Origin: Candidatus Eiseniibacteriota bacterium
GTDB lineage: Bacteria > Eisenbacteria > RBG-16-71-46
Direction: 5' to 3'
Assembly (NCBI GenBank): GCA_963707915.1
Contig: OY970178.1
Coordinates: 224,001-288,000, forward strand
DNA length: 64,000 nt
Part shown: piece by piece, positions 1 through 64,000 of the stretch
How positions within the stretch are numbered: the stretch's first letter is position 1
Layout of the letters: the number at the start of each line of letters is the position of its first letter
Made by a program: the position numbers and the translations under genes
The notes under the pieces: generated by a model
The model's database searches: none
What the model was told of the DNA's origin: nothing
Seen by the model: only the letters and a program-made list of their open reading frames with translations

Positions 1-972
1 CTCGGTGACGATCCCGGCGATCAGGGCGTGCGGCGTGACGTCGAAGGCCGGGTTGAGCGCCCGCGCGCCCGCCGGGGCCACGCGCACCCGGTTCAGCCGG
101 CCCGACGCGTCGACGCCCTCCACCGTGAGCACCTCGTCCTCGGCGCGCTCCTCGATGACGATCTCCGCTCCGGTGGGCGTGGCCCGGTCGATGGTGGTGC
201 GCGGGGCCGCAACGTGGAACGGCACGGAGTGCGCCCGCGCCGCCAGCGCCTTGCCGTAGGTGCCGATCTTGTTCGCGGTGTCGCCGTTGGCGGCGATGCG
301 GTCCGCGCCGGTGAGCACCAGGTCCACGAGCCCGCGCTGGATCAGGTGGGCGCAGGCGCCGTCCGCCAACACGACGTGGGCCACGCCCTCCTGCGCCAGC
401 TCCCAGGCGGTGAGGCGGGCACCCTGCAGCCGCGGCCGCGTCTCGCTCACGTAGACGAAGGGCTCGAGCCCGGCGCGCGCCGCCCGGTAGACGGGCGCCA
501 GCGCGGTGCCCCAGTCCTGCACGGCGAGCCAGCCGGCGTTGCAGTGCGTGAGCACGCGGGTGCCCGGGCGGAAGAGCGCGAGCCCGTGCTCGCCGATGGC
601 TGCACCCGCGGCGACCTCGGCCTCGTCGTAGGCGTGCGCGGCGACGAGCATGGCGTCGGCCGCGGGCCCGGCGCGGGCGACGCTCTCGAGCCCGGCGCGC
701 AGGTTCACCGCGGTGGGCCGGGTGCCGAGCAGGCGGTCCCGGGCCGGCCCGAGCGGTTCGCCGTGCCTCGCCGCGAGCGCCAGGCCGTAGGCCGCCAGCA
801 CGCCGATCGCGGGCGCGCCCCGCACCGCCATCTCCTCGATCACGCGGGCCACCTCCGCGGTGTCGCGCGCCAGGCCGAACTCGAGCGCGTGGGGGAGGAG
901 GCGCTGGTCCACGAAGCGCACGCCCTCGTCGGTCCACCACACGGCGCGCAGGTCCCGCCCGCCGACCCTCAT
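1..972 (-). CDS. mtnA: S-methyl-5-thioribose-1-phosphate isomerase (3' end runs off the window)
   Basis: Manual minus-strand translation from ATG at 972: MRVGGRDLRAVWW...VDQRLLP...MAVRGAPAIG...RPTAVNL...LTHCNAGWLA...ETRPRLQGARLTAWEL...GADRIAANGDTANKIGTY. ATGA overlap with the upstream gene. Confidence 0.92.
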   Translation of the reverse strand, partial: MRVGGRDLRAVWWTDEGVRFVDQRLLPHALEFGLARDTAEVARVIEEMAVRGAPAIGVLAAYGLALAARHGEPLGPARDRLLGTRPTAVNLRAGLESVARAGPAADAMLVAAHAYDEAEVAAGAAIGEHGLALFRPGTRVLTHCNAGWLAVQDWGTALAPVYRAARAGLEPFVYVSETRPRLQGARLTAWELAQEGVAHVVLADGACAHLIQRGLVDLVLTGADRIAANGDTANKIGTYGKALAARAHSVPFHVAAPRTTIDRATPTGAEIVIEERAEDEVLTVEGVDASGRLNRVRVAPAGARALNPAFDVTPHALIAGIVTE

Positions 973-1646
973 CGCGGCCCGGCCTGGAGCTCGAGCGCGC
1001 GGCCGAGGTGACGCACGAGGATCGCGCCGGCCTCGCCGACGCTGGGGCCGAACGTGAGCACGCCGTCCTCGTGGCCGCCCATGACGAGGATCCCCAACGC
1101 GGCGAGCGGTCCGTCGCGGTGGAGCCGCTGCACCTCGGCGGCCATCTCGGGCGTGCCGTTCTGCGCGCCGTCGCGGGTCGCAGGCAGGCCGAGGGCCCGC
1201 GCCCCCCGCCAGACCTCGGGGGCGTGGGCGTGGAGCACCGCCCGCGCCGCCGGGGCGATGTCGTAGAGGGCGCCGTGGGTGAGCGATTCGGACGAGGGCG
1301 CCACCGGCCCCGCGCTGCGCACGCGGTTGCGCGCGGGGTCGTATTCCTCCACCACGCAGAAGTCGGCGAGCGTGAGCTGGCGCCGTCCGCCGGTCTGCGT
1401 GCCGGTGACGAGGAAGCGCCGCCGTCCGCGCGGCGCACCGCCGAAGGGGCCGAGGCGCGCGCTCACGTTGCCGTAGCCGAGGCCGCCGTAGCGCGCCGGG
1501 TCCTGGCCGAGCATCCCGAGCCGGGCGAGGATCTCGCGCCACGCGGCCAGCGCGCGCACCGCCTCCGCGTGCACGCGCTCCTCGAGCGGGCGCGTCTCGT
1601 GAACGGCCTCGAAGCGGATGACGCCTTCTGTGCGCGGATCGGCCAT
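969..1646 (-). CDS. Class II aldolase/adducin family protein (MtnB-like)
   Basis: GYGNVSAR, FLVTGTQTG, PSSESLTHGALY, VLHAH and MGGHEDG motifs; coupled to mtnA. Start at ATG 1646 or GTG 1655. Confidence 0.85.
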   Translation of the reverse strand: MADPRTEGVIRFEAVHETRPLEERVHAEAVRALAAWREILARLGMLGQDPARYGGLGYGNVSARLGPFGGAPRGRRRFLVTGTQTGGRRQLTLADFCVVEEYDPARNRVRSAGPVAPSSESLTHGALYDIAPAARAVLHAHAPEVWRGARALGLPATRDGAQNGTPEMAAEVQRLHRDGPLAALGILVMGGHEDGVLTFGPSVGEAGAILVRHLGRALELQAGPR

Positions 1647-1715
1647 CACCGGCACGTTAGCATCGGGTCCCGCCGGCGGCCAGCCGGTGGCCGCCTCGAC
1701 GCCGGGGTCCCGGCG

Positions 1716-2327
1716 CTACTCGGGGTCCCGGCCCGCGTCCGCGGCGTCCGCGACCGCGGGAGGCTGCTGCTGGCACTCGGCACAGAGCTCGTCGGCGAGC
1801 AGGAAGTCGGGATGCTTGCGCAGGAAGACCTGCGCCTGGGCGAGCGGGTCGGAAGGCTCGCGGTGGGTCCCGCAGCCCGGGCACAGCGGCAACATCGCGC
1901 GCAGCTCGACGAGCTGGGTGGCGTCCTCCAGCGCGACCAGCACGAGGTCGCGGCCGCCGAGGCTGACCGGCGAGGCGCTGACCTGGAACCAGCAGTCCTC
2001 GGGCTGTCCGTTCGCCTGCACGAGCATGTGTGCCAGGCGGCGCGGCGCCGGCCTCCCCGCCGCCGCCGCCTCGATCGAGCGCCGCACCAGGCAGGACGGG
2101 CAGAAGTCGGTGGCGCCGCATTCGCCGCGGGAGTCGCGCGGGAAGATGCAGTGGACCGTGCTTCCGAGCGGCTTGCCCAGCCTGGCTTCGCCCCGGTCCC
2201 CCAGCCACAGCCGGGCCGCCCGGTTCGCCTCCAGGATCGTCGCGGCGGAGTCCACGATGAATGCCATCGAGGGGATCGCATCGAGCAGCGCGAGCTGGCT
2301 GGAGCCTTCGGGCAGCAGGGGTTCCAT
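1716..2327 (-). CDS. PAS-domain protein with C-terminal Cys-rich (LPLCPGC...LCAEC) module
   Basis: LLDAIPSMAFIVD...ILEANRAA PAS start, internal CGATDFCPSC, C-terminal CxxC...CxxC; probable start MEPLL at 2327. Confidence 0.7.
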   Translation of the reverse strand: MEPLLPEGSSQLALLDAIPSMAFIVDSAATILEANRAARLWLGDRGEARLGKPLGSTVHCIFPRDSRGECGATDFCPSCLVRRSIEAAAAGRPAPRRLAHMLVQANGQPEDCWFQVSASPVSLGGRDLVLVALEDATQLVELRAMLPLCPGCGTHREPSDPLAQAQVFLRKHPDFLLADELCAECQQQPPAVADAADAGRDPE

Positions 2328-2475
2328 GGAGGTGACCTCGGAGCGCGCAGCATCAGGGCGGCGTTGCGGGAACCAGGCTCGGTTGTCGGACTCCCCCGGG
2401 AACGGGCGCTCGAGCTCCGAGATTGACGCAAGCCTGCCACAGGCGCGGACCGCAGGCAAACCGCGCGACCGGCCG

Positions 2476-3754
2476 GGTGATGTACCAGTGTTTGTGTCAG
2501 GGACAAGGAAGGGGGTACTCCAACAGAGGCAGGGCCAACCACCTCAAGGAGGTACCCCCATGCAGCAGGTCGCTGCGGTGCGCAGTGTGAAGCAGGCGGT
2601 GCGGATGCTCAAGTCGATGGCGGTGCAGGCGCCGGAGTGGAACGAGCTGAGGCAGGCGAGCCAGGCCGCGGTCCGGCGGGTGATCGAGGAGCGGATGCAC
2701 GGCCTGGTGGGCAACCGGATCGCCGAACTGGCCGCGGCCGGGGTCGCTGACCGCCGCAATGGCAGCTACCGCCGCTGGCTGTGGCATGAGGTCGGCGTCC
2801 TGGAGTTGCAGGTGCCACGCTCCCGGACCTACAGCGCGGTCGCCGTGCTGGGCCGCTATGCCCGGCGGGTGCCCCAACTCGAGCGGGTGATCCTGGCCGG
2901 CTTCGTCCTCGGGCTTTCGACCCGCAAGGTGGGCGAGGCGCTGCTGCCCCTGCTGGGCGAGCGGGTCAGCCCGGCGACGGTGAGCCGGGTGGCGCGGGGC
3001 CTGGATGAGGCGGCCGCCGCGTTCCATCGTCGCCCGCTCGCCAACCGTTACCGGGCCGTGCTGCTCGATGGCGTGGTGCTGGCCCGCAAGAGCGGCGCCG
3101 GGGCGTTGCGCCGGCCCGTGCTGGTGGCGCTCGGGATCACGCTCGCCGGGAAGAAGGAGATCCTCGACTTCCGCCTCGCCCCGGCCGAGAGCCAGCCGGC
3201 CTGGGAGGCGTTCCTCAACGATCTCTATGCCCGCGGGCTCACCGGCGAGGGCCTCACCCTGATCGCCACCGATGGCGGTGCCGGTCTGCTCGCCGCGCTG
3301 CCGCTGGTCTACCCGCGGGTCCGGGTCGGCCGCTGCTGGGCCCACAAGACCCGCAACATCCTCGACAAGGTGCGAGACACCGACCGCGAGCGGGTCAAGC
3401 GCGACCTGCACCGCATCAGCCACGCAGTCAACCGCACCACTGCACGAGCGGCCGCCCGGCACCTGGTCGACCGCTGGCACACCCGCTACCCGGCCGCGGT
3501 CCGCTGCCTGCAGCAGGACCTCGAGGACCTGCTGGCGTTCTTCGCCTTCGACGATTCCGCCTGGCGCCAGGCCACCCGCACCACCAACGCCATCGAACGC
3601 CGCTTCCGCGAGGTCCGCAGAAGAACGCGCCCCATGGGGGTCTTCAGTGACCGCACCTCCATGGAGCGCATCCTGTTCGCCGTCTTCACCTACGAAAACC
3701 ACAAGGCCGGAACCTCAGCCCCCTTCCTCCTGACACATGACTCTTGACGCTACC
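2476..3754 (+). mobile_element. IS256-family insertion sequence, 1279 bp
   Basis: Imperfect 26-bp terminal inverted repeats (GGTGATGTACCAGTGTTTGTGTCAGG at left; reverse complement of right end GGTAGCGTCAAGAGTCATGTGTCAGG); 8-bp direct repeat ACCGGCCG at 2468-2475 and 3755-3762. Confidence 0.9.
2560..3747 (+). CDS. IS256-family (Mutator-type) DDE transposase
   Basis: RNGSYRR, GLSTRKV, LLDGV, ATDG, RCWAHK and RTTNAIERRFREVRRR motifs; AAGGAGG RBS before ATG 2560. Confidence 0.93.
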   Translation: MQQVAAVRSVKQAVRMLKSMAVQAPEWNELRQASQAAVRRVIEERMHGLVGNRIAELAAAGVADRRNGSYRRWLWHEVGVLELQVPRSRTYSAVAVLGRYARRVPQLERVILAGFVLGLSTRKVGEALLPLLGERVSPATVSRVARGLDEAAAAFHRRPLANRYRAVLLDGVVLARKSGAGALRRPVLVALGITLAGKKEILDFRLAPAESQPAWEAFLNDLYARGLTGEGLTLIATDGGAGLLAALPLVYPRVRVGRCWAHKTRNILDKVRDTDRERVKRDLHRISHAVNRTTARAAARHLVDRWHTRYPAAVRCLQQDLEDLLAFFAFDDSAWRQATRTTNAIERRFREVRRRTRPMGVFSDRTSMERILFAVFTYENHKAGTSAPFLLTHDS

Positions 3755-3975
3755 ACCGGCCGCGCGAGCTGCCACCGCGCGACCCGCGCCCGGGTCCGGG
3801 TCTTTGACGCGCGGCCCGCGGTGGCGGACCATGCGAACGTGGGAGCCCGCCCGACCGCGCGACCGGTCCGCTGGACGGTGGCATGGGAGCGGGGAGCGCC
3901 CGTCCAGACTCGCGTCCTGTCCCATCCCGGCCCTCCGGCCATCGCCGGTCCGGCCGCGCCCCCGGGGGAGAACTC

Positions 3976-6078
3976 ATGAGCCTCATCGCCGTGTGCCGGC
4001 GCGGATCCAGCGCCCTCGTCTGCTCCGCGACCCTCCTCGCTCTCCTGGTCTCCGTCGTGCAGGTGCCCGCCGTCCGCGCCGACGAGGGCATGTGGACGTT
4101 CGACCACCTGCCGCTGAAGCCGCTGCAGGAGCGCTACGGTTTCGCCGCGACGCCCGAGTGGATCGAGCACGTGCAGAAGGCCTCGATCAACTTCGGCGGC
4201 GGTTCGGGGGCCTTCGTCTCGCCGGATGGCCTGGCGCTCACCAACCACCACGTGGCGCTCGGCCAGCTGGCGAAGCTCTCCTCGCCCGAGCACGACTACG
4301 TCCGCGACGGCTTCTTCGCCCGCACCCGCGCCGAGGAACTGTCCTGTCCCGACCTCGAGCTCAAGGTGCTCATGAGCAGCGAGGACGTGACCGCGGCCGT
4401 CCTGGGCGCGGTGGACTCGTCGTCGGCCGACGCGGCGCAGAGCAGCCAGCGCAAGGCGGCCATGGCCCGCATCGAGCAGGGTGCGAGCCGCGACGGCCTC
4501 AAGGGCGAGGTGGTCGAGCTCTACCGCGGCGGCGAGTACTGGCTCTACCGCTACAAGACCTACAAGGACGTGCGGCTGGTGTGCGCGCCCGAGGAGCAGG
4601 CCGCGTCCTTCGGCGGCGACCCGGACAACTTCAGCTTCCCGCGGCACGACCTGGACTTCGCCTTCTTCCGCGTCTACGAGGACGGCCAGCCGGTCCACCC
4701 GAAGCACTGGTTCCGCTGGAGCAAGGAGGGCGCGCGCGAGGGCGAGCTCGCCTTCGTGTCGGGCAACCCGGGCTCGACCCGGCGCCTCTACACCGTGGCC
4801 CAGCTCGAGCACGAGCGCGGCCTGGACCTGCCGCTGCGCATCCGCCTCAACGAGCAGCGGCTCGCGGCCTACAACGCCTACGAGGCGCGCGGGCCCGAGC
4901 AGGCGCGCCAGGCGCGCGACCGCATCCGGGGACTCGAGAACAACCTCAAGCGCCAGCACGGCTTCCTCGAGGCGCTCTCCGACCCGGAGGTGATGAAGGC
5001 GCGGCGCGTCGCCGAGGAGAACCTGCGCCAGCGCATCGCCACCAACCAGGTGGCCTCGGGGATCGCCATCCTCACCTGGGAACGCATCGCGGACGCGATG
5101 AAGGAGCTGGGCCGGCGGCACAAGGAGTACGTGGTGCGCGAGTTCGGACGCTCCAGCCGCCTGCTGGACATCGCCAACGGCATCGTGCGCTACACCGCCG
5201 AGGTGGCGAAGCCCAACGAGCAGCGCTTCCGGGAGTACCGTGACGCCCGGCTCGACTCCGAGCGCTTCCGGCTCTTCTCGCGCGCGCCGGTCTATCCCGA
5301 GATGGAGGAGATGGCGCTCGGCGTGCTCCTCCAACAGTGCGTCGACGAGCTGGGAGCGGCCGATCCGTTCGTCCAGCTGGCGCTGGGCGGCCGCACCCCG
5401 CAGGAGGTCGCGCGGACGCTGGTCGCGGGCACGAAGCTGGCCGATCCCGCGGTGCGCAAGACCCTGGTCGACGGCGGCGCGAAGGCCGTGGCCGCGTCGA
5501 AGGACCCGCTCATCGTCTGGGCGCGCAAGCTCGACGCGCCCTACCGCGAGATGCGCACCTGGTACGAGGACCGGGTGCAGAGCGTCGAGACCCTGGACGG
5601 CGGCCGGATCGCGCGGGCGCGGTTCGTCCTCGACGGCCGGGCGACGCCCCCGGACGCCACCGGCTCGCTGCGGCTGTCCTACGGGAAGGTCGCCGGCTAC
5701 CCGCAGTTGACCACGCTCGTGCCCTGGGCCACCACGTTCCACGGCCTGTTCGACCGGTCCGCCGGCTTCGGCGGCAAGCCGCCGTTCGACCTGCCCGCGC
5801 GCATCGCCGCGCACGAGAAGGACCTCGACCTGAACACCCCGCTGAACTTCGTCAGCACCGACGACATCATCGGCGGGAATTCGGGCAGCGCGGTGCTGAA
5901 CCGCGAGGGCGAATACATCGGGCTGGTCTTCGACGGCAACGTGCAGTCCTACGCCTGGGACTACTACTACACCGACGAGCAGGCGCGCTGCGTCTCGGTG
6001 CACTCGCGCGCGCTGACCGAGGCGCTGCGCCGGATCTACGACATGGGCGCGCTGGCCGACGAGGTGGAGGGGAAGTAG
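3976..6078 (+). CDS. S46 family dipeptidyl peptidase (DPP7-like), secreted
   Basis: Signal peptide then ADEGMW, GSGAFVSPDGLALTNHHV, FGGDPDNF.FPRH, DIIGGNSGS and FDGN (Gly as in DPP7, not Arg as in DPP11). Confidence 0.92.
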   Translation: MSLIAVCRRGSSALVCSATLLALLVSVVQVPAVRADEGMWTFDHLPLKPLQERYGFAATPEWIEHVQKASINFGGGSGAFVSPDGLALTNHHVALGQLAKLSSPEHDYVRDGFFARTRAEELSCPDLELKVLMSSEDVTAAVLGAVDSSSADAAQSSQRKAAMARIEQGASRDGLKGEVVELYRGGEYWLYRYKTYKDVRLVCAPEEQAASFGGDPDNFSFPRHDLDFAFFRVYEDGQPVHPKHWFRWSKEGAREGELAFVSGNPGSTRRLYTVAQLEHERGLDLPLRIRLNEQRLAAYNAYEARGPEQARQARDRIRGLENNLKRQHGFLEALSDPEVMKARRVAEENLRQRIATNQVASGIAILTWERIADAMKELGRRHKEYVVREFGRSSRLLDIANGIVRYTAEVAKPNEQRFREYRDARLDSERFRLFSRAPVYPEMEEMALGVLLQQCVDELGAADPFVQLALGGRTPQEVARTLVAGTKLADPAVRKTLVDGGAKAVAASKDPLIVWARKLDAPYREMRTWYEDRVQSVETLDGGRIARARFVLDGRATPPDATGSLRLSYGKVAGYPQLTTLVPWATTFHGLFDRSAGFGGKPPFDLPARIAAHEKDLDLNTPLNFVSTDDIIGGNSGSAVLNREGEYIGLVFDGNVQSYAWDYYYTDEQARCVSVHSRALTEALRRIYDMGALADEVEGK

Positions 6079-6082
6079 CGGG

Positions 6083-8317
6083 TCAACGCCGGTCGCGTGG
6101 CCCCAGGGCGGCGCGCGCCGCCCGGGCGAGCGCGCGCAGCACGGGGTCCGCGGGGGGGCCCGATCGCAGGCCGCGCGCGAGCGCATCGCGCGCGGCCTTT
6201 GCGTCGCGCAGGGTCGAGTCGCGACTGGCGGCGAGCAGGCTCGCCAGTTCGAGCCACGCGGGCGCCTCGTCGGGCCTCAGCCGGGTGACCTGGCGCAGCG
6301 CCGCAGCGGCCTCGCGGTCCTGCCCGGCGGCCCGGAGCGAACGGGCGTAACCGAGCAGGCCCGGGACGTCCCACCGGGTGCCGCCGCTGGCGGCGAGGCA
6401 GATCGTCCACGCCTCCACGGCGTCGGCCGCCCGGCCCGCGACCGCCAGCCGGGGTGCGCGGAGGCGCTGCGCATCCACGCAGGCGAGCGCCTCGTCCTGC
6501 CCGCGGGGATTCTGCCCGGCCGCGCGGTCCAGCCAGCGGTCCGCCTCCGCGTCCTGGCCGCCGCGGACCGCGATCAGGCCGAGCAGCGCGGCGGTCTCGA
6601 CGCTCGTCCCCGGCAGCCGCGAGAGCCTCGCCGCGGCGGAGCGGGCGCGCTCGAGATCCCCGCGCTCCGCGAGCGAGCGCCCGTGCAGGTAGAGCGCGGC
6701 CCCCGACGTCGAATCGATCGTCAGGGCCGCCCCGGCCGCGCGCTCCGCCTCCGCCCAGCGTCCGGAGCGCGCCAGGGCTCGGGCGAGGCCCACGTGGGTC
6801 CACGGCTTGTGGGGCGCCGCCCCGACCGCCGCGGCGGCGAAGACCACCGAGGAATCGAGTCCGCCGTTCGCGGCCGCGATGTCCGAGAGCAGCAGGAACC
6901 GTTGCGGGTCCGGTCCGCCGAGCGCCAGCGCGCGGCGCACCGCGGTCTCGGCCGCCGCCACGCTGTCCGCCGCGAAGAGCAGGCGTCCGACCTGGTACCA
7001 GGCGCGGGGATTCGCGGGGGAGACCCGCGTGGCTTCGCGCCACAGCGCCAGGTCGGAGCGCCACACGCGGGCGCGCCCGTGCGTCGCCCAGCCGAGCGGC
7101 AGCGCGAGCGCGAGGGCCAGCGCCAGCAGCAGGCCGCGCGGCGCCACGCGCAGGCGGGGCGCCGCGCGCGCGGCGAGCCAGGCCAGGGCCCCGGCCGCCA
7201 GCGCTGCCGCCGCGGGCGTGGCCATGGTGAGGTAGCGCTCGGCCACGAACTCGCGGTTCGGGATGAGCGAGGTCGGGGCGAGGGCCGCGAGCCACCACGC
7301 ACCCCACAGGCCGGCCCACGGTGCGCGCCGCAGCGCACCGACCACGACCGCCACGAGGACCAGCACGCCCAGGGCGGCCAGCCACGCGGCCGGATCGGCG
7401 GGGCCGAGCAGCCCGAAGGTGCGGTCCACCGACAGCCCCGCGGGCCACAGGTAGAGGCGCAGGTAGAAGAGCAGCACCAGCGGCTGCGTCGCGTAGAAGC
7501 GCGCGGCGTCCACCACGCCGGCGCCGAAGACGCCCCCGTGGGGGTTCCGCAGCGTGGCGTAGGCCAGGACCAGGGGCAGCAGGGCGGCCCACACCGGCAG
7601 GTGGAAGCGCGCCAGCCGGTCGCGCAGCCCGCGCGCGTCGCCGCGTGCCGACCGGGCGACGTCGTAGAGCAGCACCAGGGCGGGGACCACGGCGCCGGTC
7701 TCCTTGCCGAGCGCCGCGAGCGCGGCCGCCAGCGCGGTGGCGAACGTGCGCCATCCCCGATGCCGCGCGTGCGACCAGCGCCCGATCGCGTCCACCGCCA
7801 GGAGCATCGCGGCGAGGGCGAACACGCTCGAGAGCAGTCCGGGCCGGCCCTGGATGTAGAGGACCGAGGTGCTGTGGGCCGGGTGAAGGGCGAGGATGAG
7901 CGCCGCCACGGCAGCCAGCAGGCCGTCGTCCCGGGCGGCGGCAGTCCCCGCGGCCGGGCGCAATCGCAGGAGCAGCAGGAAGAGCAGCAGCACGCTCGCC
8001 AGGTGGAGCCCGAGGTTGACGACGTGGTGCGCGCGCGGCTCCGGCCCGAGCGCGGCGATGTCGAGCGCGAAGCTCAGGTTGGTGAGCGGACGCGTCTCCT
8101 GCGTGCCGGCCCGGATCCAACCCGGGGGCCAGAGCTGCAGGAGCGCGGGGTTGTCACGGACGTAGCGCTCGTCGTCGAAGAGGAACGGCGAGTCGAGCGC
8201 GGGCGCATACGCGAGGACGGCACCGAGCATCGCGACGGCCAGGACGATCAAGGCGAGCGCGCCGGCCGGGGCCGGGGTCGGGAACGGCGGGGAGGCTGGA
8301 TCGGTCTTGCGGCGCAT
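6083..8317 (-). CDS. TMTC-like membrane protein (GT-C-type glycosyltransferase region plus TPR repeats)
   Basis: FLFDDERYVRDNP, RPL, HPAHSTSVLYIQGR, KET and ERYL in a multi-TM region; VWRSDLALW followed by TPR-like repeats. Confidence 0.8.
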   Translation of the reverse strand: MRRKTDPASPPFPTPAPAGALALIVLAVAMLGAVLAYAPALDSPFLFDDERYVRDNPALLQLWPPGWIRAGTQETRPLTNLSFALDIAALGPEPRAHHVVNLGLHLASVLLLFLLLLRLRPAAGTAAARDDGLLAAVAALILALHPAHSTSVLYIQGRPGLLSSVFALAAMLLAVDAIGRWSHARHRGWRTFATALAAALAALGKETGAVVPALVLLYDVARSARGDARGLRDRLARFHLPVWAALLPLVLAYATLRNPHGGVFGAGVVDAARFYATQPLVLLFYLRLYLWPAGLSVDRTFGLLGPADPAAWLAALGVLVLVAVVVGALRRAPWAGLWGAWWLAALAPTSLIPNREFVAERYLTMATPAAAALAAGALAWLAARAAPRLRVAPRGLLLALALALALPLGWATHGRARVWRSDLALWREATRVSPANPRAWYQVGRLLFAADSVAAAETAVRRALALGGPDPQRFLLLSDIAAANGGLDSSVVFAAAAVGAAPHKPWTHVGLARALARSGRWAEAERAAGAALTIDSTSGAALYLHGRSLAERGDLERARSAAARLSRLPGTSVETAALLGLIAVRGGQDAEADRWLDRAAGQNPRGQDEALACVDAQRLRAPRLAVAGRAADAVEAWTICLAASGGTRWDVPGLLGYARSLRAAGQDREAAAALRQVTRLRPDEAPAWLELASLLAASRDSTLRDAKAARDALARGLRSGPPADPVLRALARAARAALGPRDRR

Positions 8318-8499
8318 CGGCCCTCGTCCGGCGGTCGGATCACGGCACGGGTGTCACCCCGTGACCGCGGGCCGCGGGAGGACGCGGTCAGGATAGCGCG
8401 GTTGGCTACCGTGCTTCCATCGGCCCGGCATCATGCACAAGCGGCGCGACGGGGTCGGCCCCGTTGGAATCGCGTTCCCGCCCTGTGGCATAGTGCGTC

Positions 8500-9993
<1,494 letters not shown>

Positions 9994-12115
9994 GCGCACG
10001 CTTCGGCGCGCGGCGGCGGCCACCCCCGGGCTCCGGAGGTGGCCGCCGCGTCACCGGCGCGGCCTGGAGTCCCGCCGCTAGTCCAGCACCACCGCGCTCG
10101 CCGACGTCACGCGTCCGGCCTGGCTGAGGCGGATCACGTAACGGCCGGCCGGGACCCGGCGGCCCGCCGACAGGTCCACCGCGTGCCGCCCCGCGCCGAG
10201 CGAACCGACCTCGCGCCGGGCCATGCGACGCCCGCCGACGTCGAAGAGCTCGAGCTGCGCCGGCGCCGCGGAGGGCAGGACGAACTCCACCGACAGCCGG
10301 CCCCGTGGGCTCGGATTGGGCCGCGCGCCCCCGAGGGCGAACTCGAGCGCGCCGACCTCCACCCAGGCCTCGCCGAAGAACAGGTGCACGCCGGCGTCCA
10401 CGACGCCGAGGCAGTAGCCGTAGCGGCGGCCGGCCTGCACCGCCTCGTCCACGAACCGCAGGTAGCCCGAGCCGTCGGTGGAGACCGCCGCGATCGGGGC
10501 CCAGTCGGAGCCCTCGGTGCGCCGGTACACCGTGGCGTCGAGCGCCCCGCCCGCCGGCGCGAACCAGGTGAGCTCGGCACGGCCGGAGCGCGCGATCGCC
10601 GCGACCAGCGAGGCCAGCGTGGCGACCGGCGCGCCGGGCGAGACCACGGCGGTCCGGCTGCGATTCCCGTGCAAGTCCACTGCCACGAGCTTGTAGTGGA
10701 AGTCCCCGGTTCCGTCCACGAACGACGTGTCGCGCGTGGCGGCCACGAGGTTGCCGCTCCCGGGGACGAAATCGGCCGTGGCGCCGCGGTAGAGTCGGAA
10801 TTCGAGCAGGTCCTCGGCGGGACTGGGGCCCCAGTGGAGCGAGGTCGACGCGCCGAGGTAGGCGGCGACGAAGGGGACGGGCAGCGGGGGCGCGAGGTTG
10901 TCCACGGAGTAGCCGCTGTCCACGTTGGATTCGTAGAAGACCGTCGCGCTCGTGGTCAGCGCGGTGACGAAGAACGCCGTGAAGGGGTTGGAGCCCGGCA
11001 TCGAGTCCTGGGTGGTGGCGGCCGTGTACCCGTAGCCGGCGAGCTGTTCGGCGGGCAACGTGGCGATGGCCTCCCAGTACTCGATCGCCGCCGCGCCGGA
11101 GCCGGTGCGCCCCGGCATGGCGCGCACCGTCGCCTCGCCCGCGCTCCCGGCGCGTGCCCGGGCCTCCGCGGCGGCCTCCGGCGGCAGCCGGCGCCAGACC
11201 CGGTAGCCGCTGACCAGCGCGATCCCCGCGGTGTCGTAGGAGGAGCGCGTCCAGCGCAGGAACACGCGGCCGCCCTGGTCGTTGGGCACGTCGCGCACCG
11301 AGACGAGGTGCGGCAACCTCGGGTCCGGACCCGGCACCTGGCAGCTCGCGAGCAGGATGCTGATCTCGCCGGCATCGCTCCAGCCCGAGACCAGCAGGTC
11401 CTGGGCGCCGTCGCCATCGAGGTCTCCGGTCGCGAGGCCCAGCGGGAAGGGAGACACGGGATAGCTGGAGTGGACCGTGAACGTGCCGTTCCCGACCCCA
11501 CCGGCGCCTCCGCCCTTCAGGACCACGACGTTGTCGCCAGTGGCGTCGGTGAAGACGAGGTCGGCGATCGCGTCTCCGTCGAAGTCGGCGGCGACCACGC
11601 CGCCCACGTTGGCCAGGCCAGCGGCGTAGGCCGTGGGCGTGCCGAAGGTGCCGGCCGCGCCGCCCTTGAGGACGGTCACGCCCCCGTAGCTGGAATTCGA
11701 GACCGCCAGGTCCAGGTTGCCGTCCCCGTCGAGGTCGCACAGGGTGACGTCATAGGGCTGAGCGCCGGCAGCGTAGTGCTGCGCGGTCCCGAAGGTGCCG
11801 GTGCCCTGGCCGAACATCACCGCCACGCCGTTGAAGCTCTCGGTCGCGACCAGGTCGAGGTGGCCGTCGTGGTTCAGGTCCCCCGCCGCGATCCCCACCG
11901 AGATCCCGGCGAGCGGGTAGGTGACCGGGGTGGCGAAACTGCCGTTGCCGACGCCGCCACTGCCCAGGCCGATCAGCACCGAGAACGCCTTGACGGCGTT
12001 GTTCGCGACGGCGAGGTCGAGGATGCCGTCCTGGTTGAAGTCCCCGGCCACCACCTCGTAGGGGCCGGGGCCCGCGCCGGAGCTCACGGCGGCCGCGAAC
12101 GTGCCGTCGCCTAGG

Positions 12116-13176
12116 TGTGGAGTCTCAGGACGTTGTTCTCACCCGGGGTCGCAACCGACTGAAGGGTGGTAGGCCGTCCAGACTACCGTGTGGACGTCTC
12201 TGGTTGTAGTAGCGAAGCCAGCGGGGCAGGACGCGGGCCCGGACCTCGGAGGTCAGGTAGGCGGCCCCGTAGGCCCACTCGCGGATCAGGGTCTGGATGA
12301 AGCGCTCGGCCTTGCCGTTCGTCCTCGGGCGGTAGGGCCGCGTACGTTTGTGGACCAAGCGCAGCCGTTCCACCTCGTGAGCAAAGCAGCGCGCGAGGTA
12401 GCCCGAGCCGTTGTCACTGAGGATTCGGCGGATGCGGATGCCCAAGGTGCGGAACCAGGCCACAGCACGACGCAGGAACGCTGCCGAGGTCACGCCGGTC
12501 TCGTCCCGCAGCACCTCGGCATAGGCGATCCGGCTGCGGTCGTCGATGGCGACGTGCACGTAGTCCCAGCCCACCCGATGACCCCGTCGCCGGCGGTCTC
12601 CGGTGATGCGGTGACCGTAGAAGCCACTGATCCGCCCCAGTTTCTTGACGTCGAAGTGGAGCAGGTCCCCCGGGCGACGATGCTGGTAGCGGTTCGCGGG
12701 CTCCTGCGGCTCGAGCTTCTGGAGCCGTTCCAGCCCGGCGCGTTTGAGCACCCGCGCCACCGTTGCCCGCGGACGCTTCAGGTCCCGGGCGATCTGCGGC
12801 CCGGTCATCCTCGTGCGCCGCAGCAGCAGGATCATCTCCCGCCATTCGATCGGGGTCGCGTGGGGGTGGCGCCGAGGCCGCGAGCTGCGGTCCTGCAGGC
12901 TGGCCGAGTCCTCGGCCTGGTAGCGGCCCAGCCACTTGTGGGCCGTCCGGCGGCTGATCCCTGCGGCCGTGGCCGCTCGGGTCACGCTCCAGCCCGACTC
13001 CCGTACCCGGCCAACAAGCAGTGCTCGACTGGCAGGGCAGGTCCGTGCTCCACTGTGGAGGTTCATCCGGGGTTCCTCGCTGGTCAGACGTTGACGGCTT
13101 CGAACACCACCAACATCTGTCAGAAGGACCCCGGTTGAACAGTCTCAACCTGTGAACAACCTAGTGAGACTCCACA
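12116..13176 (-). mobile_element. IS481-family insertion sequence, 1061 bp
   Basis: TGT...ACA ends with inverted repeat TGTGGAGTCTCA/TGAGACTCCACA; 6-bp target duplication CCTAGG (NCTAGN type) at 12110-12115 and 13177-13182. Confidence 0.93.
12125..13066 (-). CDS. IS481-family transposase
   Basis: MNLHSGAR N-terminus, HTH, PGDLLHFDVKKLGRI, HVAIDDRSR, LSDNGS, TRPYRPRTNGKAERFIQT, YNQRRPH. Confidence 0.95.
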   Translation of the reverse strand: MNLHSGARTCPASRALLVGRVRESGWSVTRAATAAGISRRTAHKWLGRYQAEDSASLQDRSSRPRRHPHATPIEWREMILLLRRTRMTGPQIARDLKRPRATVARVLKRAGLERLQKLEPQEPANRYQHRRPGDLLHFDVKKLGRISGFYGHRITGDRRRRGHRVGWDYVHVAIDDRSRIAYAEVLRDETGVTSAAFLRRAVAWFRTLGIRIRRILSDNGSGYLARCFAHEVERLRLVHKRTRPYRPRTNGKAERFIQTLIREWAYGAAYLTSEVRARVLPRWLRYYNQRRPHGSLDGLPPFSRLRPRVRTTS

Positions 13177-13805
13177 CCTAGGCCGTGAAGGAACCAGACC
13201 TTGCTGTCTCCCATGGTCGTCACGACCAGGTCGAGGTGGCCGTCTCCGTCGAAGTCGGCGATGGCGATTCCGACGGGATGGGGGCCGACGGTGTGGAACT
13301 GTGGCGGGCCGAAGGTGCCATCGCCGATGCCGCCGCTTCCGCCGCCGAGCATCACGGCGATCGTGTTGTTGACTCCGCCGTCCTGGGCCTCTGACTGGCA
13401 GGCGACCAGGTCCAGGATGCCGTCGCCGTTCAGGTCGGCGAGCTCCACGCGGTTCGTGCGAGTGCCCACGGCCTGCAGCGTCGCCGGAGCGAACCAGGCC
13501 GGCTGGTCGCAAGGTGCGGACGCGCTGCCCGTCGGCGACAGCAGGCCGGTGCCGGCGAGCAGGCAGAAGGTCAGGAGCGTGGCGATGGAATGGAAGATGT
13601 TCCGCATGGTCGGCCTCCGCGCGTTCAGGGACAGGGGCGATCCCCGCTGGTCACCCAAGTACAGCATAGGACCGGCGGGAGCCGTCCGAAACCGGATTCT
13701 CGGCGCTGATGGCGGGGAGGCACGTCCGGTCCCGGCTGCGGGCACGACCCCCGCCCACTAGTGTATATTCCGACAGCCCATGACCTTCCAACCGAGGCCC
13801 GCCGC

Positions 13806-15878
13806 ATGAACCCGGTCGCCGACTCTCCCGCGCTCCAGCCGCCGTCCGATCTCAACCCCCGCCCCGAGCCGGTGCTCGACTTTCCCGACCGCGAGCTGGG
13901 GGAGATGACGCCGGCGGACTACGACACGCTGGGCTTCATGTCGGGGCTCGAGGTCCACCAGCAGATCGTCACCCGCGGCAAGCTCTTCTGCCGCTGCCCG
14001 GCCGGCCGGCGCGTCACCCGGGTGGACGCCGAGGTGCTGCGCCACATGCGCCCCACGCTCTCGGAGCTGGGCGAGTACGACGGCTGCGCGCTGATGGAGT
14101 TCAAGACCCGCAAGGAGATCGTCTACCTGCTCGAGCGGGGCACCGTCTGCACCTACGAGATCGACGACACGCCGCCCTTCCCGATGGACGACGAGGCGGT
14201 GCGCGTCGCCCTCGAGATCGCCCTGCTCTTCGGCCTGAACCTGGTCTCCGAGCTGCACGTGATGCGCAAGCAGTACCTGGACGGCTCGATCCCGACCGGC
14301 TTCCAGCGCACGGCGATGATGGGGCTCGCCGGGAGCATCCCGTTCCGGGTGCCCGAGCTGGGGGTGGACCGCGAACTGCGCATCCGCCAGTACTCGCTCG
14401 AGGAGGACTCCTGCCGCGAGGTCTCCGACGTCGGGCACCGCATCACCTTCCGCACCGACCGGCTGGGGATGCCGCTGATCGAGACGGTGACCGAGCCCGA
14501 CCTGCTCACGCCCTTCGAGGTCGCGGCCGGTGGCCGCCTGCTGGCCCGCGTGGCGCGCGCCTCGGGCAAGGTGCGGCGCGGGGCCGGCGCGGCGCGCCAG
14601 GACACCAACGTGTCGGTCGCCGGCGGCCGGCGGGTCGAGATCAAGGGCGTGGGCAACCACCGGCACCTGCCGCTGCTCACGCACAACGAGGCCTTCCGGC
14701 AGCTGAACCTGCTGCGGGTCCGGGCCGAGCTGCGGCGCCGCGGGGTGAAGGCCGAGGCGCTGGCGGTCCCCGACGGGCCGCGGCCCTGGGAGCGCTCGCC
14801 GCTGGTCGTGCATGCGGGCCCCATGCTCCGGCGCTCCGAGTACATGCCGCTGCGCGAGGCGCGCGAGCGGGGCGACACGGTGGTGGCGCTGGCGCTGCCC
14901 GGCTTCGGCGGTCTGCTGTCGCGGCCCACGCAGCCGGGCGTCACCTTCGCCCGCGAGTTCGCCGACCGCGTCCGGGTGATAGCCTGCCTCACGGCGCGCC
15001 CGTTCATGATCCACTCCGACCTGACCGACTACGGCCTGACGCCCGCCGAATGGCGCGCGCTGCGCAAGAGCCTGCGCGCCGGGCCGGCCGACGCCACCGT
15101 GGTGTTGTGGGGCACCGAGCAGGACGTGGAGACGGCGGTGCGCGAGGTGTTCCTGCGCGCGCGCGACGCGCTGGTCGGAGTCCCGGCGGAGACGCGACAG
15201 TCGTTCTCGGACGGGACCAACGGGTTCGAGCGCATCCTGCCGGGAGCCGACCGCATGTACCCCGACACCGACACGCCGCCGAAGGCCATCCCCGAGGAGT
15301 GGGTGGTCGAGATCACCGCGCGCCTGTCCGAGCGTCCCTGGGTCCGGGAGGAGCGCTACCGCGCCCTCGGGCTGTCCGAGGAGCTGGCGAACCGCCTGGC
15401 GGTCGCCACCGGGACCGCGGACCTCTTCGACGCGCTCGCCGTGCCGGTCGGGCCGGCCGCGGCGCGCGTGGCGGGGGCGCTGCTCAAGCGCCCGGCGCGG
15501 TGGCGCCGGCGGCGGTCCGGAGAGGCGCCGGCCAGCGCGGAGCGCCTGCAGCCGCTGGTGGCGGCCTTCGTGCGGGGCGAGTTGCGGCCGGAGGGCTTCG
15601 AGCGCGCGATCGAGCGGGCGCTGGTCGAACCGGGGCGCACGGTGGTGGAGCTGATCGAGGCCGTGCGGCCGCGGGCGGGCGACGCCGAGGCGGCCGCCCG
15701 CAGCATCGCCGCGGCGGTCGAGCGCTGCGCCGGGCAGCCGGAGCGCCCGCGGTCGAGCCTGGTGCGCTGGACCATGGGGCTGGTGATGCGGGACCTGGTC
15801 GGGCGCGTGGATCCGCGCGAGCTGCAGGCGCGGCTCGAAGCGGCGCTCGCGGCCCGCGAGATCGGGGTGACGCGATGA
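13806..15878 (+). CDS. gatE: Glu-tRNA(Gln) amidotransferase subunit E (archaeal type)
   Basis: GLEVHQQ, KLFCRCP, RPTLSELGEYD, MRKQYLDGSIPTGFQRT, EEDSCR, DRLGMPLIE, RQDTNVSV, AspRS-like insertion (EFADRV...IHSD), PGADRMYPDTD. Start could be 13761. Confidence 0.9.
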   Translation: MNPVADSPALQPPSDLNPRPEPVLDFPDRELGEMTPADYDTLGFMSGLEVHQQIVTRGKLFCRCPAGRRVTRVDAEVLRHMRPTLSELGEYDGCALMEFKTRKEIVYLLERGTVCTYEIDDTPPFPMDDEAVRVALEIALLFGLNLVSELHVMRKQYLDGSIPTGFQRTAMMGLAGSIPFRVPELGVDRELRIRQYSLEEDSCREVSDVGHRITFRTDRLGMPLIETVTEPDLLTPFEVAAGGRLLARVARASGKVRRGAGAARQDTNVSVAGGRRVEIKGVGNHRHLPLLTHNEAFRQLNLLRVRAELRRRGVKAEALAVPDGPRPWERSPLVVHAGPMLRRSEYMPLREARERGDTVVALALPGFGGLLSRPTQPGVTFAREFADRVRVIACLTARPFMIHSDLTDYGLTPAEWRALRKSLRAGPADATVVLWGTEQDVETAVREVFLRARDALVGVPAETRQSFSDGTNGFERILPGADRMYPDTDTPPKAIPEEWVVEITARLSERPWVREERYRALGLSEELANRLAVATGTADLFDALAVPVGPAAARVAGALLKRPARWRRRRSGEAPASAERLQPLVAAFVRGELRPEGFERAIERALVEPGRTVVELIEAVRPRAGDAEAAARSIAAAVERCAGQPERPRSSLVRWTMGLVMRDLVGRVDPRELQARLEAALAAREIGVTR

Positions 15879-17263
15879 GCGACGATCGCTACAAGGGCTA
15901 CCGTGACCCCTGCCTGTCGGTGCTGAAGCGCTTCGACGTGACCGTGTGGTGCGAGCTGCGCGCCCGCACCACGCGCGGCGACTTCGAGGGCCTGCTGCTC
16001 CCGCGCTCGGAGACCGCCGACCCGCTGCACCTGGTGCTCAAGCTGCCGACCGGCTACAACGTCGGCCTGCGCCACGACACCGTGACCGGGCTCGAGAAGA
16101 TCGGCTACCGCGAGGCGCACTACCAGATCCCCGAGCGCCAGTTCCCGGTGAACCCCTCGATGCCGCGGGTGAAGCTGCTGGGCACCGGCGGCACGATCGC
16201 CTCGCGGCTCGACTACCGCACCGGTGCGGTCATCCCCGCCTTCAGCCCCGGCGAGCTCTACGGTTCGGTGCCGGAACTGGCGGACATCTGCAACCTCGAG
16301 ACCGAGAAGCTCTTCGGCGTGTTCTCGGAGAACATGGGACCGGAGCAGTACATCGTGCTGGCCGAGCGGATCGGCGAGGCCATCCGCGACGGTTGGGACG
16401 GCGTCGTCGTCGGCCACGGCACCGACACCATGCACCACACCGCCGCGGCGCTCTCGTTCATGGTCCAGCGCTCGCCGGTGCCGATCATCATGGTGGGCAG
16501 CCAGCGCTCCTCCGACCGGCCCTCGTCGGACGCGGCCCAGAACCTGATCAGCGCGACCTGGGCCGCCGCCCACGGTCCCATCGCCGAGGTCATGGTGTGC
16601 ATGTTCGGCCCGACCTCGGACCGCTACAACCTGCTGCACCGCGGCACGCGGGTGCGCAAGATGCACACCTCCTACCGCAGCACCTTCCGCACGCTGGGGG
16701 ACATCCCGCTGGCGATGGTCGAGCGCGGGAAGCTCACGCCGCTCAAGGAGGACTGGGCGCCCCGGCGCAAGGACCGCGAGGTCACGGTGCAGGCGGTGTT
16801 CGAGGAGCGCGTCACCATCGTCTACTACTACCCGAACATGAATCCCGACCTGATCGACGCGCTGGTGGAGAAGGGCTACAAGGGCATCGTCATCGCGGGC
16901 ACCGGCCTGGGGCACGTGAACCGCAAGATCTACCCGGCGCTCGATCGCGCGTGCAAGGCCGGCGTGCTGATCTTCATGGCGGTGCAGACGCTCTGGGGCT
17001 TCGTGCAGATGTACGTCTACGAGACCGGCCGCGAGATCCTCGAGCTGGGCGTCACCCCGCTGGCGAACATGCTGCCCGAGGTGGCCTACATCAAGCTGGG
17101 CTGGGCGCTGGGCGTGCATCCCGACGATCCCGAGGCGGCGCGGCGCCTCATGATCACGCCGATCGCCGGCGAGACCACCGAGCGCGAGCCGCACGACGGC
17201 TACCTGGTGTTCCAGGGAGGCGTTCCCGAGATCCAGGAGTTCCTGGGCAAGGTCTGGAAGTGA
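15875..17263 (+). CDS. gatD: Glu-tRNA(Gln) amidotransferase subunit D (asparaginase-like)
   Basis: GatD-specific N-terminal domain (LVLKLPTGYNVG), TGGTIASRLDYRTGAV, HGTDTM, GSQRSSDRPSSD, HRGTRVRKMHTS, GTGLGHV, MLPEVAYIKLGW; ATGA overlap with gatE. Confidence 0.92.
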   Translation: MSDDRYKGYRDPCLSVLKRFDVTVWCELRARTTRGDFEGLLLPRSETADPLHLVLKLPTGYNVGLRHDTVTGLEKIGYREAHYQIPERQFPVNPSMPRVKLLGTGGTIASRLDYRTGAVIPAFSPGELYGSVPELADICNLETEKLFGVFSENMGPEQYIVLAERIGEAIRDGWDGVVVGHGTDTMHHTAAALSFMVQRSPVPIIMVGSQRSSDRPSSDAAQNLISATWAAAHGPIAEVMVCMFGPTSDRYNLLHRGTRVRKMHTSYRSTFRTLGDIPLAMVERGKLTPLKEDWAPRRKDREVTVQAVFEERVTIVYYYPNMNPDLIDALVEKGYKGIVIAGTGLGHVNRKIYPALDRACKAGVLIFMAVQTLWGFVQMYVYETGREILELGVTPLANMLPEVAYIKLGWALGVHPDDPEAARRLMITPIAGETTEREPHDGYLVFQGGVPEIQEFLGKVWK

Positions 17264-17285
17264 ACCGACAAGGACGGATGGCCGC

Positions 17286-18728
17286 ATGAAGCCGACGACG
17301 ATGCCAGTGACCGAAGCGAGACCGGAACCGCAGACGGGGGGCACGGGGGCCGCGGCGCCGAGGTTGACGGCCTGCCTGCTCGAGCGCGAGATCGGCCGGC
17401 CGGCCGCGGCCTGGACGGTGGACGACCTGCTGGCGCTCGCCGCCGGGCGCGGCGTGCGCCTGGTGAGCCTGATGCACGTGGGCGGCGACGGCTGCCTCAA
17501 GGTCCTGGACTTCGTGCCGCAGAGCCGCGAACACCTGCGCGACATCCTCTCCGGGGGCGAGCGGGCCGACGGCTCGAGCCTGTTCGCCGGGCTCGGTCTC
17601 GAGGTCGGGGCCTCGGACATCCTGCTGCGGCCGCGCGTCGAGACCGCATTCCTCGACCCGTTCGCGGCCCAGCCCACGCTGGCCTTGCTGTGCGGACACG
17701 CGGGGCGCGACGGCGACAGCCTGCCCCAGTCGCCCGACACCATCGTGCGGCGGGCCGCCGCGCGGACGGCGAGCGAACTGGACGTCGACCTGCACGCGCT
17801 GGGCGAGGTCGAGTACTTCCTCGGCCGTCGCGCGGGCGAGGAGGACGCCTACGGCGCGAACGACCGCGGCTACCACGCCACCTCGCCGTTCGTCTTCGGC
17901 GAGGCGCTGCGGCGCGAGGCCATGGCCCTGCTGGCCGAGATCGGCGTGCCGGTCAAGTACGGGCACAGCGAGGTGGGCTACGTCCAGGCCACCGAGTCGG
18001 ACGGGTACATCTGGGAGCAGCACGAGATCGAGCTCGGGCTCGCCCCGCTCGCCGCCGCCGCGGACGCGGTGGTGCTCACGCACTGGGTGCTGCGCAACCT
18101 CGCCTACCGCGAGGGCATGCGCTGCAGCTTCGATCCGATCCTGCGCCGCGGTCACGCCGGCACCGGCCTGCATTTCCATTTCTCGCCGGTCCGCGACGGG
18201 GCCCACCTCGGCGGGCGCGGTGCGGACGGGACGCTGAGCGCGCCCGCGCAGTGGCTGATCGCCGGGCTGGTGCGCATGGGCGGGGCGCTGATGGCGTTCG
18301 GCAACCGCACCGAGGGCTCGCTCATCCGCCTCACGCAGGCCAAGGAGGCGCCCAACACCATCGTCTGGGGCGAGTTCGACCGCAGCGCGCTGGTGCGGCT
18401 GCCGATCGTGGCGACGACCACCGACGGCCGCGCGGTCAGCCCGCCGACCATCGAGTTCCGGCTGCCCGACGGTTCGGCCCACCCGCACCTGCTGCTCGCG
18501 GGCGTCGCCCAGGTGATGATCGAGGCGCGCTCGGTCGGGCACCTCGAGGCGTTGCTCGAGCGCACCTCGGTGAAGGCGCTCAAGCGCGGGGCCGGGACCG
18601 CCACGCCCGTGCCGACGCGGTTCCTGGAGGTGGCGCAGGCGCTCCAGGCGAGCCGCTCCGCGCTCGAGGCCGGCGGGGTCTTCCCGCCGGTGCTGCTGGA
18701 TCGGTTCATCGAGCGGTTGAGGGCCTGA
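17286..18728 (+). CDS. glnA: Glutamine synthetase family protein (type I-like)
   Basis: ERADGSSLF, GEVEYF, KYGHSEVG, EQHEIE, HAGTGLHFH, EAP, RSALVRLP, TIEFRLPDGSA. Confidence 0.8.
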   Translation: MKPTTMPVTEARPEPQTGGTGAAAPRLTACLLEREIGRPAAAWTVDDLLALAAGRGVRLVSLMHVGGDGCLKVLDFVPQSREHLRDILSGGERADGSSLFAGLGLEVGASDILLRPRVETAFLDPFAAQPTLALLCGHAGRDGDSLPQSPDTIVRRAAARTASELDVDLHALGEVEYFLGRRAGEEDAYGANDRGYHATSPFVFGEALRREAMALLAEIGVPVKYGHSEVGYVQATESDGYIWEQHEIELGLAPLAAAADAVVLTHWVLRNLAYREGMRCSFDPILRRGHAGTGLHFHFSPVRDGAHLGGRGADGTLSAPAQWLIAGLVRMGGALMAFGNRTEGSLIRLTQAKEAPNTIVWGEFDRSALVRLPIVATTTDGRAVSPPTIEFRLPDGSAHPHLLLAGVAQVMIEARSVGHLEALLERTSVKALKRGAGTATPVPTRFLEVAQALQASRSALEAGGVFPPVLLDRFIERLRA

Positions 18729-18785
18729 GGCGGCGGCGGGCCCGCAGCCCCGCGGCCGCGCGCCCCTCGGGGCGCCCGGGTCTGA

Positions 18786-18821
18786 ACGAAGACGGCCGGG
18801 CACGCGCCCGGCCGTCTTCGT
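18786..18821. terminator. Bidirectional terminator hairpin between convergent genes
   Basis: Perfect 16-bp stem ACGAAGACGGCCGGGC / GCCCGGCCGTCTTCGT with a 4-nt loop. Confidence 0.75.
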
Positions 18822-18838
18822 GAGCGTCGCGACGCGCC

Positions 18839-20190
18839 TCAGGCCTTGCCGGCCAGCGCCTCCTCGATGGTCGAGCAGTCCACCAGGCCGGCGCAGCCGT
18901 AGAGCACGGGCAGCAGCTTCGCGGGCGCGTGGCGGCGACGCAGGTCGGCGACCAGGTCGGTGCCGGCGCGGTAGCACGGCAGGTACATGCGCCCCATCAG
19001 CGGGTGCTTGCCCCACGCCCCGGCGAACTTGCCGGCGCGCTCCTCGGAGACCAGGAAGTCGCGCCGCAGCACCGGCGCCACCTCCTTCTCCGCCAGGCGC
19101 TCCTGCCACGTCAGGTACGAGGCCTGGTTCTTGGCGTCGTCCTGCAGCAGCGCCAGCAGCAGGCCGATCTTGAGGTCGTCGTCGGGGACCTGCTCCAGCT
19201 CGGTCACGCCGTGGGCGATGAGGATGGCGTTGTTGGCGATGCCCTCGGAGAGCGTGGCCCCGCGGGTGTTCATGGTGAGCACCGAGGCCTCGAAGCCGAT
19301 CTGCTTGCGCCAGTAGAGGTCCTGCAGGAACGCGAAGGTGGTGACGTGGCCGGGCACCACCTCGTGCGAGACCAACTGCTCGAACTCGGGCACCGTGATC
19401 TGGAGCGACGCGTTGATCTCGTACGAGGCCTCGTACTCCGGCCGGCCGCCGGGGCGGCGCTTGCGGCCCAGGTAGTTCATCGAGCCCGAGAACCATGCGT
19501 CCTTGATGGGCAGGAACTCGATGTTGTCCATCGGCACGTCGCCCATCTCGCTTGGCAGGAACGGGCGCAGGTTGCGCTCGGCCAGCGCGCGGTAGTGGGC
19601 GATGTAGGCGGCGCCGACCGACCGCACGCACGCCATCGGCACGTAGCGTGCGCCGCGCCAGGCGTCCACCGCGGCGAGCAGGTCGCGCGTCGCCCTTCGA
19701 CGGGTGGCCGACGCGGGCGAGCAGTTCCTGCACCTGGCCGCGCTTGGCCGCCGGGTCCGAGGGCGAGGGCGGCTGGCCGGTCGAGGCCAGCACGCAGCGC
19801 TCGTAGGGCACGGGCTGGCCCTTGCCGAGGATCTCCATCGCCAGGTCCCACATCACCTCGAAGCGACTCGGCCATCCCCGCGACGTAGCGCCCGCGCAGG
19901 CCGGGGAGCTCCTTCGCCTCGGCGCCGAGGGCGGCGATGGCGCCGCGCACGTCCACCGCGGCGAGGTAGGCCTCGATCGCGGCGCGGTCGGGCGCCTTCG
20001 CCGAGACCCCGCCGCCGTCGCGCACGGGCGCGGCGGTGGGGTGCGTGTAGGCGAGCGGCATGGGGGCGTCGGAGAACCACGAGTCGGCGATGAAGCGCCC
20101 CAGGCCGGAGGGGTTCATGACGTCGCCGCCCCACAGGGTGTCGATGCCGAGGACGGCGTTGGCGACGTGCTCGTCGAAGCGCTGGCTCAT
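18839..20190 (-). pseudogene. DUF885-like HExxPGH metallopeptidase-fold protein split by two apparent +1 frameshifts (possibly sequencing errors)
   Basis: GGAGG RBS and MSQRFDEH start; coding-like frame switches near 19860 (AESL to EVMWDL) and 19685 (KGDA to DLLAAVD); SHEVVPGH and LSEGIA motifs. Confidence 0.65.
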
Positions 20191-20389
20191 GGAGCCTCCT
20201 CGTGGCCGGACCCGGGGCGGCGCGCGCGGGCGTGGCGGGGCTGGATGGAATCGCGATCTGCGGTCGGTCCCACCCGCCGGTGGCGGGTGGTGCCCGGGCA
20301 GTCTAGCCCGGCCGGTTCGTGAACCGCCAGCGCGAGGCGCGCCCGCTGCCGCCCGGGGAGGTGGCGGGGTGGCCCCCGGGCGGCCCGGA

Positions 20390-20430
20390 GACACGAACGC
20401 GCCCGGACCGCTTCATGGGTTCGGGCGCGT
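20390..20430 (-). terminator. Terminator/attenuator-like hairpin downstream of the small leader ORF
   Basis: Minus strand ACGCGCCCG-AACCCATGAAGCGGTC-CGGGCGCGT followed by TCGTGTCT; TTCG(T) tail like other hairpins in the window. Confidence 0.5.
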
Positions 20431-20468
20431 CGCTGTGGGCGGGGAGACCCGCCCATGTTCCGCCGAAG

Positions 20469-20525
20469 CTAGCGGCGGATCCACCACAGCAGATCGATGA
20501 ACATGACGATCAGGCCGAATTCCAC
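20469..20525 (-). CDS. Putative 18-aa leader peptide / small hydrophobic peptide MEFGLIVMFIDLLWWIRR
   Basis: GGAGGT Shine-Dalgarno (20531-20536) 5 nt before GTG; tandem TGG TGG codons; TAG stop; too short for the ORF track. Confidence 0.55.
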   Translation of the reverse strand: MEFGLIVMFIDLLWWIRR

Positions 20526-20630
20526 GGTCCACCTCCGCAGGGAGGGTGGCGCGCTCTTCGCGCGGTCAACCGTTCGAATCGGCCGTCCGTGGGTTGGCGT
20601 CACGGACGGGGGAAGCGGCTTCCTGTCGCT

Positions 20631-23105
20631 TCACCTCGTATAGTCGGCACCCTGCTCCTGGAACTTTAGCTCCTCCTGGCGCGGCCCGGGCGACGGGCGG
20701 GCGGCCTGGGTCAACTGCTTGAGCACCACGACGGTCACGTCGTCGAGGGGTTGGTCGGTGAAGGCCTGGACCTCGGCCAGCAGCACCCGCAGGATCTCGG
20801 CCGCCCCCTTGCGGGCATTGGCCTCGAGTGCGCGGCGGACCCCCTCGGTGCCGAACTCCTCGTTGCCGCGCCGGGCCTCGGTCAGCCCGTCCGAGTAGAG
20901 CACCAGGATGTCGCCGGCCTCCAACTCGACGCTGTAGTCCTCGTACTGCGCCCGGGGAGCGACCCCGAGCAGGACGCCGCTCTGGCTCAACTCCTCGAAG
21001 CGGCCGTCGCGCCGTCGCAGCAGCGGCGGCGTGAGCCCCGCGTTGGCGAAGGTGAGCCGGGCGGGCCGCACGTCGACCCGGGCGCAGAGCAGGGCCACGA
21101 ACGCCTCCGGCTGGTTCAGCGCCACCAGGTCGCGGTTGAGGGCGGAGAGCAGCTTGCCGGGGGGGACGCCCTGGCGCGCCCGGTCGCGGAAGGCGGCGTG
21201 CGCCCAGGTCCCCATGAGCGCGGCGGGGATGCCCTTGCCGGCCGCGTCGCCCACCGCCAGCGTCACCACCGGGCCGGGGCTGCGAACGAAATCGTAGTAG
21301 TCGCCCCCGATCGACTCCGAGGAGAGCGCGGCGGCGGCGCAGTCGAGCGAGCGGAACACGGGCACGCGCCGCGGCAGCAGGTGCGCCTGGATGGCGCCGG
21401 CCCTGGAGAGTTCGCGACCCATCGAGCCGTGCGTGGTCGCCGCCGCGCGCAGGCGCGCGTTCTCGAGCAGCACCGCGAGGTGCCCCGAGAAGCGCTTCAG
21501 CTCGCGCTGCTCCTCGAGACCGAACCACGAGCCGCCCAGGCGCCGGCCCAGCAGCAGGCAATGCCGCAAGGTCCCGCCCACGGGCAGCAGCCACGCCACG
21601 CCCGAGCGCTCGAGCGCACGACGGTCGGGCGCCCGCAGGCGCAGCTCTTCGAGCGCCAGGACCCCGCCGCTCTCGGGCAGGGCGGCGGTGAAGTCGGTGT
21701 CCGGCGGGGGCACCGCGGTCGTCCCGGTCCGCCCGGCGGTGCGCAGCATCCCGCCGCGGGCGAGCTCGAGCGCCACGCAGCCCTCGAGGTGGAACGCCTC
21801 GGCCAGCGCCTCACAGGCGGCCCTGGCGACGTGGGCCGGGTCGTCGCGGTGCGCGGTGATCCGGCCGTCCAGCCGCTCGGTGGCGGTGGCCTCGTCGGGC
21901 ACGAAGCGCTGCCCGAGCGTGCGCAGCCAGCGGCTGGTCGGGCCGGCCACCGCGGCGGTGAGGGCCACGAAGGCCAGGCCGCCGCCGGCGAGACCGGAGC
22001 CCAGGTCCTGCCGCCATGCCCCGCCGAGCCACTCGCCGGCCATGTACACGGTCGCACCCACGATGGCCAGGGCGACGAGCACGACGCCGACGCGCAGGGC
22101 CACCCTGAACTCGAACACCCGGTGGACGGCCGTGGCCCAGGCGAAGGAGGCGGGCACGAGCAGGGTGAGGAGCACGGCGAGTCGCTCGCCCGGGGCGGGA
22201 CCGCCCGGCGAGAGATTGCGCACCGCGACCAGGGCGGCGAAGGGCAGTGCGCCGAGCATGGTTCCCGCCAGCGCGACGCGCAGGCGCCGTCGCGCGTCGG
22301 TGGTGGCCGCGCGACGATAGGAACCCGCGAACAGGACGAGCGCCGCCAGCAGGCCGAGCGCGAACCACAGGCCGGCGACGCCTTCGATCAACGCCTGCGC
22401 GGCGTCGGCCGGGGCCGGGAACACGGGCTCGGCCAGCATGATGAGGAACGACGCGCCGAAGAGCCCGGTGGCGATCCCGTAGGCGATGGAGGTGGCCGAT
22501 CGTAGGCGGCCCCGCGGCTGCCCCGATTCGGGGAACAGCGCGAAGAAGTGGATGAAGAGCGCGGGAAGGTAGAGCCCCACGCCGGTGTAGAGCGAATCGT
22601 AGAGCGCGCCCGAGGCCGCGCTGCTCAGGCGCGGCGGCGGGGCCAGCAGCCAGGCGAAGGCCACGCACAGGAGGAAGAAGGTGCGCGCCAGGCGATCGCG
22701 CCGCTCGCTCCAGACCCAGCCGCCGATCAGCACGAACCCCGACGCCACCGCCAGCAGGGCGGCCATCATGCGCCGCTCACCCTGGGGCAGGGGCTCGGGG
22801 ACCAGGCGGATGATGGCGATGCTGCTCCCGCGCTCGCGCAACAGGTCCATGGGTTGGCCCGGGGCCGTGTAGGCGAGCGGCGAGCGGGTGAACGGCGGTT
22901 GGCCGCTCAGGGGCAGCAACTGGTCGCCGTGGGCGAGCCCGGCACGCTCGGCGGGGCCGCCGGGGACCACGGCCGCCACGCGGTCGCCGCGCAGCACGAG
23001 TCCGGCGTAGGGCTGGTGGGGAAGGCTCAGGGCCGACAGGATCAGCCCGGTGGTGACCGGCACCAGCAACCAGGACAGGAGGGGTGACGAAGTGCCGCGA
23101 TCCAT
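20631..23105 (-). CDS. Membrane sensor PP2C/SpoIIE phosphatase (PDZ, multi-TM, GAF-like, SpoIIE)
   Basis: PGGPAERAGL.HGD PDZ signature, hydrophobic helices, IGGDYYDF, VGDAAGKG, FANAG, LYSDGLTE, DDVTVVVL. Confidence 0.88.
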   Translation of the reverse strand: MDRGTSSPLLSWLLVPVTTGLILSALSLPHQPYAGLVLRGDRVAAVVPGGPAERAGLAHGDQLLPLSGQPPFTRSPLAYTAPGQPMDLLRERGSSIAIIRLVPEPLPQGERRMMAALLAVASGFVLIGGWVWSERRDRLARTFFLLCVAFAWLLAPPPRLSSAASGALYDSLYTGVGLYLPALFIHFFALFPESGQPRGRLRSATSIAYGIATGLFGASFLIMLAEPVFPAPADAAQALIEGVAGLWFALGLLAALVLFAGSYRRAATTDARRRLRVALAGTMLGALPFAALVAVRNLSPGGPAPGERLAVLLTLLVPASFAWATAVHRVFEFRVALRVGVVLVALAIVGATVYMAGEWLGGAWRQDLGSGLAGGGLAFVALTAAVAGPTSRWLRTLGQRFVPDEATATERLDGRITAHRDDPAHVARAACEALAEAFHLEGCVALELARGGMLRTAGRTGTTAVPPPDTDFTAALPESGGVLALEELRLRAPDRRALERSGVAWLLPVGGTLRHCLLLGRRLGGSWFGLEEQRELKRFSGHLAVLLENARLRAAATTHGSMGRELSRAGAIQAHLLPRRVPVFRSLDCAAAALSSESIGGDYYDFVRSPGPVVTLAVGDAAGKGIPAALMGTWAHAAFRDRARQGVPPGKLLSALNRDLVALNQPEAFVALLCARVDVRPARLTFANAGLTPPLLRRRDGRFEELSQSGVLLGVAPRAQYEDYSVELEAGDILVLYSDGLTEARRGNEEFGTEGVRRALEANARKGAAEILRVLLAEVQAFTDQPLDDVTVVVLKQLTQAARPSPGPRQEELKFQEQGADYTR

Positions 23106-23258
23106 GCGGACCTCCCGGTGCGGTTCGTGGGCCGATGCGGTGTCGGGGCGGACTTGCGCGGCCGGCGCCACGTACAGACCGTGACAGGCTACCAACCGCC
23201 GGACGCCTGTCAATGCCTCATTTGCGCCGGTCGAGGGTCCCCGGGCGCGGCGCCGCGA

Positions 23259-24155
23259 CTAACTGCCGGACTCGACGCGCCGCTTGAGGATCTCCCAGCG
23301 CGCGTCCACCTCGTGCTGGAGCTGCCGCTCCTGCCCGGGAGCCAGGCCCGCAAAGCGGCCCTGGCGGCGGAAGCAGGGTGCGACCGGGTCGCCGGGGTGG
23401 TCGGCGGTGAGACGCCAGAGCTGCCCCTTCTCGACCTCGAAGAGCGGGAACAGGCGGGTCCGCACCGCCTGGCGCGCCAGGTCGATGGTCTCGTCATCGG
23501 AGATCCTCCAGCCCGGCGGGCAGGGCGCGAGGACGTGCAGGAACCTCGTGCCGCGGATGGCCCTGGCCTTCTGCACCTTCTCGACGAGGTCCACCGGGTG
23601 GGAGACCGAGGCGGTCGCCGCGTAGGGGATGCGGTGCGCGGCGAGGATGCCGACCAGGTCCTTCCCGAGGTGGGATGCCGGCGGGCCGGCCGGCCTGCCG
23701 GCACCTCGCATGCCCCACGGCAGGGCCGGGGAGCAATCGATCCCGGTGGCCATCCCGGCCTCGTCGTCGTGGCAGACGTAGAGGATGTCCTCGTTGCGCT
23801 CCGCCGCGCCCGACAGGGCCTGCAGTCCGGCACCGGAGGTGTCGCCGACATCCGCCCAGGCCAGCACGGTCGTGTCGCGATCGCCCCGCGCATCGAGCGC
23901 GGCACGGATGCCCGCGGCCGTGGCGGCGGCGGCCCCCGGTGCCATGCGCAGGTGCGGCACACCCAGCGCCGACATCGGCGCCGGGCCGGGGAGGACGGTC
24001 CAGCAGCACTCCGGCAGCGTGACGACGGTCTTCGGGCCGAGGGCCTTGAGCACGAGCCGCATGGCGATGCTGCCGCCGCAGCCCGGGCAGCCCACGTGCC
24101 CGGACGCCAACAGCTCGACGGCCGGGATGCTGTCCTTGATGACCGGCTGGCTCAC
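23259..24155 (-). CDS. 2-oxoacid:ferredoxin oxidoreductase beta subunit-like protein with degenerate TPP motif
   Basis: GHVGCPGCG, PECCW, QALSGAAER, HRIPYAATAS and APCPPGW are kept; GDG and DNEAYMNTG appear as ADVGD and DDEAGMATG. GTG start overlaps the alpha stop. Confidence 0.85.
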   Translation of the reverse strand: MSQPVIKDSIPAVELLASGHVGCPGCGGSIAMRLVLKALGPKTVVTLPECCWTVLPGPAPMSALGVPHLRMAPGAAAATAAGIRAALDARGDRDTTVLAWADVGDTSGAGLQALSGAAERNEDILYVCHDDEAGMATGIDCSPALPWGMRGAGRPAGPPASHLGKDLVGILAAHRIPYAATASVSHPVDLVEKVQKARAIRGTRFLHVLAPCPPGWRISDDETIDLARQAVRTRLFPLFEVEKGQLWRLTADHPGDPVAPCFRRQGRFAGLAPGQERQLQHEVDARWEILKRRVESGS

Positions 24156-25321
24156 GACTGCACCCCCACCCAGATGTCCTCGCGCTCGCCCGCCGCGGGG
24201 CGCTTCGCCGCGGTGCGCGCGCGTTCGATGCATTCGAGGACCGCCGCGCGGCCGGCGTCGCGGCCGCCCGGCCCGACGAGGCAGCCCTGGACTGAGGGGC
24301 GATGCGCGCCGTCGGCATCGTACAGGGCCGCGCGGGTCTCCCCGGCGAGGATGCCGCCGTGCCCGGGCGAGAAGTCGCGGTCGAGCACGACGACCTGCGG
24401 GGTGCCGGCGAGCGCGGTACGGAGCGCGGCGGCGGGGAAGGGGCGGAAGAGGCGCACCTTCACCAGCCCGACCTGCTCGCCCCGGGCGCGCAGCTCGTCC
24501 ACCACCTCGCGAGCCGCCGAGGCGACGGTGCCCGACACCACCAGCACCAGGTCCGCGCCCTCCGCCTGGTAGCTCTCGACGGCGCCGTAGCGCCGTCCGA
24601 AGCGGCGGCCCCAGTCCTCGTCCACGGCGGCGAGCGTCGCGAGCGCCTCCGCCATCGCCTGCTGGTGGCGATGCCGCTCCTCCGTGCCGGGCGCGGGGGG
24701 GACCAGCGGGCGGAGGCCATCGGCGTCTTTGGCGCCCGGCGGCCCGGCGCGGCGCCCCGGCAGGAAGGCATCCACGTCGGCCGGCTCGGGGACGACCACC
24801 GGGCCCTTGGCGGACGCGGCCGGGACGGCATCCAGGACGACCATGACCGGCAATTGCACGTTCTCGGCCAACTTGAAGGCCTGGATCGTGGAGTCGAGCG
24901 CTTCCTGGCCGCTCTCGCAGTGGATCTGGATCCAGCCGGTGTCGCGCTGCGCGAGGCCGCGGTCCGGCTCGGTCCACGCCACCCGGCCTCTTACCGAGGC
25001 GCCAGGGACGCTGGCCATCACGATCGGCAGCCGGGCCGCGGCCGCCCGGATCAGCAGCTCGTGCATGAGGGCCAGGCCCGGCGCCGAGGTCGCCGCGAAG
25101 GTGCGGGCCCCCGCGAACGACGCGCCGATGCTCGCCGCCAGGGCCGATGCGTCCGACTCGGCCCGGACCAGGCGCGCCTTCAGCTCCCCGGCCGCGCACC
25201 GCTCGCTCAACGACTCCAGGAGCACGGCCTGGGGCATGGCCGGGCAGGCCGCGACGACCTCGGCGCGAGCCAACTGCACGCCCCACGAGAAGGCCTGGCT
25301 GCCGGTGATGGCCGGCTTCAC
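24152..25321 (-). CDS. 2-oxoacid:ferredoxin oxidoreductase alpha subunit-like protein with degenerate active-site motifs
   Basis: GARTFAATS..GLALMHE, RDTGWIQ and VGLVKVRLFRPFP are kept; YPITP appears as CPAMP, ESEH as ESDA, NRA as SVP. GTGA overlap at both ends. Confidence 0.85.
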   Translation of the reverse strand: MKPAITGSQAFSWGVQLARAEVVAACPAMPQAVLLESLSERCAAGELKARLVRAESDASALAASIGASFAGARTFAATSAPGLALMHELLIRAAAARLPIVMASVPGASVRGRVAWTEPDRGLAQRDTGWIQIHCESGQEALDSTIQAFKLAENVQLPVMVVLDAVPAASAKGPVVVPEPADVDAFLPGRRAGPPGAKDADGLRPLVPPAPGTEERHRHQQAMAEALATLAAVDEDWGRRFGRRYGAVESYQAEGADLVLVVSGTVASAAREVVDELRARGEQVGLVKVRLFRPFPAAALRTALAGTPQVVVLDRDFSPGHGGILAGETRAALYDADGAHRPSVQGCLVGPGGRDAGRAAVLECIERARTAAKRPAAGEREDIWVGVQS

Positions 25322-27156
25322 GGCCGCTCCTCGAGCATGACCCTGGCGCCGCGCGGGCACTCCGCCACGCACAGGCCACAGCCCTTGCAGCACTGCTCGG
25401 AGAGGAGGACGCCGTGCCCGCCCGGGTTGCGCTGGATGGCCCGGTCGGGGCAGAAGGCGAGACACAGCTCGCACTCGTTGCAGACCCCGCATTCGAAGCA
25501 GCGGCGCGCCTCGGCGAGCGCCTCGTTGGCGGTGAGGCCGAGGTTGGCCTCGGCGAAGGTGGTGCGGCGCTCTTCGAAGGAACGGTGCCGGTCGGGCTTG
25601 CCGGGCACGCTCTTGAAGTGCGCCAGGTTGAGGCGCTCGAGCGGCACCACCTCGTTCACCGCGCCGGCGCGGCGCACCGGGTCGTCCCCCCGCCAGCGGG
25701 TGACGCTGAAGTTGCCGGTGCCGCCGTAGCGCAGCGCCCTCGATTCGACCTCGGGGAGGGTCTCGCCCGCCTTCCCGCGCAGGTAGCGGTCGATGCCGAT
25801 GGCCGCCCGCTTGCCCGAGCCGAGCGAGTGCGCCACGGTGCGGGTCTCGCCGGTGACGTCGCCCCCGGCGAAGAAGCCGGCGTGATTGGTGCTCCCGAAC
25901 TCGTCCACCTTGACGACGTAGCCCTTGCGCGTGATCTCCGCCGGCAGGAAGTCCAGGTCCGGCTCCTCGCCCAGCGCGGTGAGCAGGGTGTCCGCCGGGA
26001 GGACGAAGTTGCTGCCCGGGACCGGCAGCGCGCGACGTTCGCCGGATAGGCCCGCTTCGGCGGCGCGGGTGCGCATGCACTCGACGCCCACCAGGCGCGC
26101 CCGCGGCCGGTCGCGCTCGCTCTCGACGTACATGACGCGGATGGCCTCGATCGCCTCCTCCTGCTCGGCGTGCCCGGAGGTCTGCACGGCCACCGGCCAG
26201 GCCTCGAACTCGAAGCGGACGCCTTCGCGGACGGCCTCCTCGTAGGCCTCCGTGCTGGCCGAAAGGTCGGCGCGCGTGCCGTGGCAGACCACCACCGGCT
26301 CCGCGCCGAGCCGCAGCGCGGTGCGGGCGCAGTCCACCGCCGTGTCGGTGCCGCCGACCACCACGACCCGGTGCCCGACGGTGCCGCGGTCGGCGACCTT
26401 CGCCTCGCGCAGGAACTCGAGACCGGGCCGGACGTCCGCGGGGTCCTGGCCGGCGACCTCGAACGGCCGGTTCACGCGCGCGCCGCTCGCCAGGAAGATG
26501 GCGTCGTAGGCATCCATGTCCTTCCACGAGAGGTCTCCGCCGACGCGCACGCCACAGCGGATGGCGACTCCCTGCGAGCGGATGCGCTCGATCTCCCTCG
26601 CCAGCACCTCGCGGGGCAGGTGGTACTCGGGAATGCCGTAGCGCAGCGCCCCTCCCGGCTCGGGCTCGGCCTCGAACACCTCGACCGCGTAGCCGAGTCG
26701 GGCCAGGTGATACCCACAGGACAGGCCGGCCGGGCCCGAGCCCACGATGGCCACCCGCTCCCTGCGGGTGCGCGCCGGGATGGGCGCGTGGGCCTCGGGT
26801 TCGAGGTCGCCCAGCATGCGTTCGACCGCGTGGATGTTCACCGCCTCGTCGAAGAGCGCACGGTTGCAGGCGGACTGGCAGGGATGGTCGCAGACCCGCC
26901 CGCTGACCGCCGGCATCGGGTTCTCGCGCAGCAGCAGGTCGCGGGCCTCCACCACCCGGCCCTCGCGCAGCAGGTTCATGGCGCCCTCGATGTCCGCGCC
27001 GACCGGGCAGGCGGCGTTGCAGGGAGCGACCATGTCATGGTGGGCGGGCCGGTAGCGCTTCGGCTCGACGGCGCGCTTCGCGACGGCCGGGTCGGCGGCC
27101 GCGGAGACGGACGGCTCGCCCTTCCGGTTGCCGCGCCCGGCCTGATCGTCGCTCAA
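25318..27156 (-). CDS. GltD/NfnB-like Fe-S flavoprotein fused to a 2x[4Fe-4S] ferredoxin (PFOR delta-like)
   Basis: PCNAACP, GRVCDHPCQSACNR, VGSGPAGLS, GGALRYGIP, FAGGD, CFECGVCNECELCLAFCPD and CKGCGLCVAECP; TTG start chosen from GGAGGT RBS. Confidence 0.85.
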   Translation of the reverse strand: MSDDQAGRGNRKGEPSVSAAADPAVAKRAVEPKRYRPAHHDMVAPCNAACPVGADIEGAMNLLREGRVVEARDLLLRENPMPAVSGRVCDHPCQSACNRALFDEAVNIHAVERMLGDLEPEAHAPIPARTRRERVAIVGSGPAGLSCGYHLARLGYAVEVFEAEPEPGGALRYGIPEYHLPREVLAREIERIRSQGVAIRCGVRVGGDLSWKDMDAYDAIFLASGARVNRPFEVAGQDPADVRPGLEFLREAKVADRGTVGHRVVVVGGTDTAVDCARTALRLGAEPVVVCHGTRADLSASTEAYEEAVREGVRFEFEAWPVAVQTSGHAEQEEAIEAIRVMYVESERDRPRARLVGVECMRTRAAEAGLSGERRALPVPGSNFVLPADTLLTALGEEPDLDFLPAEITRKGYVVKVDEFGSTNHAGFFAGGDVTGETRTVAHSLGSGKRAAIGIDRYLRGKAGETLPEVESRALRYGGTGNFSVTRWRGDDPVRRAGAVNEVVPLERLNLAHFKSVPGKPDRHRSFEERRTTFAEANLGLTANEALAEARRCFECGVCNECELCLAFCPDRAIQRNPGGHGVLLSEQCCKGCGLCVAECPRGARVMLEERP

Positions 27157-27549
27157 ACCGCACCTCCCGGTCACCGGTCCTCGCCGCTCCCCGCGCCACC
27201 CGGCGGGCGGATGCGATCCGCCGGCCGAGGGGGCTTCCTGGTGAAAGACCCCCACGAGCGCATGGTTCGTGCCAGCGCGGCCACGGATGGTCGTGGCCTG
27301 GCCACGCCGGGAACCCGCTCCGGGAAGGCCGAATCCGCGCGCCTTGTGCCGGGGTCCCGGCCGCCGGGCGCGACCCCGTCGGGCCGCCCCGCTGCCAACC
27401 TGTCAGGCCGATGGCTCGGGCTGTCAGCCTTCTGCCGGCGTCTGCGACGGTGCGGACCGGGAGCGGCGCCCGGGGTTTGCACCTGGCCGGGTGGCCGCCT
27501 AGAGTGGATTCTCAGGGCCGCAAGCGGGCTCTGCGTCATCGGAGAGGCC

Positions 27550-28143
27550 ATGATCGCGTTCACCGAGGCAGCACGCCGGAAGGTCCTCGAGCTGCTGGCC
27601 GGCGAGGGTCGCCAGGGCTCGGCCCTGCGGTTCTCCATCAGCGGCCGCATGGGCGGCGTCTTCCAGTACCGGCTGGCCTTCGTGAAGCCGGACGAGCGCG
27701 ATCCGGGCGACATCCTCCAGGATGCCGGTGGCTTCCAGGTCGTGATGGACGCGCGCAGCGCGCCCCACCTCGACGGCACCGCCGTGGACTACGTCGAGGC
27801 CCCGTCGCACAGCGGGTTCAAGATCGACAACCCCAACCCGCTGTGGGCCGACCCGCTGGCGTCCGGGGTCCAGCGGCTCATCGACGAGGAGATCAACCCG
27901 GCCCTGGCCTCGCACGGCGGCTTCGTGCACCTGCTGGAGCTGCGCGAGGGCGTGGCCCACGTCGAACTCGGTGGCGGTTGCCAGGGCTGCGGGATGGCGC
28001 ACGTCACGCTCAAGCGGGGCATCGAGGCCCGCATCCGCGAGGCCTTCCCCGAGGTCCTCGAGGTGCTGGACGCGACCGACCACGCTGGCGGAGCGAAGCC
28101 CTACTTCCGCGGCTCGGAGTCCCGCGAGTCGCCCTACGCCTGA
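27550..28143 (+). CDS. nfuA: Fe-S biogenesis protein NfuA (degenerate A-type domain plus NifU C-terminal domain)
   Basis: IAFTEAA, GFKIDNPN, INPALASHGG, GGGCQGC, TLKRGIE, DATDH. Confidence 0.88.
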   Translation: MIAFTEAARRKVLELLAGEGRQGSALRFSISGRMGGVFQYRLAFVKPDERDPGDILQDAGGFQVVMDARSAPHLDGTAVDYVEAPSHSGFKIDNPNPLWADPLASGVQRLIDEEINPALASHGGFVHLLELREGVAHVELGGGCQGCGMAHVTLKRGIEARIREAFPEVLEVLDATDHAGGAKPYFRGSESRESPYA

Positions 28144-28195
28144 ATCGCATCGGGACGGGGCGCATCGGAACCGTCCCCATCAACCAGGAGGCGAC

Positions 28196-28621
28196 ATGCA
28201 GCGCAAGGCGACCGCGGTGTGGAACGGCGGGCTGAAGGACGGCAAGGGCACGATGTCGGGCGAGAGCCGGGGCTTCCACGACCTGCCCTACGACTTCCGC
28301 AAGCGCTTCGAGAATGACCCGGGCACGAACCCGGAAGAGTTGATCGCCGCCGCCCACGCGGGCTGTTTCTCCATGGCGCTCTCGGCCGAGCTGGGCAAGG
28401 CCGGCCTCGTCCCGGAGAGCATCCGCACCACGGCCGGCGTCACCCTGGAGATGCTGGCGACCGGCCCGACGGTCACGACCATCCACCTCGACGTGGCGGC
28501 CCGCGTTCCCGGCGCCAGCGCCACGGCCTTCGAGCAGGCCGCCCAGGCCGCGAAGGCGGGCTGCCCGATCTCGCGGCTGCTCCAGGCCGCGACCATCACC
28601 ATGACGGCGAAGCTCGAGTAG
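28196..28621 (+). CDS. osmC: OsmC family peroxiredoxin
   Basis: RKATAVWNGGLKDGKG, GTNPEELIAAAHAGCFSMALS, AKAGCPISR; AGGAGG RBS. Confidence 0.93.
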   Translation: MQRKATAVWNGGLKDGKGTMSGESRGFHDLPYDFRKRFENDPGTNPEELIAAAHAGCFSMALSAELGKAGLVPESIRTTAGVTLEMLATGPTVTTIHLDVAARVPGASATAFEQAAQAAKAGCPISRLLQAATITMTAKLE

Positions 28622-28662
28622 CCGGCCCGGCGGGCGCGCCGTGCTTGCGGCGCCGACAGCGA

Positions 28663-28690
28663 GGCCCCGTTCCCTGCCGGGAGCGGGGCC
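28663..28690. terminator. Hairpin between convergent osmC and Omp85-family genes
   Basis: GGCCCCGTTCCC-TGCC-GGGAGCGGGGCC stem-loop. Confidence 0.55.
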
Positions 28691-28713
28691 CTGCCTTGAG
28701 TACGGCCAGGACT

Positions 28714-31700
28714 TCAGAAGCCAGGTTGGAGCGAGAGCTCCCAGTACCAGCCCTGGCCGGGCCGGTCGTTGGGGTGGACCAGGTCGGCCTCGCCGATGGC
28801 GAAGCCGAACAGGTTGGCTCGCAGGGCGATGCCATAGCTCGTCACCGTCGAGCGTCGCGGGCCGAGGAAGGCGGGCTTGAACTCGCTCGTCCAGGCGGCG
28901 CCGGCGTCGAAGAATACCGCGGCCTCGATCGGGGGGACCGCCGGGGTGGGGTAGAGCCCGAGGGCCCCGAGCAACGGGATCCGCAATTCGACGTTGGCCA
29001 CGGCGAGCCGGCTGCCGAAGAGGCGATAGTAGACCGGCTCCACCGCGTCGTTGCTGTTGGTCACGTGGTTGCTGAAGGACGTGTAGTCGTAGCCGCGGAT
29101 CAGCCACGGGTCGCCGACGTACAGCGACGAGAGCCGCGGGTCCTCGGCCCCCGGGCCGTAGCGCCCGTAGTGGAGCGCCCGCCCGGCCAGGATGAGGGAG
29201 CGGCTCAGCCGCACGTAGCGCCGGTAGTCGGCGAGCGCGTCCCCGTAGTCGATGCTGCCACCGAGTCCCGTGACCTCGAAACGGTAGCGCTGGCCCATCA
29301 CCGGGCCGGTGCCCCCGAACACGCCGCTGTCGTGGACCAGCGCGACCCCGCCGCCGGCGAGGGTGAGGGACGGCGGATTGCCGTAGGGGTTGTTCACGGT
29401 CTTGTCGATGCTGCCGTTGTTGTCGTACGCGATGGTGCGGAGCCGGCTCGCGAAGGCGATGTTGCGCAGCCCGCCCGAGAACTCCACGCGCGAGAATCGG
29501 CTGAACGGGTAGGAGACGCTTCCCATCAGGGCGCGCTCGATCTGCCAGATCGTGAACTCGGAGTCCCGCGCGGTCTGGTCGAAATGGACCTGTTCCGGGT
29601 TGTAGTACTGCGTGATGTACGGGATCTGGCTGGCCTGCAGTCCCCAGTTCCAGCGCTGGCGCAGGTCCTGGTAGGCGACCGCCGCCGCGGTGTTGTTCAA
29701 CACGTTGCCGCCCACGTTGGTGACCTGCAGCAGGGTCACCATCTCGTGGTCGCCCAGCATGTCGCTCCAGTAGAGACCGGCGCCACCGCCGACGCCGACC
29801 CCGGAGGATCCGGCCGCCACCCCCAGGCTCGGCTGGGAGATGTAGTCGAGCGAAAGCCGCGGACGGTAGCGCGAGGAGGAGAAGCGCATGGTGTCCACCG
29901 CGGCGACGCCGACGCGGGCGGAGTCGGCCCAGGCGGCCCGGGGCCGTGGCGACGGCGGCAGGACCCCGGGGGCGCTCGCCGCGGAATTGCCGGCGGCCGC
30001 GGCGGCCAGCGAATCGCTCACCAGCGCGGACGCGACCGGCAGCGAGTCGCGCGCGGCGGACGGCACGGTGGCCGGCGCGGCGGCCAGCGAATCGCGCGCG
30101 GCGGAGAGCACGGTGGCCGGCGCGGCGGCCAGCGAATCGCGCGCGGCGGAGAGCACGGTGGCCGGCGCGGCGGCCAGCGAATCGCGCGGGATCCCCGCGA
30201 CGCGGCGCGCCTCGTCGAGGCGGAAGAGTTCGAAGTTGCCGGCGTCGTAGGCGCTGAAGACCACCTTCCCCGACCGGCGCGCGACCGTGAGGGCGGGGCT
30301 GAGGCGGGTGAGGCCCGACACGCCGGTCAGCAGGTTGGTGAGCGGCTCGATGCGGCCGCTCGCCAGGTCGATCCGGTAGAGGTCGGCGATCCCCTCGGGA
30401 TCTCCGACGAAGTACAGGCCGCGCCCGTCCGGGGTCCACTGGGGGTTGATGCTCTTGCCGGCCGGGAAGGTCTCGAGCGCGCGGATCGCGCCGCTCTCCG
30501 GGTCGATGGTCGCCAGGCGGTACTCGCCGTAGCGGGTGCTGTCCGAGACCGGACCGAAGCGGTCGGTGACGAACGCGATGGTCTTCCCGTCGGGTGACCA
30601 CGCGGGCTGCAGGTCCGCCCAGTCGTCGTGGGTGAGGCGCCGCGAAGCGCCGCTCTCGAGGTCGAGCACCCACAGGTCCGTCACGCCGTGCCCGAGCGCG
30701 GAGAAGGCGACGCGGCGGCCGTCGGGCGACCAGGTCGGATGGAAGACCTCGCCGAGGTCCGGGAAGGGCACGCGGCGCACGATGCGGCCACTCGCCATCT
30801 CCATCACCGAGAGCACCGGGCGGCCACGGTTCACGGCCGAGAACGCCAGGCGCGTGCCGTCGGGGCTCCACTCGCCGCCGGAGTTGACGAATCCCAGGTT
30901 CTGCATCTCCAGGTCCACGGTGCTGCGGGTGATCGCCCGCAGTACCTTCCCGCTCTCCGCGTCCGCGAGGTACATCTCGATCGACAACTGGCCGCGCTCC
31001 GAGAAGAAGACGATCTGCCGGCCGTCGGGGGAGAGCGCCGGTCCCAGGTTCATGCGGCCGCCGCCGTGCTTGGTGATCACGAGCGGGGTGGCGGCCTTGC
31101 GGATCGGCTCGGTCCGGCGGGCGAGCCGGCCCTCCCAGCTGCGCAAGGCCCGGTGCCACGACATGATGACCGAGTCGGCCGGCACGCCGAGCGTGCCCTG
31201 CAGCGCCTGGCGGACGTCACCCGAGCGGCCCGCCGCCTTCAGCAAGCGGGCCACGGCGTCCTCGCCGAAGCGGCCGGTCAGGTACGCCCACAGCGACTGC
31301 CCGTAGCGGTAGGGGAAGTAGCGCGAGTCCTCGAGCCGGCCGTACTTGGGGAGCCTGCCGGCCTGTGCCGCATCGCGCATCCACATGGCCGTGTGCGGGT
31401 CGTCGGCGCCGAGCGTCAGGTACTCGGCCATGCCTTCCATGAACCACAGGGGCAGCCGCGCGGCGGTGGTGAGCCCGAGGGTCTGAGAGCGGCCCTGGCC
31501 GACGACGTCGTACTGGAACGCGTGCACCAGCTCGTGGCCGATGACGTGGTCGGTCTCAGCGAGCGGACCGGCGAAGGGGACCACGATGCGGCGCTTGAGG
31601 GCCTCGGTCACGCCTCCCACGCCCTCGCCCAGGTCGCCGTAGATGGCGTTGGTCTGCTGGAAGGCCGGGTGGCTGGCGTAGAGGATCAGCGGCTGGCGGC

Positions 31701-31959
31701 GCGAGAGATCGTGCTGCAGGGCCTTCGAGATCCGCGCGTACCAGCGCTCCGCCATCCGCGCCGCCTCGGGCGCGATGTCCTGGGTCTCGGGGTAGTAGTA
31801 GATGTCGAAGTGCTCGGTCCTGAGCACCTGGAAGTCGAAGGCCTGGTAGCGGACCTTGTTCTGGCCGAAGTAGTCCTGGGCGCCGGCCAGCGGCGCGAGC
31901 ACGGCCGCCAGCGCGAGGCAGGCGATGAGCGGCGCGACCGGACGACGCCACGAAGACAT
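28714..31959 (-). CDS. Omp85/BamA-TamA family outer-membrane protein with N-terminal gluzincin peptidase-like domain and PD40 (TolB-like) beta-propeller
   Basis: Signal peptide, FGQNKVRY, HELVHAFQ plus WFMEGMAEY, repeated (W/L)SPDG, IRGYD, FFDAG and terminal LQPGF. Confidence 0.87.
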   Translation of the reverse strand: MSSWRRPVAPLIACLALAAVLAPLAGAQDYFGQNKVRYQAFDFQVLRTEHFDIYYYPETQDIAPEAARMAERWYARISKALQHDLSRRQPLILYASHPAFQQTNAIYGDLGEGVGGVTEALKRRIVVPFAGPLAETDHVIGHELVHAFQYDVVGQGRSQTLGLTTAARLPLWFMEGMAEYLTLGADDPHTAMWMRDAAQAGRLPKYGRLEDSRYFPYRYGQSLWAYLTGRFGEDAVARLLKAAGRSGDVRQALQGTLGVPADSVIMSWHRALRSWEGRLARRTEPIRKAATPLVITKHGGGRMNLGPALSPDGRQIVFFSERGQLSIEMYLADAESGKVLRAITRSTVDLEMQNLGFVNSGGEWSPDGTRLAFSAVNRGRPVLSVMEMASGRIVRRVPFPDLGEVFHPTWSPDGRRVAFSALGHGVTDLWVLDLESGASRRLTHDDWADLQPAWSPDGKTIAFVTDRFGPVSDSTRYGEYRLATIDPESGAIRALETFPAGKSINPQWTPDGRGLYFVGDPEGIADLYRIDLASGRIEPLTNLLTGVSGLTRLSPALTVARRSGKVVFSAYDAGNFELFRLDEARRVAGIPRDSLAAAPATVLSAARDSLAAAPATVLSAARDSLAAAPATVPSAARDSLPVASALVSDSLAAAAAGNSAASAPGVLPPSPRPRAAWADSARVGVAAVDTMRFSSSRYRPRLSLDYISQPSLGVAAGSSGVGVGGGAGLYWSDMLGDHEMVTLLQVTNVGGNVLNNTAAAVAYQDLRQRWNWGLQASQIPYITQYYNPEQVHFDQTARDSEFTIWQIERALMGSVSYPFSRFSRVEFSGGLRNIAFASRLRTIAYDNNGSIDKTVNNPYGNPPSLTLAGGGVALVHDSGVFGGTGPVMGQRYRFEVTGLGGSIDYGDALADYRRYVRLSRSLILAGRALHYGRYGPGAEDPRLSSLYVGDPWLIRGYDYTSFSNHVTNSNDAVEPVYYRLFGSRLAVANVELRIPLLGALGLYPTPAVPPIEAAVFFDAGAAWTSEFKPAFLGPRRSTVTSYGIALRANLFGFAIGEADLVHPNDRPGQGWYWELSLQPGF
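30041..30188. repeat. 45-bp intragenic tandem repeat (~3.3 copies) encoding RDSLAAAPATVLSAA
   Basis: Unit GCCAGCGAATCGCGCGCGGCGGAGAGCACGGTGGCCGGCGCGGCG repeated head to tail with no spacers. Confidence 0.9.
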
Positions 31960-32206
31960 GAAGCGGGCCTCTCGCAGTTGGAGACGGGCGGATCGAACCC
32001 TTCACAGGGTCGGGCGCGGGTTGCTCCCGACGTCTTTGGGGACAGGCAAGAGGCTCATTGTAGATGAGCACGAGTCCACCTGCCGACCCGCCCCGTCCCC
32101 ACGTACCGGGAGTGCAGATACGTATATACGTCACCTACAGTCCTGTGGAATGCCGCGCCTCGTGAACGCCGCATCCACCATTTCTCCGCCCGCGCTCAAG
32201 GCAGAG

Positions 32207-32485
32207 TTACATGCCTTTCAACCCGAGCGCGCGAAGGTGGTACACACTCAGAATCACGATCAACGCTCCTGCTGCGTCGATCAGAACTACGCGCCACGAA
32301 GAGGAGGGGTTGAACTTGAATTTGGTCGGGTTGAACCAGTGCAGGATCATCGGGAGACCAGTCCCGAGGAGCACCATGAAGAAGCCGTAGAAGCTCATCG
32401 AGAGGACACCTGCCGCAAAGGAGGCAACAAGGCCGCTGATGAAGCAGAACTTCATCGACACGGGGTTCTTGGTCTGCGTTGTCAT
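32207..32485 (-). CDS. Small (92 aa) multi-TM membrane protein, candidate immunity protein
   Basis: MTTQTKNP start in an ATGA overlap with the upstream gene; about three hydrophobic segments; low-GC region. Confidence 0.65.
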   Translation of the reverse strand: MTTQTKNPVSMKFCFISGLVASFAAGVLSMSFYGFFMVLLGTGLPMILHWFNPTKFKFNPSSSWRVVLIDAAGALIVILSVYHLRALGLKGM

Positions 32486-33441
32486 CGGTACGCCGCCTTG
32501 AGTTGCCCCCACGAGGGCCGCCGCGCCCCGAGGATCACCTTCTGCGCGGCCCCGGTTTGGGGGGACACGGATGCCATGGGCATCGGCACTTTGGGCTTCG
32601 GTGCGGGCTGGTTCAAGAATTGAAGCGCAGCGAATGCCACTCCAGCCATCGCACCGAGTCCAATGCCCGGGAGGGTCGCAGCAAGGTTGCCACTTCTCAC
32701 CGAAAGCATCCCGCCCGCGAGGGCACCTTCGCAGGCGGCAGTGACGACAGTATTCACGAATGCTGTCCCGACATTGCGGTCGTTGAAGATCTGGCTTGCC
32801 CAATAACGGTTGTTCGCTTCCGACGTTTCGATAAACGCCATGATCTCATCCAGCCACTCTTCCCCTTCTACCATGGCGGGGGCTTCTACGGGGGCGGTGG
32901 CACCCTCGGGCACTGCGGTCCACAGCACAGCGATCTGGAACGCTCCCGGGATATCGTCACAGAAGGTTGGGACTTCCTGTCCGTTGACGATGGTCTTCTT
33001 GTAGGCACCACCGAAGATGTTCGTGCACGCGTGTCCATTCTCGGGGAGGACTTTGGTCACGATGTTGATGATCGGCTGTACGCTGTCGATGCTGACGCCG
33101 GGGTACTCGAATCCGATGACCGCGCACGAGTACCCGGCCAGAGTATAGGCAGCATCGGAGTCCGGGCGTCTGACTGCACCGTGCGTCTGTGCCTCAGCCA
33201 TGGCGGATTGCACGGCGGGCATCTGCAACGCCCAAGACAGAACCTCCTGTGCGGTGCGGTCTGTACCGAACGGGAGCGTGTAGTCCGTCCCCGGCCACGA
33301 AGTGGCGTAGGCGGGCGGCCAGCCACCGGACTGGTAGGGTTCGAATTCGGTAGAGAAGTTCTTCTTGGTCTGTGCGGTGGCAGGCGTAGCGGCTACGGCG
33401 AGGATGAGTGCGGCGAGCAGGGTGAAAAGGATTCGTTTCAT
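32482..33441 (-). CDS. Secreted hypothetical protein with a Gly/Ala-rich hydrophobic hairpin and SWGQLKAAYR tail (candidate bacteriocin-like toxin)
   Basis: Signal peptide MKRILFTLLAALILAVAATPATA; GALAGGMLSV...PGIGLGAMAGVAFAALQF; GAGG RBS. Confidence 0.7.
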   Translation of the reverse strand: MKRILFTLLAALILAVAATPATAQTKKNFSTEFEPYQSGGWPPAYATSWPGTDYTLPFGTDRTAQEVLSWALQMPAVQSAMAEAQTHGAVRRPDSDAAYTLAGYSCAVIGFEYPGVSIDSVQPIINIVTKVLPENGHACTNIFGGAYKKTIVNGQEVPTFCDDIPGAFQIAVLWTAVPEGATAPVEAPAMVEGEEWLDEIMAFIETSEANNRYWASQIFNDRNVGTAFVNTVVTAACEGALAGGMLSVRSGNLAATLPGIGLGAMAGVAFAALQFLNQPAPKPKVPMPMASVSPQTGAAQKVILGARRPSWGQLKAAYR

Positions 33442-33562
33442 CGCGACCTCTTGTGTGCTGCGGCGGGGGGGCCGGCACTACGATGATCACTCAGACGCGG
33501 AGCCTTTCTGTCACCATAACGCCGAGACGCCCCGGACGCCAGCGGGATCCGGCGGACGCCAG

Positions 33563-33590
33563 AGCGGCCACCCCGGCAGGGGCGGCCGCT
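33563..33590 (-). terminator. Hairpin, probable original terminator of the 35218-37479 gene before IS insertion
   Basis: AGCGGCCACCCC-GGCA-GGGGCGGCCGCT, about 30 nt beyond the reconstructed stop codon. Confidence 0.5.
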
Positions 33591-33764
33591 GCGCGCTGCT
33601 CCCGACCGTGCGCTGCTCAGTTCAGACAGTATGGAACGACCGGCTCGCGGTCGTAGGGTCGTGCCCTCGCGAACGAGAGGCACGACCGGTGGCGGGGATG
33701 CCGCCACGCTCGATCGCGGGTTAACGCCTTGCGGCGCCAGAGCCGCATACGAGAGGAGCCGGTC

Positions 33765-34886
33765 GTGAGCACGGAGCATATCACCTGGGTGGGGCTGGAT
33801 GCCCACAAGAACTCGATCAAGGTGGCGGCCTTCTTGCCGGAGCGCCCCGAGCCCGTGGAGTGGACCGAGGCGACCACGGCGGAGGCGATCCGCCGACTGG
33901 CCCGCAAGCTCCAGCGCGAGGCCCCCGGGCGAGGTGCACTGCTGCTACGAGGCCGGCCCGACCGGCTACGGGCTGCAGCGGCAACTGCGCGCCGCCGGGA
34001 TCGCCTGCACCGTGATCGCTCCCTCGCTGACCCCGGTCAAGCCCGGGGTGCGGATCAAGACCGACCGGCGCGATGCGCGCAAGCTGGCCGAGTTGTTCCG
34101 GGCCGGGCTGCTGACCGAGGTCCACCCGCCGAGCGAGACGGACGAGGCCCTGCGTGACCTGTGCCGCTGCCGCGACGACGTCCGGGTGGACCTGCTGCGG
34201 GCCCGGCATCGGCTCAGCAAGTTCCTGTTGCGGCGCAACTGCATCTACCGGCAGACCAAGCACCACTGGGGCAGCGCGGCACTGGGCCTGGCTCGAGCAG
34301 CTGCGCTTCGATGACCCGATCAGCCAGGCCACGTTCGACAGCTACCTGCTGGCGGTCCAGCAACTCGAGGAGCGCCAGCAACAACTCGACACTCAGTTGG
34401 CCGAGTTTGGCGACCAGGAGCCCTACCGCGAGCCGGTGGCCTGGCTGCGCTGCTTCCGCGGCATCGACACGGTGACGGCGGTCTGCCTGGTGGCCGAGCT
34501 CCACGACTTCCGCCGCTTCCACTCGCCCCGGCAGCTGATGGCCTACGTCGGACTGGTGCCGAGCGAGTGCTCGAGCGGGGAACGCGAACGGCGCGGCGCG
34601 ATCACCAAGGCGGGCAATCGGCACGTGCGGCGCCTGCTGGTCGAGGCCGCCTGGCATCAACGCTTCCGGCCCGCATTGAGTGCCCCGTTGCGGCGCCGAC
34701 GCGAAGGACAGCCAGCCCGGGTGCTGGCCATCGCCGATCGGGCCCAGGAGCGGCTCTACGCACGCTACCGGCGCATGAGTGCTGTGGGCAAGGTCCGCGC
34801 CCAAGATCATCGTCGCCATGGCACGTGAGTTGACCGGCTACCTGTGGGCGGTCCTGCATCCGGCGGCCGCCGCCACCCGAGTCTGA
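33765..34886 (+). pseudogene. IS110-family DEDD recombinase/transposase with three apparent +1 frameshifts
   Basis: WVGLDAHK, CYEAGPTG, KTDRRDA, GIDTVTA, YVGLVPSECSSG, GAITKAGN and AMARELTGYLW lie in successive frames, switching near 33925, 34275 and 34800. Confidence 0.88.
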
Positions 34887-35205
34887 GTCGCAGAACGCAG
34901 CTCAATCGCAGTCAGACAGTGAGGGTGAACGGATGAAGGTCGGCACGATCTGAAGGACGCGCGACTGCGGTGTGCGATACGGAGGCTCTGCCTCCCGAAC
35001 TCGCGTCTTCAGAGAGCGAACCCTCCCGACGGATCACAGTCCTGCGGCTCTGGCCGGGACGCCGGTGCAACCCGCGAATACTAGCGTGACTCGTCGTCGA
35101 AGCGCCCGGCCTTCTCCGTCGCCCTCGTCATCACCGTTCGCACCAAGACCCGCGGCCACCCCGAGGGGTGGCCGCCAGGAAGACCAACCAGTCGCCTTGA
35201 CTCAG
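34887..35205 (+). ncRNA. Candidate bridge/seek RNA region of the IS1111-type element
   Basis: ~320-nt non-coding segment with hairpins; contains ATACTAG (35078-35084) matching the predicted circle junction CCATACT|AGACAGT, and ACAGT (35036-35040). Confidence 0.55.
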
Positions 35206-35217
35206 GGTCGTTCCATA

Positions 35218-37479
35218 CTACTTGAGGCGCACCATCCGCTCGGTGCGGGTGCCCCACGGGGTCACCAGCCGCACGAAGTAGAGCCCGGCGCCCGGCGCCG
35301 AGCCGTCCGGGCCGCGACCGTCCCAGCGCCACGCCTGCGGGCCGGCCGCGAAGTCGCCCTCGTACGCGCCCAGCCGCCGCCCCGAGACGTCCACCACCTC
35401 CAGCCGCGCCCGCCCCGCCGCCGGCAGCGAGAAGCGCAGCAGCGTCGTGCCGCGGCTCGGGTTCGGCACCGGCCGCGCCAGCGCCAGCACCGCCGGCCCG
35501 CCACCCCACACGTCGGCGATGGGGTCCACGATGCGGAACGAGCTGTCGCTCGCCGCGCGGCCCGCGTTGTGCGCCGGGTCGTAGGCCGTGACCCGCACCC
35601 GCGCGCTGTCGCTCGCCACCGCCGGCACCGTCCAGGGGAAGGAGCCCGAGTTCGCCACCCCGTGGGCCACCGCCACCCACGGCCCCCCGGGGCCCGAGAG
35701 CGAGTAGTCCACGTCCACCGAGTCCACCGCGGCATTGTCGGTCGCGCTCCAGGTGATGGTGCGCATCGTGCCCTGCACCATGATCTCCCCGCCCACCGGC
35801 GAGAGCAGCGTCACCACCGGCGCGGCCACGTCCACGAACGTCGCCGTCACCGCCTTGTTCGCGTTCACCGTCAGCGTCACCGGGTCGGCGACCCCGCTGG
35901 TGTCCCCGCTCCAGCCCGCGAACGCCCAGCCCGCCGCCGCCGCCGCGTCCAGCACGACGCTGCTGCCGTAGGCGTAGCTCGCCAGGTCCGGGCTCTTCGT
36001 CACCGTCCCGCCCCCCACCGCGCTCACCGCCAGCGCGAACTGGTCGGCCGAGAACGTCGCCGCGATGGCGTGGTCCGCCGTCACGTTGCTGAACACGTAG
36101 CTGGTGTCCGCCGCCACCGCCCCGCCGTCCACCGTCAGCCCCAGCACGTGGTAGCCGGTCGCCGGCCGGATCGCGAACCCCTGGCTGGCGCCCTGCACCA
36201 CCGCCACCGCCCCGCTCGGCGTGATGCTGCCGTTCGCCCCGGCCGATGCGGTGATGGTCCAGCGGTCGATGGTGAAGTTCGTGGCACTCGAGTCGCGCCC
36301 GGCGTTGCCCGCCGCGTCACGGGCGATGACCCGCACCCGCACCGTGCCGCTCGGCGCGTTCGGCACGCTCCACGACCACGAGCCGCTGTTGGCGATGCCG
36401 GTCGCGAGCGCGTTGGGGAAGCTCGCCCCGCCGTCGGTCGAGTAGGCCAGGTCCAGGCTGGTCACGCCCACCGCGTCGGTCGCGCTCCAGGTGATCGACT
36501 GGGTCGAGCCCGCCTTCCAGGTCTCGCCGCCGTTCGGCGCGGTCACCGCCACCACCGGCGCCGTCACGTCGCCGGTCGCGGCGCGCCGCGTCGCCCAGAT
36601 CGTGGCGTTCATGAAGAAGGTGCTGTCGGTGGCGCCGGCCTCGCCCCAGCCGTCGTAGATGCTGCTGTTGCCGGGATTGGCGGAGCCGTCGTCGGCGGGC
36701 GAGCTGTCGCCCGCGATGACGATGCGCCCGTTGCCGTAGACGGAGGAGGCGGCCATCAGGCCGGTGGTGCTGGTCTGCGACAGGCCGTTCATCCACACCT
36801 CGCCGCGCACGGTCGGATTGACGGCCGGGTAGAGGGTGAAGGTGGTCCCGTTGTGGAAGGCGAAGCCGGTGACGTTGCCCACCGGTCCGCGCGTGACCGA
36901 GTCCGACGCCGACGCGTTCACGTTGGTCGAGGTCTGGGTGATGTTGTTGTTGGTCTCGTTGTACACCTGGCAGCGCACGCCGAAGAGCCGACCGGGGTCC
37001 AGGGCGTTCCAGATCATCGGGGAGTCGTAGCCGTCGTTGTTGCGGTCGGACTGTCCGTGGTCCACGACCATGATGAGCCCGCCGCCGTCCCGCACGTAGT
37101 TGAAGATCGCGGCGGCCTCGGCGCTGGTGAACAGGATGTTGGGCTCGGGGACGATGAAGACGTCGTAGTTCGAGAGGTCGTACGGGTTGCCGCTGTTGCC
37201 GTAGGTGATGCCGTAGGCCGGGGTCAGGGTGGCGACGGTGTAGCCGCGCTTCACCAGGTCCACGCCCCAGGACGAGATCGCGCCGGTCCAGTAGGTGCGC
37301 GGCGTGGCCGGTCCGATTCCGGCCTGGTCGGGCAGGGGCACGGGCTGGTTGTCGTCGATCACCCAGTCGGCGTTGCCGGCGGTCTCGGCCTTCGTGTTGT
37401 CGAAGAGGGCCTTCCTGGCGGCGGCGGCGGGGGAGGCGACGAGCAGGACGAGCAGGGGGGCGACCAGCCAGAATCGCAT
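35218..37479 (-). CDS. Secreted multidomain protein (GATase-like/DUF4350-type N-terminal domain, Ig-like and InlB-B-like repeats, FlgD-Ig/T9SS-like CTD)
   Basis: Signal peptide MRFWLVAPLL..., AETAGNADWVID, DLSNYDVFIVPEPN, APNGGE..ITWSATD repeats, PNPSRG...WDGR...GLYFVRL. Confidence 0.8.
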   Translation of the reverse strand: MRFWLVAPLLVLLVASPAAAARKALFDNTKAETAGNADWVIDDNQPVPLPDQAGIGPATPRTYWTGAISSWGVDLVKRGYTVATLTPAYGITYGNSGNPYDLSNYDVFIVPEPNILFTSAEAAAIFNYVRDGGGLIMVVDHGQSDRNNDGYDSPMIWNALDPGRLFGVRCQVYNETNNNITQTSTNVNASASDSVTRGPVGNVTGFAFHNGTTFTLYPAVNPTVRGEVWMNGLSQTSTTGLMAASSVYGNGRIVIAGDSSPADDGSANPGNSSIYDGWGEAGATDSTFFMNATIWATRRAATGDVTAPVVAVTAPNGGETWKAGSTQSITWSATDAVGVTSLDLAYSTDGGASFPNALATGIANSGSWSWSVPNAPSGTVRVRVIARDAAGNAGRDSSATNFTIDRWTITASAGANGSITPSGAVAVVQGASQGFAIRPATGYHVLGLTVDGGAVAADTSYVFSNVTADHAIAATFSADQFALAVSAVGGGTVTKSPDLASYAYGSSVVLDAAAAAGWAFAGWSGDTSGVADPVTLTVNANKAVTATFVDVAAPVVTLLSPVGGEIMVQGTMRTITWSATDNAAVDSVDVDYSLSGPGGPWVAVAHGVANSGSFPWTVPAVASDSARVRVTAYDPAHNAGRAASDSSFRIVDPIADVWGGGPAVLALARPVPNPSRGTTLLRFSLPAAGRARLEVVDVSGRRLGAYEGDFAAGPQAWRWDGRGPDGSAPGAGLYFVRLVTPWGTRTERMVRLK

Positions 37480-37848
37480 CGGGTGCCTTTCGCGCGCGAG
37501 GTGTCGGATCGTGCGCGAGGAAGGGACCCGCGCGTGGTGTCTGGAAAGGCGGCCGGAAGAATTGTAGCTGCAGGAGTGCCGCCGCTCCAAACGTCAGCCC
37601 GGTTCGATGCGGCCGGCCGGGTCGCGGCCGTGTGGAAACCCGCGACCGGGGCCGGGAAGTGGGTGGAATCGCCGCGACCGCGACGCGCATCCCAACCTTC
37701 CCGCTCACCACCGGGGCGGGCTGGACCGGGTGCGTCCCGCGAGCCGTGAACTGCCCGGACCGGCGGCTTCGTGGTAGTCTGCGGCCCGCCTCGACAACGA
37801 TGATCGTGCGTCTCTGCCACCGGCCGCGGGGCAGCCATCGAGGGACAC

Positions 37849-40623
37849 ATGGCCTCCAGGCTCGATGCCATCCAGCGTGCCAGCGCCTCCTACATCGAGG
37901 CGCTGTACGCCCAATACCGGGAGGACCCGGGCGCGGTCGCCGAGGACTGGGGCATCTTCTTCGCCGGCTTCGAGCTGGCGGGTCCGCCGCGGCCCGGCGG
38001 GGGCGTCCCCGGCCAGCCCTCGGGCGAGGTCTTCGGCCTGGTGCAGCACCACCGCATCTTCGGGCACCTCGCCGCCTGGCTCGATCCGCTCAGCGAGCGG
38101 CCGCGGATCCTGAACCTGCTGGACCCGGCGTCGTTCGGGTTCCAGGAGTCCGACCTCGACGCCGTGGTCTCCTGGGAGCCCTTCAAGGGCGGTGCCCGGG
38201 GCCCGCTCCGCGACCTGATCGCCGCCCTGCGCCGGACCTACTGCGACACCATCGGCGTCGAGTTCATGCGTCTCGCCGACGAGGAGCGGCGCGCCTGGCT
38301 GCAGGAGCGCATGGAGCCGGTGCGGAACCACCCGGCGCTGGAGCCGCCCGAGCGCCTGCGCATCCTGCGGCAGCTGGCGCTGGCGGACGGCTTCGAGGAG
38401 TTCCTGAACGTGCGCTACCCCGGGCAGAAGCGCTTCTCGCTCGAGGGCGGTAGCGCGCTGATCCCGATGCTCGACGCGCTGGTCGAGGCCGCGGCCGCAT
38501 CGGGCGTGCAGCAGATCGTCCTGGGGATGCCGCACCGCGGGCGCCTCAACGTGCTGGCGAACCTGGTGGGGAAGCCCTTCGAGGAGATCTTCCGCGAGTT
38601 CGAGGCCACCGAGCAGCCCGAGGAGGTGCAGGGCCACGGCGACGTGAAGTACCACCTCGGCTACTCGACCGACCGTCAGACGCGTGGCGCGGGTTGCGTC
38701 CACCTGGACCTCTACTTCAACCCGAGCCACCTGGAGTTCGTGAACCCGGTCGTGCTGGGGGCGGTGCGGGCCAAGCAGGACCGCATGGGCGAGGCCGGGC
38801 CGACGCGCTGCCTGCCGGTGCTGCTCCACGGCGACGCCGCCTTCGCGGGCGAGGGCATCGTGACCGAGACGCTGGCGATGTCCGCGCTTCCGCACTACGA
38901 CACCGGTGGTACGGTGCACGTCATCGTGAACAACCAGGTCGGCTTCACCACCTCGCCCGCGGACGCGCGCACCTCGCGCTACCCGACCGACGTGACCCGG
39001 ATCGGGGACGCCCCGGTGTTCCACGTGAACGCCGACGACCCCGAGGCGGTCGTGCACATCGTCCGGCTCGCGCTCGAGTACCGGCAGCGGTTCCGGCGCG
39101 ACGTCTTCGTGGACCTGGTGTGCTTCCGCAAGTACGGGCACAACGAGCTGGACGACCCGACCTTCACCCAGCCGGTCATGTACCGGAAGGTGGCGGCGCA
39201 CCCCGCGGTCTCGCGGCTCTACGCGGAGCAGCTCGAGCGCGAGGGCGTGATCGACGGTGCCGGGGTCGAGGCCCTGCGGGGCGAGCTCTCGGCTGCGTTC
39301 CGGGCGGCCCACCAGCGGGCGCGGTCCGGGCGGGCCGCCCGGGTCTCGCGGGCCCTGGGCGGCGCGTGGGAGGGCTTCGAGTGGGCCGGCGAGGACTGGA
39401 CGGCCGAAACCGCGGCGCCCCGCGAGCGGCTCGAGTTCGTGGCGCGCACGCTCGCCGCGGTGCCGCCCGGTTTCCATCCGCACCGCAAGCTCGCTGCCCT
39501 GGCGGCGGAGCGCCTGAAGATGCTGGAGCAGGACCGCGTGGACTGGGGGCTGGGCGAGGCGCTGGCGCTCGGCACCCTGCTGCTCGAGGGCCACGACCTG
39601 CGCGTGAGCGGGCAGGACACCGGGCGCGGCACCTTCAGCCACCGTCACGCGGTGCTGCACGACGCGGAGGACGGCCGCCTGCACGTCCCGCTGCAGCACC
39701 TCGCACCGGGCCAGGGCCGCTTCGAGATCTTCGACACGCCGCTGGCCGAGTCGGCGCCCGTCGGCTTCGAGTACGGCTACAGCACCGCCGCGCCGCGGAC
39801 GCTGGTGGTCTGGGAGGCGCAGTTCGGCGACTTCGCGAACGTGGCCCAGGTCTACCTGGACCAGTTCCTGGCGAGCGCGGAGTCGAAGTGGCGGCGCATG
39901 TCCGGCCTGACCCTGCTGTTGCCCCACGGCTACGAGGGCCAGGGGCCGGAGCACTCGAGCGCGCGGCTGGAGCGCTTCCTCGAACTGTGCGCGCGCTGCA
40001 ACCTGCAGGTCGTGAACCTCACCACCCCGGCGCAGTTGTTCCACGCGCTGCGGCGCCAGATGCACCGGCGCTTCCGCAAGCCCCTCGTCATCATGAGCCC
40101 GAAGAGCCTGCTGCGGCACCGCTCGGCGGTCTCGCCGGTCCGGGAATTCACCGACGGGCACTTCCGAACGCTGATCGACGACGGGACCGTGCGGGACCCG
40201 GACGCGGTGCGGGGCGTCCTGCTCTGCTCGGGGAGGCTCTGCCACGCCCTCGAGGAGGCCCGGGCCGCGCGGCCGGATCTGCCGGCGGCGCTGGTGCGGG
40301 TCGAGCAGCTCTACCCGTTCCCGCGCGCGGGGCTCGATGCGCTGTTCCGGCGCTACCCGAACACGCGCGAGGTCCGCTGGGTGCAGGAGGAGCCCGCCAA
40401 CATGGGTGCGTGGCGCGGCACGCGCCACCGGATCGAGGGCGTGCTGCCCGCGGGCGCGCGCCTGCGGCTGGTGGCGCGCAAGGCCTCGCCCACGCCGGCC
40501 ACCGGCAACTACCACGTCCACGTCGAGCAGGAACGCGCGCTGCTGGAACGCGCGCTCGCGGAGTTCGGGGCGGCGCGCAAGGCGTCCGCGCCGGCCCGCG
40601 GCCGGGAAGGAGGAGCGCCGTGA
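37849..40623 (+). CDS. sucA: 2-oxoglutarate dehydrogenase E1
   Basis: [79 protein letters not shown]. Confidence 0.96.
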
Positions 40624-41885
40624 GCGTCGAGGTCAAGGTCCCGCGGCTGGCGGAGTCCATCGCGGACGCCACGCTGGTCGAGTGGCTCAAGGGCGACGGC
40701 GAGGCGGTGCGCATGGACGAGCCCATCGCCACGCTCGAGACGGACAAGGCGGCGGTGGAGATCGCCGCCACGGAGAACGGCCGGCTGCGCCACGCGCGCA
40801 AGGTGGGCGACGTGGTGCGGGCGGACGACGTGCTGGCCCGGATCGAGCCCGGCACGGTCGCCCCCGCGGCCCCGGCGACGCAGCCGGCCGCCCCGCCGGT
40901 CCCGGCGACGTCCCCGGCCGCCGCCGCCACCGCACGGCGCCCCGCGCCGGCCGCCCCGCCCGCCGCCCCGCCCGCCGGGGCCCCGCCGGGGCCGGCAGTG
41001 CGGCGCCTGCTCGAGGAGCACGGGCTCGACCCGGCCGCCCTGACGGCGACCGGCCCGGGCGGGCGGCTGCTCAAGGAGGACGTGCTGCGGCACCTCGAGC
41101 AGGCAGCCGCCTGCCCTGCCGTGCCCGCCCGCCCGGTCCCCGACGCGACCGCGCCGGCGCCGCCCGAGGCCGCCGCCCCCGCGGGTGCCGGCGAGCGTGT
41201 CGTGCCGATGAGCCGCATCCGCCTGCGCATCGCCGAGCGTCTCGTGCAGGCGCAGCACACGGCGGCGATCCTGACCACCTTCAACGAGGTGGACATGAGC
41301 GCCATCGTCGAGTTGCGCGCGCGCCGTCGCGAGAGCTTCGAGCGGCAACACGGCGTGAAGCTCGGCATGGCGAGCTTCTTCGCCCGGGCCGCGATCCAGG
41401 CGCTGCGCGAGGTGCCCGAGATCAACGCCGGCATCCGCGGCACCGACTTCGTCTACCACGACTTCGTGAACCTCTCGGTGGCGGTGCAGACCGACCGGGG
41501 GCTGGTGGTCCCGGTGGTCCACGACGCTCACCGGCTCTGCTTCCCGGACCTCGAGCGCGAGATCGCCCGCCTGGCGGCCAAGGCGCGCGAGCACCGGCTC
41601 TCGCTCGACGACCTGGCCGGCGGCACGTTCACGGTCTCGAACGGCGGGATCTTCGGCTCGCTCCTGTCCACGCCCATCCTCAATCCGCCTCAAAGCGGCA
41701 TCCTCGGGATGCACAAGATCGAGAAGCGTCCCGTGGCGGTGGCCGACCAGGTGGTGATCCGGCCGATGATGTACGTCGCGCTCTCCTACGACCACCGCAT
41801 CGTGGACGGCGAACAGTCGGTGACCTTCCTGGTGAAGGTGAAGGAGCGGCTCGAGGACCCCGAGCGCCTGCTGCTGGATATCTGA
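40620..41885 (+). CDS. sucB: Dihydrolipoyllysine-residue succinyltransferase E2
   Basis: Lipoyl ETDKA, E3-binding [50 protein letters not shown] start overlapping the sucA stop. Confidence 0.95.
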
Positions 41886-41957
41886 GAGGCCGGGCCGGGC
41901 GGCGGGACACCTCCGCGCGGCCGCTGCGCATCCTCGAGAACGAAGGAGACCCGCTCC

Positions 41958-43358
<1,401 letters not shown>

Positions 43359-43715
43359 CCGGCGGAGCGTGGTGCCCCCCCGGGGACCCGCCGCCGGCCG
43401 GTGGGCGGGGCCGCAGGACGATGGGGGGGGCCGGACCCGGTGCCGGGCGCGACCGCGTTCCTGGGCCGGCCCCCCGGCTCGCTTGCGCTGGGGCTGATGA
43501 CCCAGGACAGCCCGGTCGAACCCTTCCCCATTCCGTTACATCAAATGTCCCGGGTGTGTTGATTGTACGGGCCGTCTGTTGATAGACTTCCCACCAGTCA
43601 AGGTCCTGCGCCTGCCCATGGTCCCCCCCTGCGGCGCGGACTGTCGTCGAGTGCCCGACGACCGCATATCCCACAGGTCCTGCATCGTGCTTCGTTGGAT
43701 TGGGAGAACCGCTCC

Positions 43716-44486
43716 ATGAGAGTACCGACCGGGCTACTGCTCACTCTATTCACCTGTGCCGCACTCTGCGCGGCCGTCCCTTCCCACGCGGTCGTGACGG
43801 TGGTCTGGGGCGACTCCTGGGACGGGCCCAGCGCCGGTCTCCAGCACATCGTGGATGACCTCTACGGGGCCGGGCACGTCGACGTGAAGACCGACTACCT
43901 GGGGGCCAAGGCGGGGGATCCGGACCCGTGGTTCTGGGTGGACAACCAGTTCTCGGCGCTGCTGGTGAAGGAGGTCGCGGGGAACGCGGACTACAACCAG
44001 GTCGGCTGGTTCCAGGACAACGGCTCGTTCCCCGTCCTCGTGAACGACGGCGTGCATGACGGGGTGGTCTTCGACGGCCCGGCGGGCACCGGCACCGCCG
44101 CGATCGTGACGTTCCTGAAGCCGATGACCCGGTTCAACTTCTACCTGAATCCCAACGGGCCGGGGGATGCCACGAACGCTCCTGAGCCGGAGAAGTTCTA
44201 CACCAATCGCACCTACAACGACGCCGGGTCCGACGGCAGCGGGGCGCTGCACGCGCCGCTGGGCGGCGACGTGCAGGCGCTGGTCTACGACCTCTCGCGC
44301 ATCAAGGGAACGAACACCTGGCTCGTCTGCTTCGAGGATCTCGACTCGGGCGCGAACCCCGGTCCCTGGGGCCAGGCTCAGACCGACAACGACTTCAACG
44401 ATCTCGTCTTCGAGGTGACCGCCTTCGGCGCGACGCCGGTCCAGGCGCTCTCCTTCGGCGGACTCAAGGCGAAGTACACGCACTGA
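43716..44486 (+). CDS. Secreted protein with DUF4114-like domain and SFGGLKAKY tail
   Basis: Signal peptide; CFEDL...DNDFNDLVFEV motif; C-terminal ATPVQALSFGGLKAKYTH. Confidence 0.75.
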   Translation: MRVPTGLLLTLFTCAALCAAVPSHAVVTVVWGDSWDGPSAGLQHIVDDLYGAGHVDVKTDYLGAKAGDPDPWFWVDNQFSALLVKEVAGNADYNQVGWFQDNGSFPVLVNDGVHDGVVFDGPAGTGTAAIVTFLKPMTRFNFYLNPNGPGDATNAPEPEKFYTNRTYNDAGSDGSGALHAPLGGDVQALVYDLSRIKGTNTWLVCFEDLDSGANPGPWGQAQTDNDFNDLVFEVTAFGATPVQALSFGGLKAKYTH

Positions 44487-44509
44487 CACCGGTGTCCTCC
44501 CCGCGCCGC

Positions 44510-44540
44510 GGGCGCGCCCTTCACCGGGCGCGCCCTTCGT
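44510..44540 (+). terminator. Terminator hairpin
   Basis: GGGCGCGCCC-TTCACC-GGGCGCGCCC followed by TTCGT, just after the stop at 44486. Confidence 0.6.
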
Positions 44541-44655
44541 GCATCCGGCTGAAGCGTCGCGCCCGCCGGGACCGGGCAGCCGCCGCTTGACGCCGGCGAA
44601 CCGGCTGCGACATCCTGCGCGATCATGACCCTCGCTTCCCCCGGGCCCGCCTGAG

Positions 44656-45315
44656 GTGTTCCACTCGCTGCTGACGCTCTGGTTCGACCTCACGCTCCGG
44701 TGGGGCTACGCGGGCGTGTTCACCCTCATGGCCATCGAGTCCACCGTGTTCCCACTGCCCAGCGAGGTCGTGGTCCCGCCGGCGGCCTACCTGGCGACGC
44801 AGGGACACCTGCACTTCTGGGGCGTGGTAGCCGCCGCCACGCTGGGCTCGTGGGCGGGCTCCGCGCTCTCCTACTGGGTGGCGCGCGCGGCGGGCCGGCC
44901 GCTGCTGCTGCGCTACGGCCGCTACGTGTTCGTGCCCGAGAAGAAGTGGATGCTGGCCGAGGGCTGGATCAACCGGTACTCCGCCGCCGGCATCTTCTTC
45001 GCGCGGCTGCTCCCGGTCGTCCGTCACCTGGTGTCGCTCCCCGCGGGTGCGGCCCGCATGGACTTCCGCGTCTTCACCACCATGACCCTGCTGGGCTCGT
45101 TCGTCTGGTGCACGGTCCTGGCCTGGTTCGGTGCGGTGGTGCTGGGGGAGGAGAAGCAGCTGCTCCAGGACCCGTCCGCGATGGTGCGCGTGCTGAAGCA
45201 CAAGCTCGGGTGGTTCATGGCCGCCGCCGCGGTGCTGCTCGTGCTCTACATCCTGGTGGACGTGATCGGTCGCCGCATGCGGCGCGACGGCGCGGGCAGC
45301 CCGAAGGCGTCCTGA
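44656..45315 (+). CDS. DedA family membrane protein
   Basis: MAIESTVFPLPSEVV, GRPLLLRYGRY, FFARLLPVVRHLVSLPAG. Confidence 0.93.
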   Translation: MFHSLLTLWFDLTLRWGYAGVFTLMAIESTVFPLPSEVVVPPAAYLATQGHLHFWGVVAAATLGSWAGSALSYWVARAAGRPLLLRYGRYVFVPEKKWMLAEGWINRYSAAGIFFARLLPVVRHLVSLPAGAARMDFRVFTTMTLLGSFVWCTVLAWFGAVVLGEEKQLLQDPSAMVRVLKHKLGWFMAAAAVLLVLYILVDVIGRRMRRDGAGSPKAS

Positions 45316-45316
45316 C

Positions 45317-46561
45317 GTGCGGGGCCGCGCCGCCGCATCGTCCCGCCGCGCGGCCCTCGCGGGGACGCTGGTCCTGCTCGCGGCGGGGATGCCCACCGGC
45401 CCCGGCCCGGCGGGCGTGCCGGAGGCGAGGGGGGAGCCGATGCTCCAGGTCATCGCGGTCGACGTGCCCGGCGGCACGCCCGTGGACGACCCGATCTGGA
45501 TCTCGGGCGACCTCCCCGCGCTGGGGGCGTGGAACGGCGCCGGCGTGCGGCTCGAACGCGTCGGAAGCGGGCGCTACCTGGCGCGCGTGGCCCTCGAGCG
45601 CGGTGCGCCCTTCGAGTTCAAGGTGACGCGCGGCAGCTGGGAGACGGTCGAGAAGGACGCGCGCGGCGGCGAGATCGCGAATCGGCGCGCCCGCTCGGGC
45701 GAGTCCGACACCCTCCGGGTGACGGTCGCCGGGTGGCGCGACCCGTCGGGGAGCGGCGCGGCGCGGCGCTCGACGCTCACCGGCGACGTGCGGCGGCACG
45801 CGGCGATCCCCTCGAGCTTCGTGCGCAGCCGTGAGGTGCTGGTGTGGCTCCCGCCGGGTTACGGGGCCGACCGCACCCGGCGCTACCCGGTGCTCTACTT
45901 CCACGACGGCAACAACGTCTTCGACGCGGCCACCAGCTTCAAGGGCACCGAGTGGGGCGCGGACGAGACCGCGGCGCGCCTGGTCCGGTCCGGCGCGCTG
46001 CGCCCCTGCATCCTGGTCGGCGTGGCGAACACGCCGGACCGCACGTCCGAGTACACGCCGGTCGCCGATGCCGGCCACGGCGGGGGAGGAGCGGCCGCGT
46101 ACGAGCGCTTCCTGGTCGAGGAGGTGAAGCCCTTCGTCGACCGCTCGTACCGGACGCTGGCGGGGCCGGGCGACACCGGGCTGGTCGGGTCCTCGCTGGG
46201 CGCCATCGTCTCGCTCGACCTGGCCCTGAAACGTCCGGACCTGTTCGGGCTGGTGGGCTGCGTGTCGCCCGCGGCCTGGTGGGCGGACCGCGACATCGTC
46301 CGCCGCGCCGCGGCCGCCCCGGTCGGGACCGCGCTGCGCATCTGGCTCGATATCGGCACGGCCGAGGGCACGGAGAAGGCCGGGGCCAGGGAGTGGCTCG
46401 ACGACGCGCGGGCCCTGCGGGGTGCGCTGGTGGCGCGCGGCTGGCGGGAGGGCGCAGGCCTGCACTACGAGGAGGTCGAGGGCGCGGTCCACGACGAGGG
46501 CGCCTGGGCGGCCCGGCTGGACCGGATGCTGGTGTTCCTGCTGGGGCCACCGCGGCCCTGA
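45317..46561 (+). CDS. CBM20-like starch-binding domain plus alpha/beta-hydrolase (putative esterase)
   Basis: ISGDLPALGAWN...FEFKVTRGSWETVE, then VWLPPGY, YPVLYFHDGNN, GSSLG, WLDIGTAEG, HDEGAW. Start uncertain. Confidence 0.82.
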   Translation: MRGRAAASSRRAALAGTLVLLAAGMPTGPGPAGVPEARGEPMLQVIAVDVPGGTPVDDPIWISGDLPALGAWNGAGVRLERVGSGRYLARVALERGAPFEFKVTRGSWETVEKDARGGEIANRRARSGESDTLRVTVAGWRDPSGSGAARRSTLTGDVRRHAAIPSSFVRSREVLVWLPPGYGADRTRRYPVLYFHDGNNVFDAATSFKGTEWGADETAARLVRSGALRPCILVGVANTPDRTSEYTPVADAGHGGGGAAAYERFLVEEVKPFVDRSYRTLAGPGDTGLVGSSLGAIVSLDLALKRPDLFGLVGCVSPAAWWADRDIVRRAAAAPVGTALRIWLDIGTAEGTEKAGAREWLDDARALRGALVARGWREGAGLHYEEVEGAVHDEGAWAARLDRMLVFLLGPPRP

Positions 46562-46647
46562 GGGCGGGGCGTGGCCGGGTTGTATCGATCCCGCCGATTC
46601 GCTAGGGTCCGAGCGACACTGAGCCGTACCTGCGCGGGAGAGCGACG

Positions 46648-47742
46648 ATGCCGACGGTCGAACTGATCCGGGTGAGCAAGACCTACGGGCGCGGCGCCCG
46701 CGCCGTGGACGACGTGAACCTCTCGATCCGCGACGGTGAGTTCCTGGTACTGGTGGGACCTTCGGGCTGCGGCAAGTCCACCGTGCTGCGCATGGTGGCG
46801 GGGCTCGAGGAGGTCACCGAGGGCGAGATCAGGATCGGTGACCGGGTGGTCAACGACGTCGCGCCCAAGGACCGGGACATCGCCATGGTGTTCCAGAACT
46901 ACGCGCTCTACCCGCACATGTCGGTCTACGACAACATGGCGTTCGGCCTGCGCCGCCGCAAGTTGCCCGCGGCCGAGGTGGACCGCAAGGTGCGCGGCGC
47001 GGCGGACACCCTCGGACTCGAGAGCTACCTGCAGCGCAAGCCGCGCGAGCTCTCGGGCGGCGAGCGGCAGCGCGTGGCGCTGGGGCGCGCCATGGTGCGC
47101 GATCCCCAGGTCTTCCTGTTCGACGAACCGCTCTCGAACCTGGACGCGAAGCTGCGCGTGCAGATGCGCGCGGAGATCAAGCGACTGCACCAGCGCGTGA
47201 ACGCCACCATGATCTACGTCACGCACGACCAGACCGAGGCGATGACGCTGGGCGACCGCATCGCCGTCCTGCGCCGGGGCGTGCTGCAGCAGGTCGCGGA
47301 CCCGTTCACGCTCTACGGGCGCCCGGCCAGCCAGTTCGTCGCCGGTTTCATCGGCAGCCCGCCCATCAACTTCTTCTCCGCCGCGCTCGACGAGGCCGGC
47401 ACGACGCTGCGGAGCGGGGCGGTGAGCATCGCCCTGCCGCCCGACGTGGCGGCACGACTCGCGCCGCGCCGCGGCAGGACGGTGACGCTGGGCATCCGGC
47501 CCGAGGACCTGCTACTCGAGGAGCGCGGGGCCGGCGTGGCGCTCGACGGGGTGGTGGACGTGCGCGAGCCGCTCGGTAACGAGGTGCTCGTCCATCTCGC
47601 CACGCCGGTCGGGCCGTTCATCGCGCGCTACCCGGGACAGGGCGTGCCCGAGGTGGGATCGAAGGCGAAGCTCCACTTCTCGTTCGCCAAGCTCCACTGC
47701 TTCGACCCCGACACCGAGCTCGCCCTGGACGGCGCCGGCTAG
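46648..47742 (+). CDS. Sugar ABC transporter ATP-binding protein (MalK/MsmX/UgpC family)
   Basis: GPSGCGKST, VFQNYALYPHM, LSGGERQR, DEPLSNLDAKLR, YVTHDQTEAMTL, GIRPE. Confidence 0.95.
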   Translation: MPTVELIRVSKTYGRGARAVDDVNLSIRDGEFLVLVGPSGCGKSTVLRMVAGLEEVTEGEIRIGDRVVNDVAPKDRDIAMVFQNYALYPHMSVYDNMAFGLRRRKLPAAEVDRKVRGAADTLGLESYLQRKPRELSGGERQRVALGRAMVRDPQVFLFDEPLSNLDAKLRVQMRAEIKRLHQRVNATMIYVTHDQTEAMTLGDRIAVLRRGVLQQVADPFTLYGRPASQFVAGFIGSPPINFFSAALDEAGTTLRSGAVSIALPPDVAARLAPRRGRTVTLGIRPEDLLLEERGAGVALDGVVDVREPLGNEVLVHLATPVGPFIARYPGQGVPEVGSKAKLHFSFAKLHCFDPDTELALDGAG

Positions 47743-47758
47743 GGCACCGCGCGGAACT

Positions 47759-47798
47759 CGAAGCGCCCCGCCGCAGCGCAGCGCGGCGGGGCGCTTCG
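47759..47798. terminator. Bidirectional terminator hairpin
   Basis: 16-bp stem CGAAGCGCCCCGCCGC / GCGGCGGGGCGCTTCG between convergent genes. Confidence 0.7.
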
Positions 47799-47812
47799 TT
47801 CGTCCGGCGAGA

Positions 47813-50515
47813 CTACTTCCCCGGCGTGGACTTCGCGGGCGCGCCCGGCTTCGCCAGCTTGAAGAGGCGACCGCTCTCCGGCGCGAGCGCGATCCTCGCG
47901 GCGCCGTCCCACGCCTCGGTCGTGCCGGCCAGCACGTCGAAGGCCTTGACGCTCCCGCCGAGCGCCGCGAGGTCCACGGGCACCTCGGCGGCCTCCTTGC
48001 CCGCGTTGAGCGCGACCAGCCACAGGTCCCCGCCGCCGGCGCGCACGTAGGCGTACGACTTGCCCTGGGCGTAGACCGTGCGGAAGTCGCCGGTGCGCAG
48101 CGCGGCGCTGGAGTGCCGCGTGGCCGTGAGCTTCTTGTAGTAGTCGAGCAGTTCGACCCGCCACGCGTCGCGGGCGTAGTCCCAGTAGAAGGGCCGGCGG
48201 CAGTCGGGGTCCTTGCCGCCCTCCATGCCCACCTCGTCGCCGTAGTAGATCTGGGGCGCGCCGACGTAGGTCATGGCGAACAGGGCGGCGAGCTTGAGAC
48301 GCTTGACGTTCCCGTTCACCTGGGTGAGGAAGCGCGGCGTGTCGTGGCTGTCGATCAAGTTCATCTGCGCCTCGACCGCCTGGCTCGGGTAGGCGAGCCG
48401 CCCCTGCGAGAGCGAGCCGTCGAACTCGGCGGCCGTGCCCTGGCCCAGGCCGAGGAACTTCGTGACCGGGTCGCGGAAGAAGGCGTAGTTCATCACCGCG
48501 TCGAAGACCCCGGGCTTCACCCAGTCGGTGGCGTTGCCCCACAGCTCGCCGACGATGTAGGCGTCGGGCTTGACCTTCTTCACCCGCTCGTTGAACAGCT
48601 TCCAGAACCAGCGGGGCACCTCGTTCGGGACATCGAGCCGCACGCCGTCGGCGTCGGCCACCTTGAGCCAGTACTCGGTCGTGTCGAGCAGGTACTGGAC
48701 CAGCGCGATGTTGGGCTGGGCGTCCTTGATGTCCTGGATGGTGCCTTCCTGCGGCCGCGTGTGCGCGAGGTCGAAATTGAGGGCGGGCAGGTCCCCGAAG
48801 CCCCACCAGCACTGGTAGTAGTCCGCCGGCTTCCACGGGCCGTCGACGTTCGGCCAGCCCTGCGGCAGCGGCCAGCGCTTGAACTCGAACCAGCTGTAGT
48901 AGGGGCTCTGCACACCCTTGTCGACCGCATCCTTGAACATGTACGACGTGTTGCCGCAGTGGTTGTAGACGATGTCGAGGACGATGCGGATGCCCCTGGC
49001 CTTCGCCTGCTTCACGAACGCGGCGAACTCCTCGTTGGTGCCGAAGTGCGGGTCGATCTTCGCGTAGTCCGCGGCGTCGTACTTGTGCGCCGATTTGGCC
49101 TGGAAGAGCGGGTTGAAGTAGATGACCGTGATGCCCAGGTCCTTCAGGTAGTCGAGCTTCTGCCGCACGCCCTCGATGTCGCCGCCGTAGAACACCATCC
49201 AGTCGCGGCCGTCCTGGGTGTAGGGGTTGCCGCTCAGCGCCTGCCAGTGGTTCCAGTCGCGATCCAGGTGGTAGTACTCCTGGTAGTCGGTGTTGAGCCT
49301 CCCGCTCGCGGGTGGCTGGTTGCGGCCCTGGTAGTACCACTCGGTGAAGTCGGGGTCGTTCGCGGTGCTGCCGTTGCGGAAGCGCTCCGGGTAGATCTGG
49401 TAGAAGATGCCGTTCCGGACCCAGTCCGGCGTGACGAAGGCGGGGAAGCGCGATTCCGCGTAGGCGAAGCGGCCTTCGGCGGCCGAGACCTTGAGACCGG
49501 CGCTCGTCAGGTACCAGCTCTTCGCCCCGTCACGGTAGCGGAACACGTACGGGGTCTCCCCGGCCGGCATCCTCACCTCGGTCCGGTAGTAGTCGTAGAC
49601 CTTGTCGCGGTTGGTCCAGCGCATCGGCGTCACCAGTTCCTTCGCGCCCTCGAAGCGGACCAGGTCCACGCCCTCCACGTCGTCCGCGTGGGCGCGCGCC
49701 GTGAACTCGACGAGCCCGCCGCCGCGGTTGTTGACCTCGTTCGCGCCCTGCCCGTGCGCGATGCCGTCGGGGTAGACCTTGCCGTCGCCGCGCTTCACCT
49801 CGATCTTCGGGAAGCGTTCGTCGACGTTCTTGACGGAGTTCTTGCCGCCGAAGCCGTCGTCGAGCTCGGCGTCCTGTCCGACCTTGTCCTGGGTCCAGCC
49901 GTTGTCGCCCACCACGAACTTGTACTGGTAGGTCCCCGCGGGCAGCAGCAGCGTGGCCGCGAAGTCGCCGTTGGCGTCCGGGCCGGCGAGCGGGTTCTTG
50001 CCCACGGTCCAGTCGTTGAACGTGCCCGCCACGCTGACGCGCTCCACCCGGGTCCCCGGGCGGAACACGAACGGCACCTGGTGGAGCCCGACGCCGGCCT
50101 GGGCCGCGGCCTTCTTCGGCGCGGCGCCGTAGCCGGCCACGAGCGGCTCGTCCTTCAGCACCAGCACCGCGTTCTGCCCGCCGAACCCGTCGGGCGAGGT
50201 GTCCGCGGCGTTCTCGTCGGCGAACCACTGGTCGCCATTCACCACGAACTTGTACTCGACGCGGCCGGGCGGGATCTCGACCGGGGCCTCCCAGACGCCG
50301 TCCTTGTTGTCGTCGTTCAGGGGATTGGCCTTGACGTCCCAGCCGTTGAAGTTGCCCGCCACGGCGACGCTGTTCACGCCGCCGATGACCGGCTGGTAGC
50401 GGAAGGTGACCTTGGTGGCCCACGCGGCCGTGGCGACGAGCAGCAGGCCGATCGTGGCCACGGTCGCGACGAACGCGCGGGAGCCCCGCGGTCCTGGGAG
50501 CGGCGTCCTCGTCAT
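47813..50515 (-). CDS. Signal-peptide GH13 neopullulanase/cyclomaltodextrinase-like enzyme with two N-terminal AMPK-type (CBM48-like) glycogen-binding domains
   Basis: AGNFNGW...YKFVV..W..D and AGTFNDW...YKFVV domains; FYQIYPERF, GGDIEG, HKYD, DIVYNH, DGVRLDV, VGELW, IDSHD, YYGDE.GM.G..DP.CR. Confidence 0.93.
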   Translation of the reverse strand: MTRTPLPGPRGSRAFVATVATIGLLLVATAAWATKVTFRYQPVIGGVNSVAVAGNFNGWDVKANPLNDDNKDGVWEAPVEIPPGRVEYKFVVNGDQWFADENAADTSPDGFGGQNAVLVLKDEPLVAGYGAAPKKAAAQAGVGLHQVPFVFRPGTRVERVSVAGTFNDWTVGKNPLAGPDANGDFAATLLLPAGTYQYKFVVGDNGWTQDKVGQDAELDDGFGGKNSVKNVDERFPKIEVKRGDGKVYPDGIAHGQGANEVNNRGGGLVEFTARAHADDVEGVDLVRFEGAKELVTPMRWTNRDKVYDYYRTEVRMPAGETPYVFRYRDGAKSWYLTSAGLKVSAAEGRFAYAESRFPAFVTPDWVRNGIFYQIYPERFRNGSTANDPDFTEWYYQGRNQPPASGRLNTDYQEYYHLDRDWNHWQALSGNPYTQDGRDWMVFYGGDIEGVRQKLDYLKDLGITVIYFNPLFQAKSAHKYDAADYAKIDPHFGTNEEFAAFVKQAKARGIRIVLDIVYNHCGNTSYMFKDAVDKGVQSPYYSWFEFKRWPLPQGWPNVDGPWKPADYYQCWWGFGDLPALNFDLAHTRPQEGTIQDIKDAQPNIALVQYLLDTTEYWLKVADADGVRLDVPNEVPRWFWKLFNERVKKVKPDAYIVGELWGNATDWVKPGVFDAVMNYAFFRDPVTKFLGLGQGTAAEFDGSLSQGRLAYPSQAVEAQMNLIDSHDTPRFLTQVNGNVKRLKLAALFAMTYVGAPQIYYGDEVGMEGGKDPDCRRPFYWDYARDAWRVELLDYYKKLTATRHSSAALRTGDFRTVYAQGKSYAYVRAGGGDLWLVALNAGKEAAEVPVDLAALGGSVKAFDVLAGTTEAWDGAARIALAPESGRLFKLAKPGAPAKSTPGK

Positions 50516-50589
50516 GGCTCGATACTCCTTGAGGGGGTTCGCGAAGTCCGGCGCGGGGGAGTCCCGCGCCGGTGGGTCGGTCGGAAGTC

Positions 50590-50620
50590 CGAAGCGCCGC
50601 CCGGTGCGGGCGGCGCTTCG
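50590..50620 (-). terminator. Intra-operon hairpin (terminator or mRNA stabiliser)
   Basis: 13-bp stem CGAAGCGCCGCCC / GGGCGGCGCTTCG just after the stop at 50628. Confidence 0.6.
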
Positions 50621-50627
50621 CGCAGGC

Positions 50628-52409
50628 TCACTTCACGGTGACGACCGAGTTCTTGCCGCCGTACGGATCGGCCTTGGACTCGGGATTGGCCTCGTCGATC
50701 TTCCAGGTGGTGCCGTTCACCACGAACTTGTACTCGTGGGTGCCGGGCGGCAGCTTCTTCGTGATGCTCCAGGTGCCGTCCGCCTGCTTCGCCAGCGGGT
50801 CGGCGGCGATCGCCCAGCCGTTGAACGCCCCGGCGAGCGCCACGCTCGTGGCCGCCCCGGCGAAGGTGAACACCACGCCGTCCGCGGTCGGGACGGGCGC
50901 GCGGCCCTTGCCCGCGGGGGTCGCCGTGGCGGCAGCCGGGGCCGCCGCAGTGGCCGCGGGCGCCGCCGCGCCGCCCACGATCACGACCGAGTTCTTGCCG
51001 CCATAGCCGTCGTCGGCCGTCTCCTGCGCGTTCGGGTCTTCCTTCCAGTTCGTGCCGTCGATCACGAACTTGTACATGTAGCGGCCGGGCTCGAGCTTCC
51101 GGGTGAGGGCCCAGCTGCCGTCGGCCTGCTTGGTGAGCGGATCGGCGGTGGTGTTCCAGGCATTGAACTCGCCGGCCACCGCGACCGAACCGCCGCCGCC
51201 CTTCCAGGCGAAGGTGACGCCGCCGGCGGAGGCCGCGGGCGCCGCGGGTGCGGCCTTCGCCACGGGCGCTGCGGATGCGGCAGGGGTCGCGCCGCCCACG
51301 ATCACGACCGAGTTCTTGCCGCCATAGCCGTCGTCGGCCGTCTCCTGCGCGTTCGGGTCTTCCTTCCAGTTCGTGCCGTCGATCACGAACTTGTACATGT
51401 AGCGGCCGGGCTCGAGCTTCCGGGTGAGGGCCCAGCTGCCGTCGGCCTGCTTGGCGAGCGGATCGGCGGTGGTGTTCCAGGCGTTGAACTCGCCGGCCAC
51501 CGCGACCGAACCGCCGCCGCCCTTCCAGGCGAACGTGACGCCGCTGGCGCCGTGGACGGCGCCCGTCCCGGGGGGGGGCGTGGCGTGGGCGGTGGCCGCG
51601 ACCTGCCGGGCCCCCGGCGGCGGGGTGAAGGTGAACAGGGCGGGGTCCGCAGGCTCCCCCAACGTCAACTTGCTGGAGATGAACTCCCCGAGGCAGGGGA
51701 TGGTGCGTCCGCACATGCCCAGGCGATACTCGGCGCGCAGCGGCAATCCGCTCGCACGGTCCAGCCAGAGCCGGATGGACGCCATCGGGTCCCCCGCATC
51801 GACCCGGTCGCACTCGTAGTGCTGCCCGCCGACGTCCAGGCGCACCGGCCCCGCGAGACTCACCTTCGTTCCGCCCTCGAGGACGGTGCCCGCCAGAAGT
51901 GCATAGGTCGCCGGGAGCGCGCTCAGGGCGGTCCTGGCTGCTTCGCCGATCTCGGGGCTCTCGGAATCGATCGGGTCCCCGGCCTTCCAGGGGCGGCTCG
52001 CGTATCGCCCCTCCTCCGGCGAATAGGCCCACAGCGTCTGCCCGTCGAAGACGATCAGGTCGACGCCCTTGGGCCCGGTGACCTCCGCGCGCTCCCGGCC
52101 GTCGGCGGCCCTGAAGTAGCGGAACGGCTGCCGGTGGTCGGATTCGGTGTACTTCACGTGGACGGTGCCCTCGATGGCGTAACCGCCCGCTTTCGCCAGC
52201 GCGCCGTCGAGCCCGCGGATCAGCGCGATCCCGCGCGCGTCACCCGTGGGTGCAGCCGGCTGCCCGGTGTCCGCGGCCTTCGCGGCGGGCGCGGTGGACG
52301 CGGCGGACGCGGCGGTTCCGGGAGGCGCGGCGTTGCGCCAGCCTCCCGCGCAGCCGGTCACGGCGAGCGCCACCAGGACCGCAGGAATCGTTCGCTTCAT
52401 CGTCGTCAT
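50628..52409 (-). CDS. Lipoprotein: LolA/LppX-like domain plus three AMPK-type glycogen-binding domains
   Basis: Lipobox LAVTGC; IVFDGQTLWAYSP, IRLWLDRASGLP and LFTFTPPPGA LolA-fold signatures; three AG(E/A)FN.W...YKFV..G..WK.D.....D.YGGKNSV domains; ATGA overlap. Confidence 0.82.
   Translation of the reverse strand: MTTMKRTIPAVLVALAVTGCAGGWRNAAPPGTAASAASTAPAAKAADTGQPAAPTGDARGIALIRGLDGALAKAGGYAIEGTVHVKYTESDHRQPFRYFRAADGRERAEVTGPKGVDLIVFDGQTLWAYSPEEGRYASRPWKAGDPIDSESPEIGEAARTALSALPATYALLAGTVLEGGTKVSLAGPVRLDVGGQHYECDRVDAGDPMASIRLWLDRASGLPLRAEYRLGMCGRTIPCLGEFISSKLTLGEPADPALFTFTPPPGARQVAATAHATPPPGTGAVHGASGVTFAWKGGGGSVAVAGEFNAWNTTADPLAKQADGSWALTRKLEPGRYMYKFVIDGTNWKEDPNAQETADDGYGGKNSVVIVGGATPAASAAPVAKAAPAAPAASAGGVTFAWKGGGGSVAVAGEFNAWNTTADPLTKQADGSWALTRKLEPGRYMYKFVIDGTNWKEDPNAQETADDGYGGKNSVVIVGGAAAPAATAAAPAAATATPAGKGRAPVPTADGVVFTFAGAATSVALAGAFNGWAIAADPLAKQADGTWSITKKLPPGTHEYKFVVNGTTWKIDEANPESKADPYGGKNSVVTVK
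50967..51546. repeat. Near-identical ~260-bp intragenic duplication (321-bp period) of a glycogen-binding domain
   Basis: 50967-51225 and 51288-51546 differ at only a few positions. Confidence 0.9.
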
Positions 52410-54040
52410 CTCCTCGGGCTCGACAGCGGTGCGGCCGCGGCCTGGATGCTCAGGGTCTGGCGCCGCTCGTCGAGCGTGAAGGTGTAGTTGCCGGTCGTCG
52501 GGAAACTGGCGCGAACGGCGTTGGTGGAGCTGCCGCCGCCCGTCACCAGTCGGGTGGGCTGGTTCGAGACCGGGACGCTCAACGTGGTCCCCGGGTCGCC
52601 GCCGTAGGCGGGGTCCACGAATCCCCCGTTGCGGGCGAACTTGAAGTCGTGCACGCCCGCCGTGATCGGCGTGGTCGTCGTCGCCACCCACGCGAGGTCG
52701 CCGTTCAAGTCGGCGGCGAGCGCGCCGGCGGACCAGCCGTTGAAGTCCCCGGCCACGTTGATGGTGTTGGCGAGCAGGAAGAAGTCGGTCACCAGGTTCA
52801 GCGTGCCCAGGTTCGCGACGCCGCTGCCGACCGTGACCGGCACCTCCACCGTGGGATAGAGCGGGGAACTGAGCGTGAGCCGGTAGGTGGCCTGGTCCAG
52901 GTCCGTCAGGTCGAGCGTGTTCCCGCTGGTCGGGATGAGGAGCGAGTCGAGCCGCTCGGTGCCCCAGTAGAGCTTCGCCGTCGTGGGCGGGTAGGGCGGG
53001 GTGGTGATGGGCAGGGCGTAGGGGTCGTAGGCGAGCGTCGCGTGGATGCCGCCGGGCAGGGTCGCGACGTTGTAGACGAACGAGCCCTCGATCGTGTGGT
53101 CGGCCGTGACGTTCGCCAGGGTGTAGGCGGTGTCCGTGCTGACGACGCTCCCGTCCAGCGATATGGCGTCCACCTTGTAGTGCGGCCACGGCACGAGGCT
53201 GAAGTGCTGGCTCGCACCGCGGGTCAGGGTCAGGTCCCCGACCGGGACCATCGTGCCGTGCAGTCCCGCCGACGCGTGGATCACGTAGTTCTGGCCCGAC
53301 GTGGACACGGTGCCGAGGTCCTTCATGCTGTTCCCGACCACGACGTCGGTCAGGGTGAATGACGGCTGCCCGGGCACGCGGAACAGCACGTTGTAGGTCC
53401 CGGCCACGAGCCCGGTGATGGTGAACCGGCCATCGGTGCCGCTGAACACCGCGGGGGCCCCGGGACCGATCCTCAGGATGGAGTAGGTCGGCGGGGCCGG
53501 GTTCTCGTCCAGCGCGCAGACCGACGCGCCGGCGGCCGTCGCGGCCACGTTGGCCATGAGGTTCTTGCCGCCGCCCGGATCGGTCTTCAGGCTGCCGGCC
53601 AGGCCGTCGAGCTCCGTGGCCGCGAGCACGGAGCAGTAGGCGTTCGCCCAGGCCGAATTGATCACGAACTTCCATTCGATGGGGCCCGACGGCATGGTCA
53701 GCGTGTCCACCCACGCCTTCGGGGCCAGCTGGGTGAGCCGCGGGTTCCCGGCGCCGCCCGGCGTCCAGGCGGGCGTGAGGAAGCTCCCGGCGAGCTCCAT
53801 GGTCGTGGACGTCGAAGGCGTCGCGCCCTGGATCCGCGCGACCATGACCAGGACGGGCGGGTGCGGGGCGGGAGTGCCGAAGTCGAGCTGGCCGGTGATG
53901 GCGGCGACGGCGGGCGGCGCCGGCGGCTGCCCGCTGGGGGAGAGGATCATGTCGGCGCGGTTCCGGCCGCAGGCGCCCGCCCCCATGAGGAAGCCCGCTG
54001 CCGCGCCGAACAGGATCGTGCGCTTGAGGATGCTGCTCAT
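52406..54040 (-). CDS. Lipoprotein with SusE/SusF-like starch-binding domains and Ig-like/carboxypeptidase-regulatory-like domains
   Basis: Lipobox GAGAC; ELAGSF...W...IEWKFVINSAW and NVAGDFNGW...HDFKFARNG...GNYTFTLDE modules. Confidence 0.7.
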   Translation of the reverse strand: MSSILKRTILFGAAAGFLMGAGACGRNRADMILSPSGQPPAPPAVAAITGQLDFGTPAPHPPVLVMVARIQGATPSTSTTMELAGSFLTPAWTPGGAGNPRLTQLAPKAWVDTLTMPSGPIEWKFVINSAWANAYCSVLAATELDGLAGSLKTDPGGGKNLMANVAATAAGASVCALDENPAPPTYSILRIGPGAPAVFSGTDGRFTITGLVAGTYNVLFRVPGQPSFTLTDVVVGNSMKDLGTVSTSGQNYVIHASAGLHGTMVPVGDLTLTRGASQHFSLVPWPHYKVDAISLDGSVVSTDTAYTLANVTADHTIEGSFVYNVATLPGGIHATLAYDPYALPITTPPYPPTTAKLYWGTERLDSLLIPTSGNTLDLTDLDQATYRLTLSSPLYPTVEVPVTVGSGVANLGTLNLVTDFFLLANTINVAGDFNGWSAGALAADLNGDLAWVATTTTPITAGVHDFKFARNGGFVDPAYGGDPGTTLSVPVSNQPTRLVTGGGSSTNAVRASFPTTGNYTFTLDERRQTLSIQAAAAPLSSPRR

Positions 54041-54071
54041 CGTAGGGCTCTCCGATTGATTCCCGCCGGCA

Positions 54072-54470
54072 TCAGCGGACGTCGATCACCGAGTTGTGAC
54101 CGCCGTAGCCGTCGTCCGTCCACTGGGGGTTGTTGGGGTCTTCCTTCCAGTTCACCCGATCCACCACGAACTTGTACAGCTTGCGCCCGGGCGGGAGCTT
54201 CTCGGTGCGCACCCAGAGGCCGCTGCCCGGGGGGCTCTCTTCCATCACGCCCACGTTGAAGCTGCCGGTCTGGGCCTGCCCCGCGAGCCAATTGTTCTCG
54301 GGCCAGTCCCCGGCGAGCTGCACCGTCCGCGCCGAGGGCGAGAAGAAGCGGAAGGTCACGCCGCTCGGTCCCTGCGTGGGGGGCGGCAGGCGGCGCTTGA
54401 CGAAGTTGAGAGTGCTGCACCCGGCGACCAGCAGGCCGAGGGCGAGCAGCAGGAGGGTCAGGTGTCGCAT
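54072..54470 (-). CDS. Small lipoprotein with a single AMPK-type glycogen-binding domain
   Basis: Lipobox LVAGC; VTFRFFSPSARTVQLAGDW...LPPGRKLYKFVVD..NWKEDPNN...DDGYGGHNSVI. Confidence 0.85.
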   Translation of the reverse strand: MRHLTLLLLALGLLVAGCSTLNFVKRRLPPPTQGPSGVTFRFFSPSARTVQLAGDWPENNWLAGQAQTGSFNVGVMEESPPGSGLWVRTEKLPPGRKLYKFVVDRVNWKEDPNNPQWTDDGYGGHNSVIDVR

Positions 54471-54488
54471 GGGGCTCCCCGCGGCCGG

Positions 54489-56654
54489 CTAGAAGTGGAC
54501 GATCGCCTTGAGCTGCACGACCCGCTCGCTCTCGAGCGCCTTCTCGGCGGCCGCGATCTTCGGGCCCAGCCCGTAGTAGTTGTCGTGCGCGGTGGCGCCG
54601 CTGGCGCCGCGCGCGAACAGGAACACGTCACGGCCGATGTCGGCGTAGTCGTTCAGCACGTCGTCGATGACCCAGGGATCCACGCCGAAACCGAGAGCGA
54701 GGCTCGCGCCCGGGGCGAACGTCCAGGTGCAGTCGGCGAAGTTGCTCAGGTAGCCCGAGGTCAGCCCCAGGAACGGGGCGTCGTACTTCACCCAGCGCAG
54801 GTCGGTGCCGATGCGGCAGGTCCGGGTCAGGTCGAGGCCGAGCTGGAAGCGGTACTCCGCGTACTTGGGGCGCCGGTCCAGCGCCTCGGTCTCGAACGTG
54901 CCCTTCCAGCGGAAGAGCCCGTTGCGCCGGGCCAGCAGCGGGACCTCGAGCACCGGCCGGATCCGCAGGGCGTCGGCGCCGCCGAGCATCACCATGCGGT
55001 CCACGCTGACGACGTGCTCGGTGCGCTCCAGCCAGAAGTTGCCGTCGGGGAACCAGAACTGGTAGCCCCACGGAGTGCGGGGGTCGTAGTCGAACCGCGT
55101 GTACTCGACCCCCAGCGCGGTCTTGACCTCGCGGCCGAGGTAGTAGCGCCAGTTGCGGTCCCAGTCGAGCCGCGCCACGGTCATCGAGTTCGAGATGCCG
55201 TCCAGGATGATGTGGTACGCGTGGGTCTCGTGTTCGAGCTCGGCGCGCACCAGGACGTCGCCGTGCGATTCGGCCCAGGTGCCGCCGACCAACCAGCGGC
55301 CGCTCCGGTCGAGGTCGAAACTCTCCGCGCTGGTGCCGTTCCCGCTGTCGCGCACGGCGGTGTACGACGTCACGCCGTTCGCGTCGGCGCCGGTGACCAC
55401 GAAGTCGTTCCAGTAGGTGAATTGCCCCGGCATGTAGGTCAGGCGCCGGGTGCCGGCCAGGTACTCGGCGTAGCCCCCGAACCCGCGCGGGCCGTCCCAG
55501 CTCAACTCACCGCCGAGGGCGTACCACGCCTGGTCGAAGCACTGGGTGTACGACTTGAAGGTGAGCGGGCCGGTGACGACGTTGAAGATCCCGGCACCCA
55601 GGTCGAAGCCGCGCTGGGAGCGGCCGAGCAGGCCGGCCCGGAAGCCGCGGCCCAGCGAACGGCGCAGCCGGAACGCGAACATGTCGGCGTTCTGGTCCGA
55701 GGTGTTGACGCGCAGCACTCCCGGCGCCCGCCACGGGGCCAGCGCGTAGCCGCCGGCGGAGGGCACGGTGCGCAGGCTGTCGAACGCCGTCTGGGAGAGC
55801 GGGAAGACGTCCTTGTAGCCGCTCGCGAAGTTGGGATAGTCGATGCCGCCCACCTGGAAGTTGTCCGCGTACATCGCCTCGCCGTCGAACCCGTAGAGCT
55901 GCGAGGCGATCTTGAAGCCCTGCCGGTCGTAGCCGTAGGGGTGCTGGTAGATGCCGATGGAGCCGACCAGGTGCATGGGGTCGTCCCAGGTGCCCACGGT
56001 CTCGTGGTCCCAGCCGAGGATCTGCAGCTTGCCCTTGGCGAACTGCAACGAGCCGCGATCGAAGGTCAGGCTGGTGCGGTAGTCCTGCGCCGACTGCTTC
56101 TCGCTGTTGATGTTGGTCAGGACGTGGGCCCGGAGCACGTCCGAGACGCGGATGTCGAATCCCAGGTCGGTGTCGAACTCGGGCCGGCGCAGCTCGTAGC
56201 GGCGCGTGACCGGGTTGTGCACGTCCTGGAACAGGCCGATCATGCGGCCGCCGATCAGGATCTTGGAACTGTAGGGGGAGTTCGCGGTGGCCGGGGCCGC
56301 GCCCAGGTTGCCGTCCGTGCCGACGCGGACCACGCTGTTCCCCATGTCGCCGGCGGTCGCGCTGTTCTCGGGGTCGGCCACCCACTGGCCGTCCACCACG
56401 AGCTTGTACTGGTGCTCGCCGGCCGGCAGCGGGATCACGACGCTCCAGACGCCGCTCGCGCCCTTCGCGAGCGGCGCGGCGGTCGTGGACCAGCCGTTGA
56501 ACTCGCCCGCCCAGGCGACGGTCCCGGCGTTGGGGTCGGTGTAGGTGAACCGGATGCCGCCCGTGGCCTTCTCGGGCGCAGCCGGAGCCCCGGGGGCCAG
56601 GACGGCCAGGCCCGCCAGCGCGAGCAGCACGGTCAGGGTTACGCGCTTCATCAT
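54489..56654 (-). CDS. Predicted outer-membrane beta-barrel with an N-terminal AMPK-type glycogen-binding domain
   Basis: Signal peptide MMKRVTLTVLL; VAWAGEFNGW...HQYKLVVDGQWVADPEN; then amphipathic aromatic-rich strands ending QLKAIVHF. Confidence 0.75.
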   Translation of the reverse strand: MMKRVTLTVLLALAGLAVLAPGAPAAPEKATGGIRFTYTDPNAGTVAWAGEFNGWSTTAAPLAKGASGVWSVVIPLPAGEHQYKLVVDGQWVADPENSATAGDMGNSVVRVGTDGNLGAAPATANSPYSSKILIGGRMIGLFQDVHNPVTRRYELRRPEFDTDLGFDIRVSDVLRAHVLTNINSEKQSAQDYRTSLTFDRGSLQFAKGKLQILGWDHETVGTWDDPMHLVGSIGIYQHPYGYDRQGFKIASQLYGFDGEAMYADNFQVGGIDYPNFASGYKDVFPLSQTAFDSLRTVPSAGGYALAPWRAPGVLRVNTSDQNADMFAFRLRRSLGRGFRAGLLGRSQRGFDLGAGIFNVVTGPLTFKSYTQCFDQAWYALGGELSWDGPRGFGGYAEYLAGTRRLTYMPGQFTYWNDFVVTGADANGVTSYTAVRDSGNGTSAESFDLDRSGRWLVGGTWAESHGDVLVRAELEHETHAYHIILDGISNSMTVARLDWDRNWRYYLGREVKTALGVEYTRFDYDPRTPWGYQFWFPDGNFWLERTEHVVSVDRMVMLGGADALRIRPVLEVPLLARRNGLFRWKGTFETEALDRRPKYAEYRFQLGLDLTRTCRIGTDLRWVKYDAPFLGLTSGYLSNFADCTWTFAPGASLALGFGVDPWVIDDVLNDYADIGRDVFLFARGASGATAHDNYYGLGPKIAAAEKALESERVVQLKAIVHF

Positions 56655-56683
56655 CGGTCTCCGCAGGCCTCCGGCCCCATCGG

Positions 56684-58216
56684 CTAGAAGTAGCCCTTCA
56701 GGATGAATTTCACGAGGTCCGTCTGGTCGCCACTGCCCTGGAGGTTGCCCTCGTCCACCGGGGTCGGGCTGTTGCCGATCCAGTCGGGTCCGTACTGCAG
56801 GTACATCTCCACGTTCCCGGTGGGGCGGTACTGCAACTGGGTGAAGACGGCCTTGCGCAGGATGGTGGCGTCGTTGCCGAAGGCGAAGCGGTTGTAGACC
56901 TTCAGCGCGTTGGTCAGGTTCACGGAGTTCTCGACGGCGTAGAGCTGCTTGTGCTCGGGCCGTCCCACGTTCTTGACCATCGCCTCCACCCGCAGCCAGG
57001 CGAGCTTGCTCTCGACCTGGACCTCGCCGAACCAGTCGTTGTAGTCCTCGCGGGCGGGCACGCCCATGACCTGGCGGTACTCGCTCCGCTGCCGGTAATA
57101 GGTCTTGCCGGTGAAGCCGTTGACGAACTCGATGTAGAGCTCGTTGTAGATCTGGTGCACCCGGTAGCGGCTGGTGGCGTAGCTGGAGTAGCCCAGCAGC
57201 TCGTTGGTGTAGGTGATGGCGCGCTCGGGCAGCAGGTAGTAGTTGTGGAGCTTGAACCCGGTCTCGTCGCGGCCCGGCTCGCCCTGCCCGTTCTGCCACT
57301 TCGCGCCGCGGGTCCAGTAGGTGGGGATGCAGTTCAGCGTCCCCAGCACCGGGAGCGTCAGGCGCAGCGTGCGGACCTCGGCCTGCAACACGTCCCGGTC
57401 GGGGAAGGCGATGCCGGTGGAGGTGCGGAACACCGTGACCTTGCGGCGCAGTTCCTCGGGGTACTGCACGGTGGGATCGGTGCCCTGGCTGGTGCCGTAC
57501 TCGAGCATGAAGTCCTGGCCGAGCCACTTGTAGCGGCCCGCCAGGCCGAAGATCTCGTTGCGGTCGCGGGTGCCGGCCTGGTTGTTCTCCCGCCGGCTCC
57601 AGGTGAACCCCAGCCGCAGCCGCTGGTCCTTGAAGAAGTCGCGGCGCACGCGGGCCAGGTAGATGTCGTCCGTCTTCAGCGGGTCGAGGCTGTTGTTGTA
57701 CTGGTCGCTGTAGTCGCCGACCAGGAACCAGGTGCTGAACCCGCCGTAGCCCCAGGTGTCGAAGCGCACGCCCTGCCCGCCGCCGTACCCGTTGATGAAG
57801 CGGATCAGGTACTGGTCCCAGGTGGGGAAGCGGTCCTGCTTCGAGTAGACGTAGGTGTCCATGCCGCGCTTGCCCTGCTCGCGGCGGAAGCGCATGTGCG
57901 CCTCGTTGAACTGGAACACCGGCCGCGCCGTGTTGTTGGAGCCGCTGTTCCAGTCCGCCGTGGCCTTCACGAAGGCCTCGATCCCCGGCCGGGGCTGGGA
58001 GAAGACCCGCAGTTCCACCGGGTCCCAGTTCTCGTCGCTGTTGCTGTTCCAGTCCCAGGGGAAGACCCGCCCGGTCTTGCGCAGGTCCATCATGAGCTGG
58101 TACTGGCCCTCGAGCTTGGTGAGCGCGTGCGCGGCGCCCGCCGCCAGCATCACGCACAGCGCGAGGCCGGCGGCCGACGCGAGCCGGGCCGCTCCGGGCG
58201 GCCGCCGCGCGCTCAC
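56684..58216 (-). CDS. Predicted outer-membrane beta-barrel protein (uncharacterised porin-like)
   Basis: Signal peptide ending AHA; alternating strands rich in Tyr, Trp and Phe; terminal beta-signal KFILKGYF; GTGA overlap. Confidence 0.75.
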   Translation of the reverse strand: MSARRPPGAARLASAAGLALCVMLAAGAAHALTKLEGQYQLMMDLRKTGRVFPWDWNSNSDENWDPVELRVFSQPRPGIEAFVKATADWNSGSNNTARPVFQFNEAHMRFRREQGKRGMDTYVYSKQDRFPTWDQYLIRFINGYGGGQGVRFDTWGYGGFSTWFLVGDYSDQYNNSLDPLKTDDIYLARVRRDFFKDQRLRLGFTWSRRENNQAGTRDRNEIFGLAGRYKWLGQDFMLEYGTSQGTDPTVQYPEELRRKVTVFRTSTGIAFPDRDVLQAEVRTLRLTLPVLGTLNCIPTYWTRGAKWQNGQGEPGRDETGFKLHNYYLLPERAITYTNELLGYSSYATSRYRVHQIYNELYIEFVNGFTGKTYYRQRSEYRQVMGVPAREDYNDWFGEVQVESKLAWLRVEAMVKNVGRPEHKQLYAVENSVNLTNALKVYNRFAFGNDATILRKAVFTQLQYRPTGNVEMYLQYGPDWIGNSPTPVDEGNLQGSGDQTDLVKFILKGYF

Positions 58217-59166
58217 CGGGCCCTCCGGCCGCTGAGCGGGACCAGCACGCTGACGCGGTAGGAGGCGCCGAGGTCGTGGTTGGTGGTGACCGCCGCGTCC
58301 ACGTAGTAGCCCTGGTGGAAGACGCCGAAGCCGCCGGTGTACTGGAAGTCCCCGGGCCAGCCGTTGGACTGTACGATCGGCCGCAGGTTGGTGAGGCCGG
58401 AGCGCACCGCGAAGACATCGTAGAAGAGGATCTCGAACCCGAGGTTCAGCGAACTCCGCGTGCGGTCCACCTGCGACCAGGCGGCCGTGACGGTGGACTC
58501 CTTGTTCCAGCGCAGCGCGGCGGCGAACTCGCTGCGGAACGGCACCGGGCCGCCGCCGGAGCCGGGGATGAACTCGAAGCGCGGCGCGAGCAGATCGCGC
58601 CCCACCCAGGCCAGGTCCACGCGCCAGGGCGTGGTCCAGAGCAGCCCGGCGTCGAGCGAGCCCTTGGACTGCGAGCCGTAGTCCACCCGCATCCCGGCGT
58701 CCGCCGCGGCAAAGGCGGCGACGTCGAACGGTTGGAGGCCCACCCGCTCGAACTTGAAGGTGGCGCCCGCCGCCAGCCGGTGCCCGCGGCCGAAGTCGCG
58801 CACCCTGCGCCCGGCCGAGACGCTCAGCAGGTCCTCGGCGTAGGCGTCCGCGATGCCGAGCCGGTGCCAGCCCAGCGCCCAGCCGGTCCCCCGGTACCGC
58901 GACCCGACCAGCAACGCGCCCTCGGAGAGGTCCTGCACGCCGTAGGGCCGGCAGTAGTCGGTGAACACCTGGGTGCCGCCGAGGTCCGCGAGCCCCGCCG
59001 GATTCCAGTAGCCCGCGGTCACGTCGCGGATGCTGGCCAGCGCCGAGAAGCCCAGCGAGACGCCGCGCGAGCCCACCGCGGTCTCCTCGAAGTAGGCCGC
59101 GGCGGGGCGCACCGCGATCGCGGCCGCGAGGCCGAGGGCGAGCGCGGCGATGCGGGCGGTCCTCAA
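58213..59166 (-). CDS. PorV/PorQ/PorP-like (FadL-superfamily) outer-membrane barrel
   Basis: VGSRGVSLG.SA.A...D......NPAGLA N-terminal signature; LAAGATFKF, LDAGLLW, AVRSGL, YRVSV; TTG start overlapping the upstream stop. Confidence 0.75.
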   Translation of the reverse strand: MRTARIAALALGLAAAIAVRPAAAYFEETAVGSRGVSLGFSALASIRDVTAGYWNPAGLADLGGTQVFTDYCRPYGVQDLSEGALLVGSRYRGTGWALGWHRLGIADAYAEDLLSVSAGRRVRDFGRGHRLAAGATFKFERVGLQPFDVAAFAAADAGMRVDYGSQSKGSLDAGLLWTTPWRVDLAWVGRDLLAPRFEFIPGSGGGPVPFRSEFAAALRWNKESTVTAAWSQVDRTRSSLNLGFEILFYDVFAVRSGLTNLRPIVQSNGWPGDFQYTGGFGVFHQGYYVDAAVTTNHDLGASYRVSVLVPLSGRRAR

Positions 59167-60458
59167 CGCACCACCACCACGGCGCGGGTCTGCCGGCTCA
59201 GGTTGGGCTCGATGACCAGCCGCACGACGTAGACCCCGGGAGGCACGATCTGGCCCGACGCGTCCCGGCCATCCCAGGTGTCCAGCGCCGGGGCGACGTA
59301 GCAGCCCGGGCAGCCCGCGCTGACCCTGCGCTGGTTGCTGATGTACAGGTTGCGCACGAAGCGGCCGCGCATGTCGAAGACGTTCGCGGTGAGATCCATC
59401 GTGCGCTCGGGGTCGTTCGGGCCGAGGCGCGGCGTGATGTCGAAGCGGAAGTCGAGCCGCTCTCCGCGATCGGGGGCGAACGCCGGGCGGCTGAACTCGA
59501 GCTCGGCGAGCCCGAAGCGCACGGGCACGATCGGGACCGGGAAACGGAAGCGGAAGCGCCCCGGCTCCAGGCGGTCGGTCGGCGAGACGCCCCAGTCCGG
59601 GAAGCCGTCCGGGGCGCCGCGCCCGGGGCCCACGTCGTCCTTCAGGTCGAGGGCGATCTCGGCGAAGTTGTCGATGTAGACGAAGGCGGAGCCGTCGCTG
59701 GTGTGGCCGCGCGTGTTGTCGGGGGCCGAATCGGGGCCGCCGGTGTTGTCCCCGCCGGCCGTGATGGCGGCGCAGAGCTTGAGCCGGCGCTGCCCGGGCG
59801 GGAACCAGCGCAGCGTGTCGGTCCGGCCGCCGACCGTGACCACCGAGTCGCGCGTCTCGGGATCGTTCGCGAACACCACCTTCCAGGGGATCGCCATCTC
59901 CATCGCGCGGCCGTCGCGGTCCTGGGAGAACGTCGAAGCGGCGCTGAACGGCCCGCTGCCGACCTGCTGGTCGGTCACCTGCGTCCCGCCGTTCGCGATG
60001 ACGAGGTGGGGGGTCGGGTTGTTGTCCCAGGTCGCCCCGAACAGGTCGGGCGCGAAATCGTTGTCGTGCGCCGCGTCCGACACGTCGAAGCTGAAGTTGC
60101 GCGACCAGGAGTTGAGGCCGCTCATCGTGGTCAGGCCCTGGCCCGGGATCGCGTCCACCCAGATCACGAGGTTGTTGCCCCAGATCTTCGCTTCGCCCGC
60201 GAGGTAGAGGCTGTCCGCGTCCCAGGTGACCAGGACCTGGGTGACGTCGTTGTTGACCCCCCACTTCGAATCGTCGATCGGTTCTTCGGGCAGCTTCAGG
60301 GTCGCGTTGTAGCCGAAGATCCGCTCGTCCGCGGCCCAGTCGCTGGTGGCGCCGTCGATGACGATGCGCTGGCCCATGTCGCGGGCGGTCGTGGCGCCGA
60401 GCGGGGAGGGGAGCAGGAGTGGGAGCAGCAGGAAGGGGGCGGCCAGCGCGCGTCTCAT
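59163..60458 (-). CDS. Secreted DOMON/CBM9-like protein with FlgD-Ig/T9SS-like C-terminal domain
   Basis: Signal peptide; IVIDG..SDW, VTWDADSLYL, EMAIPW; C-terminal VFDMRGRFVRNL...WDGRDASGQIVPPGVYVVRL. Confidence 0.75.
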   Translation of the reverse strand: MRRALAAPFLLLPLLLPSPLGATTARDMGQRIVIDGATSDWAADERIFGYNATLKLPEEPIDDSKWGVNNDVTQVLVTWDADSLYLAGEAKIWGNNLVIWVDAIPGQGLTTMSGLNSWSRNFSFDVSDAAHDNDFAPDLFGATWDNNPTPHLVIANGGTQVTDQQVGSGPFSAASTFSQDRDGRAMEMAIPWKVVFANDPETRDSVVTVGGRTDTLRWFPPGQRRLKLCAAITAGGDNTGGPDSAPDNTRGHTSDGSAFVYIDNFAEIALDLKDDVGPGRGAPDGFPDWGVSPTDRLEPGRFRFRFPVPIVPVRFGLAELEFSRPAFAPDRGERLDFRFDITPRLGPNDPERTMDLTANVFDMRGRFVRNLYISNQRRVSAGCPGCYVAPALDTWDGRDASGQIVPPGVYVVRLVIEPNLSRQTRAVVVVR

Positions 60459-60503
60459 GCGGTCCTCGGGTCACGGTGGGCGAGAACACGCACCGTGCCA
60501 CGC

Positions 60504-60532
60504 ATAATGCCCGCCGGCCTGCGGAGGGTCAA
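60504..60532 (-). promoter_or_regulatory. Sigma70-like promoter for the minus-strand alpha-glucan operon
   Basis: TTGACC-17 nt-CATTAT on the minus strand, about 45 nt upstream of the ATG at 60458. Confidence 0.6.
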
Positions 60533-60589
60533 GTCCCGGGGCCCGATCGCGGACGCGGCCGCGCGCCCCTGCGGGGCGCCGGTCCGTGG

Positions 60590-60619
60590 TTGCCGGGGTC
60601 GCGATGCGCGGAATATAAT
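60590..60619 (+). promoter_or_regulatory. Sigma70-like promoter for the divergent gene
   Basis: TTGCCG-18 nt-TATAAT. Confidence 0.6.
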
Positions 60620-60742
60620 CAGGCGGCCTGACCGCTCCCGTGCCGCAGGTTTCGCGGCCGGGCCGGCATGCGCCCGATCGGGCTCGGCGCGCTGCCGGAT
60701 CGTCGTGCTCCCAAGGGACCGCCCGGCTGGAGACTCCCCGCG

Positions 60743-63241
60743 ATGAGACTGCTACGCCCCCTGCTCCTGGCCTCCTGCCTCCTGGTCGCTGCCGCGCCGG
60801 CGCTCGCCTACGACGCGCAGACCATCACGGTGGACGGCGTCAACGACTTCGTGCCCTCGAACCTGGTGAGGGACGACCGCTACGACACGCAGCGCTTCTT
60901 CTGCTCGCCCGACTCGGTCTTCCCGCTCGACATCGGACGGGTGTTCGTGACCAACGACAACAACTTCCTGTACATCGGCTTCGACTGGCCGCACAAGTGG
61001 AACTGCTACGACAAGAGCCCGAAGCCGAACCTCGGCATCGCCATCGACGTCAACACCGCGGCCGGCGGCACGACCGACCCGTGGGGGCGCAAGATCGGCT
61101 GGGCGAACGTCCCGAACAAGCCCGACTTCGTGGTCTACGACGTGCCGAAGAACCCGGAGGACGCCTACCACTTCCAGGTGATGTACAAGTGGACCGGTAC
61201 GGCGTGGGGCGACAGCACGAGGCTGGTGAACGGCGTGGGCTCGGGCCCGAACGCGCTGGGCATGGTGGACACCACCGGCTTCGTCGAGTTCAGGCTGCCG
61301 CTCGCGGCGCTGGGCGTCACCTCGGGTGCGCAGCTCAACCTGGAGTGGTGGTACACCCAGGACGGCGGCAACAAGGGCCCGCTCGACGCGGCCATGAGCA
61401 GTGACGTGCAGATGTCGAGTTTCCCGAGCCGGACGGCGTGGGACACGACGGTGGTCGTGCAGATGACCGCCATGGCCCCGTACACCGTGCTGGCCTTCAA
61501 CGACGTCACCCCGCCCACGGTGAGCCAGGCGGTGGCGGCGAACTTCCCGCTGCTGGCCGACAAGCAGTTCGGCCTGAGCACCAACAAGATCGACGTGACC
61601 TTCAACGAGCCGGTGGAGCAGGCCTCGGCGAACATCGCGGCCAACTACGTCTTCAGCGGCCCGGTCTCGCGCACCGTCATCGCGGCCTCCCGCGACCTTG
61701 CCGCACCGACCGTCGTGCACCTGCTGCTCACGTCGGCCATCCAGGCGAACGCCGCCTTCTACAACATCACCGTGAACAACGTGAGGGACCTGGCCAGCAA
61801 CACCATCGTGTCGGATGGCATCACCAACGTGGGCTCGTTCTTCATCCAGGACCTGGTCTTCAACGTCGATCCCGCCGTGGCGCTCTGCCGGGCCACGGTC
61901 GCGGCCGGCGACACGTTCGCGGTCGAGGGGAGCCTGGCGCCCCTGACCATGGCCAGCCTGTGCGACAACGGCCTGATGTACGACGGCGACGCGAACCTGG
62001 TCTGGAGCACGACCGTACCCTTCGCGATGCCGAAGAACGCCGTCAGCGGCAAGGCGGAGGCCGACCTCGAGTACAAGTACTCGCACAAGTGCGGCTTCGA
62101 GAGCGGCGCCAACCGCACCTACCACCTGTCCAGCGACAACGGCGCGAGCGTGCCACTGACCGACGCCTGGAACCGGGACAACCCGGCGGACTTCACGGCC
62201 CAGGCGGTGGACGTGATCTTCCAGGTGAACGCCGCGCGGGTCACGCCGACGCCGGCCGATACGATCTACCTGCAGGGGAACGAGTCGCCGTTGAGCTTCA
62301 CGCCCGCCGGGCTGGCGATGGCGGACGACGGCGTGGCTCCCGACCTGGCCGCGGGGGACGGCATCTACACGCGGAAGGTGCGTTTCCCGAGGTGCGCGCG
62401 GAAGAACGCCGAGTGGAAGGTCTTCTACCGGGGCGCGTTCGAGTGCTTCCAGCAGGGCAACCGAACGGTCTGGATCAACGATGCCGCCTACGACACGGTG
62501 GGCGGGGCGATGGGGCCGCTCTGGCTGCCGGCCCGCGGCATCGAGCGCTGCTCGGTGACGGACAAGCCGGTGACGGTGGTGTTCAGCGTGAGCATGTTCC
62601 CCCAGCCGCCGGCCGCGGACACCGTGGCGGTGCTGGGCAGCATCGCCCCCCTGGTGTGGGATCTGCCCATCGTCTCGCAGGCCCGCCTGAACGACGCGGG
62701 GGTGGCGTTCGACCAGGTGGCGGGCGACCGCCTCTGGACCGCCGGCGTCACCTTCCCGGACAGTTCGAACCTGAACCTGGAGTTCAAGTTCTGGCACAAC
62801 GGCATCCTCGAGTGCTTCGGGATGGGCAACCGGACCATGACCCTCGACGACGTGCTCTACTCCACGGCGACGCCCCAGGTGCGGCCGCCGAGCGTCTGGG
62901 ACTACTGCAGTGACGCCACGACCGGGGTGCTGGACGGACCGCGTCCGCAGGAGCCGCCGGCGGGCTTCGCGGTGCTCAACCAGAGCTTCCCCAACCCGAT
63001 GAGCCCGCGCACCACGATCCGCTTCGACCTCAGGCGCGCCGGCGTGGTGACGCTGTCGGTCTACGACGTGACGGGGCGGCGGGTCGCCACGCTGGTGAGC
63101 GGCGAACTCCAGGCCGGCCCGCACGACGTGCGCTGGGACGGCCGGGACGACGTCGGCAACCGGCTGCGCAGCGGCGTGTACCTCTGCGAGCTGGCCATGG
63201 GCAAGGACCGCCTCAGTCGCCGGATCGTGATCACGCGGTAA
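60743..63241 (+). CDS. Secreted multidomain carbohydrate-binding protein (DOMON-like, Ig-like, ~3 CBM20-like modules, FlgD-Ig/T9SS-like CTD)
   Basis: Signal peptide; ITVDG, VTNDNNFLYIG, VEFRLPL; repeated V.F.V.....GS.APL.W...D.G...D..AGD..W/Y...EY/FK modules; QSFPNP...WDGRDD.G....SGVY. No catalytic motif recognised. Confidence 0.75.
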   Translation: MRLLRPLLLASCLLVAAAPALAYDAQTITVDGVNDFVPSNLVRDDRYDTQRFFCSPDSVFPLDIGRVFVTNDNNFLYIGFDWPHKWNCYDKSPKPNLGIAIDVNTAAGGTTDPWGRKIGWANVPNKPDFVVYDVPKNPEDAYHFQVMYKWTGTAWGDSTRLVNGVGSGPNALGMVDTTGFVEFRLPLAALGVTSGAQLNLEWWYTQDGGNKGPLDAAMSSDVQMSSFPSRTAWDTTVVVQMTAMAPYTVLAFNDVTPPTVSQAVAANFPLLADKQFGLSTNKIDVTFNEPVEQASANIAANYVFSGPVSRTVIAASRDLAAPTVVHLLLTSAIQANAAFYNITVNNVRDLASNTIVSDGITNVGSFFIQDLVFNVDPAVALCRATVAAGDTFAVEGSLAPLTMASLCDNGLMYDGDANLVWSTTVPFAMPKNAVSGKAEADLEYKYSHKCGFESGANRTYHLSSDNGASVPLTDAWNRDNPADFTAQAVDVIFQVNAARVTPTPADTIYLQGNESPLSFTPAGLAMADDGVAPDLAAGDGIYTRKVRFPRCARKNAEWKVFYRGAFECFQQGNRTVWINDAAYDTVGGAMGPLWLPARGIERCSVTDKPVTVVFSVSMFPQPPAADTVAVLGSIAPLVWDLPIVSQARLNDAGVAFDQVAGDRLWTAGVTFPDSSNLNLEFKFWHNGILECFGMGNRTMTLDDVLYSTATPQVRPPSVWDYCSDATTGVLDGPRPQEPPAGFAVLNQSFPNPMSPRTTIRFDLRRAGVVTLSVYDVTGRRVATLVSGELQAGPHDVRWDGRDDVGNRLRSGVYLCELAMGKDRLSRRIVITR

Positions 63242-63270
63242 GCGGGGGAGGGCGCGGAGGCACACCGGGA

Positions 63271-63305
63271 GGGCGCCCGCCCCGGGGCGGGCGCCTTCCC
63301 CTTCC
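63271..63305 (+). terminator. Terminator hairpin
   Basis: GGGCGCCCGCCC...GGGCGGGCGCCT followed by a pyrimidine run. Confidence 0.5.
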
Positions 63306-63408
63306 CGGGTCGGCCGGCGCCTCGGGCCGGGTGAAATGCCCCGCGCGAGGTCGGCGCCGCGGCGAGTCTCCCGTGGCTGGCCGGGGCGAAGACGCGGTGT
63401 CCGGCGTC

Positions 63409-63437
63409 TTGGAAGGCGTCCGCGCTCCTGATACAAT
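63409..63437 (+). promoter_or_regulatory. Sigma70-like promoter with extended -10
   Basis: TTGGAA-17 nt-TACAAT with TGn upstream of the -10. Confidence 0.55.
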
Positions 63438-63658
63438 CGTACGGCGTTCGTCCGGGATGGCGTGCGGACGGCCTTCCGGTTGGTCGCTGGCCCTGGGGAG
63501 GTGTCGCTCTACGGTCCTGACGGCTGCACCTGCCTGCGGAACGGATCTCACATCACTGCACTCGCTCACGTTCTTCGGAACGGGTCCCGTACGGCCACAC
63601 GGGTCTGGCCGCCGACGGGGCCATGCTGGATCCCGTCCGACCCGGTGGAGACTCCTCG

Positions 63659-64000
63659 ATGAAGTTCCTGCGCTACTCCCTCTCCGCCCTCTGCCTGCTC
63701 GCCGCCCTCGGCTTCGCCGCCGACGCCCAGGCTGCGATCGGCTGGGCCGGCAACGTCTGGCCGCTCCACAACTCCGTCCAGGTCCCGACCGGTCCGGTCA
63801 CCGTGTACGCCCAGGCCTGGAAGGGTGGGGTCACCGATTCGCCCGGACAGGGCGCCGGCATCTCGGCCGAGCTGTTCTACAAGACCGACATCGCCCCGAC
63901 CGAAGTCAGCGTCGCGATGGCCTACCAGGGTGACGTCGGCAGCAACGACGAGTACAAGGGCGACGTGCCCCAGAGCGCCCTCGCCGGCGCCGCGTGGGTC
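63659..64000 (+). CDS. Secreted protein, N-terminal part only (runs off the window); probably alpha-glucan related
   Basis: Manual translation MKFLRYSLSALCLLAALGFAADAQA-AIGWAGNVWP...VTVYAQAWKGGVTD...GDVGSNDEY; GGAG RBS; open to the window end. Confidence 0.7.
   Translation, partial: MKFLRYSLSALCLLAALGFAADAQAAIGWAGNVWPLHNSVQVPTGPVTVYAQAWKGGVTDSPGQGAGISAELFYKTDIAPTEVSVAMAYQGDVGSNDEYKGDVPQSALAGAAWV

Follow-up and report, generated by a model that had tools for sequence, protein, structure and literature searches.

The locus lies in a 64,000-nt stretch of DNA from Candidatus Eiseniibacteriota bacterium (GCA_963707915.1 OY970178.1:224001-288000), all of which was analysed and which we call the window. 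It comprises two overlapping genes, predicted to encode the subunits of a GatDE amidotransferase, and a co-oriented gene of the glutamine synthetase (GS) family. The features discussed below are:

12109-13183, minus strand, IS481-family insertion sequence, which bounds the locus upstream and lies outside the operon
12125-13066, IS481 transposase gene (rve/LZ_Tnp_IS481 domains)
13806-15878, plus strand, gatE, 690 aa (P0001), kinase/amidotransferase and tRNA-binding subunit
15875-17263, plus strand, gatD, 462 aa (P0002), asparaginase-type amidase subunit
17286-18728, plus strand, divergent GS-family gene, 480 aa (P0003)
28714-31959, Omp85-domain protein gene (domain match)

Judged by family models and predicted fold, P0001 and P0002 are genuine GatE and GatD, and neither GatB nor an ordinary asparaginase. 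Among NCBIfam models, P0001 passed TIGR00134 gatE_arch (390.9 bits, cut-off 319.55), fell 6.4 bits under the cut-off of NF003107 (449.6 bits against 456), and failed the best GatB model (just 129.9 bits, cut-off 338). P0002 passed both TIGR02153 gatD_arch (486.7 bits, cut-off 324) and NF003217 (479.1 bits, cut-off 310), and scored 365.1 bits against the type I asparaginase model. Whole-protein E-values for the GatE and GatD matches, from 1e-117 to 1e-146, put them far beyond chance. The ATG at 13806 was accepted as the gatE start because the closest relative, P0004 (91% identity to P0001, 100% coverage), is also 690 aa long.

The initial annotation had described a full-length gatE with the AspRS-like insertion that GatB lacks, and the domain evidence bears this out. 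Residues 38-670 of P0001 aligned to residues 9-616 of the 633 in P. abyssi GatE (1ZQ1_C), and the 277-position Pfam GatB_N profile was stretched over residues 46-500. A full-length GAD match at residues 351-444 scored 17.4 bits, below its cut-off of 23.4, and GatB_Yqey was likewise sub-threshold (15.8 bits, cut-off 27); both the AspRS-like insertion and a YqeY-like tail are present in P0001. The best Foldseek matches of its AF2 model (pLDDT 87.8) were the GatE structures 1ZQ1_C (TMt 0.80) and 2D6F (TMt 0.79), with GatB ranking lower and weak AspRS matches also given. Model scores, tree, and fold favour GatE and GatD over GatB and an ordinary asparaginase.

Both active sites are intact. According to PMC2330236, M. 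thermautotrophicus GatE cannot do without its Mg ligands His15, Glu157, and Glu184 for either its kinase or its transamidase activity; the equivalent residues of P0001 are H51, E199, and E226, which were invariant in all 32 bacterial-clade, 51 other GatE, and 5 GatB rows aligned. P0002 has the N-terminal domain and asparaginase motifs noted in the initial annotation, recovered in Pfam as GatD_N (PF18195), Asparaginase (PF00710), and Asparaginase_C (PF17763), and its T107, T183, D184, and K262 were invariant in 64/64 bacterial GatD proteins. Identity across phyla was 60-83% for GatD and 39-76% for GatE, indicating purifying selection. In the bacterial clade, 22 of the 94 columns conserved in archaeal GatE are altered, and seven of these fall between residues 369 and 409, within the insertion or next to it; the two tRNA-binding modules of GatE (insertion and tail) are its most diverged parts.

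In known GatDE, the D and E subunits form an alpha2-beta2 complex. The two genes are coupled here, as the initial annotation stated, by an ATGA at 15875-15878 in which the gatD start overlaps the gatE stop (read from the sequence). Among 80 bacterial loci, 69 have gatD after gatE on the same strand, and in nine of the other 11 the contig stops no more than 174 nt from the matched gatE. The GS-family gene next to gatD was not mentioned in the initial annotation; it begins after a 22-nt spacer and is preceded by an AAGGA-like motif. Like type I GS (GlnA), its product P0003 contains Gln-synt_C (119.1 bits in Pfam; Gln-synt_N, at 29.4 bits, is under its cut-off of 33.4), and motifs of the metal, ATP, and ammonium sites (DGSS, ExE, HxEV, QxE, HxH, and NRSA..R) are visible when it is aligned to GSI structures, including 3NG0. 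P0003 nevertheless scores under all NCBIfam GS cut-offs, and far under that of the GlnA equivalog TIGR00653 (137.7 versus 429.15 bits), and is a lineage-restricted extra copy behind gatD. A GS-family gene lies 3' of gatD in all three lineage relatives whose flanks were examined, and directly flanks gatDE in one further locus (L065); the gene is also present in six relatives in which GatE was not found.

A promoter and terminator scan of 13100-19000, by a method ill-suited to this phylum, found none. Metatranscriptome contigs 89-94% like the window, from two libraries of one study, cover all three genes, and one contig spans gatD to the GS gene. We take these as a weak hint of expression, as the RNA libraries may include DNA and no single transcript is shown. 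Word shares in the sequencing runs with the locus were all small (0.14 or less). When a conserved third partner was sought in the 80 bacterial loci, no family beyond gatE, gatD, and overlapping ORF families occurred in more than 12, and a search of 56 loci for tRNA-Gln, tRNA-Glu, or a dedicated tRNA found none. In four Gemmatimonadales loci (L042, L044, L049, and L057) the next gene encodes a synthetase of GlnRS architecture; those of L042 and L057 are the over-cut-off TIGR00440 glnS matches of genomes G043 and G060. A connection with glutamine and tRNA-Gln is indicated by both kinds of neighbour, GlnRS and the GS family.

The initial annotation implied that a bacterial GatDE would be rare, while allowing that similar annotations might exist in other MAGs. 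The second expectation held, with NCBI and JGI already naming bacterial relatives GatE; the first did not, as relatives are encoded in at least 585 bacterial species genomes. Genomes bearing GatE number 23/151 within the same phylum and 6/41 among relatives, a patchiness which shows that GatDE is dispensable. Reviews, in the passages cited here, still describe GatDE as archaeal or archaea-only and argue the evolution of Gln-tRNA formation from its archaeal distribution. The gatDE of the window is an ordinary member of a large, annotated, but under-discussed bacterial GatDE family.

The bacterial GatE sequences fall into a single deep clade (support 99/97). A quick tree (LG+G4, 88 rows, of which 32, half of them (16/32) with an organism name, are termed the bacterial clade) nested the bacteria beside Heimdall GatE (SH-aLRT 96). 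Constraining all non-bacterial GatE to one clade gave a tree 47.6 lnL better than the quick free tree (p-AU 0.904), in which the bacteria adjoin the GatB root. A careful tree, its bootstrap not fully settled, placed the root in a basal five-way polytomy, one branch of which is the bacterial clade. We do not rely on the Heimdall nesting of the quick tree, given the likelier constrained search and the base of the careful tree. The bacterial clade lies nearest to Heimdall/Thor-type Asgard GatE, and it may derive from ancient transfer or from pre-split ancestry. The old inter-domain transfer first proposed is possible; the placement of the deep bacterial clade varies between nested beside Heimdall-type Asgard sequences and sister to all archaeal GatE.

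We consider it doubtful that the bacterial clade descends from a pre-split GatDE lost in most bacteria, or that the Heimdall/Thor-type copies came from bacteria. The likelihood of the constrained tree and the five-way root of the careful tree would suit such a history, as would the proposal of Sheppard and Soll (2008), as cited in PMC9499178, that GatDE was present in LUCA. Against these stand the nesting in the quick tree and the very long GatB outgroup branch (0.87 + 0.87), which makes long-branch attraction to the bacterial stem likely. In addition, the distribution is patchy within a single phylum, and in the careful tree the bacterial labels of the clade are intermingled, which fits transfer.

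The locus is not the archaeal Gln-tRNA route of the initial annotation transplanted whole. The genome encodes GlnRS (glnS matched at 560.6 + 113.7 bits, in one frame), GatA/GatB, AsnRS, and two GluRS (gltX) genes, one of which carries three frameshifts in this assembly. It also contains an asparagine synthetase gene and a second Gln-synt_C gene, which we guess to be a type III GS; with these genes present, no step needs GatDE. Both tRNA-Gln genes (CUG and UUG) have the bacterial U1-A72, a weak first pair, and not A1-U72. Read by eye, their D-loop is 7 nt long, whereas that of tRNA-Glu is larger and its first pair is G1-C72. As described in PMC2330236, amidotransferases use the first pair (1-72) and the D-loop for tRNA recognition, and the identity element of archaeal GatDE on tRNA-Gln is A1-U72.

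GlnRS was found in all 20 other GatDE-bearing bacteria (over the cut-off in 19, in three pieces in one), AsnRS in 19, and GatB in six. Twelve of the 20, including all eight of G050-G057, gave a single GluRS match, and in three more the matches were pieces of one gene, so that the supply of Glu-tRNA(Gln) is unproven. The discrimination residue of GluRS is Arg358 in T. thermophilus. A second GluRS as the partner of GatDE was considered and rejected, since members of the family often have two copies, whether or not they carry GatE, and those 12 genomes gave a single match.

We propose that the resident bacterial-clade GatDE is probably a tRNA-dependent Glu-tRNA(Gln) amidotransferase that uses U1-A72 tRNA-Gln alongside GlnRS, a prediction made from sequence. 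GatD, with its Thr nucleophile and Thr-Asp-Lys triad, would free ammonia from Gln or Asn. GatE would bind Glu-tRNA(Gln), use ATP/Mg to phosphorylate the gamma-carboxyl of its Glu, and amidate the activated Glu to yield Gln-tRNA(Gln). The enzyme would act on the bacterial tRNA-Gln beside GlnRS rather than replacing it, either (i) as a second Gln-tRNA route, or (ii) to drain off the Glu-tRNA(Gln) that a non-discriminating GluRS produces. The co-oriented GS-family gene would make glutamine from glutamate and ammonia, and supply of this amide donor is most likely its role in this lineage. The predicted parts of this proposal are what the substrate is, where Glu-tRNA(Gln) comes from, what the GS gene does, and why the physiology would call for two routes. 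Observations that count against it are the redundancy with GlnRS and the other genes named above, the GluRS counts, the frameshifts in one GluRS gene, the patchiness among relatives, and the occurrence of the GS gene in relatives where GatE was not found. In addition, the A1-U72 pair used by archaeal GatDE is absent here, and the GAD and YqeY modules are sub-threshold, with 22/94 conserved columns changed.

The enzyme might instead have been repurposed, keeping its chemistry (activation by ATP followed by amidation with ammonia from GatD) but acting on another acyl-tRNA or tRNA-like substrate, such as Asp-tRNA(Asn) or Glu-tRNA used outside translation, or serving a nitrogen metabolism that does not feed the ribosome. 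Such a role would accommodate the redundancy with GlnRS in 21/21 genomes examined and the presence of AsnRS in 20/21 (this genome included in both), the single GluRS match in 12/20 and the failure to find GatB in 14/20 GatDE-bearing genomes, the divergence of the tRNA-recognition domains, and the missing archaeal determinant; U1-A72 is, moreover, also found on bacterial tRNA-Asn. We nevertheless regard repurposing as improbable. Conservation is strict in both the catalytic core and GatD, the GlnRS- and GS-family neighbours argue for glutamine and tRNA-Gln, and the loci show neither a conserved biosynthetic neighbour (largest other family, 12/80) nor a dedicated tRNA (56 loci). Asparagine supply, furthermore, does not depend on GatDE, because the genome has AsnRS as well as a gene for asparagine synthetase.

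That the genes are a decaying, non-functional relic is very unlikely. GatDE is redundant and patchy among relatives, and several other genes of this assembly carry frameshifts; gatE, gatD, and the GS gene are all intact, however, with invariant catalytic residues, 60-83% GatD identity across phyla, and RNA-library contigs of close relatives that cover all three.

The locus is native to the bacterial chromosome, being neither chimeric nor recently imported. A single contig of 3.62 Mb makes up the genome. The initial annotation had noted GC content like the flanks, and the 14-18 kb bins (0.749 and 0.707) do fall within the range for the whole window (0.638-0.785), with a GC3 of 0.96 in the gatE frame and 0.93-0.97 in neighbouring genes. 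The order S46-GH77-gatE-gatD-GS-DUF885-SpoIIE is common to the window and the congener G004, and GH77 lies directly 5' of gatE in G003, G004, and G005. In the window, the IS481 element (33-nt terminal inverted repeats; the genome carries four full copies, all identical) and the FG-GAP gene that it splits stand between gatE and the GH77 gene. The Omp85-domain protein supports the diderm host, with outer-membrane genes nearby, that was first described. An assembly chimera with archaeal DNA, or a recent archaeal island, has practically no probability despite the IS481-family element and a Mutator-family transposase upstream, and is refuted by the single contig, the GC and GC3 values, the congener synteny, and nearest GatE proteins that are all bacterial (62-91% identity, whereas Foldseek aligned archaeal GatE at 31-37%).

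Compared with archaeal GatDE (M. thermautotrophicus 2D6F, with tRNA-Gln; P. abyssi 1ZQ1), the enzyme has the same two subunits and domain order: cradle, AspRS-like insertion, helical, and YqeY-like tail domains in GatE, and an N-domain and asparaginase fold in GatD. It shares the Mg ligands and the Thr/Thr/Asp/Lys residues, the alignments are full-length, and the GatE TMt is 0.79-0.80. Archaeal GatDE is Glu-specific. The differences are the low GatE identity (31-37%) and separate deep clade, the diverged insertion and tail, the U1-A72 rather than A1-U72 tRNA-Gln, and the GS-family gene joined in the operon in this lineage. Archaeal GatDE is, in addition, the sole route to Gln-tRNA(Gln) in hosts without GlnRS, whereas the host here is a bacterium that has it; the sections of PMC9499178 cited here report GlnRS genes to be absent from archaea.

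Bacterial GatCAB, also encoded in this genome, catalyses the same overall reaction, and its GatB is a GatE paralogue with the same Mg ligands. It differs in that its amidase GatA is unrelated to GatD, GatC is required, and GatB has no insertion domain. GatCAB also serves Asp-tRNA(Asn). According to PMC2330236, it recognises U1-A72 and rejects tRNA-Glu through the D-loop, and PMC4206432 states that Deinococcus, Thermus, and Bdellovibrio retain GatCAB despite having GlnRS and AsnRS. Those organisms resemble this genome in combining a direct synthetase with an indirect amidotransferase. Their retention of GatCAB is explained by tRNA-dependent asparagine synthesis. Here, by contrast, the enzyme is GatDE and the genome has a gene for asparagine synthetase.

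We offer tentatively, as possible rather than probable, a fuller account in which an old basal GatE branch, either a pre-split survivor or the product of an early Heimdall/Thor-like exchange, was re-tuned to U1-A72 tRNA-Gln and now provides a second, GS-fed route. If this is true, the label of 'archaeal signature protein' would be wrong, and the Sheppard-Soll question of GatDE in LUCA would become testable with bacterial sequences. The window itself adds little beyond the clade, except for a clean gatE-gatD-GS operon on a single contig. A large, deep, and catalytically intact bacterial GatDE clade changes the premise of an archaeal-only distribution. Its coexistence with GlnRS in every genome checked, and its need to work on a tRNA-Gln without the archaeal A1-U72, raise the biochemical question of why two routes are kept and what supplies the Glu-tRNA(Gln).

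The gatE-gatD pair lies, together with a third gene of the glutamine synthetase (GS) family, on a single contig of 3,623,634 bp and 72% GC (OY970178.1), of which the window takes up 224001-288000:

13806-15878, + strand: gatE, 690 aa
15875-17263, + strand: gatD, 462 aa, in ATGA overlap with gatE
17286-18728, + strand: GS-family gene, 480 aa, starting 22 nt past gatD and preceded by an AAGGA-like motif

Against NCBIfam, GatE scored above the cut-off of TIGR00134 gatE_arch (390.9 bits; cut-off 319.55) and 6.4 bits under that of NF003107 (449.6; cut-off 456), while the top model of its paralog GatB returned just 129.9 bits (cut-off 338). GatD exceeded the cut-offs of TIGR02153 (486.7 versus 324) and NF003217 (479.1 versus 310), with the type I asparaginase model scoring below both (365.1). 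In Pfam, GatB_N extends across residues 46-500 of GatE, and GatD carries GatD_N, Asparaginase, and Asparaginase_C; relaxed thresholds added full-length, sub-cut-off matches in GatE to the AspRS-like GAD insertion (351-444, 17.4 bits) and a YqeY tail (573-681, 15.8 bits). The GS-family protein matches Gln-synt_C (119 bits) and falls under all NCBIfam GS cut-offs; the usual metal, ATP, and ammonium-site motifs are visible in its alignment to GSI structures. The model scores, ATGA overlap, and Pfam domains bear out the GatDE pair described in the initial annotation, whose phrase “archaeal-type operon in a bacterium” holds as a family assignment.

Mutation of GatE His15, Glu157, or Glu184 in M. 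thermautotrophicus is described, in the available text of a 2008 review, as abolishing kinase and transamidase activity (PMC2330236). Counted along the HMMER alignment to 2D6F_C, these residues correspond to H51, E199, and E226 of the window GatE, and they are invariant in an 88-row alignment (32/32 bacterial-clade, 51/51 other GatE, and 5/5 GatB rows). Likewise, all 64 GatD proteins compared (that of the window and 63 full-length bacterial sequences) share T107, T183, D184, and K262. The bacterial clade keeps 72 of the 94 columns whose conservation among non-bacterial GatE rows reaches 92% or more; seven of the 22 altered columns fall at residues 369-409, within or adjoining the insertion. 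An AlphaFold2 model of GatE (50-row input alignment; pLDDT 87.8, pTM 0.87) matched 1ZQ1_C (E 2e-43, TMt 0.80) and 2D6F (TMt 0.79) best, followed by GatB chains (about E 1e-22), with AspRS giving weak local matches.

The window locus is an ordinary member of a large, already annotated bacterial GatDE clade. Where the best 120 database matches to GatE (62-91% identity) carry organism names, these are MAGs of Candidatus Eisenbacteria and of Gemmatimonadota; the GatE name is already applied to these proteins by NCBI and JGI, as the initial annotation had anticipated. Scanning a single genome for each species gave at least 599 pattern matches, at least 585 of them confirmed relatives; the best 80 of these bear MAG labels of Eisenbacteria, Gemmatimonadota, Krumholzibacteriota, Bacteroidota, Ignavibacteriaceae, Calditrichota, Aminicenantes, Acidobacteriota, Myxococcota, and others. 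GatE was over cut-off in 6 of 41 relatives, a set that takes in the window's own genome and the unpublished genome G026 (without GatE), and was found in 23 of 151 genomes (14 of 72 genera) of a phylum sample; among 14 control genomes, only the four archaeal ones responded at the same threshold.

A FastTree analysis (148 rows) placed every named bacterial locus in one 66-row clade (support 100). Named archaeal rows were added from Heimdall, Thor, Odin, Asgardarchaeia, Thermoprotei, Methanococci, Bathyarchaeota, Nezhaarchaeales, Verstraetearchaeota, and one DPANN, and five bacterial GatB rows, on a long branch, served as outgroup. A quick LG+G4 analysis of 88 rows recovered the 32 “bacterial” rows (16 of them unnamed representatives) as a clade (support 100) that was sister to Heimdall GatE (96), both within a 39-row group including Thor. 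A constrained search uniting all non-bacterial GatE gave a tree 47.6 lnL units better (p-AU 0.904), and the base of a careful LG+G4 tree (lnL -84208) was an unresolved five-way split among Heimdall, two unnamed rows, a Thor group, the bacterial clade (99/97), and the main archaeal clade (44 rows, 92/100). That the bacterial rows form a single deep clade close to Heimdall/Thor-type sequences is robust; its nesting within archaeal GatE is not, and neither, therefore, are the direction and the age of a transfer. The old inter-domain transfer originally proposed is thus possible. Within the bacterial clade, the stem branch of Bacteroidota GatE (L074, L086, and related loci) is very long, at 0.71-0.77 changes per column, and the top tblastn segment of many Bacteroidales loci is confined to roughly the initial 500-530 residues of GatE, with GatD 60-66% identical; GatE therefore evolves faster there. 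The tRNA-binding tail is the least alignable part of Bacteroidota GatE.

A chimera or recent archaeal island is rejected by GC like the flanks, as initially noted (0.749 and 0.707 in the 14-18 kb bins, within the window's span), by gatE GC3 (0.96, matching neighbor genes), by synteny in a congener, and by the single contig. The congener (G004) has the window's gene order: S46 peptidase, GH77, gatE, gatD, GS, DUF885-like, SpoIIE. GH77 immediately precedes gatE in G003 and G005; in the window, an insertion sequence and the surface-protein gene that it divides into N-terminal and C-terminal pieces intervene:

12109-13183: IS481-family element, 33-nt terminal inverted repeats, 88% complementary
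10078-12087 and 13161-13745, - strand: FG-GAP/FlgD_ig gene pieces flanking the element

This element looks recently active, because its four full copies in the genome are 100% identical; a 402-nt partial copy is also present. Insertion sequences abound in the window, among them a Mutator-family transposase ORF (1618-3747) and an IS110-type transposase fragment (33799-34314), and its lowest GC (0.638) is in the 32-34 kb bin. Several otherwise well-conserved genes read in multiple frames, including the DUF885-like gene adjoining the operon (18839-20394, - strand), a second gltX (1918063-1919475 of the contig; three frameshifts), and asnB (1233486-1235232 of the contig; two frames), and the congener shows the same type of break. 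These are either long-read indel errors or real pseudogenes, and they bear on any gene-content argument for this genome.

In 69 of 80 bacterial gatE loci, gatD lies 3' of gatE on the same strand, at a gap of about 230 nt or less in 65 (allowing for the unaligned GatE tail) and of about 1-2 kb in four (L048, L044, L051, L097), which is space for an inserted gene. Among the 11 loci where gatD gave no match, nine stop 174 nt or less from the gatE match; L059 and L107 offer 2-3 kb of sequence and no gatD match. Every other neighbor family is limited to 12 or fewer of the 80 loci (gatE, gatD, and overlapping ORF families set aside), and no tRNA-Gln or tRNA-Glu gene was found in 56 loci. The GlnRS-like and GS-family neighbors are lineage-specific and informative. 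A gene of GlnRS architecture, which combines a class Ic catalytic domain with both beta-barrel anticodon-binding domains, stands right 3' of gatD in four Gemmatimonadales MAG loci:

L042: 11508-13202
L044: 12291-14003
L049: 4292-6034
L057: 11475-13226

Those of L042 and L057 are the over-cut-off glnS matches of G043 and G060. A GS-family gene directly follows gatD in the window and in all three relatives fetched (G019, G004, G025), directly precedes gatE in L065, and lies 3.6 kb upstream in L111. GS orthologs (65% identity or more) were found in 12 of the 41 relatives: all six with GatE and six where GatE was not found. These data are consistent with the GS-family enzyme as a putative supplier of the amide donor.

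The checks proposed in the initial annotation for gatCAB, glnS, and tRNA-Gln were run. The window's own genome encodes GatA and GatB (each over cut-off), GlnRS, AsnRS, GluRS, the second gltX (readable in four frames), the split asparagine synthetase gene, and a second Gln-synt_C gene (2110462-2111013 of the contig). Both tRNA-Gln genes have U1-A72, as does tRNA-Asn; tRNA-Glu and tRNA-Asp have G1-C72. The ARAGORN list includes seven GC-rich “tRNAs” (83-99 nt, no CCA) that look like false positives. A tRNA-Sec (UCA) gene is predicted at 535918-536015 of the contig, and the organism therefore probably uses selenocysteine. The genes glnS, gltX, tRNA-Gln(CUG), and tRNA-Glu(CUC) form a head-to-tail cluster at 318955-322551 of the contig, 31 kb past the window end; GlnRS and GluRS genes are also near neighbors in several other GatDE-bearing genomes. 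Twenty such genomes, reached via their loci, were compared:

GlnRS: 19/20 over cut-off; in three pieces in G058
GatB: 6/20 (five over cut-off)
AsnRS: 19/20
GluRS: single match in 12/20, plus three with one gene in pieces (G046, G042, G058)

Two GluRS copies are frequent in the window's family whether GatE is present or absent.

Two metatranscriptome libraries from a single study yielded contigs 89-94% like the window that span gatE, gatD, and the GS gene; one of 4.5 kb joins gatD and the GS gene, although a contig is not a transcript and DNA carry-over is possible. The redundancy of GatDE with GlnRS and its only presumed source of Glu-tRNA(Gln) speak for a repurposed role, which nevertheless seems unlikely. 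The most likely function is canonical conversion of Glu-tRNA(Gln) to Gln-tRNA(Gln), by a GatDE that would be adapted to U1-A72 tRNA-Gln, would run alongside GlnRS, and in this lineage would be linked to a GS-family enzyme of its own. No title or abstract on bacterial GatDE was found in the literature searched, which covered sources other than subscription journals. GatDE is placed “only in archaea missing AsnRS” in the available portion of a 2021 review (PMC8007984) and termed an “archaeal signature protein” in that of the 2008 review (PMC2330236); the bacterial clade, annotated in databases, is overlooked in those portions. In the four Gemmatimonadales loci, direct and indirect routes to Gln-tRNA would share one operon.

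Follow-up and report, generated by a model that had tools for sequence, protein, structure and literature searches.

How are alpha-glucans brought across the outer membrane of a bacterium whose genome matches neither SusD nor LamB? The question is raised by a locus of Candidatus Eiseniibacteriota, which lies near the end of a 64,000-nt stretch of contig OY970178.1 (hereafter the window) and continues past it. Our results give good support to a locus for alpha-glucan utilisation whose outer-membrane module is so far undescribed, and below we consider what this module may do.

An earlier reading made from the letters alone (the sequence-only reading) described an eight-gene minus-strand operon, from 60458 to 47813, with three overlaps, gaps of 18-31 nt and its own promoter. 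The layout was confirmed by codon-position GC (GC3) frame plots and inspection of start codons (Table 1). The overlaps are of 4 nt each, at the g1/g2, g2/g3 and g6/g7 junctions, and the remaining short intergenic gaps within g1-g7 are 29, 18 and 31 nt; g7 and g8 are separated by 112 nt, a spacing absent from the sequence-only reading. The promoter was also supported, by two predicted sigma-70-like sites in the region 47000-61000 as compared to 0.3 expected, both located inside the 209-nt divergent spacer upstream of g1.

Table 1. Features of the locus, in window coordinates.
Feature	Position	Strand	Product	Basis
malQ	8494-9993		MalQ	GH77
esterase	45317..46561	+	esterase, N-terminal module weakly CBM20-like	Esterase 124 bits; CBM_20 17.6 bits (cut-off 23.3)
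ABC ATPase	46648..47742	+	MalK/UgpC-type ABC ATPase	ABC_tran, OB_MalK, TOBE_2; NCBIfam UgpC 479 bits, MalK 396 bits
g8	47813-50515	-	900 aa, signal peptide, two CBM48, GH13	
g7	50628-52409	-	593-aa lipoprotein, LolA-like/DUF2092 domain and three CBM48	
g6	52406-54040	-	544-aa probable lipoprotein, beta-sandwich/CBM-like repeats	
g5	54072-54470	-	132-aa lipoprotein, single CBM48	
g4	54489-56654	-	721 aa, signal peptide, CBM48, linker, ~22-strand barrel	
g3	56684-58216	-	510 aa, signal peptide, then ~24-strand barrel	
g2	58213-59166	-	317 aa, small FadL-superfamily barrel, distant PorV/PorP relative	
g1	59163-60458	-	431 aa, signal peptide	frame plot and translation
857-aa protein	60668..63241	+	secreted, T9SS type-A C-terminal domain, divergent from g1	FlgD_ig 44 bits
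CBM20 protein	63623..64000, runs on to window-equivalent 64807	+	394-aa CBM20 protein	CBM_20 60 bits

The surroundings of the operon were for the most part as the sequence-only reading had them. The MalK-type ATPase and the malQ gene elsewhere in the window were both recovered, and the neighbour read as a CBM20-esterase is indeed an esterase, syntenic in several relatives, but its CBM20 match falls below the cut-off. Divergent secreted CBM proteins had also been proposed. This holds for the protein at 63623 but not for the 857-aa protein, in which no CBM was detected and which has no solved relative except for its C-terminal domain; it scores above the TIGR04183 cut-off (25.5 bits vs 23) and is syntenic in one family (f1). 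Past 64807 follow an IS fragment, two ABC permeases (BPD_transp_1 twice), a lipoprotein SBP (SBP_bac_1, 104 bits), a 1401-aa protein with a T9SS C-terminal domain (CTD) and a 1140-aa GH13 with a CTD (Alpha-amylase, 194 bits). The malEFG genes looked for beyond 64000 thus have predicted counterparts, an SBP and two permeases, just past the window end, and judged by these domain matches they form a CUT1-type (MalEFGK-like) importer with the MalK-type OB/TOBE ATPase.

Known outer-membrane conduits were searched for in the whole 3.62-Mb single-contig genome, and no match was found to SusD (PF07980, SusD_RagB; PF14322, SusD-like_3) or to LamB (PF02264), in searches that detected their targets in the control genomes of Bacteroides thetaiotaomicron and E. 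coli, respectively. Plug-domain receptors number 11 genome-wide; none lies inside the window and the nearest is ~90 kb away from it, in line with the view that no susCD or lamB serves this locus. Likewise, 41 related loci, each covered up to ~20 kb, showed no similarity to any of these 11 TonB-dependent receptors (TBDTs). By analogy with MalA of Caulobacter, any of the 11 could import maltodextrins from its place elsewhere in the genome.

Synteny was strong, also across phyla, in agreement with the sequence-only reading. The order g1-g5 is kept in 35 of the 41 loci (18/20 in-phylum and 17/21 further loci), and g3-g4-g5 are colinear in 21/21 further loci, counts that are not independent events since the loci were all chosen by their g3 homologue and come from related genomes. 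Cloacimonadota, Neomarinimicrobiota and Krumholzibacteriota are represented among them. GH13 and ABC genes are usually present too, and in several Eisenbacteria families, as well as in loci of Cloacimonadota and Neomarinimicrobiota, the module is on the same strand as SBP-permease-permease genes and directly abuts them, with or without MalK and GH13. Within the phylum the locus is patchy: of 206 genomes, 60 gave a match to g3, 55 to the g4 barrel and 54 to both, and the 146 genomes with no g3 match for this query include three of the seven others of the same genus.

The first two genes of the module show a relation to type IX secretion (T9SS) proteins. The N-terminal domain of g1 is CBM9/DOMON-like by look-alike clusters only (atlas look-alikes with CBM9_1 and Por_Secre_tail), which we treat as a lead, and a Pfam scan of g1 gave no match. 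At the other end of the protein, the family profile matched the FlgD Ig domain (E 5e-5) and the PorU C-terminus (E 0.044), and when the single sequence was examined for TIGR04183/Por_Secre_tail-type domains the PorU C-terminus (E 0.0018) was the sole match of CTD type; by these matches the domain is classed as FlgD-Ig/T9SS-CTD-like. For g2, scores remained below the cut-offs of the NCBIfam models PorV_fam (33.8 bits, cut-off 90) and PorVQ2 (44 vs 325) and below acceptance in a genome-wide PorV-family search (22 bits). A profile of 36 homologues had PorV (6h3i_F, E 7.2e-12) as its sole significant solved match, and within the family TraF_2 was matched by 20 members, Toluene_X by 20 and PorP_SprF by 10. 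The PorV/PorP-like barrel of the sequence-only reading is thereby upheld as a distant relationship, and profile similarity places g2 in the FadL/PorV superfamily.

The AlphaFold model of g3 (pLDDT 87.4) has ~24 strands, starting at residue 32 right after the signal peptide, and ends in a C-terminal Phe; it has neither a plug nor an N-terminal extension able to carry a TonB box. The description of g3 as porin-like was therefore right about the barrel, but understates a model of this size. Residues 28-510 superposed end to end on usher barrels (VIA Z 16-17, 378 aligned, rmsd 3.7), with TBDT barrels at VIA Z ~14.5. No relevant Pfam family, Alginate_exp included, was matched by the 63 members of the g3 family at E<=0.1, where a single marginal Legionella_OMP match was seen, and the family profile found no solved relative.

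In the model of g4 (pLDDT 89.4, pTM 0.82) an N-terminal CBM48 (~28-111) is followed by a linker of roughly 20 residues and a ~22-strand barrel at 132-720 (strands counted from DSSP only); the last loop of this barrel is helical and conserved, and the protein ends in Phe. The CBM matched Pfam AMPK1_CBM with 50.3 bits and superposed on solved CBM48s (Z 12-13, rmsd 1.6-2.4), which together with the modelled barrel supports the CBM-barrel fusion noted earlier. This fusion is a fixed trait, as it was present in 40/40 full-length members of a 45-row alignment and in 95 of 101 barrel-region relatives, the remaining six being shorter proteins. Residues 133-721 superposed on Cir, BtuB and BT1762, barrel domains only (346-366 aligned, Z 15.1-15.4, rmsd 3.9-4.5); barrels of other classes came within 1-3 Z of these TBDT barrels, and maltoporin 1mpr_A aligned to part of g4 only (160-606, Z 14.6). 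Since ushers, TBDTs, AlgE, Wzi and porins all lie within 1-3 Z of each other, fold alone assigns no function to either barrel.

At profile level the g3 and g4 families are related (hhalign probability 86%, E 4.7e-6), and on this comparison the two are remote paralogues. By sequence neither of them matches a described transporter family or a solved protein, which agrees with the proposal that they fall outside the characterised TBDTs, LamB and other porins. A Pfam scan at E<=0.01 detected no Plug domain (PF07715) in either protein, and there was no TonB-dependent receptor barrel family among the matches of 45 g4-family members at E<=1 or the 63 g3-family members at E<=0.1, and no TBDT among solved chains with either profile at E<=1. 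There is also no room for a plug, as in g3 the signal peptide leads directly into the barrel and in g4 the plug position is taken by the CBM48. The TBDT-like fold of the g4 barrel means that it may be a plug-less derivative of a TBDT, rather than something unrelated.

The sequence-only reading counted seven glycogen-binding domains in four exported proteins, and the same number of CBM48/AMPK-type modules was obtained with Pfam (one in g4, one in g5, three in g7 and two in g8). The module of g5, at 25.3 bits, is slightly below the gathering cut-off of AMPK1_CBM/CBM_48 (26.8 bits); g5 and g7 have clear lipoboxes and that of g6 is looser, as read from the translations, and g5 stands as a single-CBM lipoprotein. 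In an alignment of 32 g5 homologues from several phyla Cys18 and 23 columns are invariant, and an NFIKKRLPPP-type peptide directly after the lipidated Cys is kept across phyla. The LolA-3xCBM lipoprotein g7 was recovered with 155 bits to AMPK1_CBM over three stretches and 22 bits to DUF2092/LolA-like (cut-off 21.2); in its relatives the CBM half is conserved and the rest is not. The label SusE-like for g6 had to be dropped, as a Pfam-A scan at E<=0.01 gave no SusE or SusF family match and only sub-threshold matches to CarboxypepD_reg, X25_BaPul_like and AMPK1_CBM were seen. This protein is poorly conserved, with relatives 25-38% identical and partial matches. The signal-peptide GH13 g8 (Alpha-amylase PF00128, 213.5 bits; AMPK1_CBM, 74 bits over two stretches) has no T9SS CTD and scored 356 bits for maltodextrin glucosidase and 293 bits for cyclomaltodextrinase in NCBIfam, both below the equivalog cut-offs; these matches identify it as a GH13 of neopullulanase/cyclomaltodextrinase/MalZ type.

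Taken together, we consider it on balance probable that this is a conserved alpha-glucan (glycogen/starch/maltodextrin) utilisation locus of non-Bacteroidota FCB-group bacteria, in which the five proteins g1-g5 form an outer-membrane module that replaces SusCD or LamB. An unlikely alternative is that g2-g4 are an anchoring platform, an amylosome that holds T9SS-secreted CTD amylolytic proteins and CBM lipoproteins at the surface, with maltodextrins entering by unrelated porins or the 11 TonB-dependent receptors. PorV/PorQ-type barrels hold CTD proteins and g2 is PorV-related by profile; the genome encodes SprA and, outside this locus, eight bona fide PorV-family paralogues; CTDs are present on four proteins encoded within the locus or next to it, and the capsule-anchoring lectin barrel Wzi is among the fold matches of g3 (Z 16.1). 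However, barrels of 22-24 strands are far bigger than an anchor requires, no other outer-membrane conduit was found in the 41 loci, which were compared over up to ~20 kb each with the 11 TBDTs of this genome, g4 carries its CBM48 N-terminally, where known barrels have their periplasmic end, and the tight operonic link to SBP and permease genes suits a transport chain.

Rather more improbable is that the barrels move protein, either as a Slam-like device that brings the lipoproteins g5-g7 to the cell surface or, in the case of g4, as an autotransporter-like barrel threading its own CBM48 outward. In the model, g4 does have the order of passenger, flexible linker and C-terminal barrel, the barrel genes are always followed by lipoprotein genes, and the invariant Cys and following peptide of g5 resemble a recognition tether. 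Known barrels of these kinds have fewer strands, however (12 in autotransporters and 14 in Slam, as compared to ~22-24 here), each of the loci examined keeps the two paralogous barrels next to each other, and the locus would still be left with no sugar conduit. That the module exports, anchors or remodels a glycogen-like polymer of the cell itself, in the periplasm or the capsule, instead of importing food appears very improbable. The fold matches do include AlgE and PelBC-type exopolysaccharide export barrels (g3, Z 17.0, partial; g4, Z 12.4) and one g3 homologue has a UniRef name beginning 'Alginate expo...', but, as described above, the g3 family itself gave no Alginate_exp match. This locus showed no glycosyltransferase or synthase, the neighbours of the module in related loci are mostly the same genes as in the window, and its partners serve degradation (two GH13, a GH57-like protein and an esterase) and import (the SBP-dependent ABC transporter).

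If the module does serve import, the locus could work as follows. The T9SS-secreted 1140-aa GH13, the 1401-aa and 857-aa proteins and g1 would act at the cell surface, a location suggested by their C-terminal domains and the presence of SprA, and the PorV-like g2 might keep g1 there in the way that PorZ is held by PorQ. We infer that the plug-less barrels are the sugar conduit, so that alpha-glucan chains would pass the outer membrane via g3, g4 or both. The CBM48 modules of g5, g7, g8 and the N-terminus of g4, if they sit on the periplasmic side as we infer, may bind the entering chain and thereby make passage directional, independently of TonB. The chains would then be cut by g8, an enzyme of predicted GH13 family, to products the size of maltose or maltotriose, which the SBP, permeases and MalK-type ATPase, assigned by family, would take in and the predicted MalQ would handle in the cytoplasm.

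A bolder version of this proposal, which we put forward tentatively and with some doubt, is that g3 and g4 represent an unrecognised class of TonB-independent outer-membrane glycan translocon. In this, a pair of plug-less 22-24-strand barrels, possibly of TBDT-like ancestry, would work with a CBM48 ratchet (on the periplasmic N-terminus of the barrel, the lipoproteins and the periplasmic GH13) that pulls long alpha-glucan chains inward, and with a PorV-like barrel that docks the T9SS-delivered surface binder. If true, the module would be the SusCD counterpart for several uncultured FCB phyla. The third architecture of import in the sequence-only reading is in part supported, by the SusD and LamB searches, the unmatched barrels, the malEFG-like genes and the synteny, but it overstated the background, as secreted enzymes, too, often contain CBM48 modules and the TonB-dependent MalA of Caulobacter and CymA-type channels are further known routes besides Sus and LamB, and the fold of g4 is TBDT-like.

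The locus can be compared with four known systems. As regards the T9SS pairs PorU-PorV and PorZ-PorQ, g2 alone among the genes of the locus has a significant solved match of such a type (6h3i_F) and it directly follows g1 with its CTD-like domain, but it differs from PorV and PorQ by its low PorV_fam score and by the bona fide paralogues elsewhere in the genome. With the LamB-MalEFGK system of Enterobacteria the locus would share TonB-independent outer-membrane passage, and it has the periplasmic binding protein, two permeases, MalK-type ATPase with OB/TOBE and MalQ downstream. LamB maltoporin is an 18-strand trimer, whereas this genome has no LamB family match, the barrels have ~22-24 strands, CBM48 is found on the barrel and lipoproteins, and T9SS enzymes are secreted. 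MalA of Caulobacter, described in PMC6851124 as a TonB-dependent maltodextrin transporter, has a 22-strand-type barrel that the modelled g4 barrel may resemble, and would share with the locus a route of maltodextrin uptake that follows neither Sus nor LamB. MalA has a plug and needs TonB/ExbBD, in contrast to g3 and g4, which have neither a Plug match nor the space for one. The Bacteroidota SusCDEFG system (with periplasmic SusA/SusB) likewise collects surface or secreted amylase(s) and non-catalytic starch-binding proteins in one locus, with a gene for a large outer-membrane barrel ahead of lipoprotein genes and with an exported GH13 of neopullulanase type, and the g4 barrel superposes on the SusC-like barrel 5t3r_D (Z 15.4, 366 aligned). 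Unlike in Sus, g3 and g4 have no plug and no TonB_dep_Rec or Plug match, and no match was found to SusD in the genome or to the SusE/SusF families in the locus. Here, the barrel instead carries a fused CBM48, a PorV-like barrel accompanies the two paralogous ones, the surface proteins bear T9SS C-terminal domains, and inner-membrane import is assigned to an ABC transporter where Sus relies on one of the MFS type.

The eight co-directional genes g1 to g8 belong to a locus in which two large barrels, g3 and g4, are linked with CBM48 modules on exported proteins, with GH13 enzymes and with a maltose-type ABC importer. Raw ORF lists are crowded because the G+C content of the window is 72%, and genes were called from a codon-position GC plot, which resolved one coding frame per stretch, followed by inspection of start codons. 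Six of the junctions within g1 to g8 are tight (three 4-nt overlaps and gaps of 29, 18 and 31 nt), and the seventh, between g7 and g8, is a much longer non-coding gap of 112 nt (50516-50627). This gap may hold a promoter or regulatory element of its own for g8; a consensus promoter scan found no site in it. The region 47000-61000 has only two sigma-70-like sites (0.3 expected), both in the 209-nt spacer upstream of g1 and facing outward. According to the translations, each of the eight products has a signal peptide or lipobox at its N-terminus, the lipobox being clear in g5 and g7 and looser in g6.

Features of the locus and its surroundings. Positions are window coordinates unless marked L001 (the stretch read past the window end) or we (window-equivalent); g1 to g8 were called by GC plot and start inspection.
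Feature	Position	Strand	Description
g1	59163-60458	-	protein with a CTD-like C-terminal part (CTD, T9SS C-terminal domain)
g2	58213-59166	-	PorV-like barrel
g3	56684-58216	-	large barrel
g4	54489-56654	-	CBM48-barrel fusion
g5	54072-54470	-	CBM48 lipoprotein
g6	52406-54040	-	probable lipoprotein
g7	50628-52409	-	LolA-like/DUF2092 and CBM48 lipoprotein
g8	47813-50515	-	CBM48 and GH13 enzyme
Esterase			flank of g1 to g8; N-terminus weakly CBM20-like
ATPase			flank of g1 to g8; MalK/UgpC type
857-aa protein			flank of g1 to g8; T9SS type-A C-terminal domain
CBM20 protein			flank of g1 to g8; runs off window end
malQ	8494-9993		GH77, within window
Importer operon	past 64000	-	1401-aa CTD protein, SBP_bac_1 lipoprotein, two BPD_transp_1 permeases
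1401-aa protein	L001:5439-9644; we 68439-72644	-	T9SS CTD; GH57 match of 17 bits, below cut-off
1140-aa GH13	past window end	divergent from importer operon	with CTD
991-aa protein	L001:13632-16607; we 76632-79607	-	response-regulator receiver and PPDK_N
Transposase fragment	L001:1900-2318	-	integrase core (rve-like)
Transposase	1603-3747	+	Mutator family
Split dehydrogenase	L001:16680-17249 and 17584-18123	-	Glu/Leu/Phe/Val dehydrogenase C- and N-terminal domains
1095-aa protein	28714-32001	-	PD40/WD40-like repeats, BSP-type peptidase match, Omp85-superfamily barrel

Pfam searches placed one AMPK1_CBM/CBM48 domain in g4 (50 bits), one in g5 (25.3 bits, marginally below the cut-off), three in g7, together with a marginal match to the LolA-like DUF2092, and two in g8, ahead of a GH13 domain of the MalZ/cyclomaltodextrinase/neopullulanase type (Pfam and NCBIfam). 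The sequence-only reading had thus been right in counting seven CBM modules in four proteins, and malQ was found elsewhere in the window as it had stated. Its description of g6 as SusE-like did not hold, as the Pfam SusE and SusF families have no match in g6, where CBM-like matches are all sub-threshold. Neither g1 nor g3 has a Pfam match.

The window is 224001-288000 of a single 3.62-Mb contig that makes up the genome, whose completeness by marker genes is 94.8%. A search for sequencing runs that contain this genome listed two DNA runs, with small shares of the sampled words (0.14 and 0.06), and no RNA run. Past base 64000 the order is the remainder of the CBM20 gene, an integrase-core IS fragment, the importer operon and the divergent GH13 gene. 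The operon supplies the malEFG-type genes that the sequence-only reading had proposed to look for there, a substrate-binding lipoprotein (SBP) and two permeases, and the functional locus extends roughly from window 45317 to about window-equivalent 75870. When the 857-aa and 1401-aa CTD proteins were compared with solved chains by phmmer, nothing was found apart from the C-terminal domain. The 1401-aa protein has 42-55% identity to proteins encoded beside the module (g1 to g5) in Eisenbacteria, Cloacimonadota and Neomarinimicrobiota loci, and probably represents an undescribed type of secreted enzyme that acts on alpha-glucans. The 991-aa protein adjoining the secreted GH13 carries a dikinase ATP-binding domain and could have a regulatory role or be an enzyme similar to glucan dikinases. 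Farther on, the two dehydrogenase ORFs lie ~330 nt apart, which could be due to a frameshift or insertion, or could be an artefact of simple ORF calling. The rve-like fragment, recognised by eye from its translation, lies between the CBM20 and ABC permease genes, and another transposase gene is found near the window start. Elsewhere in the window, the 1095-aa protein is an unusual fusion of beta-propeller repeats and peptidase match with a C-terminal barrel.

Both large barrels gave high-confidence models, and they are without a Pfam family for the barrel, a solved relative by sequence or a plug. For g3, at least 161 relatives were found at E<=0.001 among the best 7999 candidates scored, those with a source name being labelled Candidatus Eisenbacteria, and the relevant Pfam families were matched by none of 63 aligned members. 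The AlphaFold model from this alignment (pLDDT 87.4) is an all-beta barrel of about 24 strands (DSSP) that starts directly after the signal peptide and ends in a terminal Phe. Foldseek matched it only to generic outer-membrane barrels (TM <= 0.53), and with VIA-align it superposed on usher barrels over its whole length (Z 16-17, 378 aligned, rmsd 3.7), on TBDT (TonB-dependent transporter) barrels with Z about 14.5 and on AlgE with Z 17 for part of the model only. One UniRef name suggested an alginate exporter; this was rejected, as Pfam Alginate_exp matches 0/63 family members.

The g4 model (pLDDT 89.4, pTM 0.82), for which an exhaustive HMMER search supplied 45 relatives, consists of a CBM48 (28-111), a Gly/Ala/Pro-rich linker of roughly 20 residues and lower confidence, and a barrel (132-720). 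The last barrel loop (residues about 674-709) contains three helices, and several of the best-conserved positions in the family lie in this loop. Of Cir (chain residues 163-663), BtuB (136-594) and a SusC-like protein, only the barrel domains superpose on residues 133-721 (Z 15.1-15.4, rmsd 3.9-4.5), and the N-terminal part superposes on solved CBM48s (Z 12-13). The fusion is present in 95 of 101 relatives of the barrel region, the remaining six being shorter proteins, and is thus a fixed feature of the family. An atlas search, which also returned an unnamed cluster with Bacteroidota as its commonest phylum, gave DUF6029 as a lead for this barrel; it was dropped since none of the 45 family members matched DUF6029 at E<=1. 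By profile-profile comparison, g3 is related to the g4 barrel over the first half of the latter (probability 86%, E 4.7e-6, 219 columns), a relation seen only in this way, as BLASTP gave no significant similarity (E 0.65). No solved barrel was found by the sequence profiles of either family.

With a profile of 36 homologues, PorV (6h3i_F) was the only significant solved match of g2 (E 7e-12); members of its family also match the TraF_2, FadL-type and PorP_SprF families, and g2 itself scores far under the PorV_fam cut-off. The genome encodes SprA and eight true PorV-family paralogues. The g1 family profile has a FlgD-Ig/PorU-CTD-like C-terminal domain, and language-model look-alikes of g1, which are a lead only, are CBM9_1 and Por_Secre_tail proteins from several FCB phyla. 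The best-conserved protein of the set is g5, with 39-73% identity across phyla. Its conserved Trp, Lys, Trp and Asn positions match the residues with which the AMPK beta CBM contacts glycogen. In the homologue alignment its invariant lipid Cys is followed directly by an (L/M)NFIKKRLPPP-type peptide, kept in at least four phyla. This peptide, which is unlike both the acidic Bacteroidota surface-export signal and the E. coli Lol-avoidance rule, may serve as a tether for docking to a barrel.

The sequence-only reading had described a locus without SusCD or LamB, and this was borne out: a profile search that detected its positive-control genomes found no SusD_RagB, SusD-like_3 or LamB match anywhere in the genome. 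TonB-dependent receptors, marked by Plug domains, number 11, the nearest ~90 kb from the window, and nothing resembling them was seen in any of 41 related loci. Outside the window, 4/8 of the above-cut-off PorV paralogues lie 2.5-6 kb from 4/11 of the receptor genes (paralogue/receptor near 15521/21199, 131682/137757, 1033971/1040009 and 3070526/3073068 on the contig). This pairing suggests that PorV-like barrels are routinely partnered with nutrient-uptake barrels in this organism, where they perhaps stand in for SusD-type lipoproteins by docking surface binders that the T9SS delivers.

Within the phylum, g3 occurs in 60/206 genomes (41/121 among high-quality ones) and in 12 of 18 GTDB families, and the g4 barrel in 55/206, the two together in 54. 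Five of the six g3-only genomes come from one divergent family, and in the two loci examined from this family a partial g4-like match adjoins g3. Synteny was scored by tblastn with the window's proteins, in ~20 kb around g3 in 20 genomes of the phylum picked for long contigs and family spread, and in 21 of the 78 loci that the g3 alignment retrieved when 185,579 species genomes were scanned by pattern. In this check, which the sequence-only reading had proposed for FCB-related genomes, the order g1-g2-g3-g4-g5 was colinear in 18/20 and 17/21 loci, respectively, and g3-g4-g5 in 21/21 of the second set, in loci that were chosen on g3, from related genomes and with many stretches ending at contig ends. 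The second set includes records labelled Cloacimonadota, Neomarinimicrobiota, Krumholzibacteriota and Fibrobacteraceae; the locus is kept in the first three as well as in Eisenbacteria, and probably in some Fibrobacteraceae. Among the records covered, none of the carrier genomes was that of a named isolate in culture. The module continues on the same strand straight into SBP-permease-permease in several Eisenbacteria families, and the Cloacimonadota-type arrangement reads SBP-permease-permease-(x)-g1-g2-g3-g4-g5-(x)-GH13, MalK being present or absent. Since relatives have the module nearer to the ABC operon or contiguous with it, the locus may have been rearranged in this genome.

Taken together, our results give good support for a glycan utilisation locus with an outer-membrane module of undescribed families. 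Its gene content indicates a catabolic, import-directed locus: GH13 enzymes that are exported, an esterase, and ABC import dependent on an SBP, with MalQ in the window and no glycosyltransferase seen in the locus. The CBM48s of g4 and g5 appear to make alpha-glucan specificity part of the conserved core. We infer that outer-membrane passage is the most economical role for the large plug-less barrels, because their genes always lie between that of a surface-type protein and those of periplasm-directed binders and enzymes, and the loci lack any other conduit. By analogy with known barrels the g4 N-terminus would be periplasmic; the CBM48 tethered to it, together with the modules of g5, g7 and g8, could then serve as a sink and so give diffusion a direction without TonB. 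The fold matches of g3 and g4 are generic, and passage has three main rivals: the barrels may form a platform that anchors an amylolytic complex delivered to the surface by the T9SS, they may be a device for protein display or export, or, least likely, the locus may handle an endogenous glucan.

Outer-membrane glycan uptake is understood mainly via SusCD-type TonB-dependent systems and LamB-type porins. Databases name the module proteins only "hypothetical" or "glycogen-binding domain-containing", and a description of the CBM48-barrel fusion or of this locus was not found in the literature listings and abstracts covered. If passage through the barrels and the CBM48 ratchet are right, the outer-membrane module would be categorically new. 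As a conduit, the barrels would show a route for large-sugar uptake without TonB energy, make g1 to g5 a marker set for alpha-glucan or necromass-glycogen scavenging in metagenomes, and define several new protein families for structural work. Compared with known systems, g3 and g4 fall outside the SusC/TBDT family, having no plug and no family match, and the locus likewise falls outside the definitions of the SusD and LamB families. With Sus it shares the logic of enzymes and binders at the surface, a large barrel accompanied by lipoproteins and a neopullulanase in the periplasm, locations that are here predicted, and with Mal it shares ABC import.
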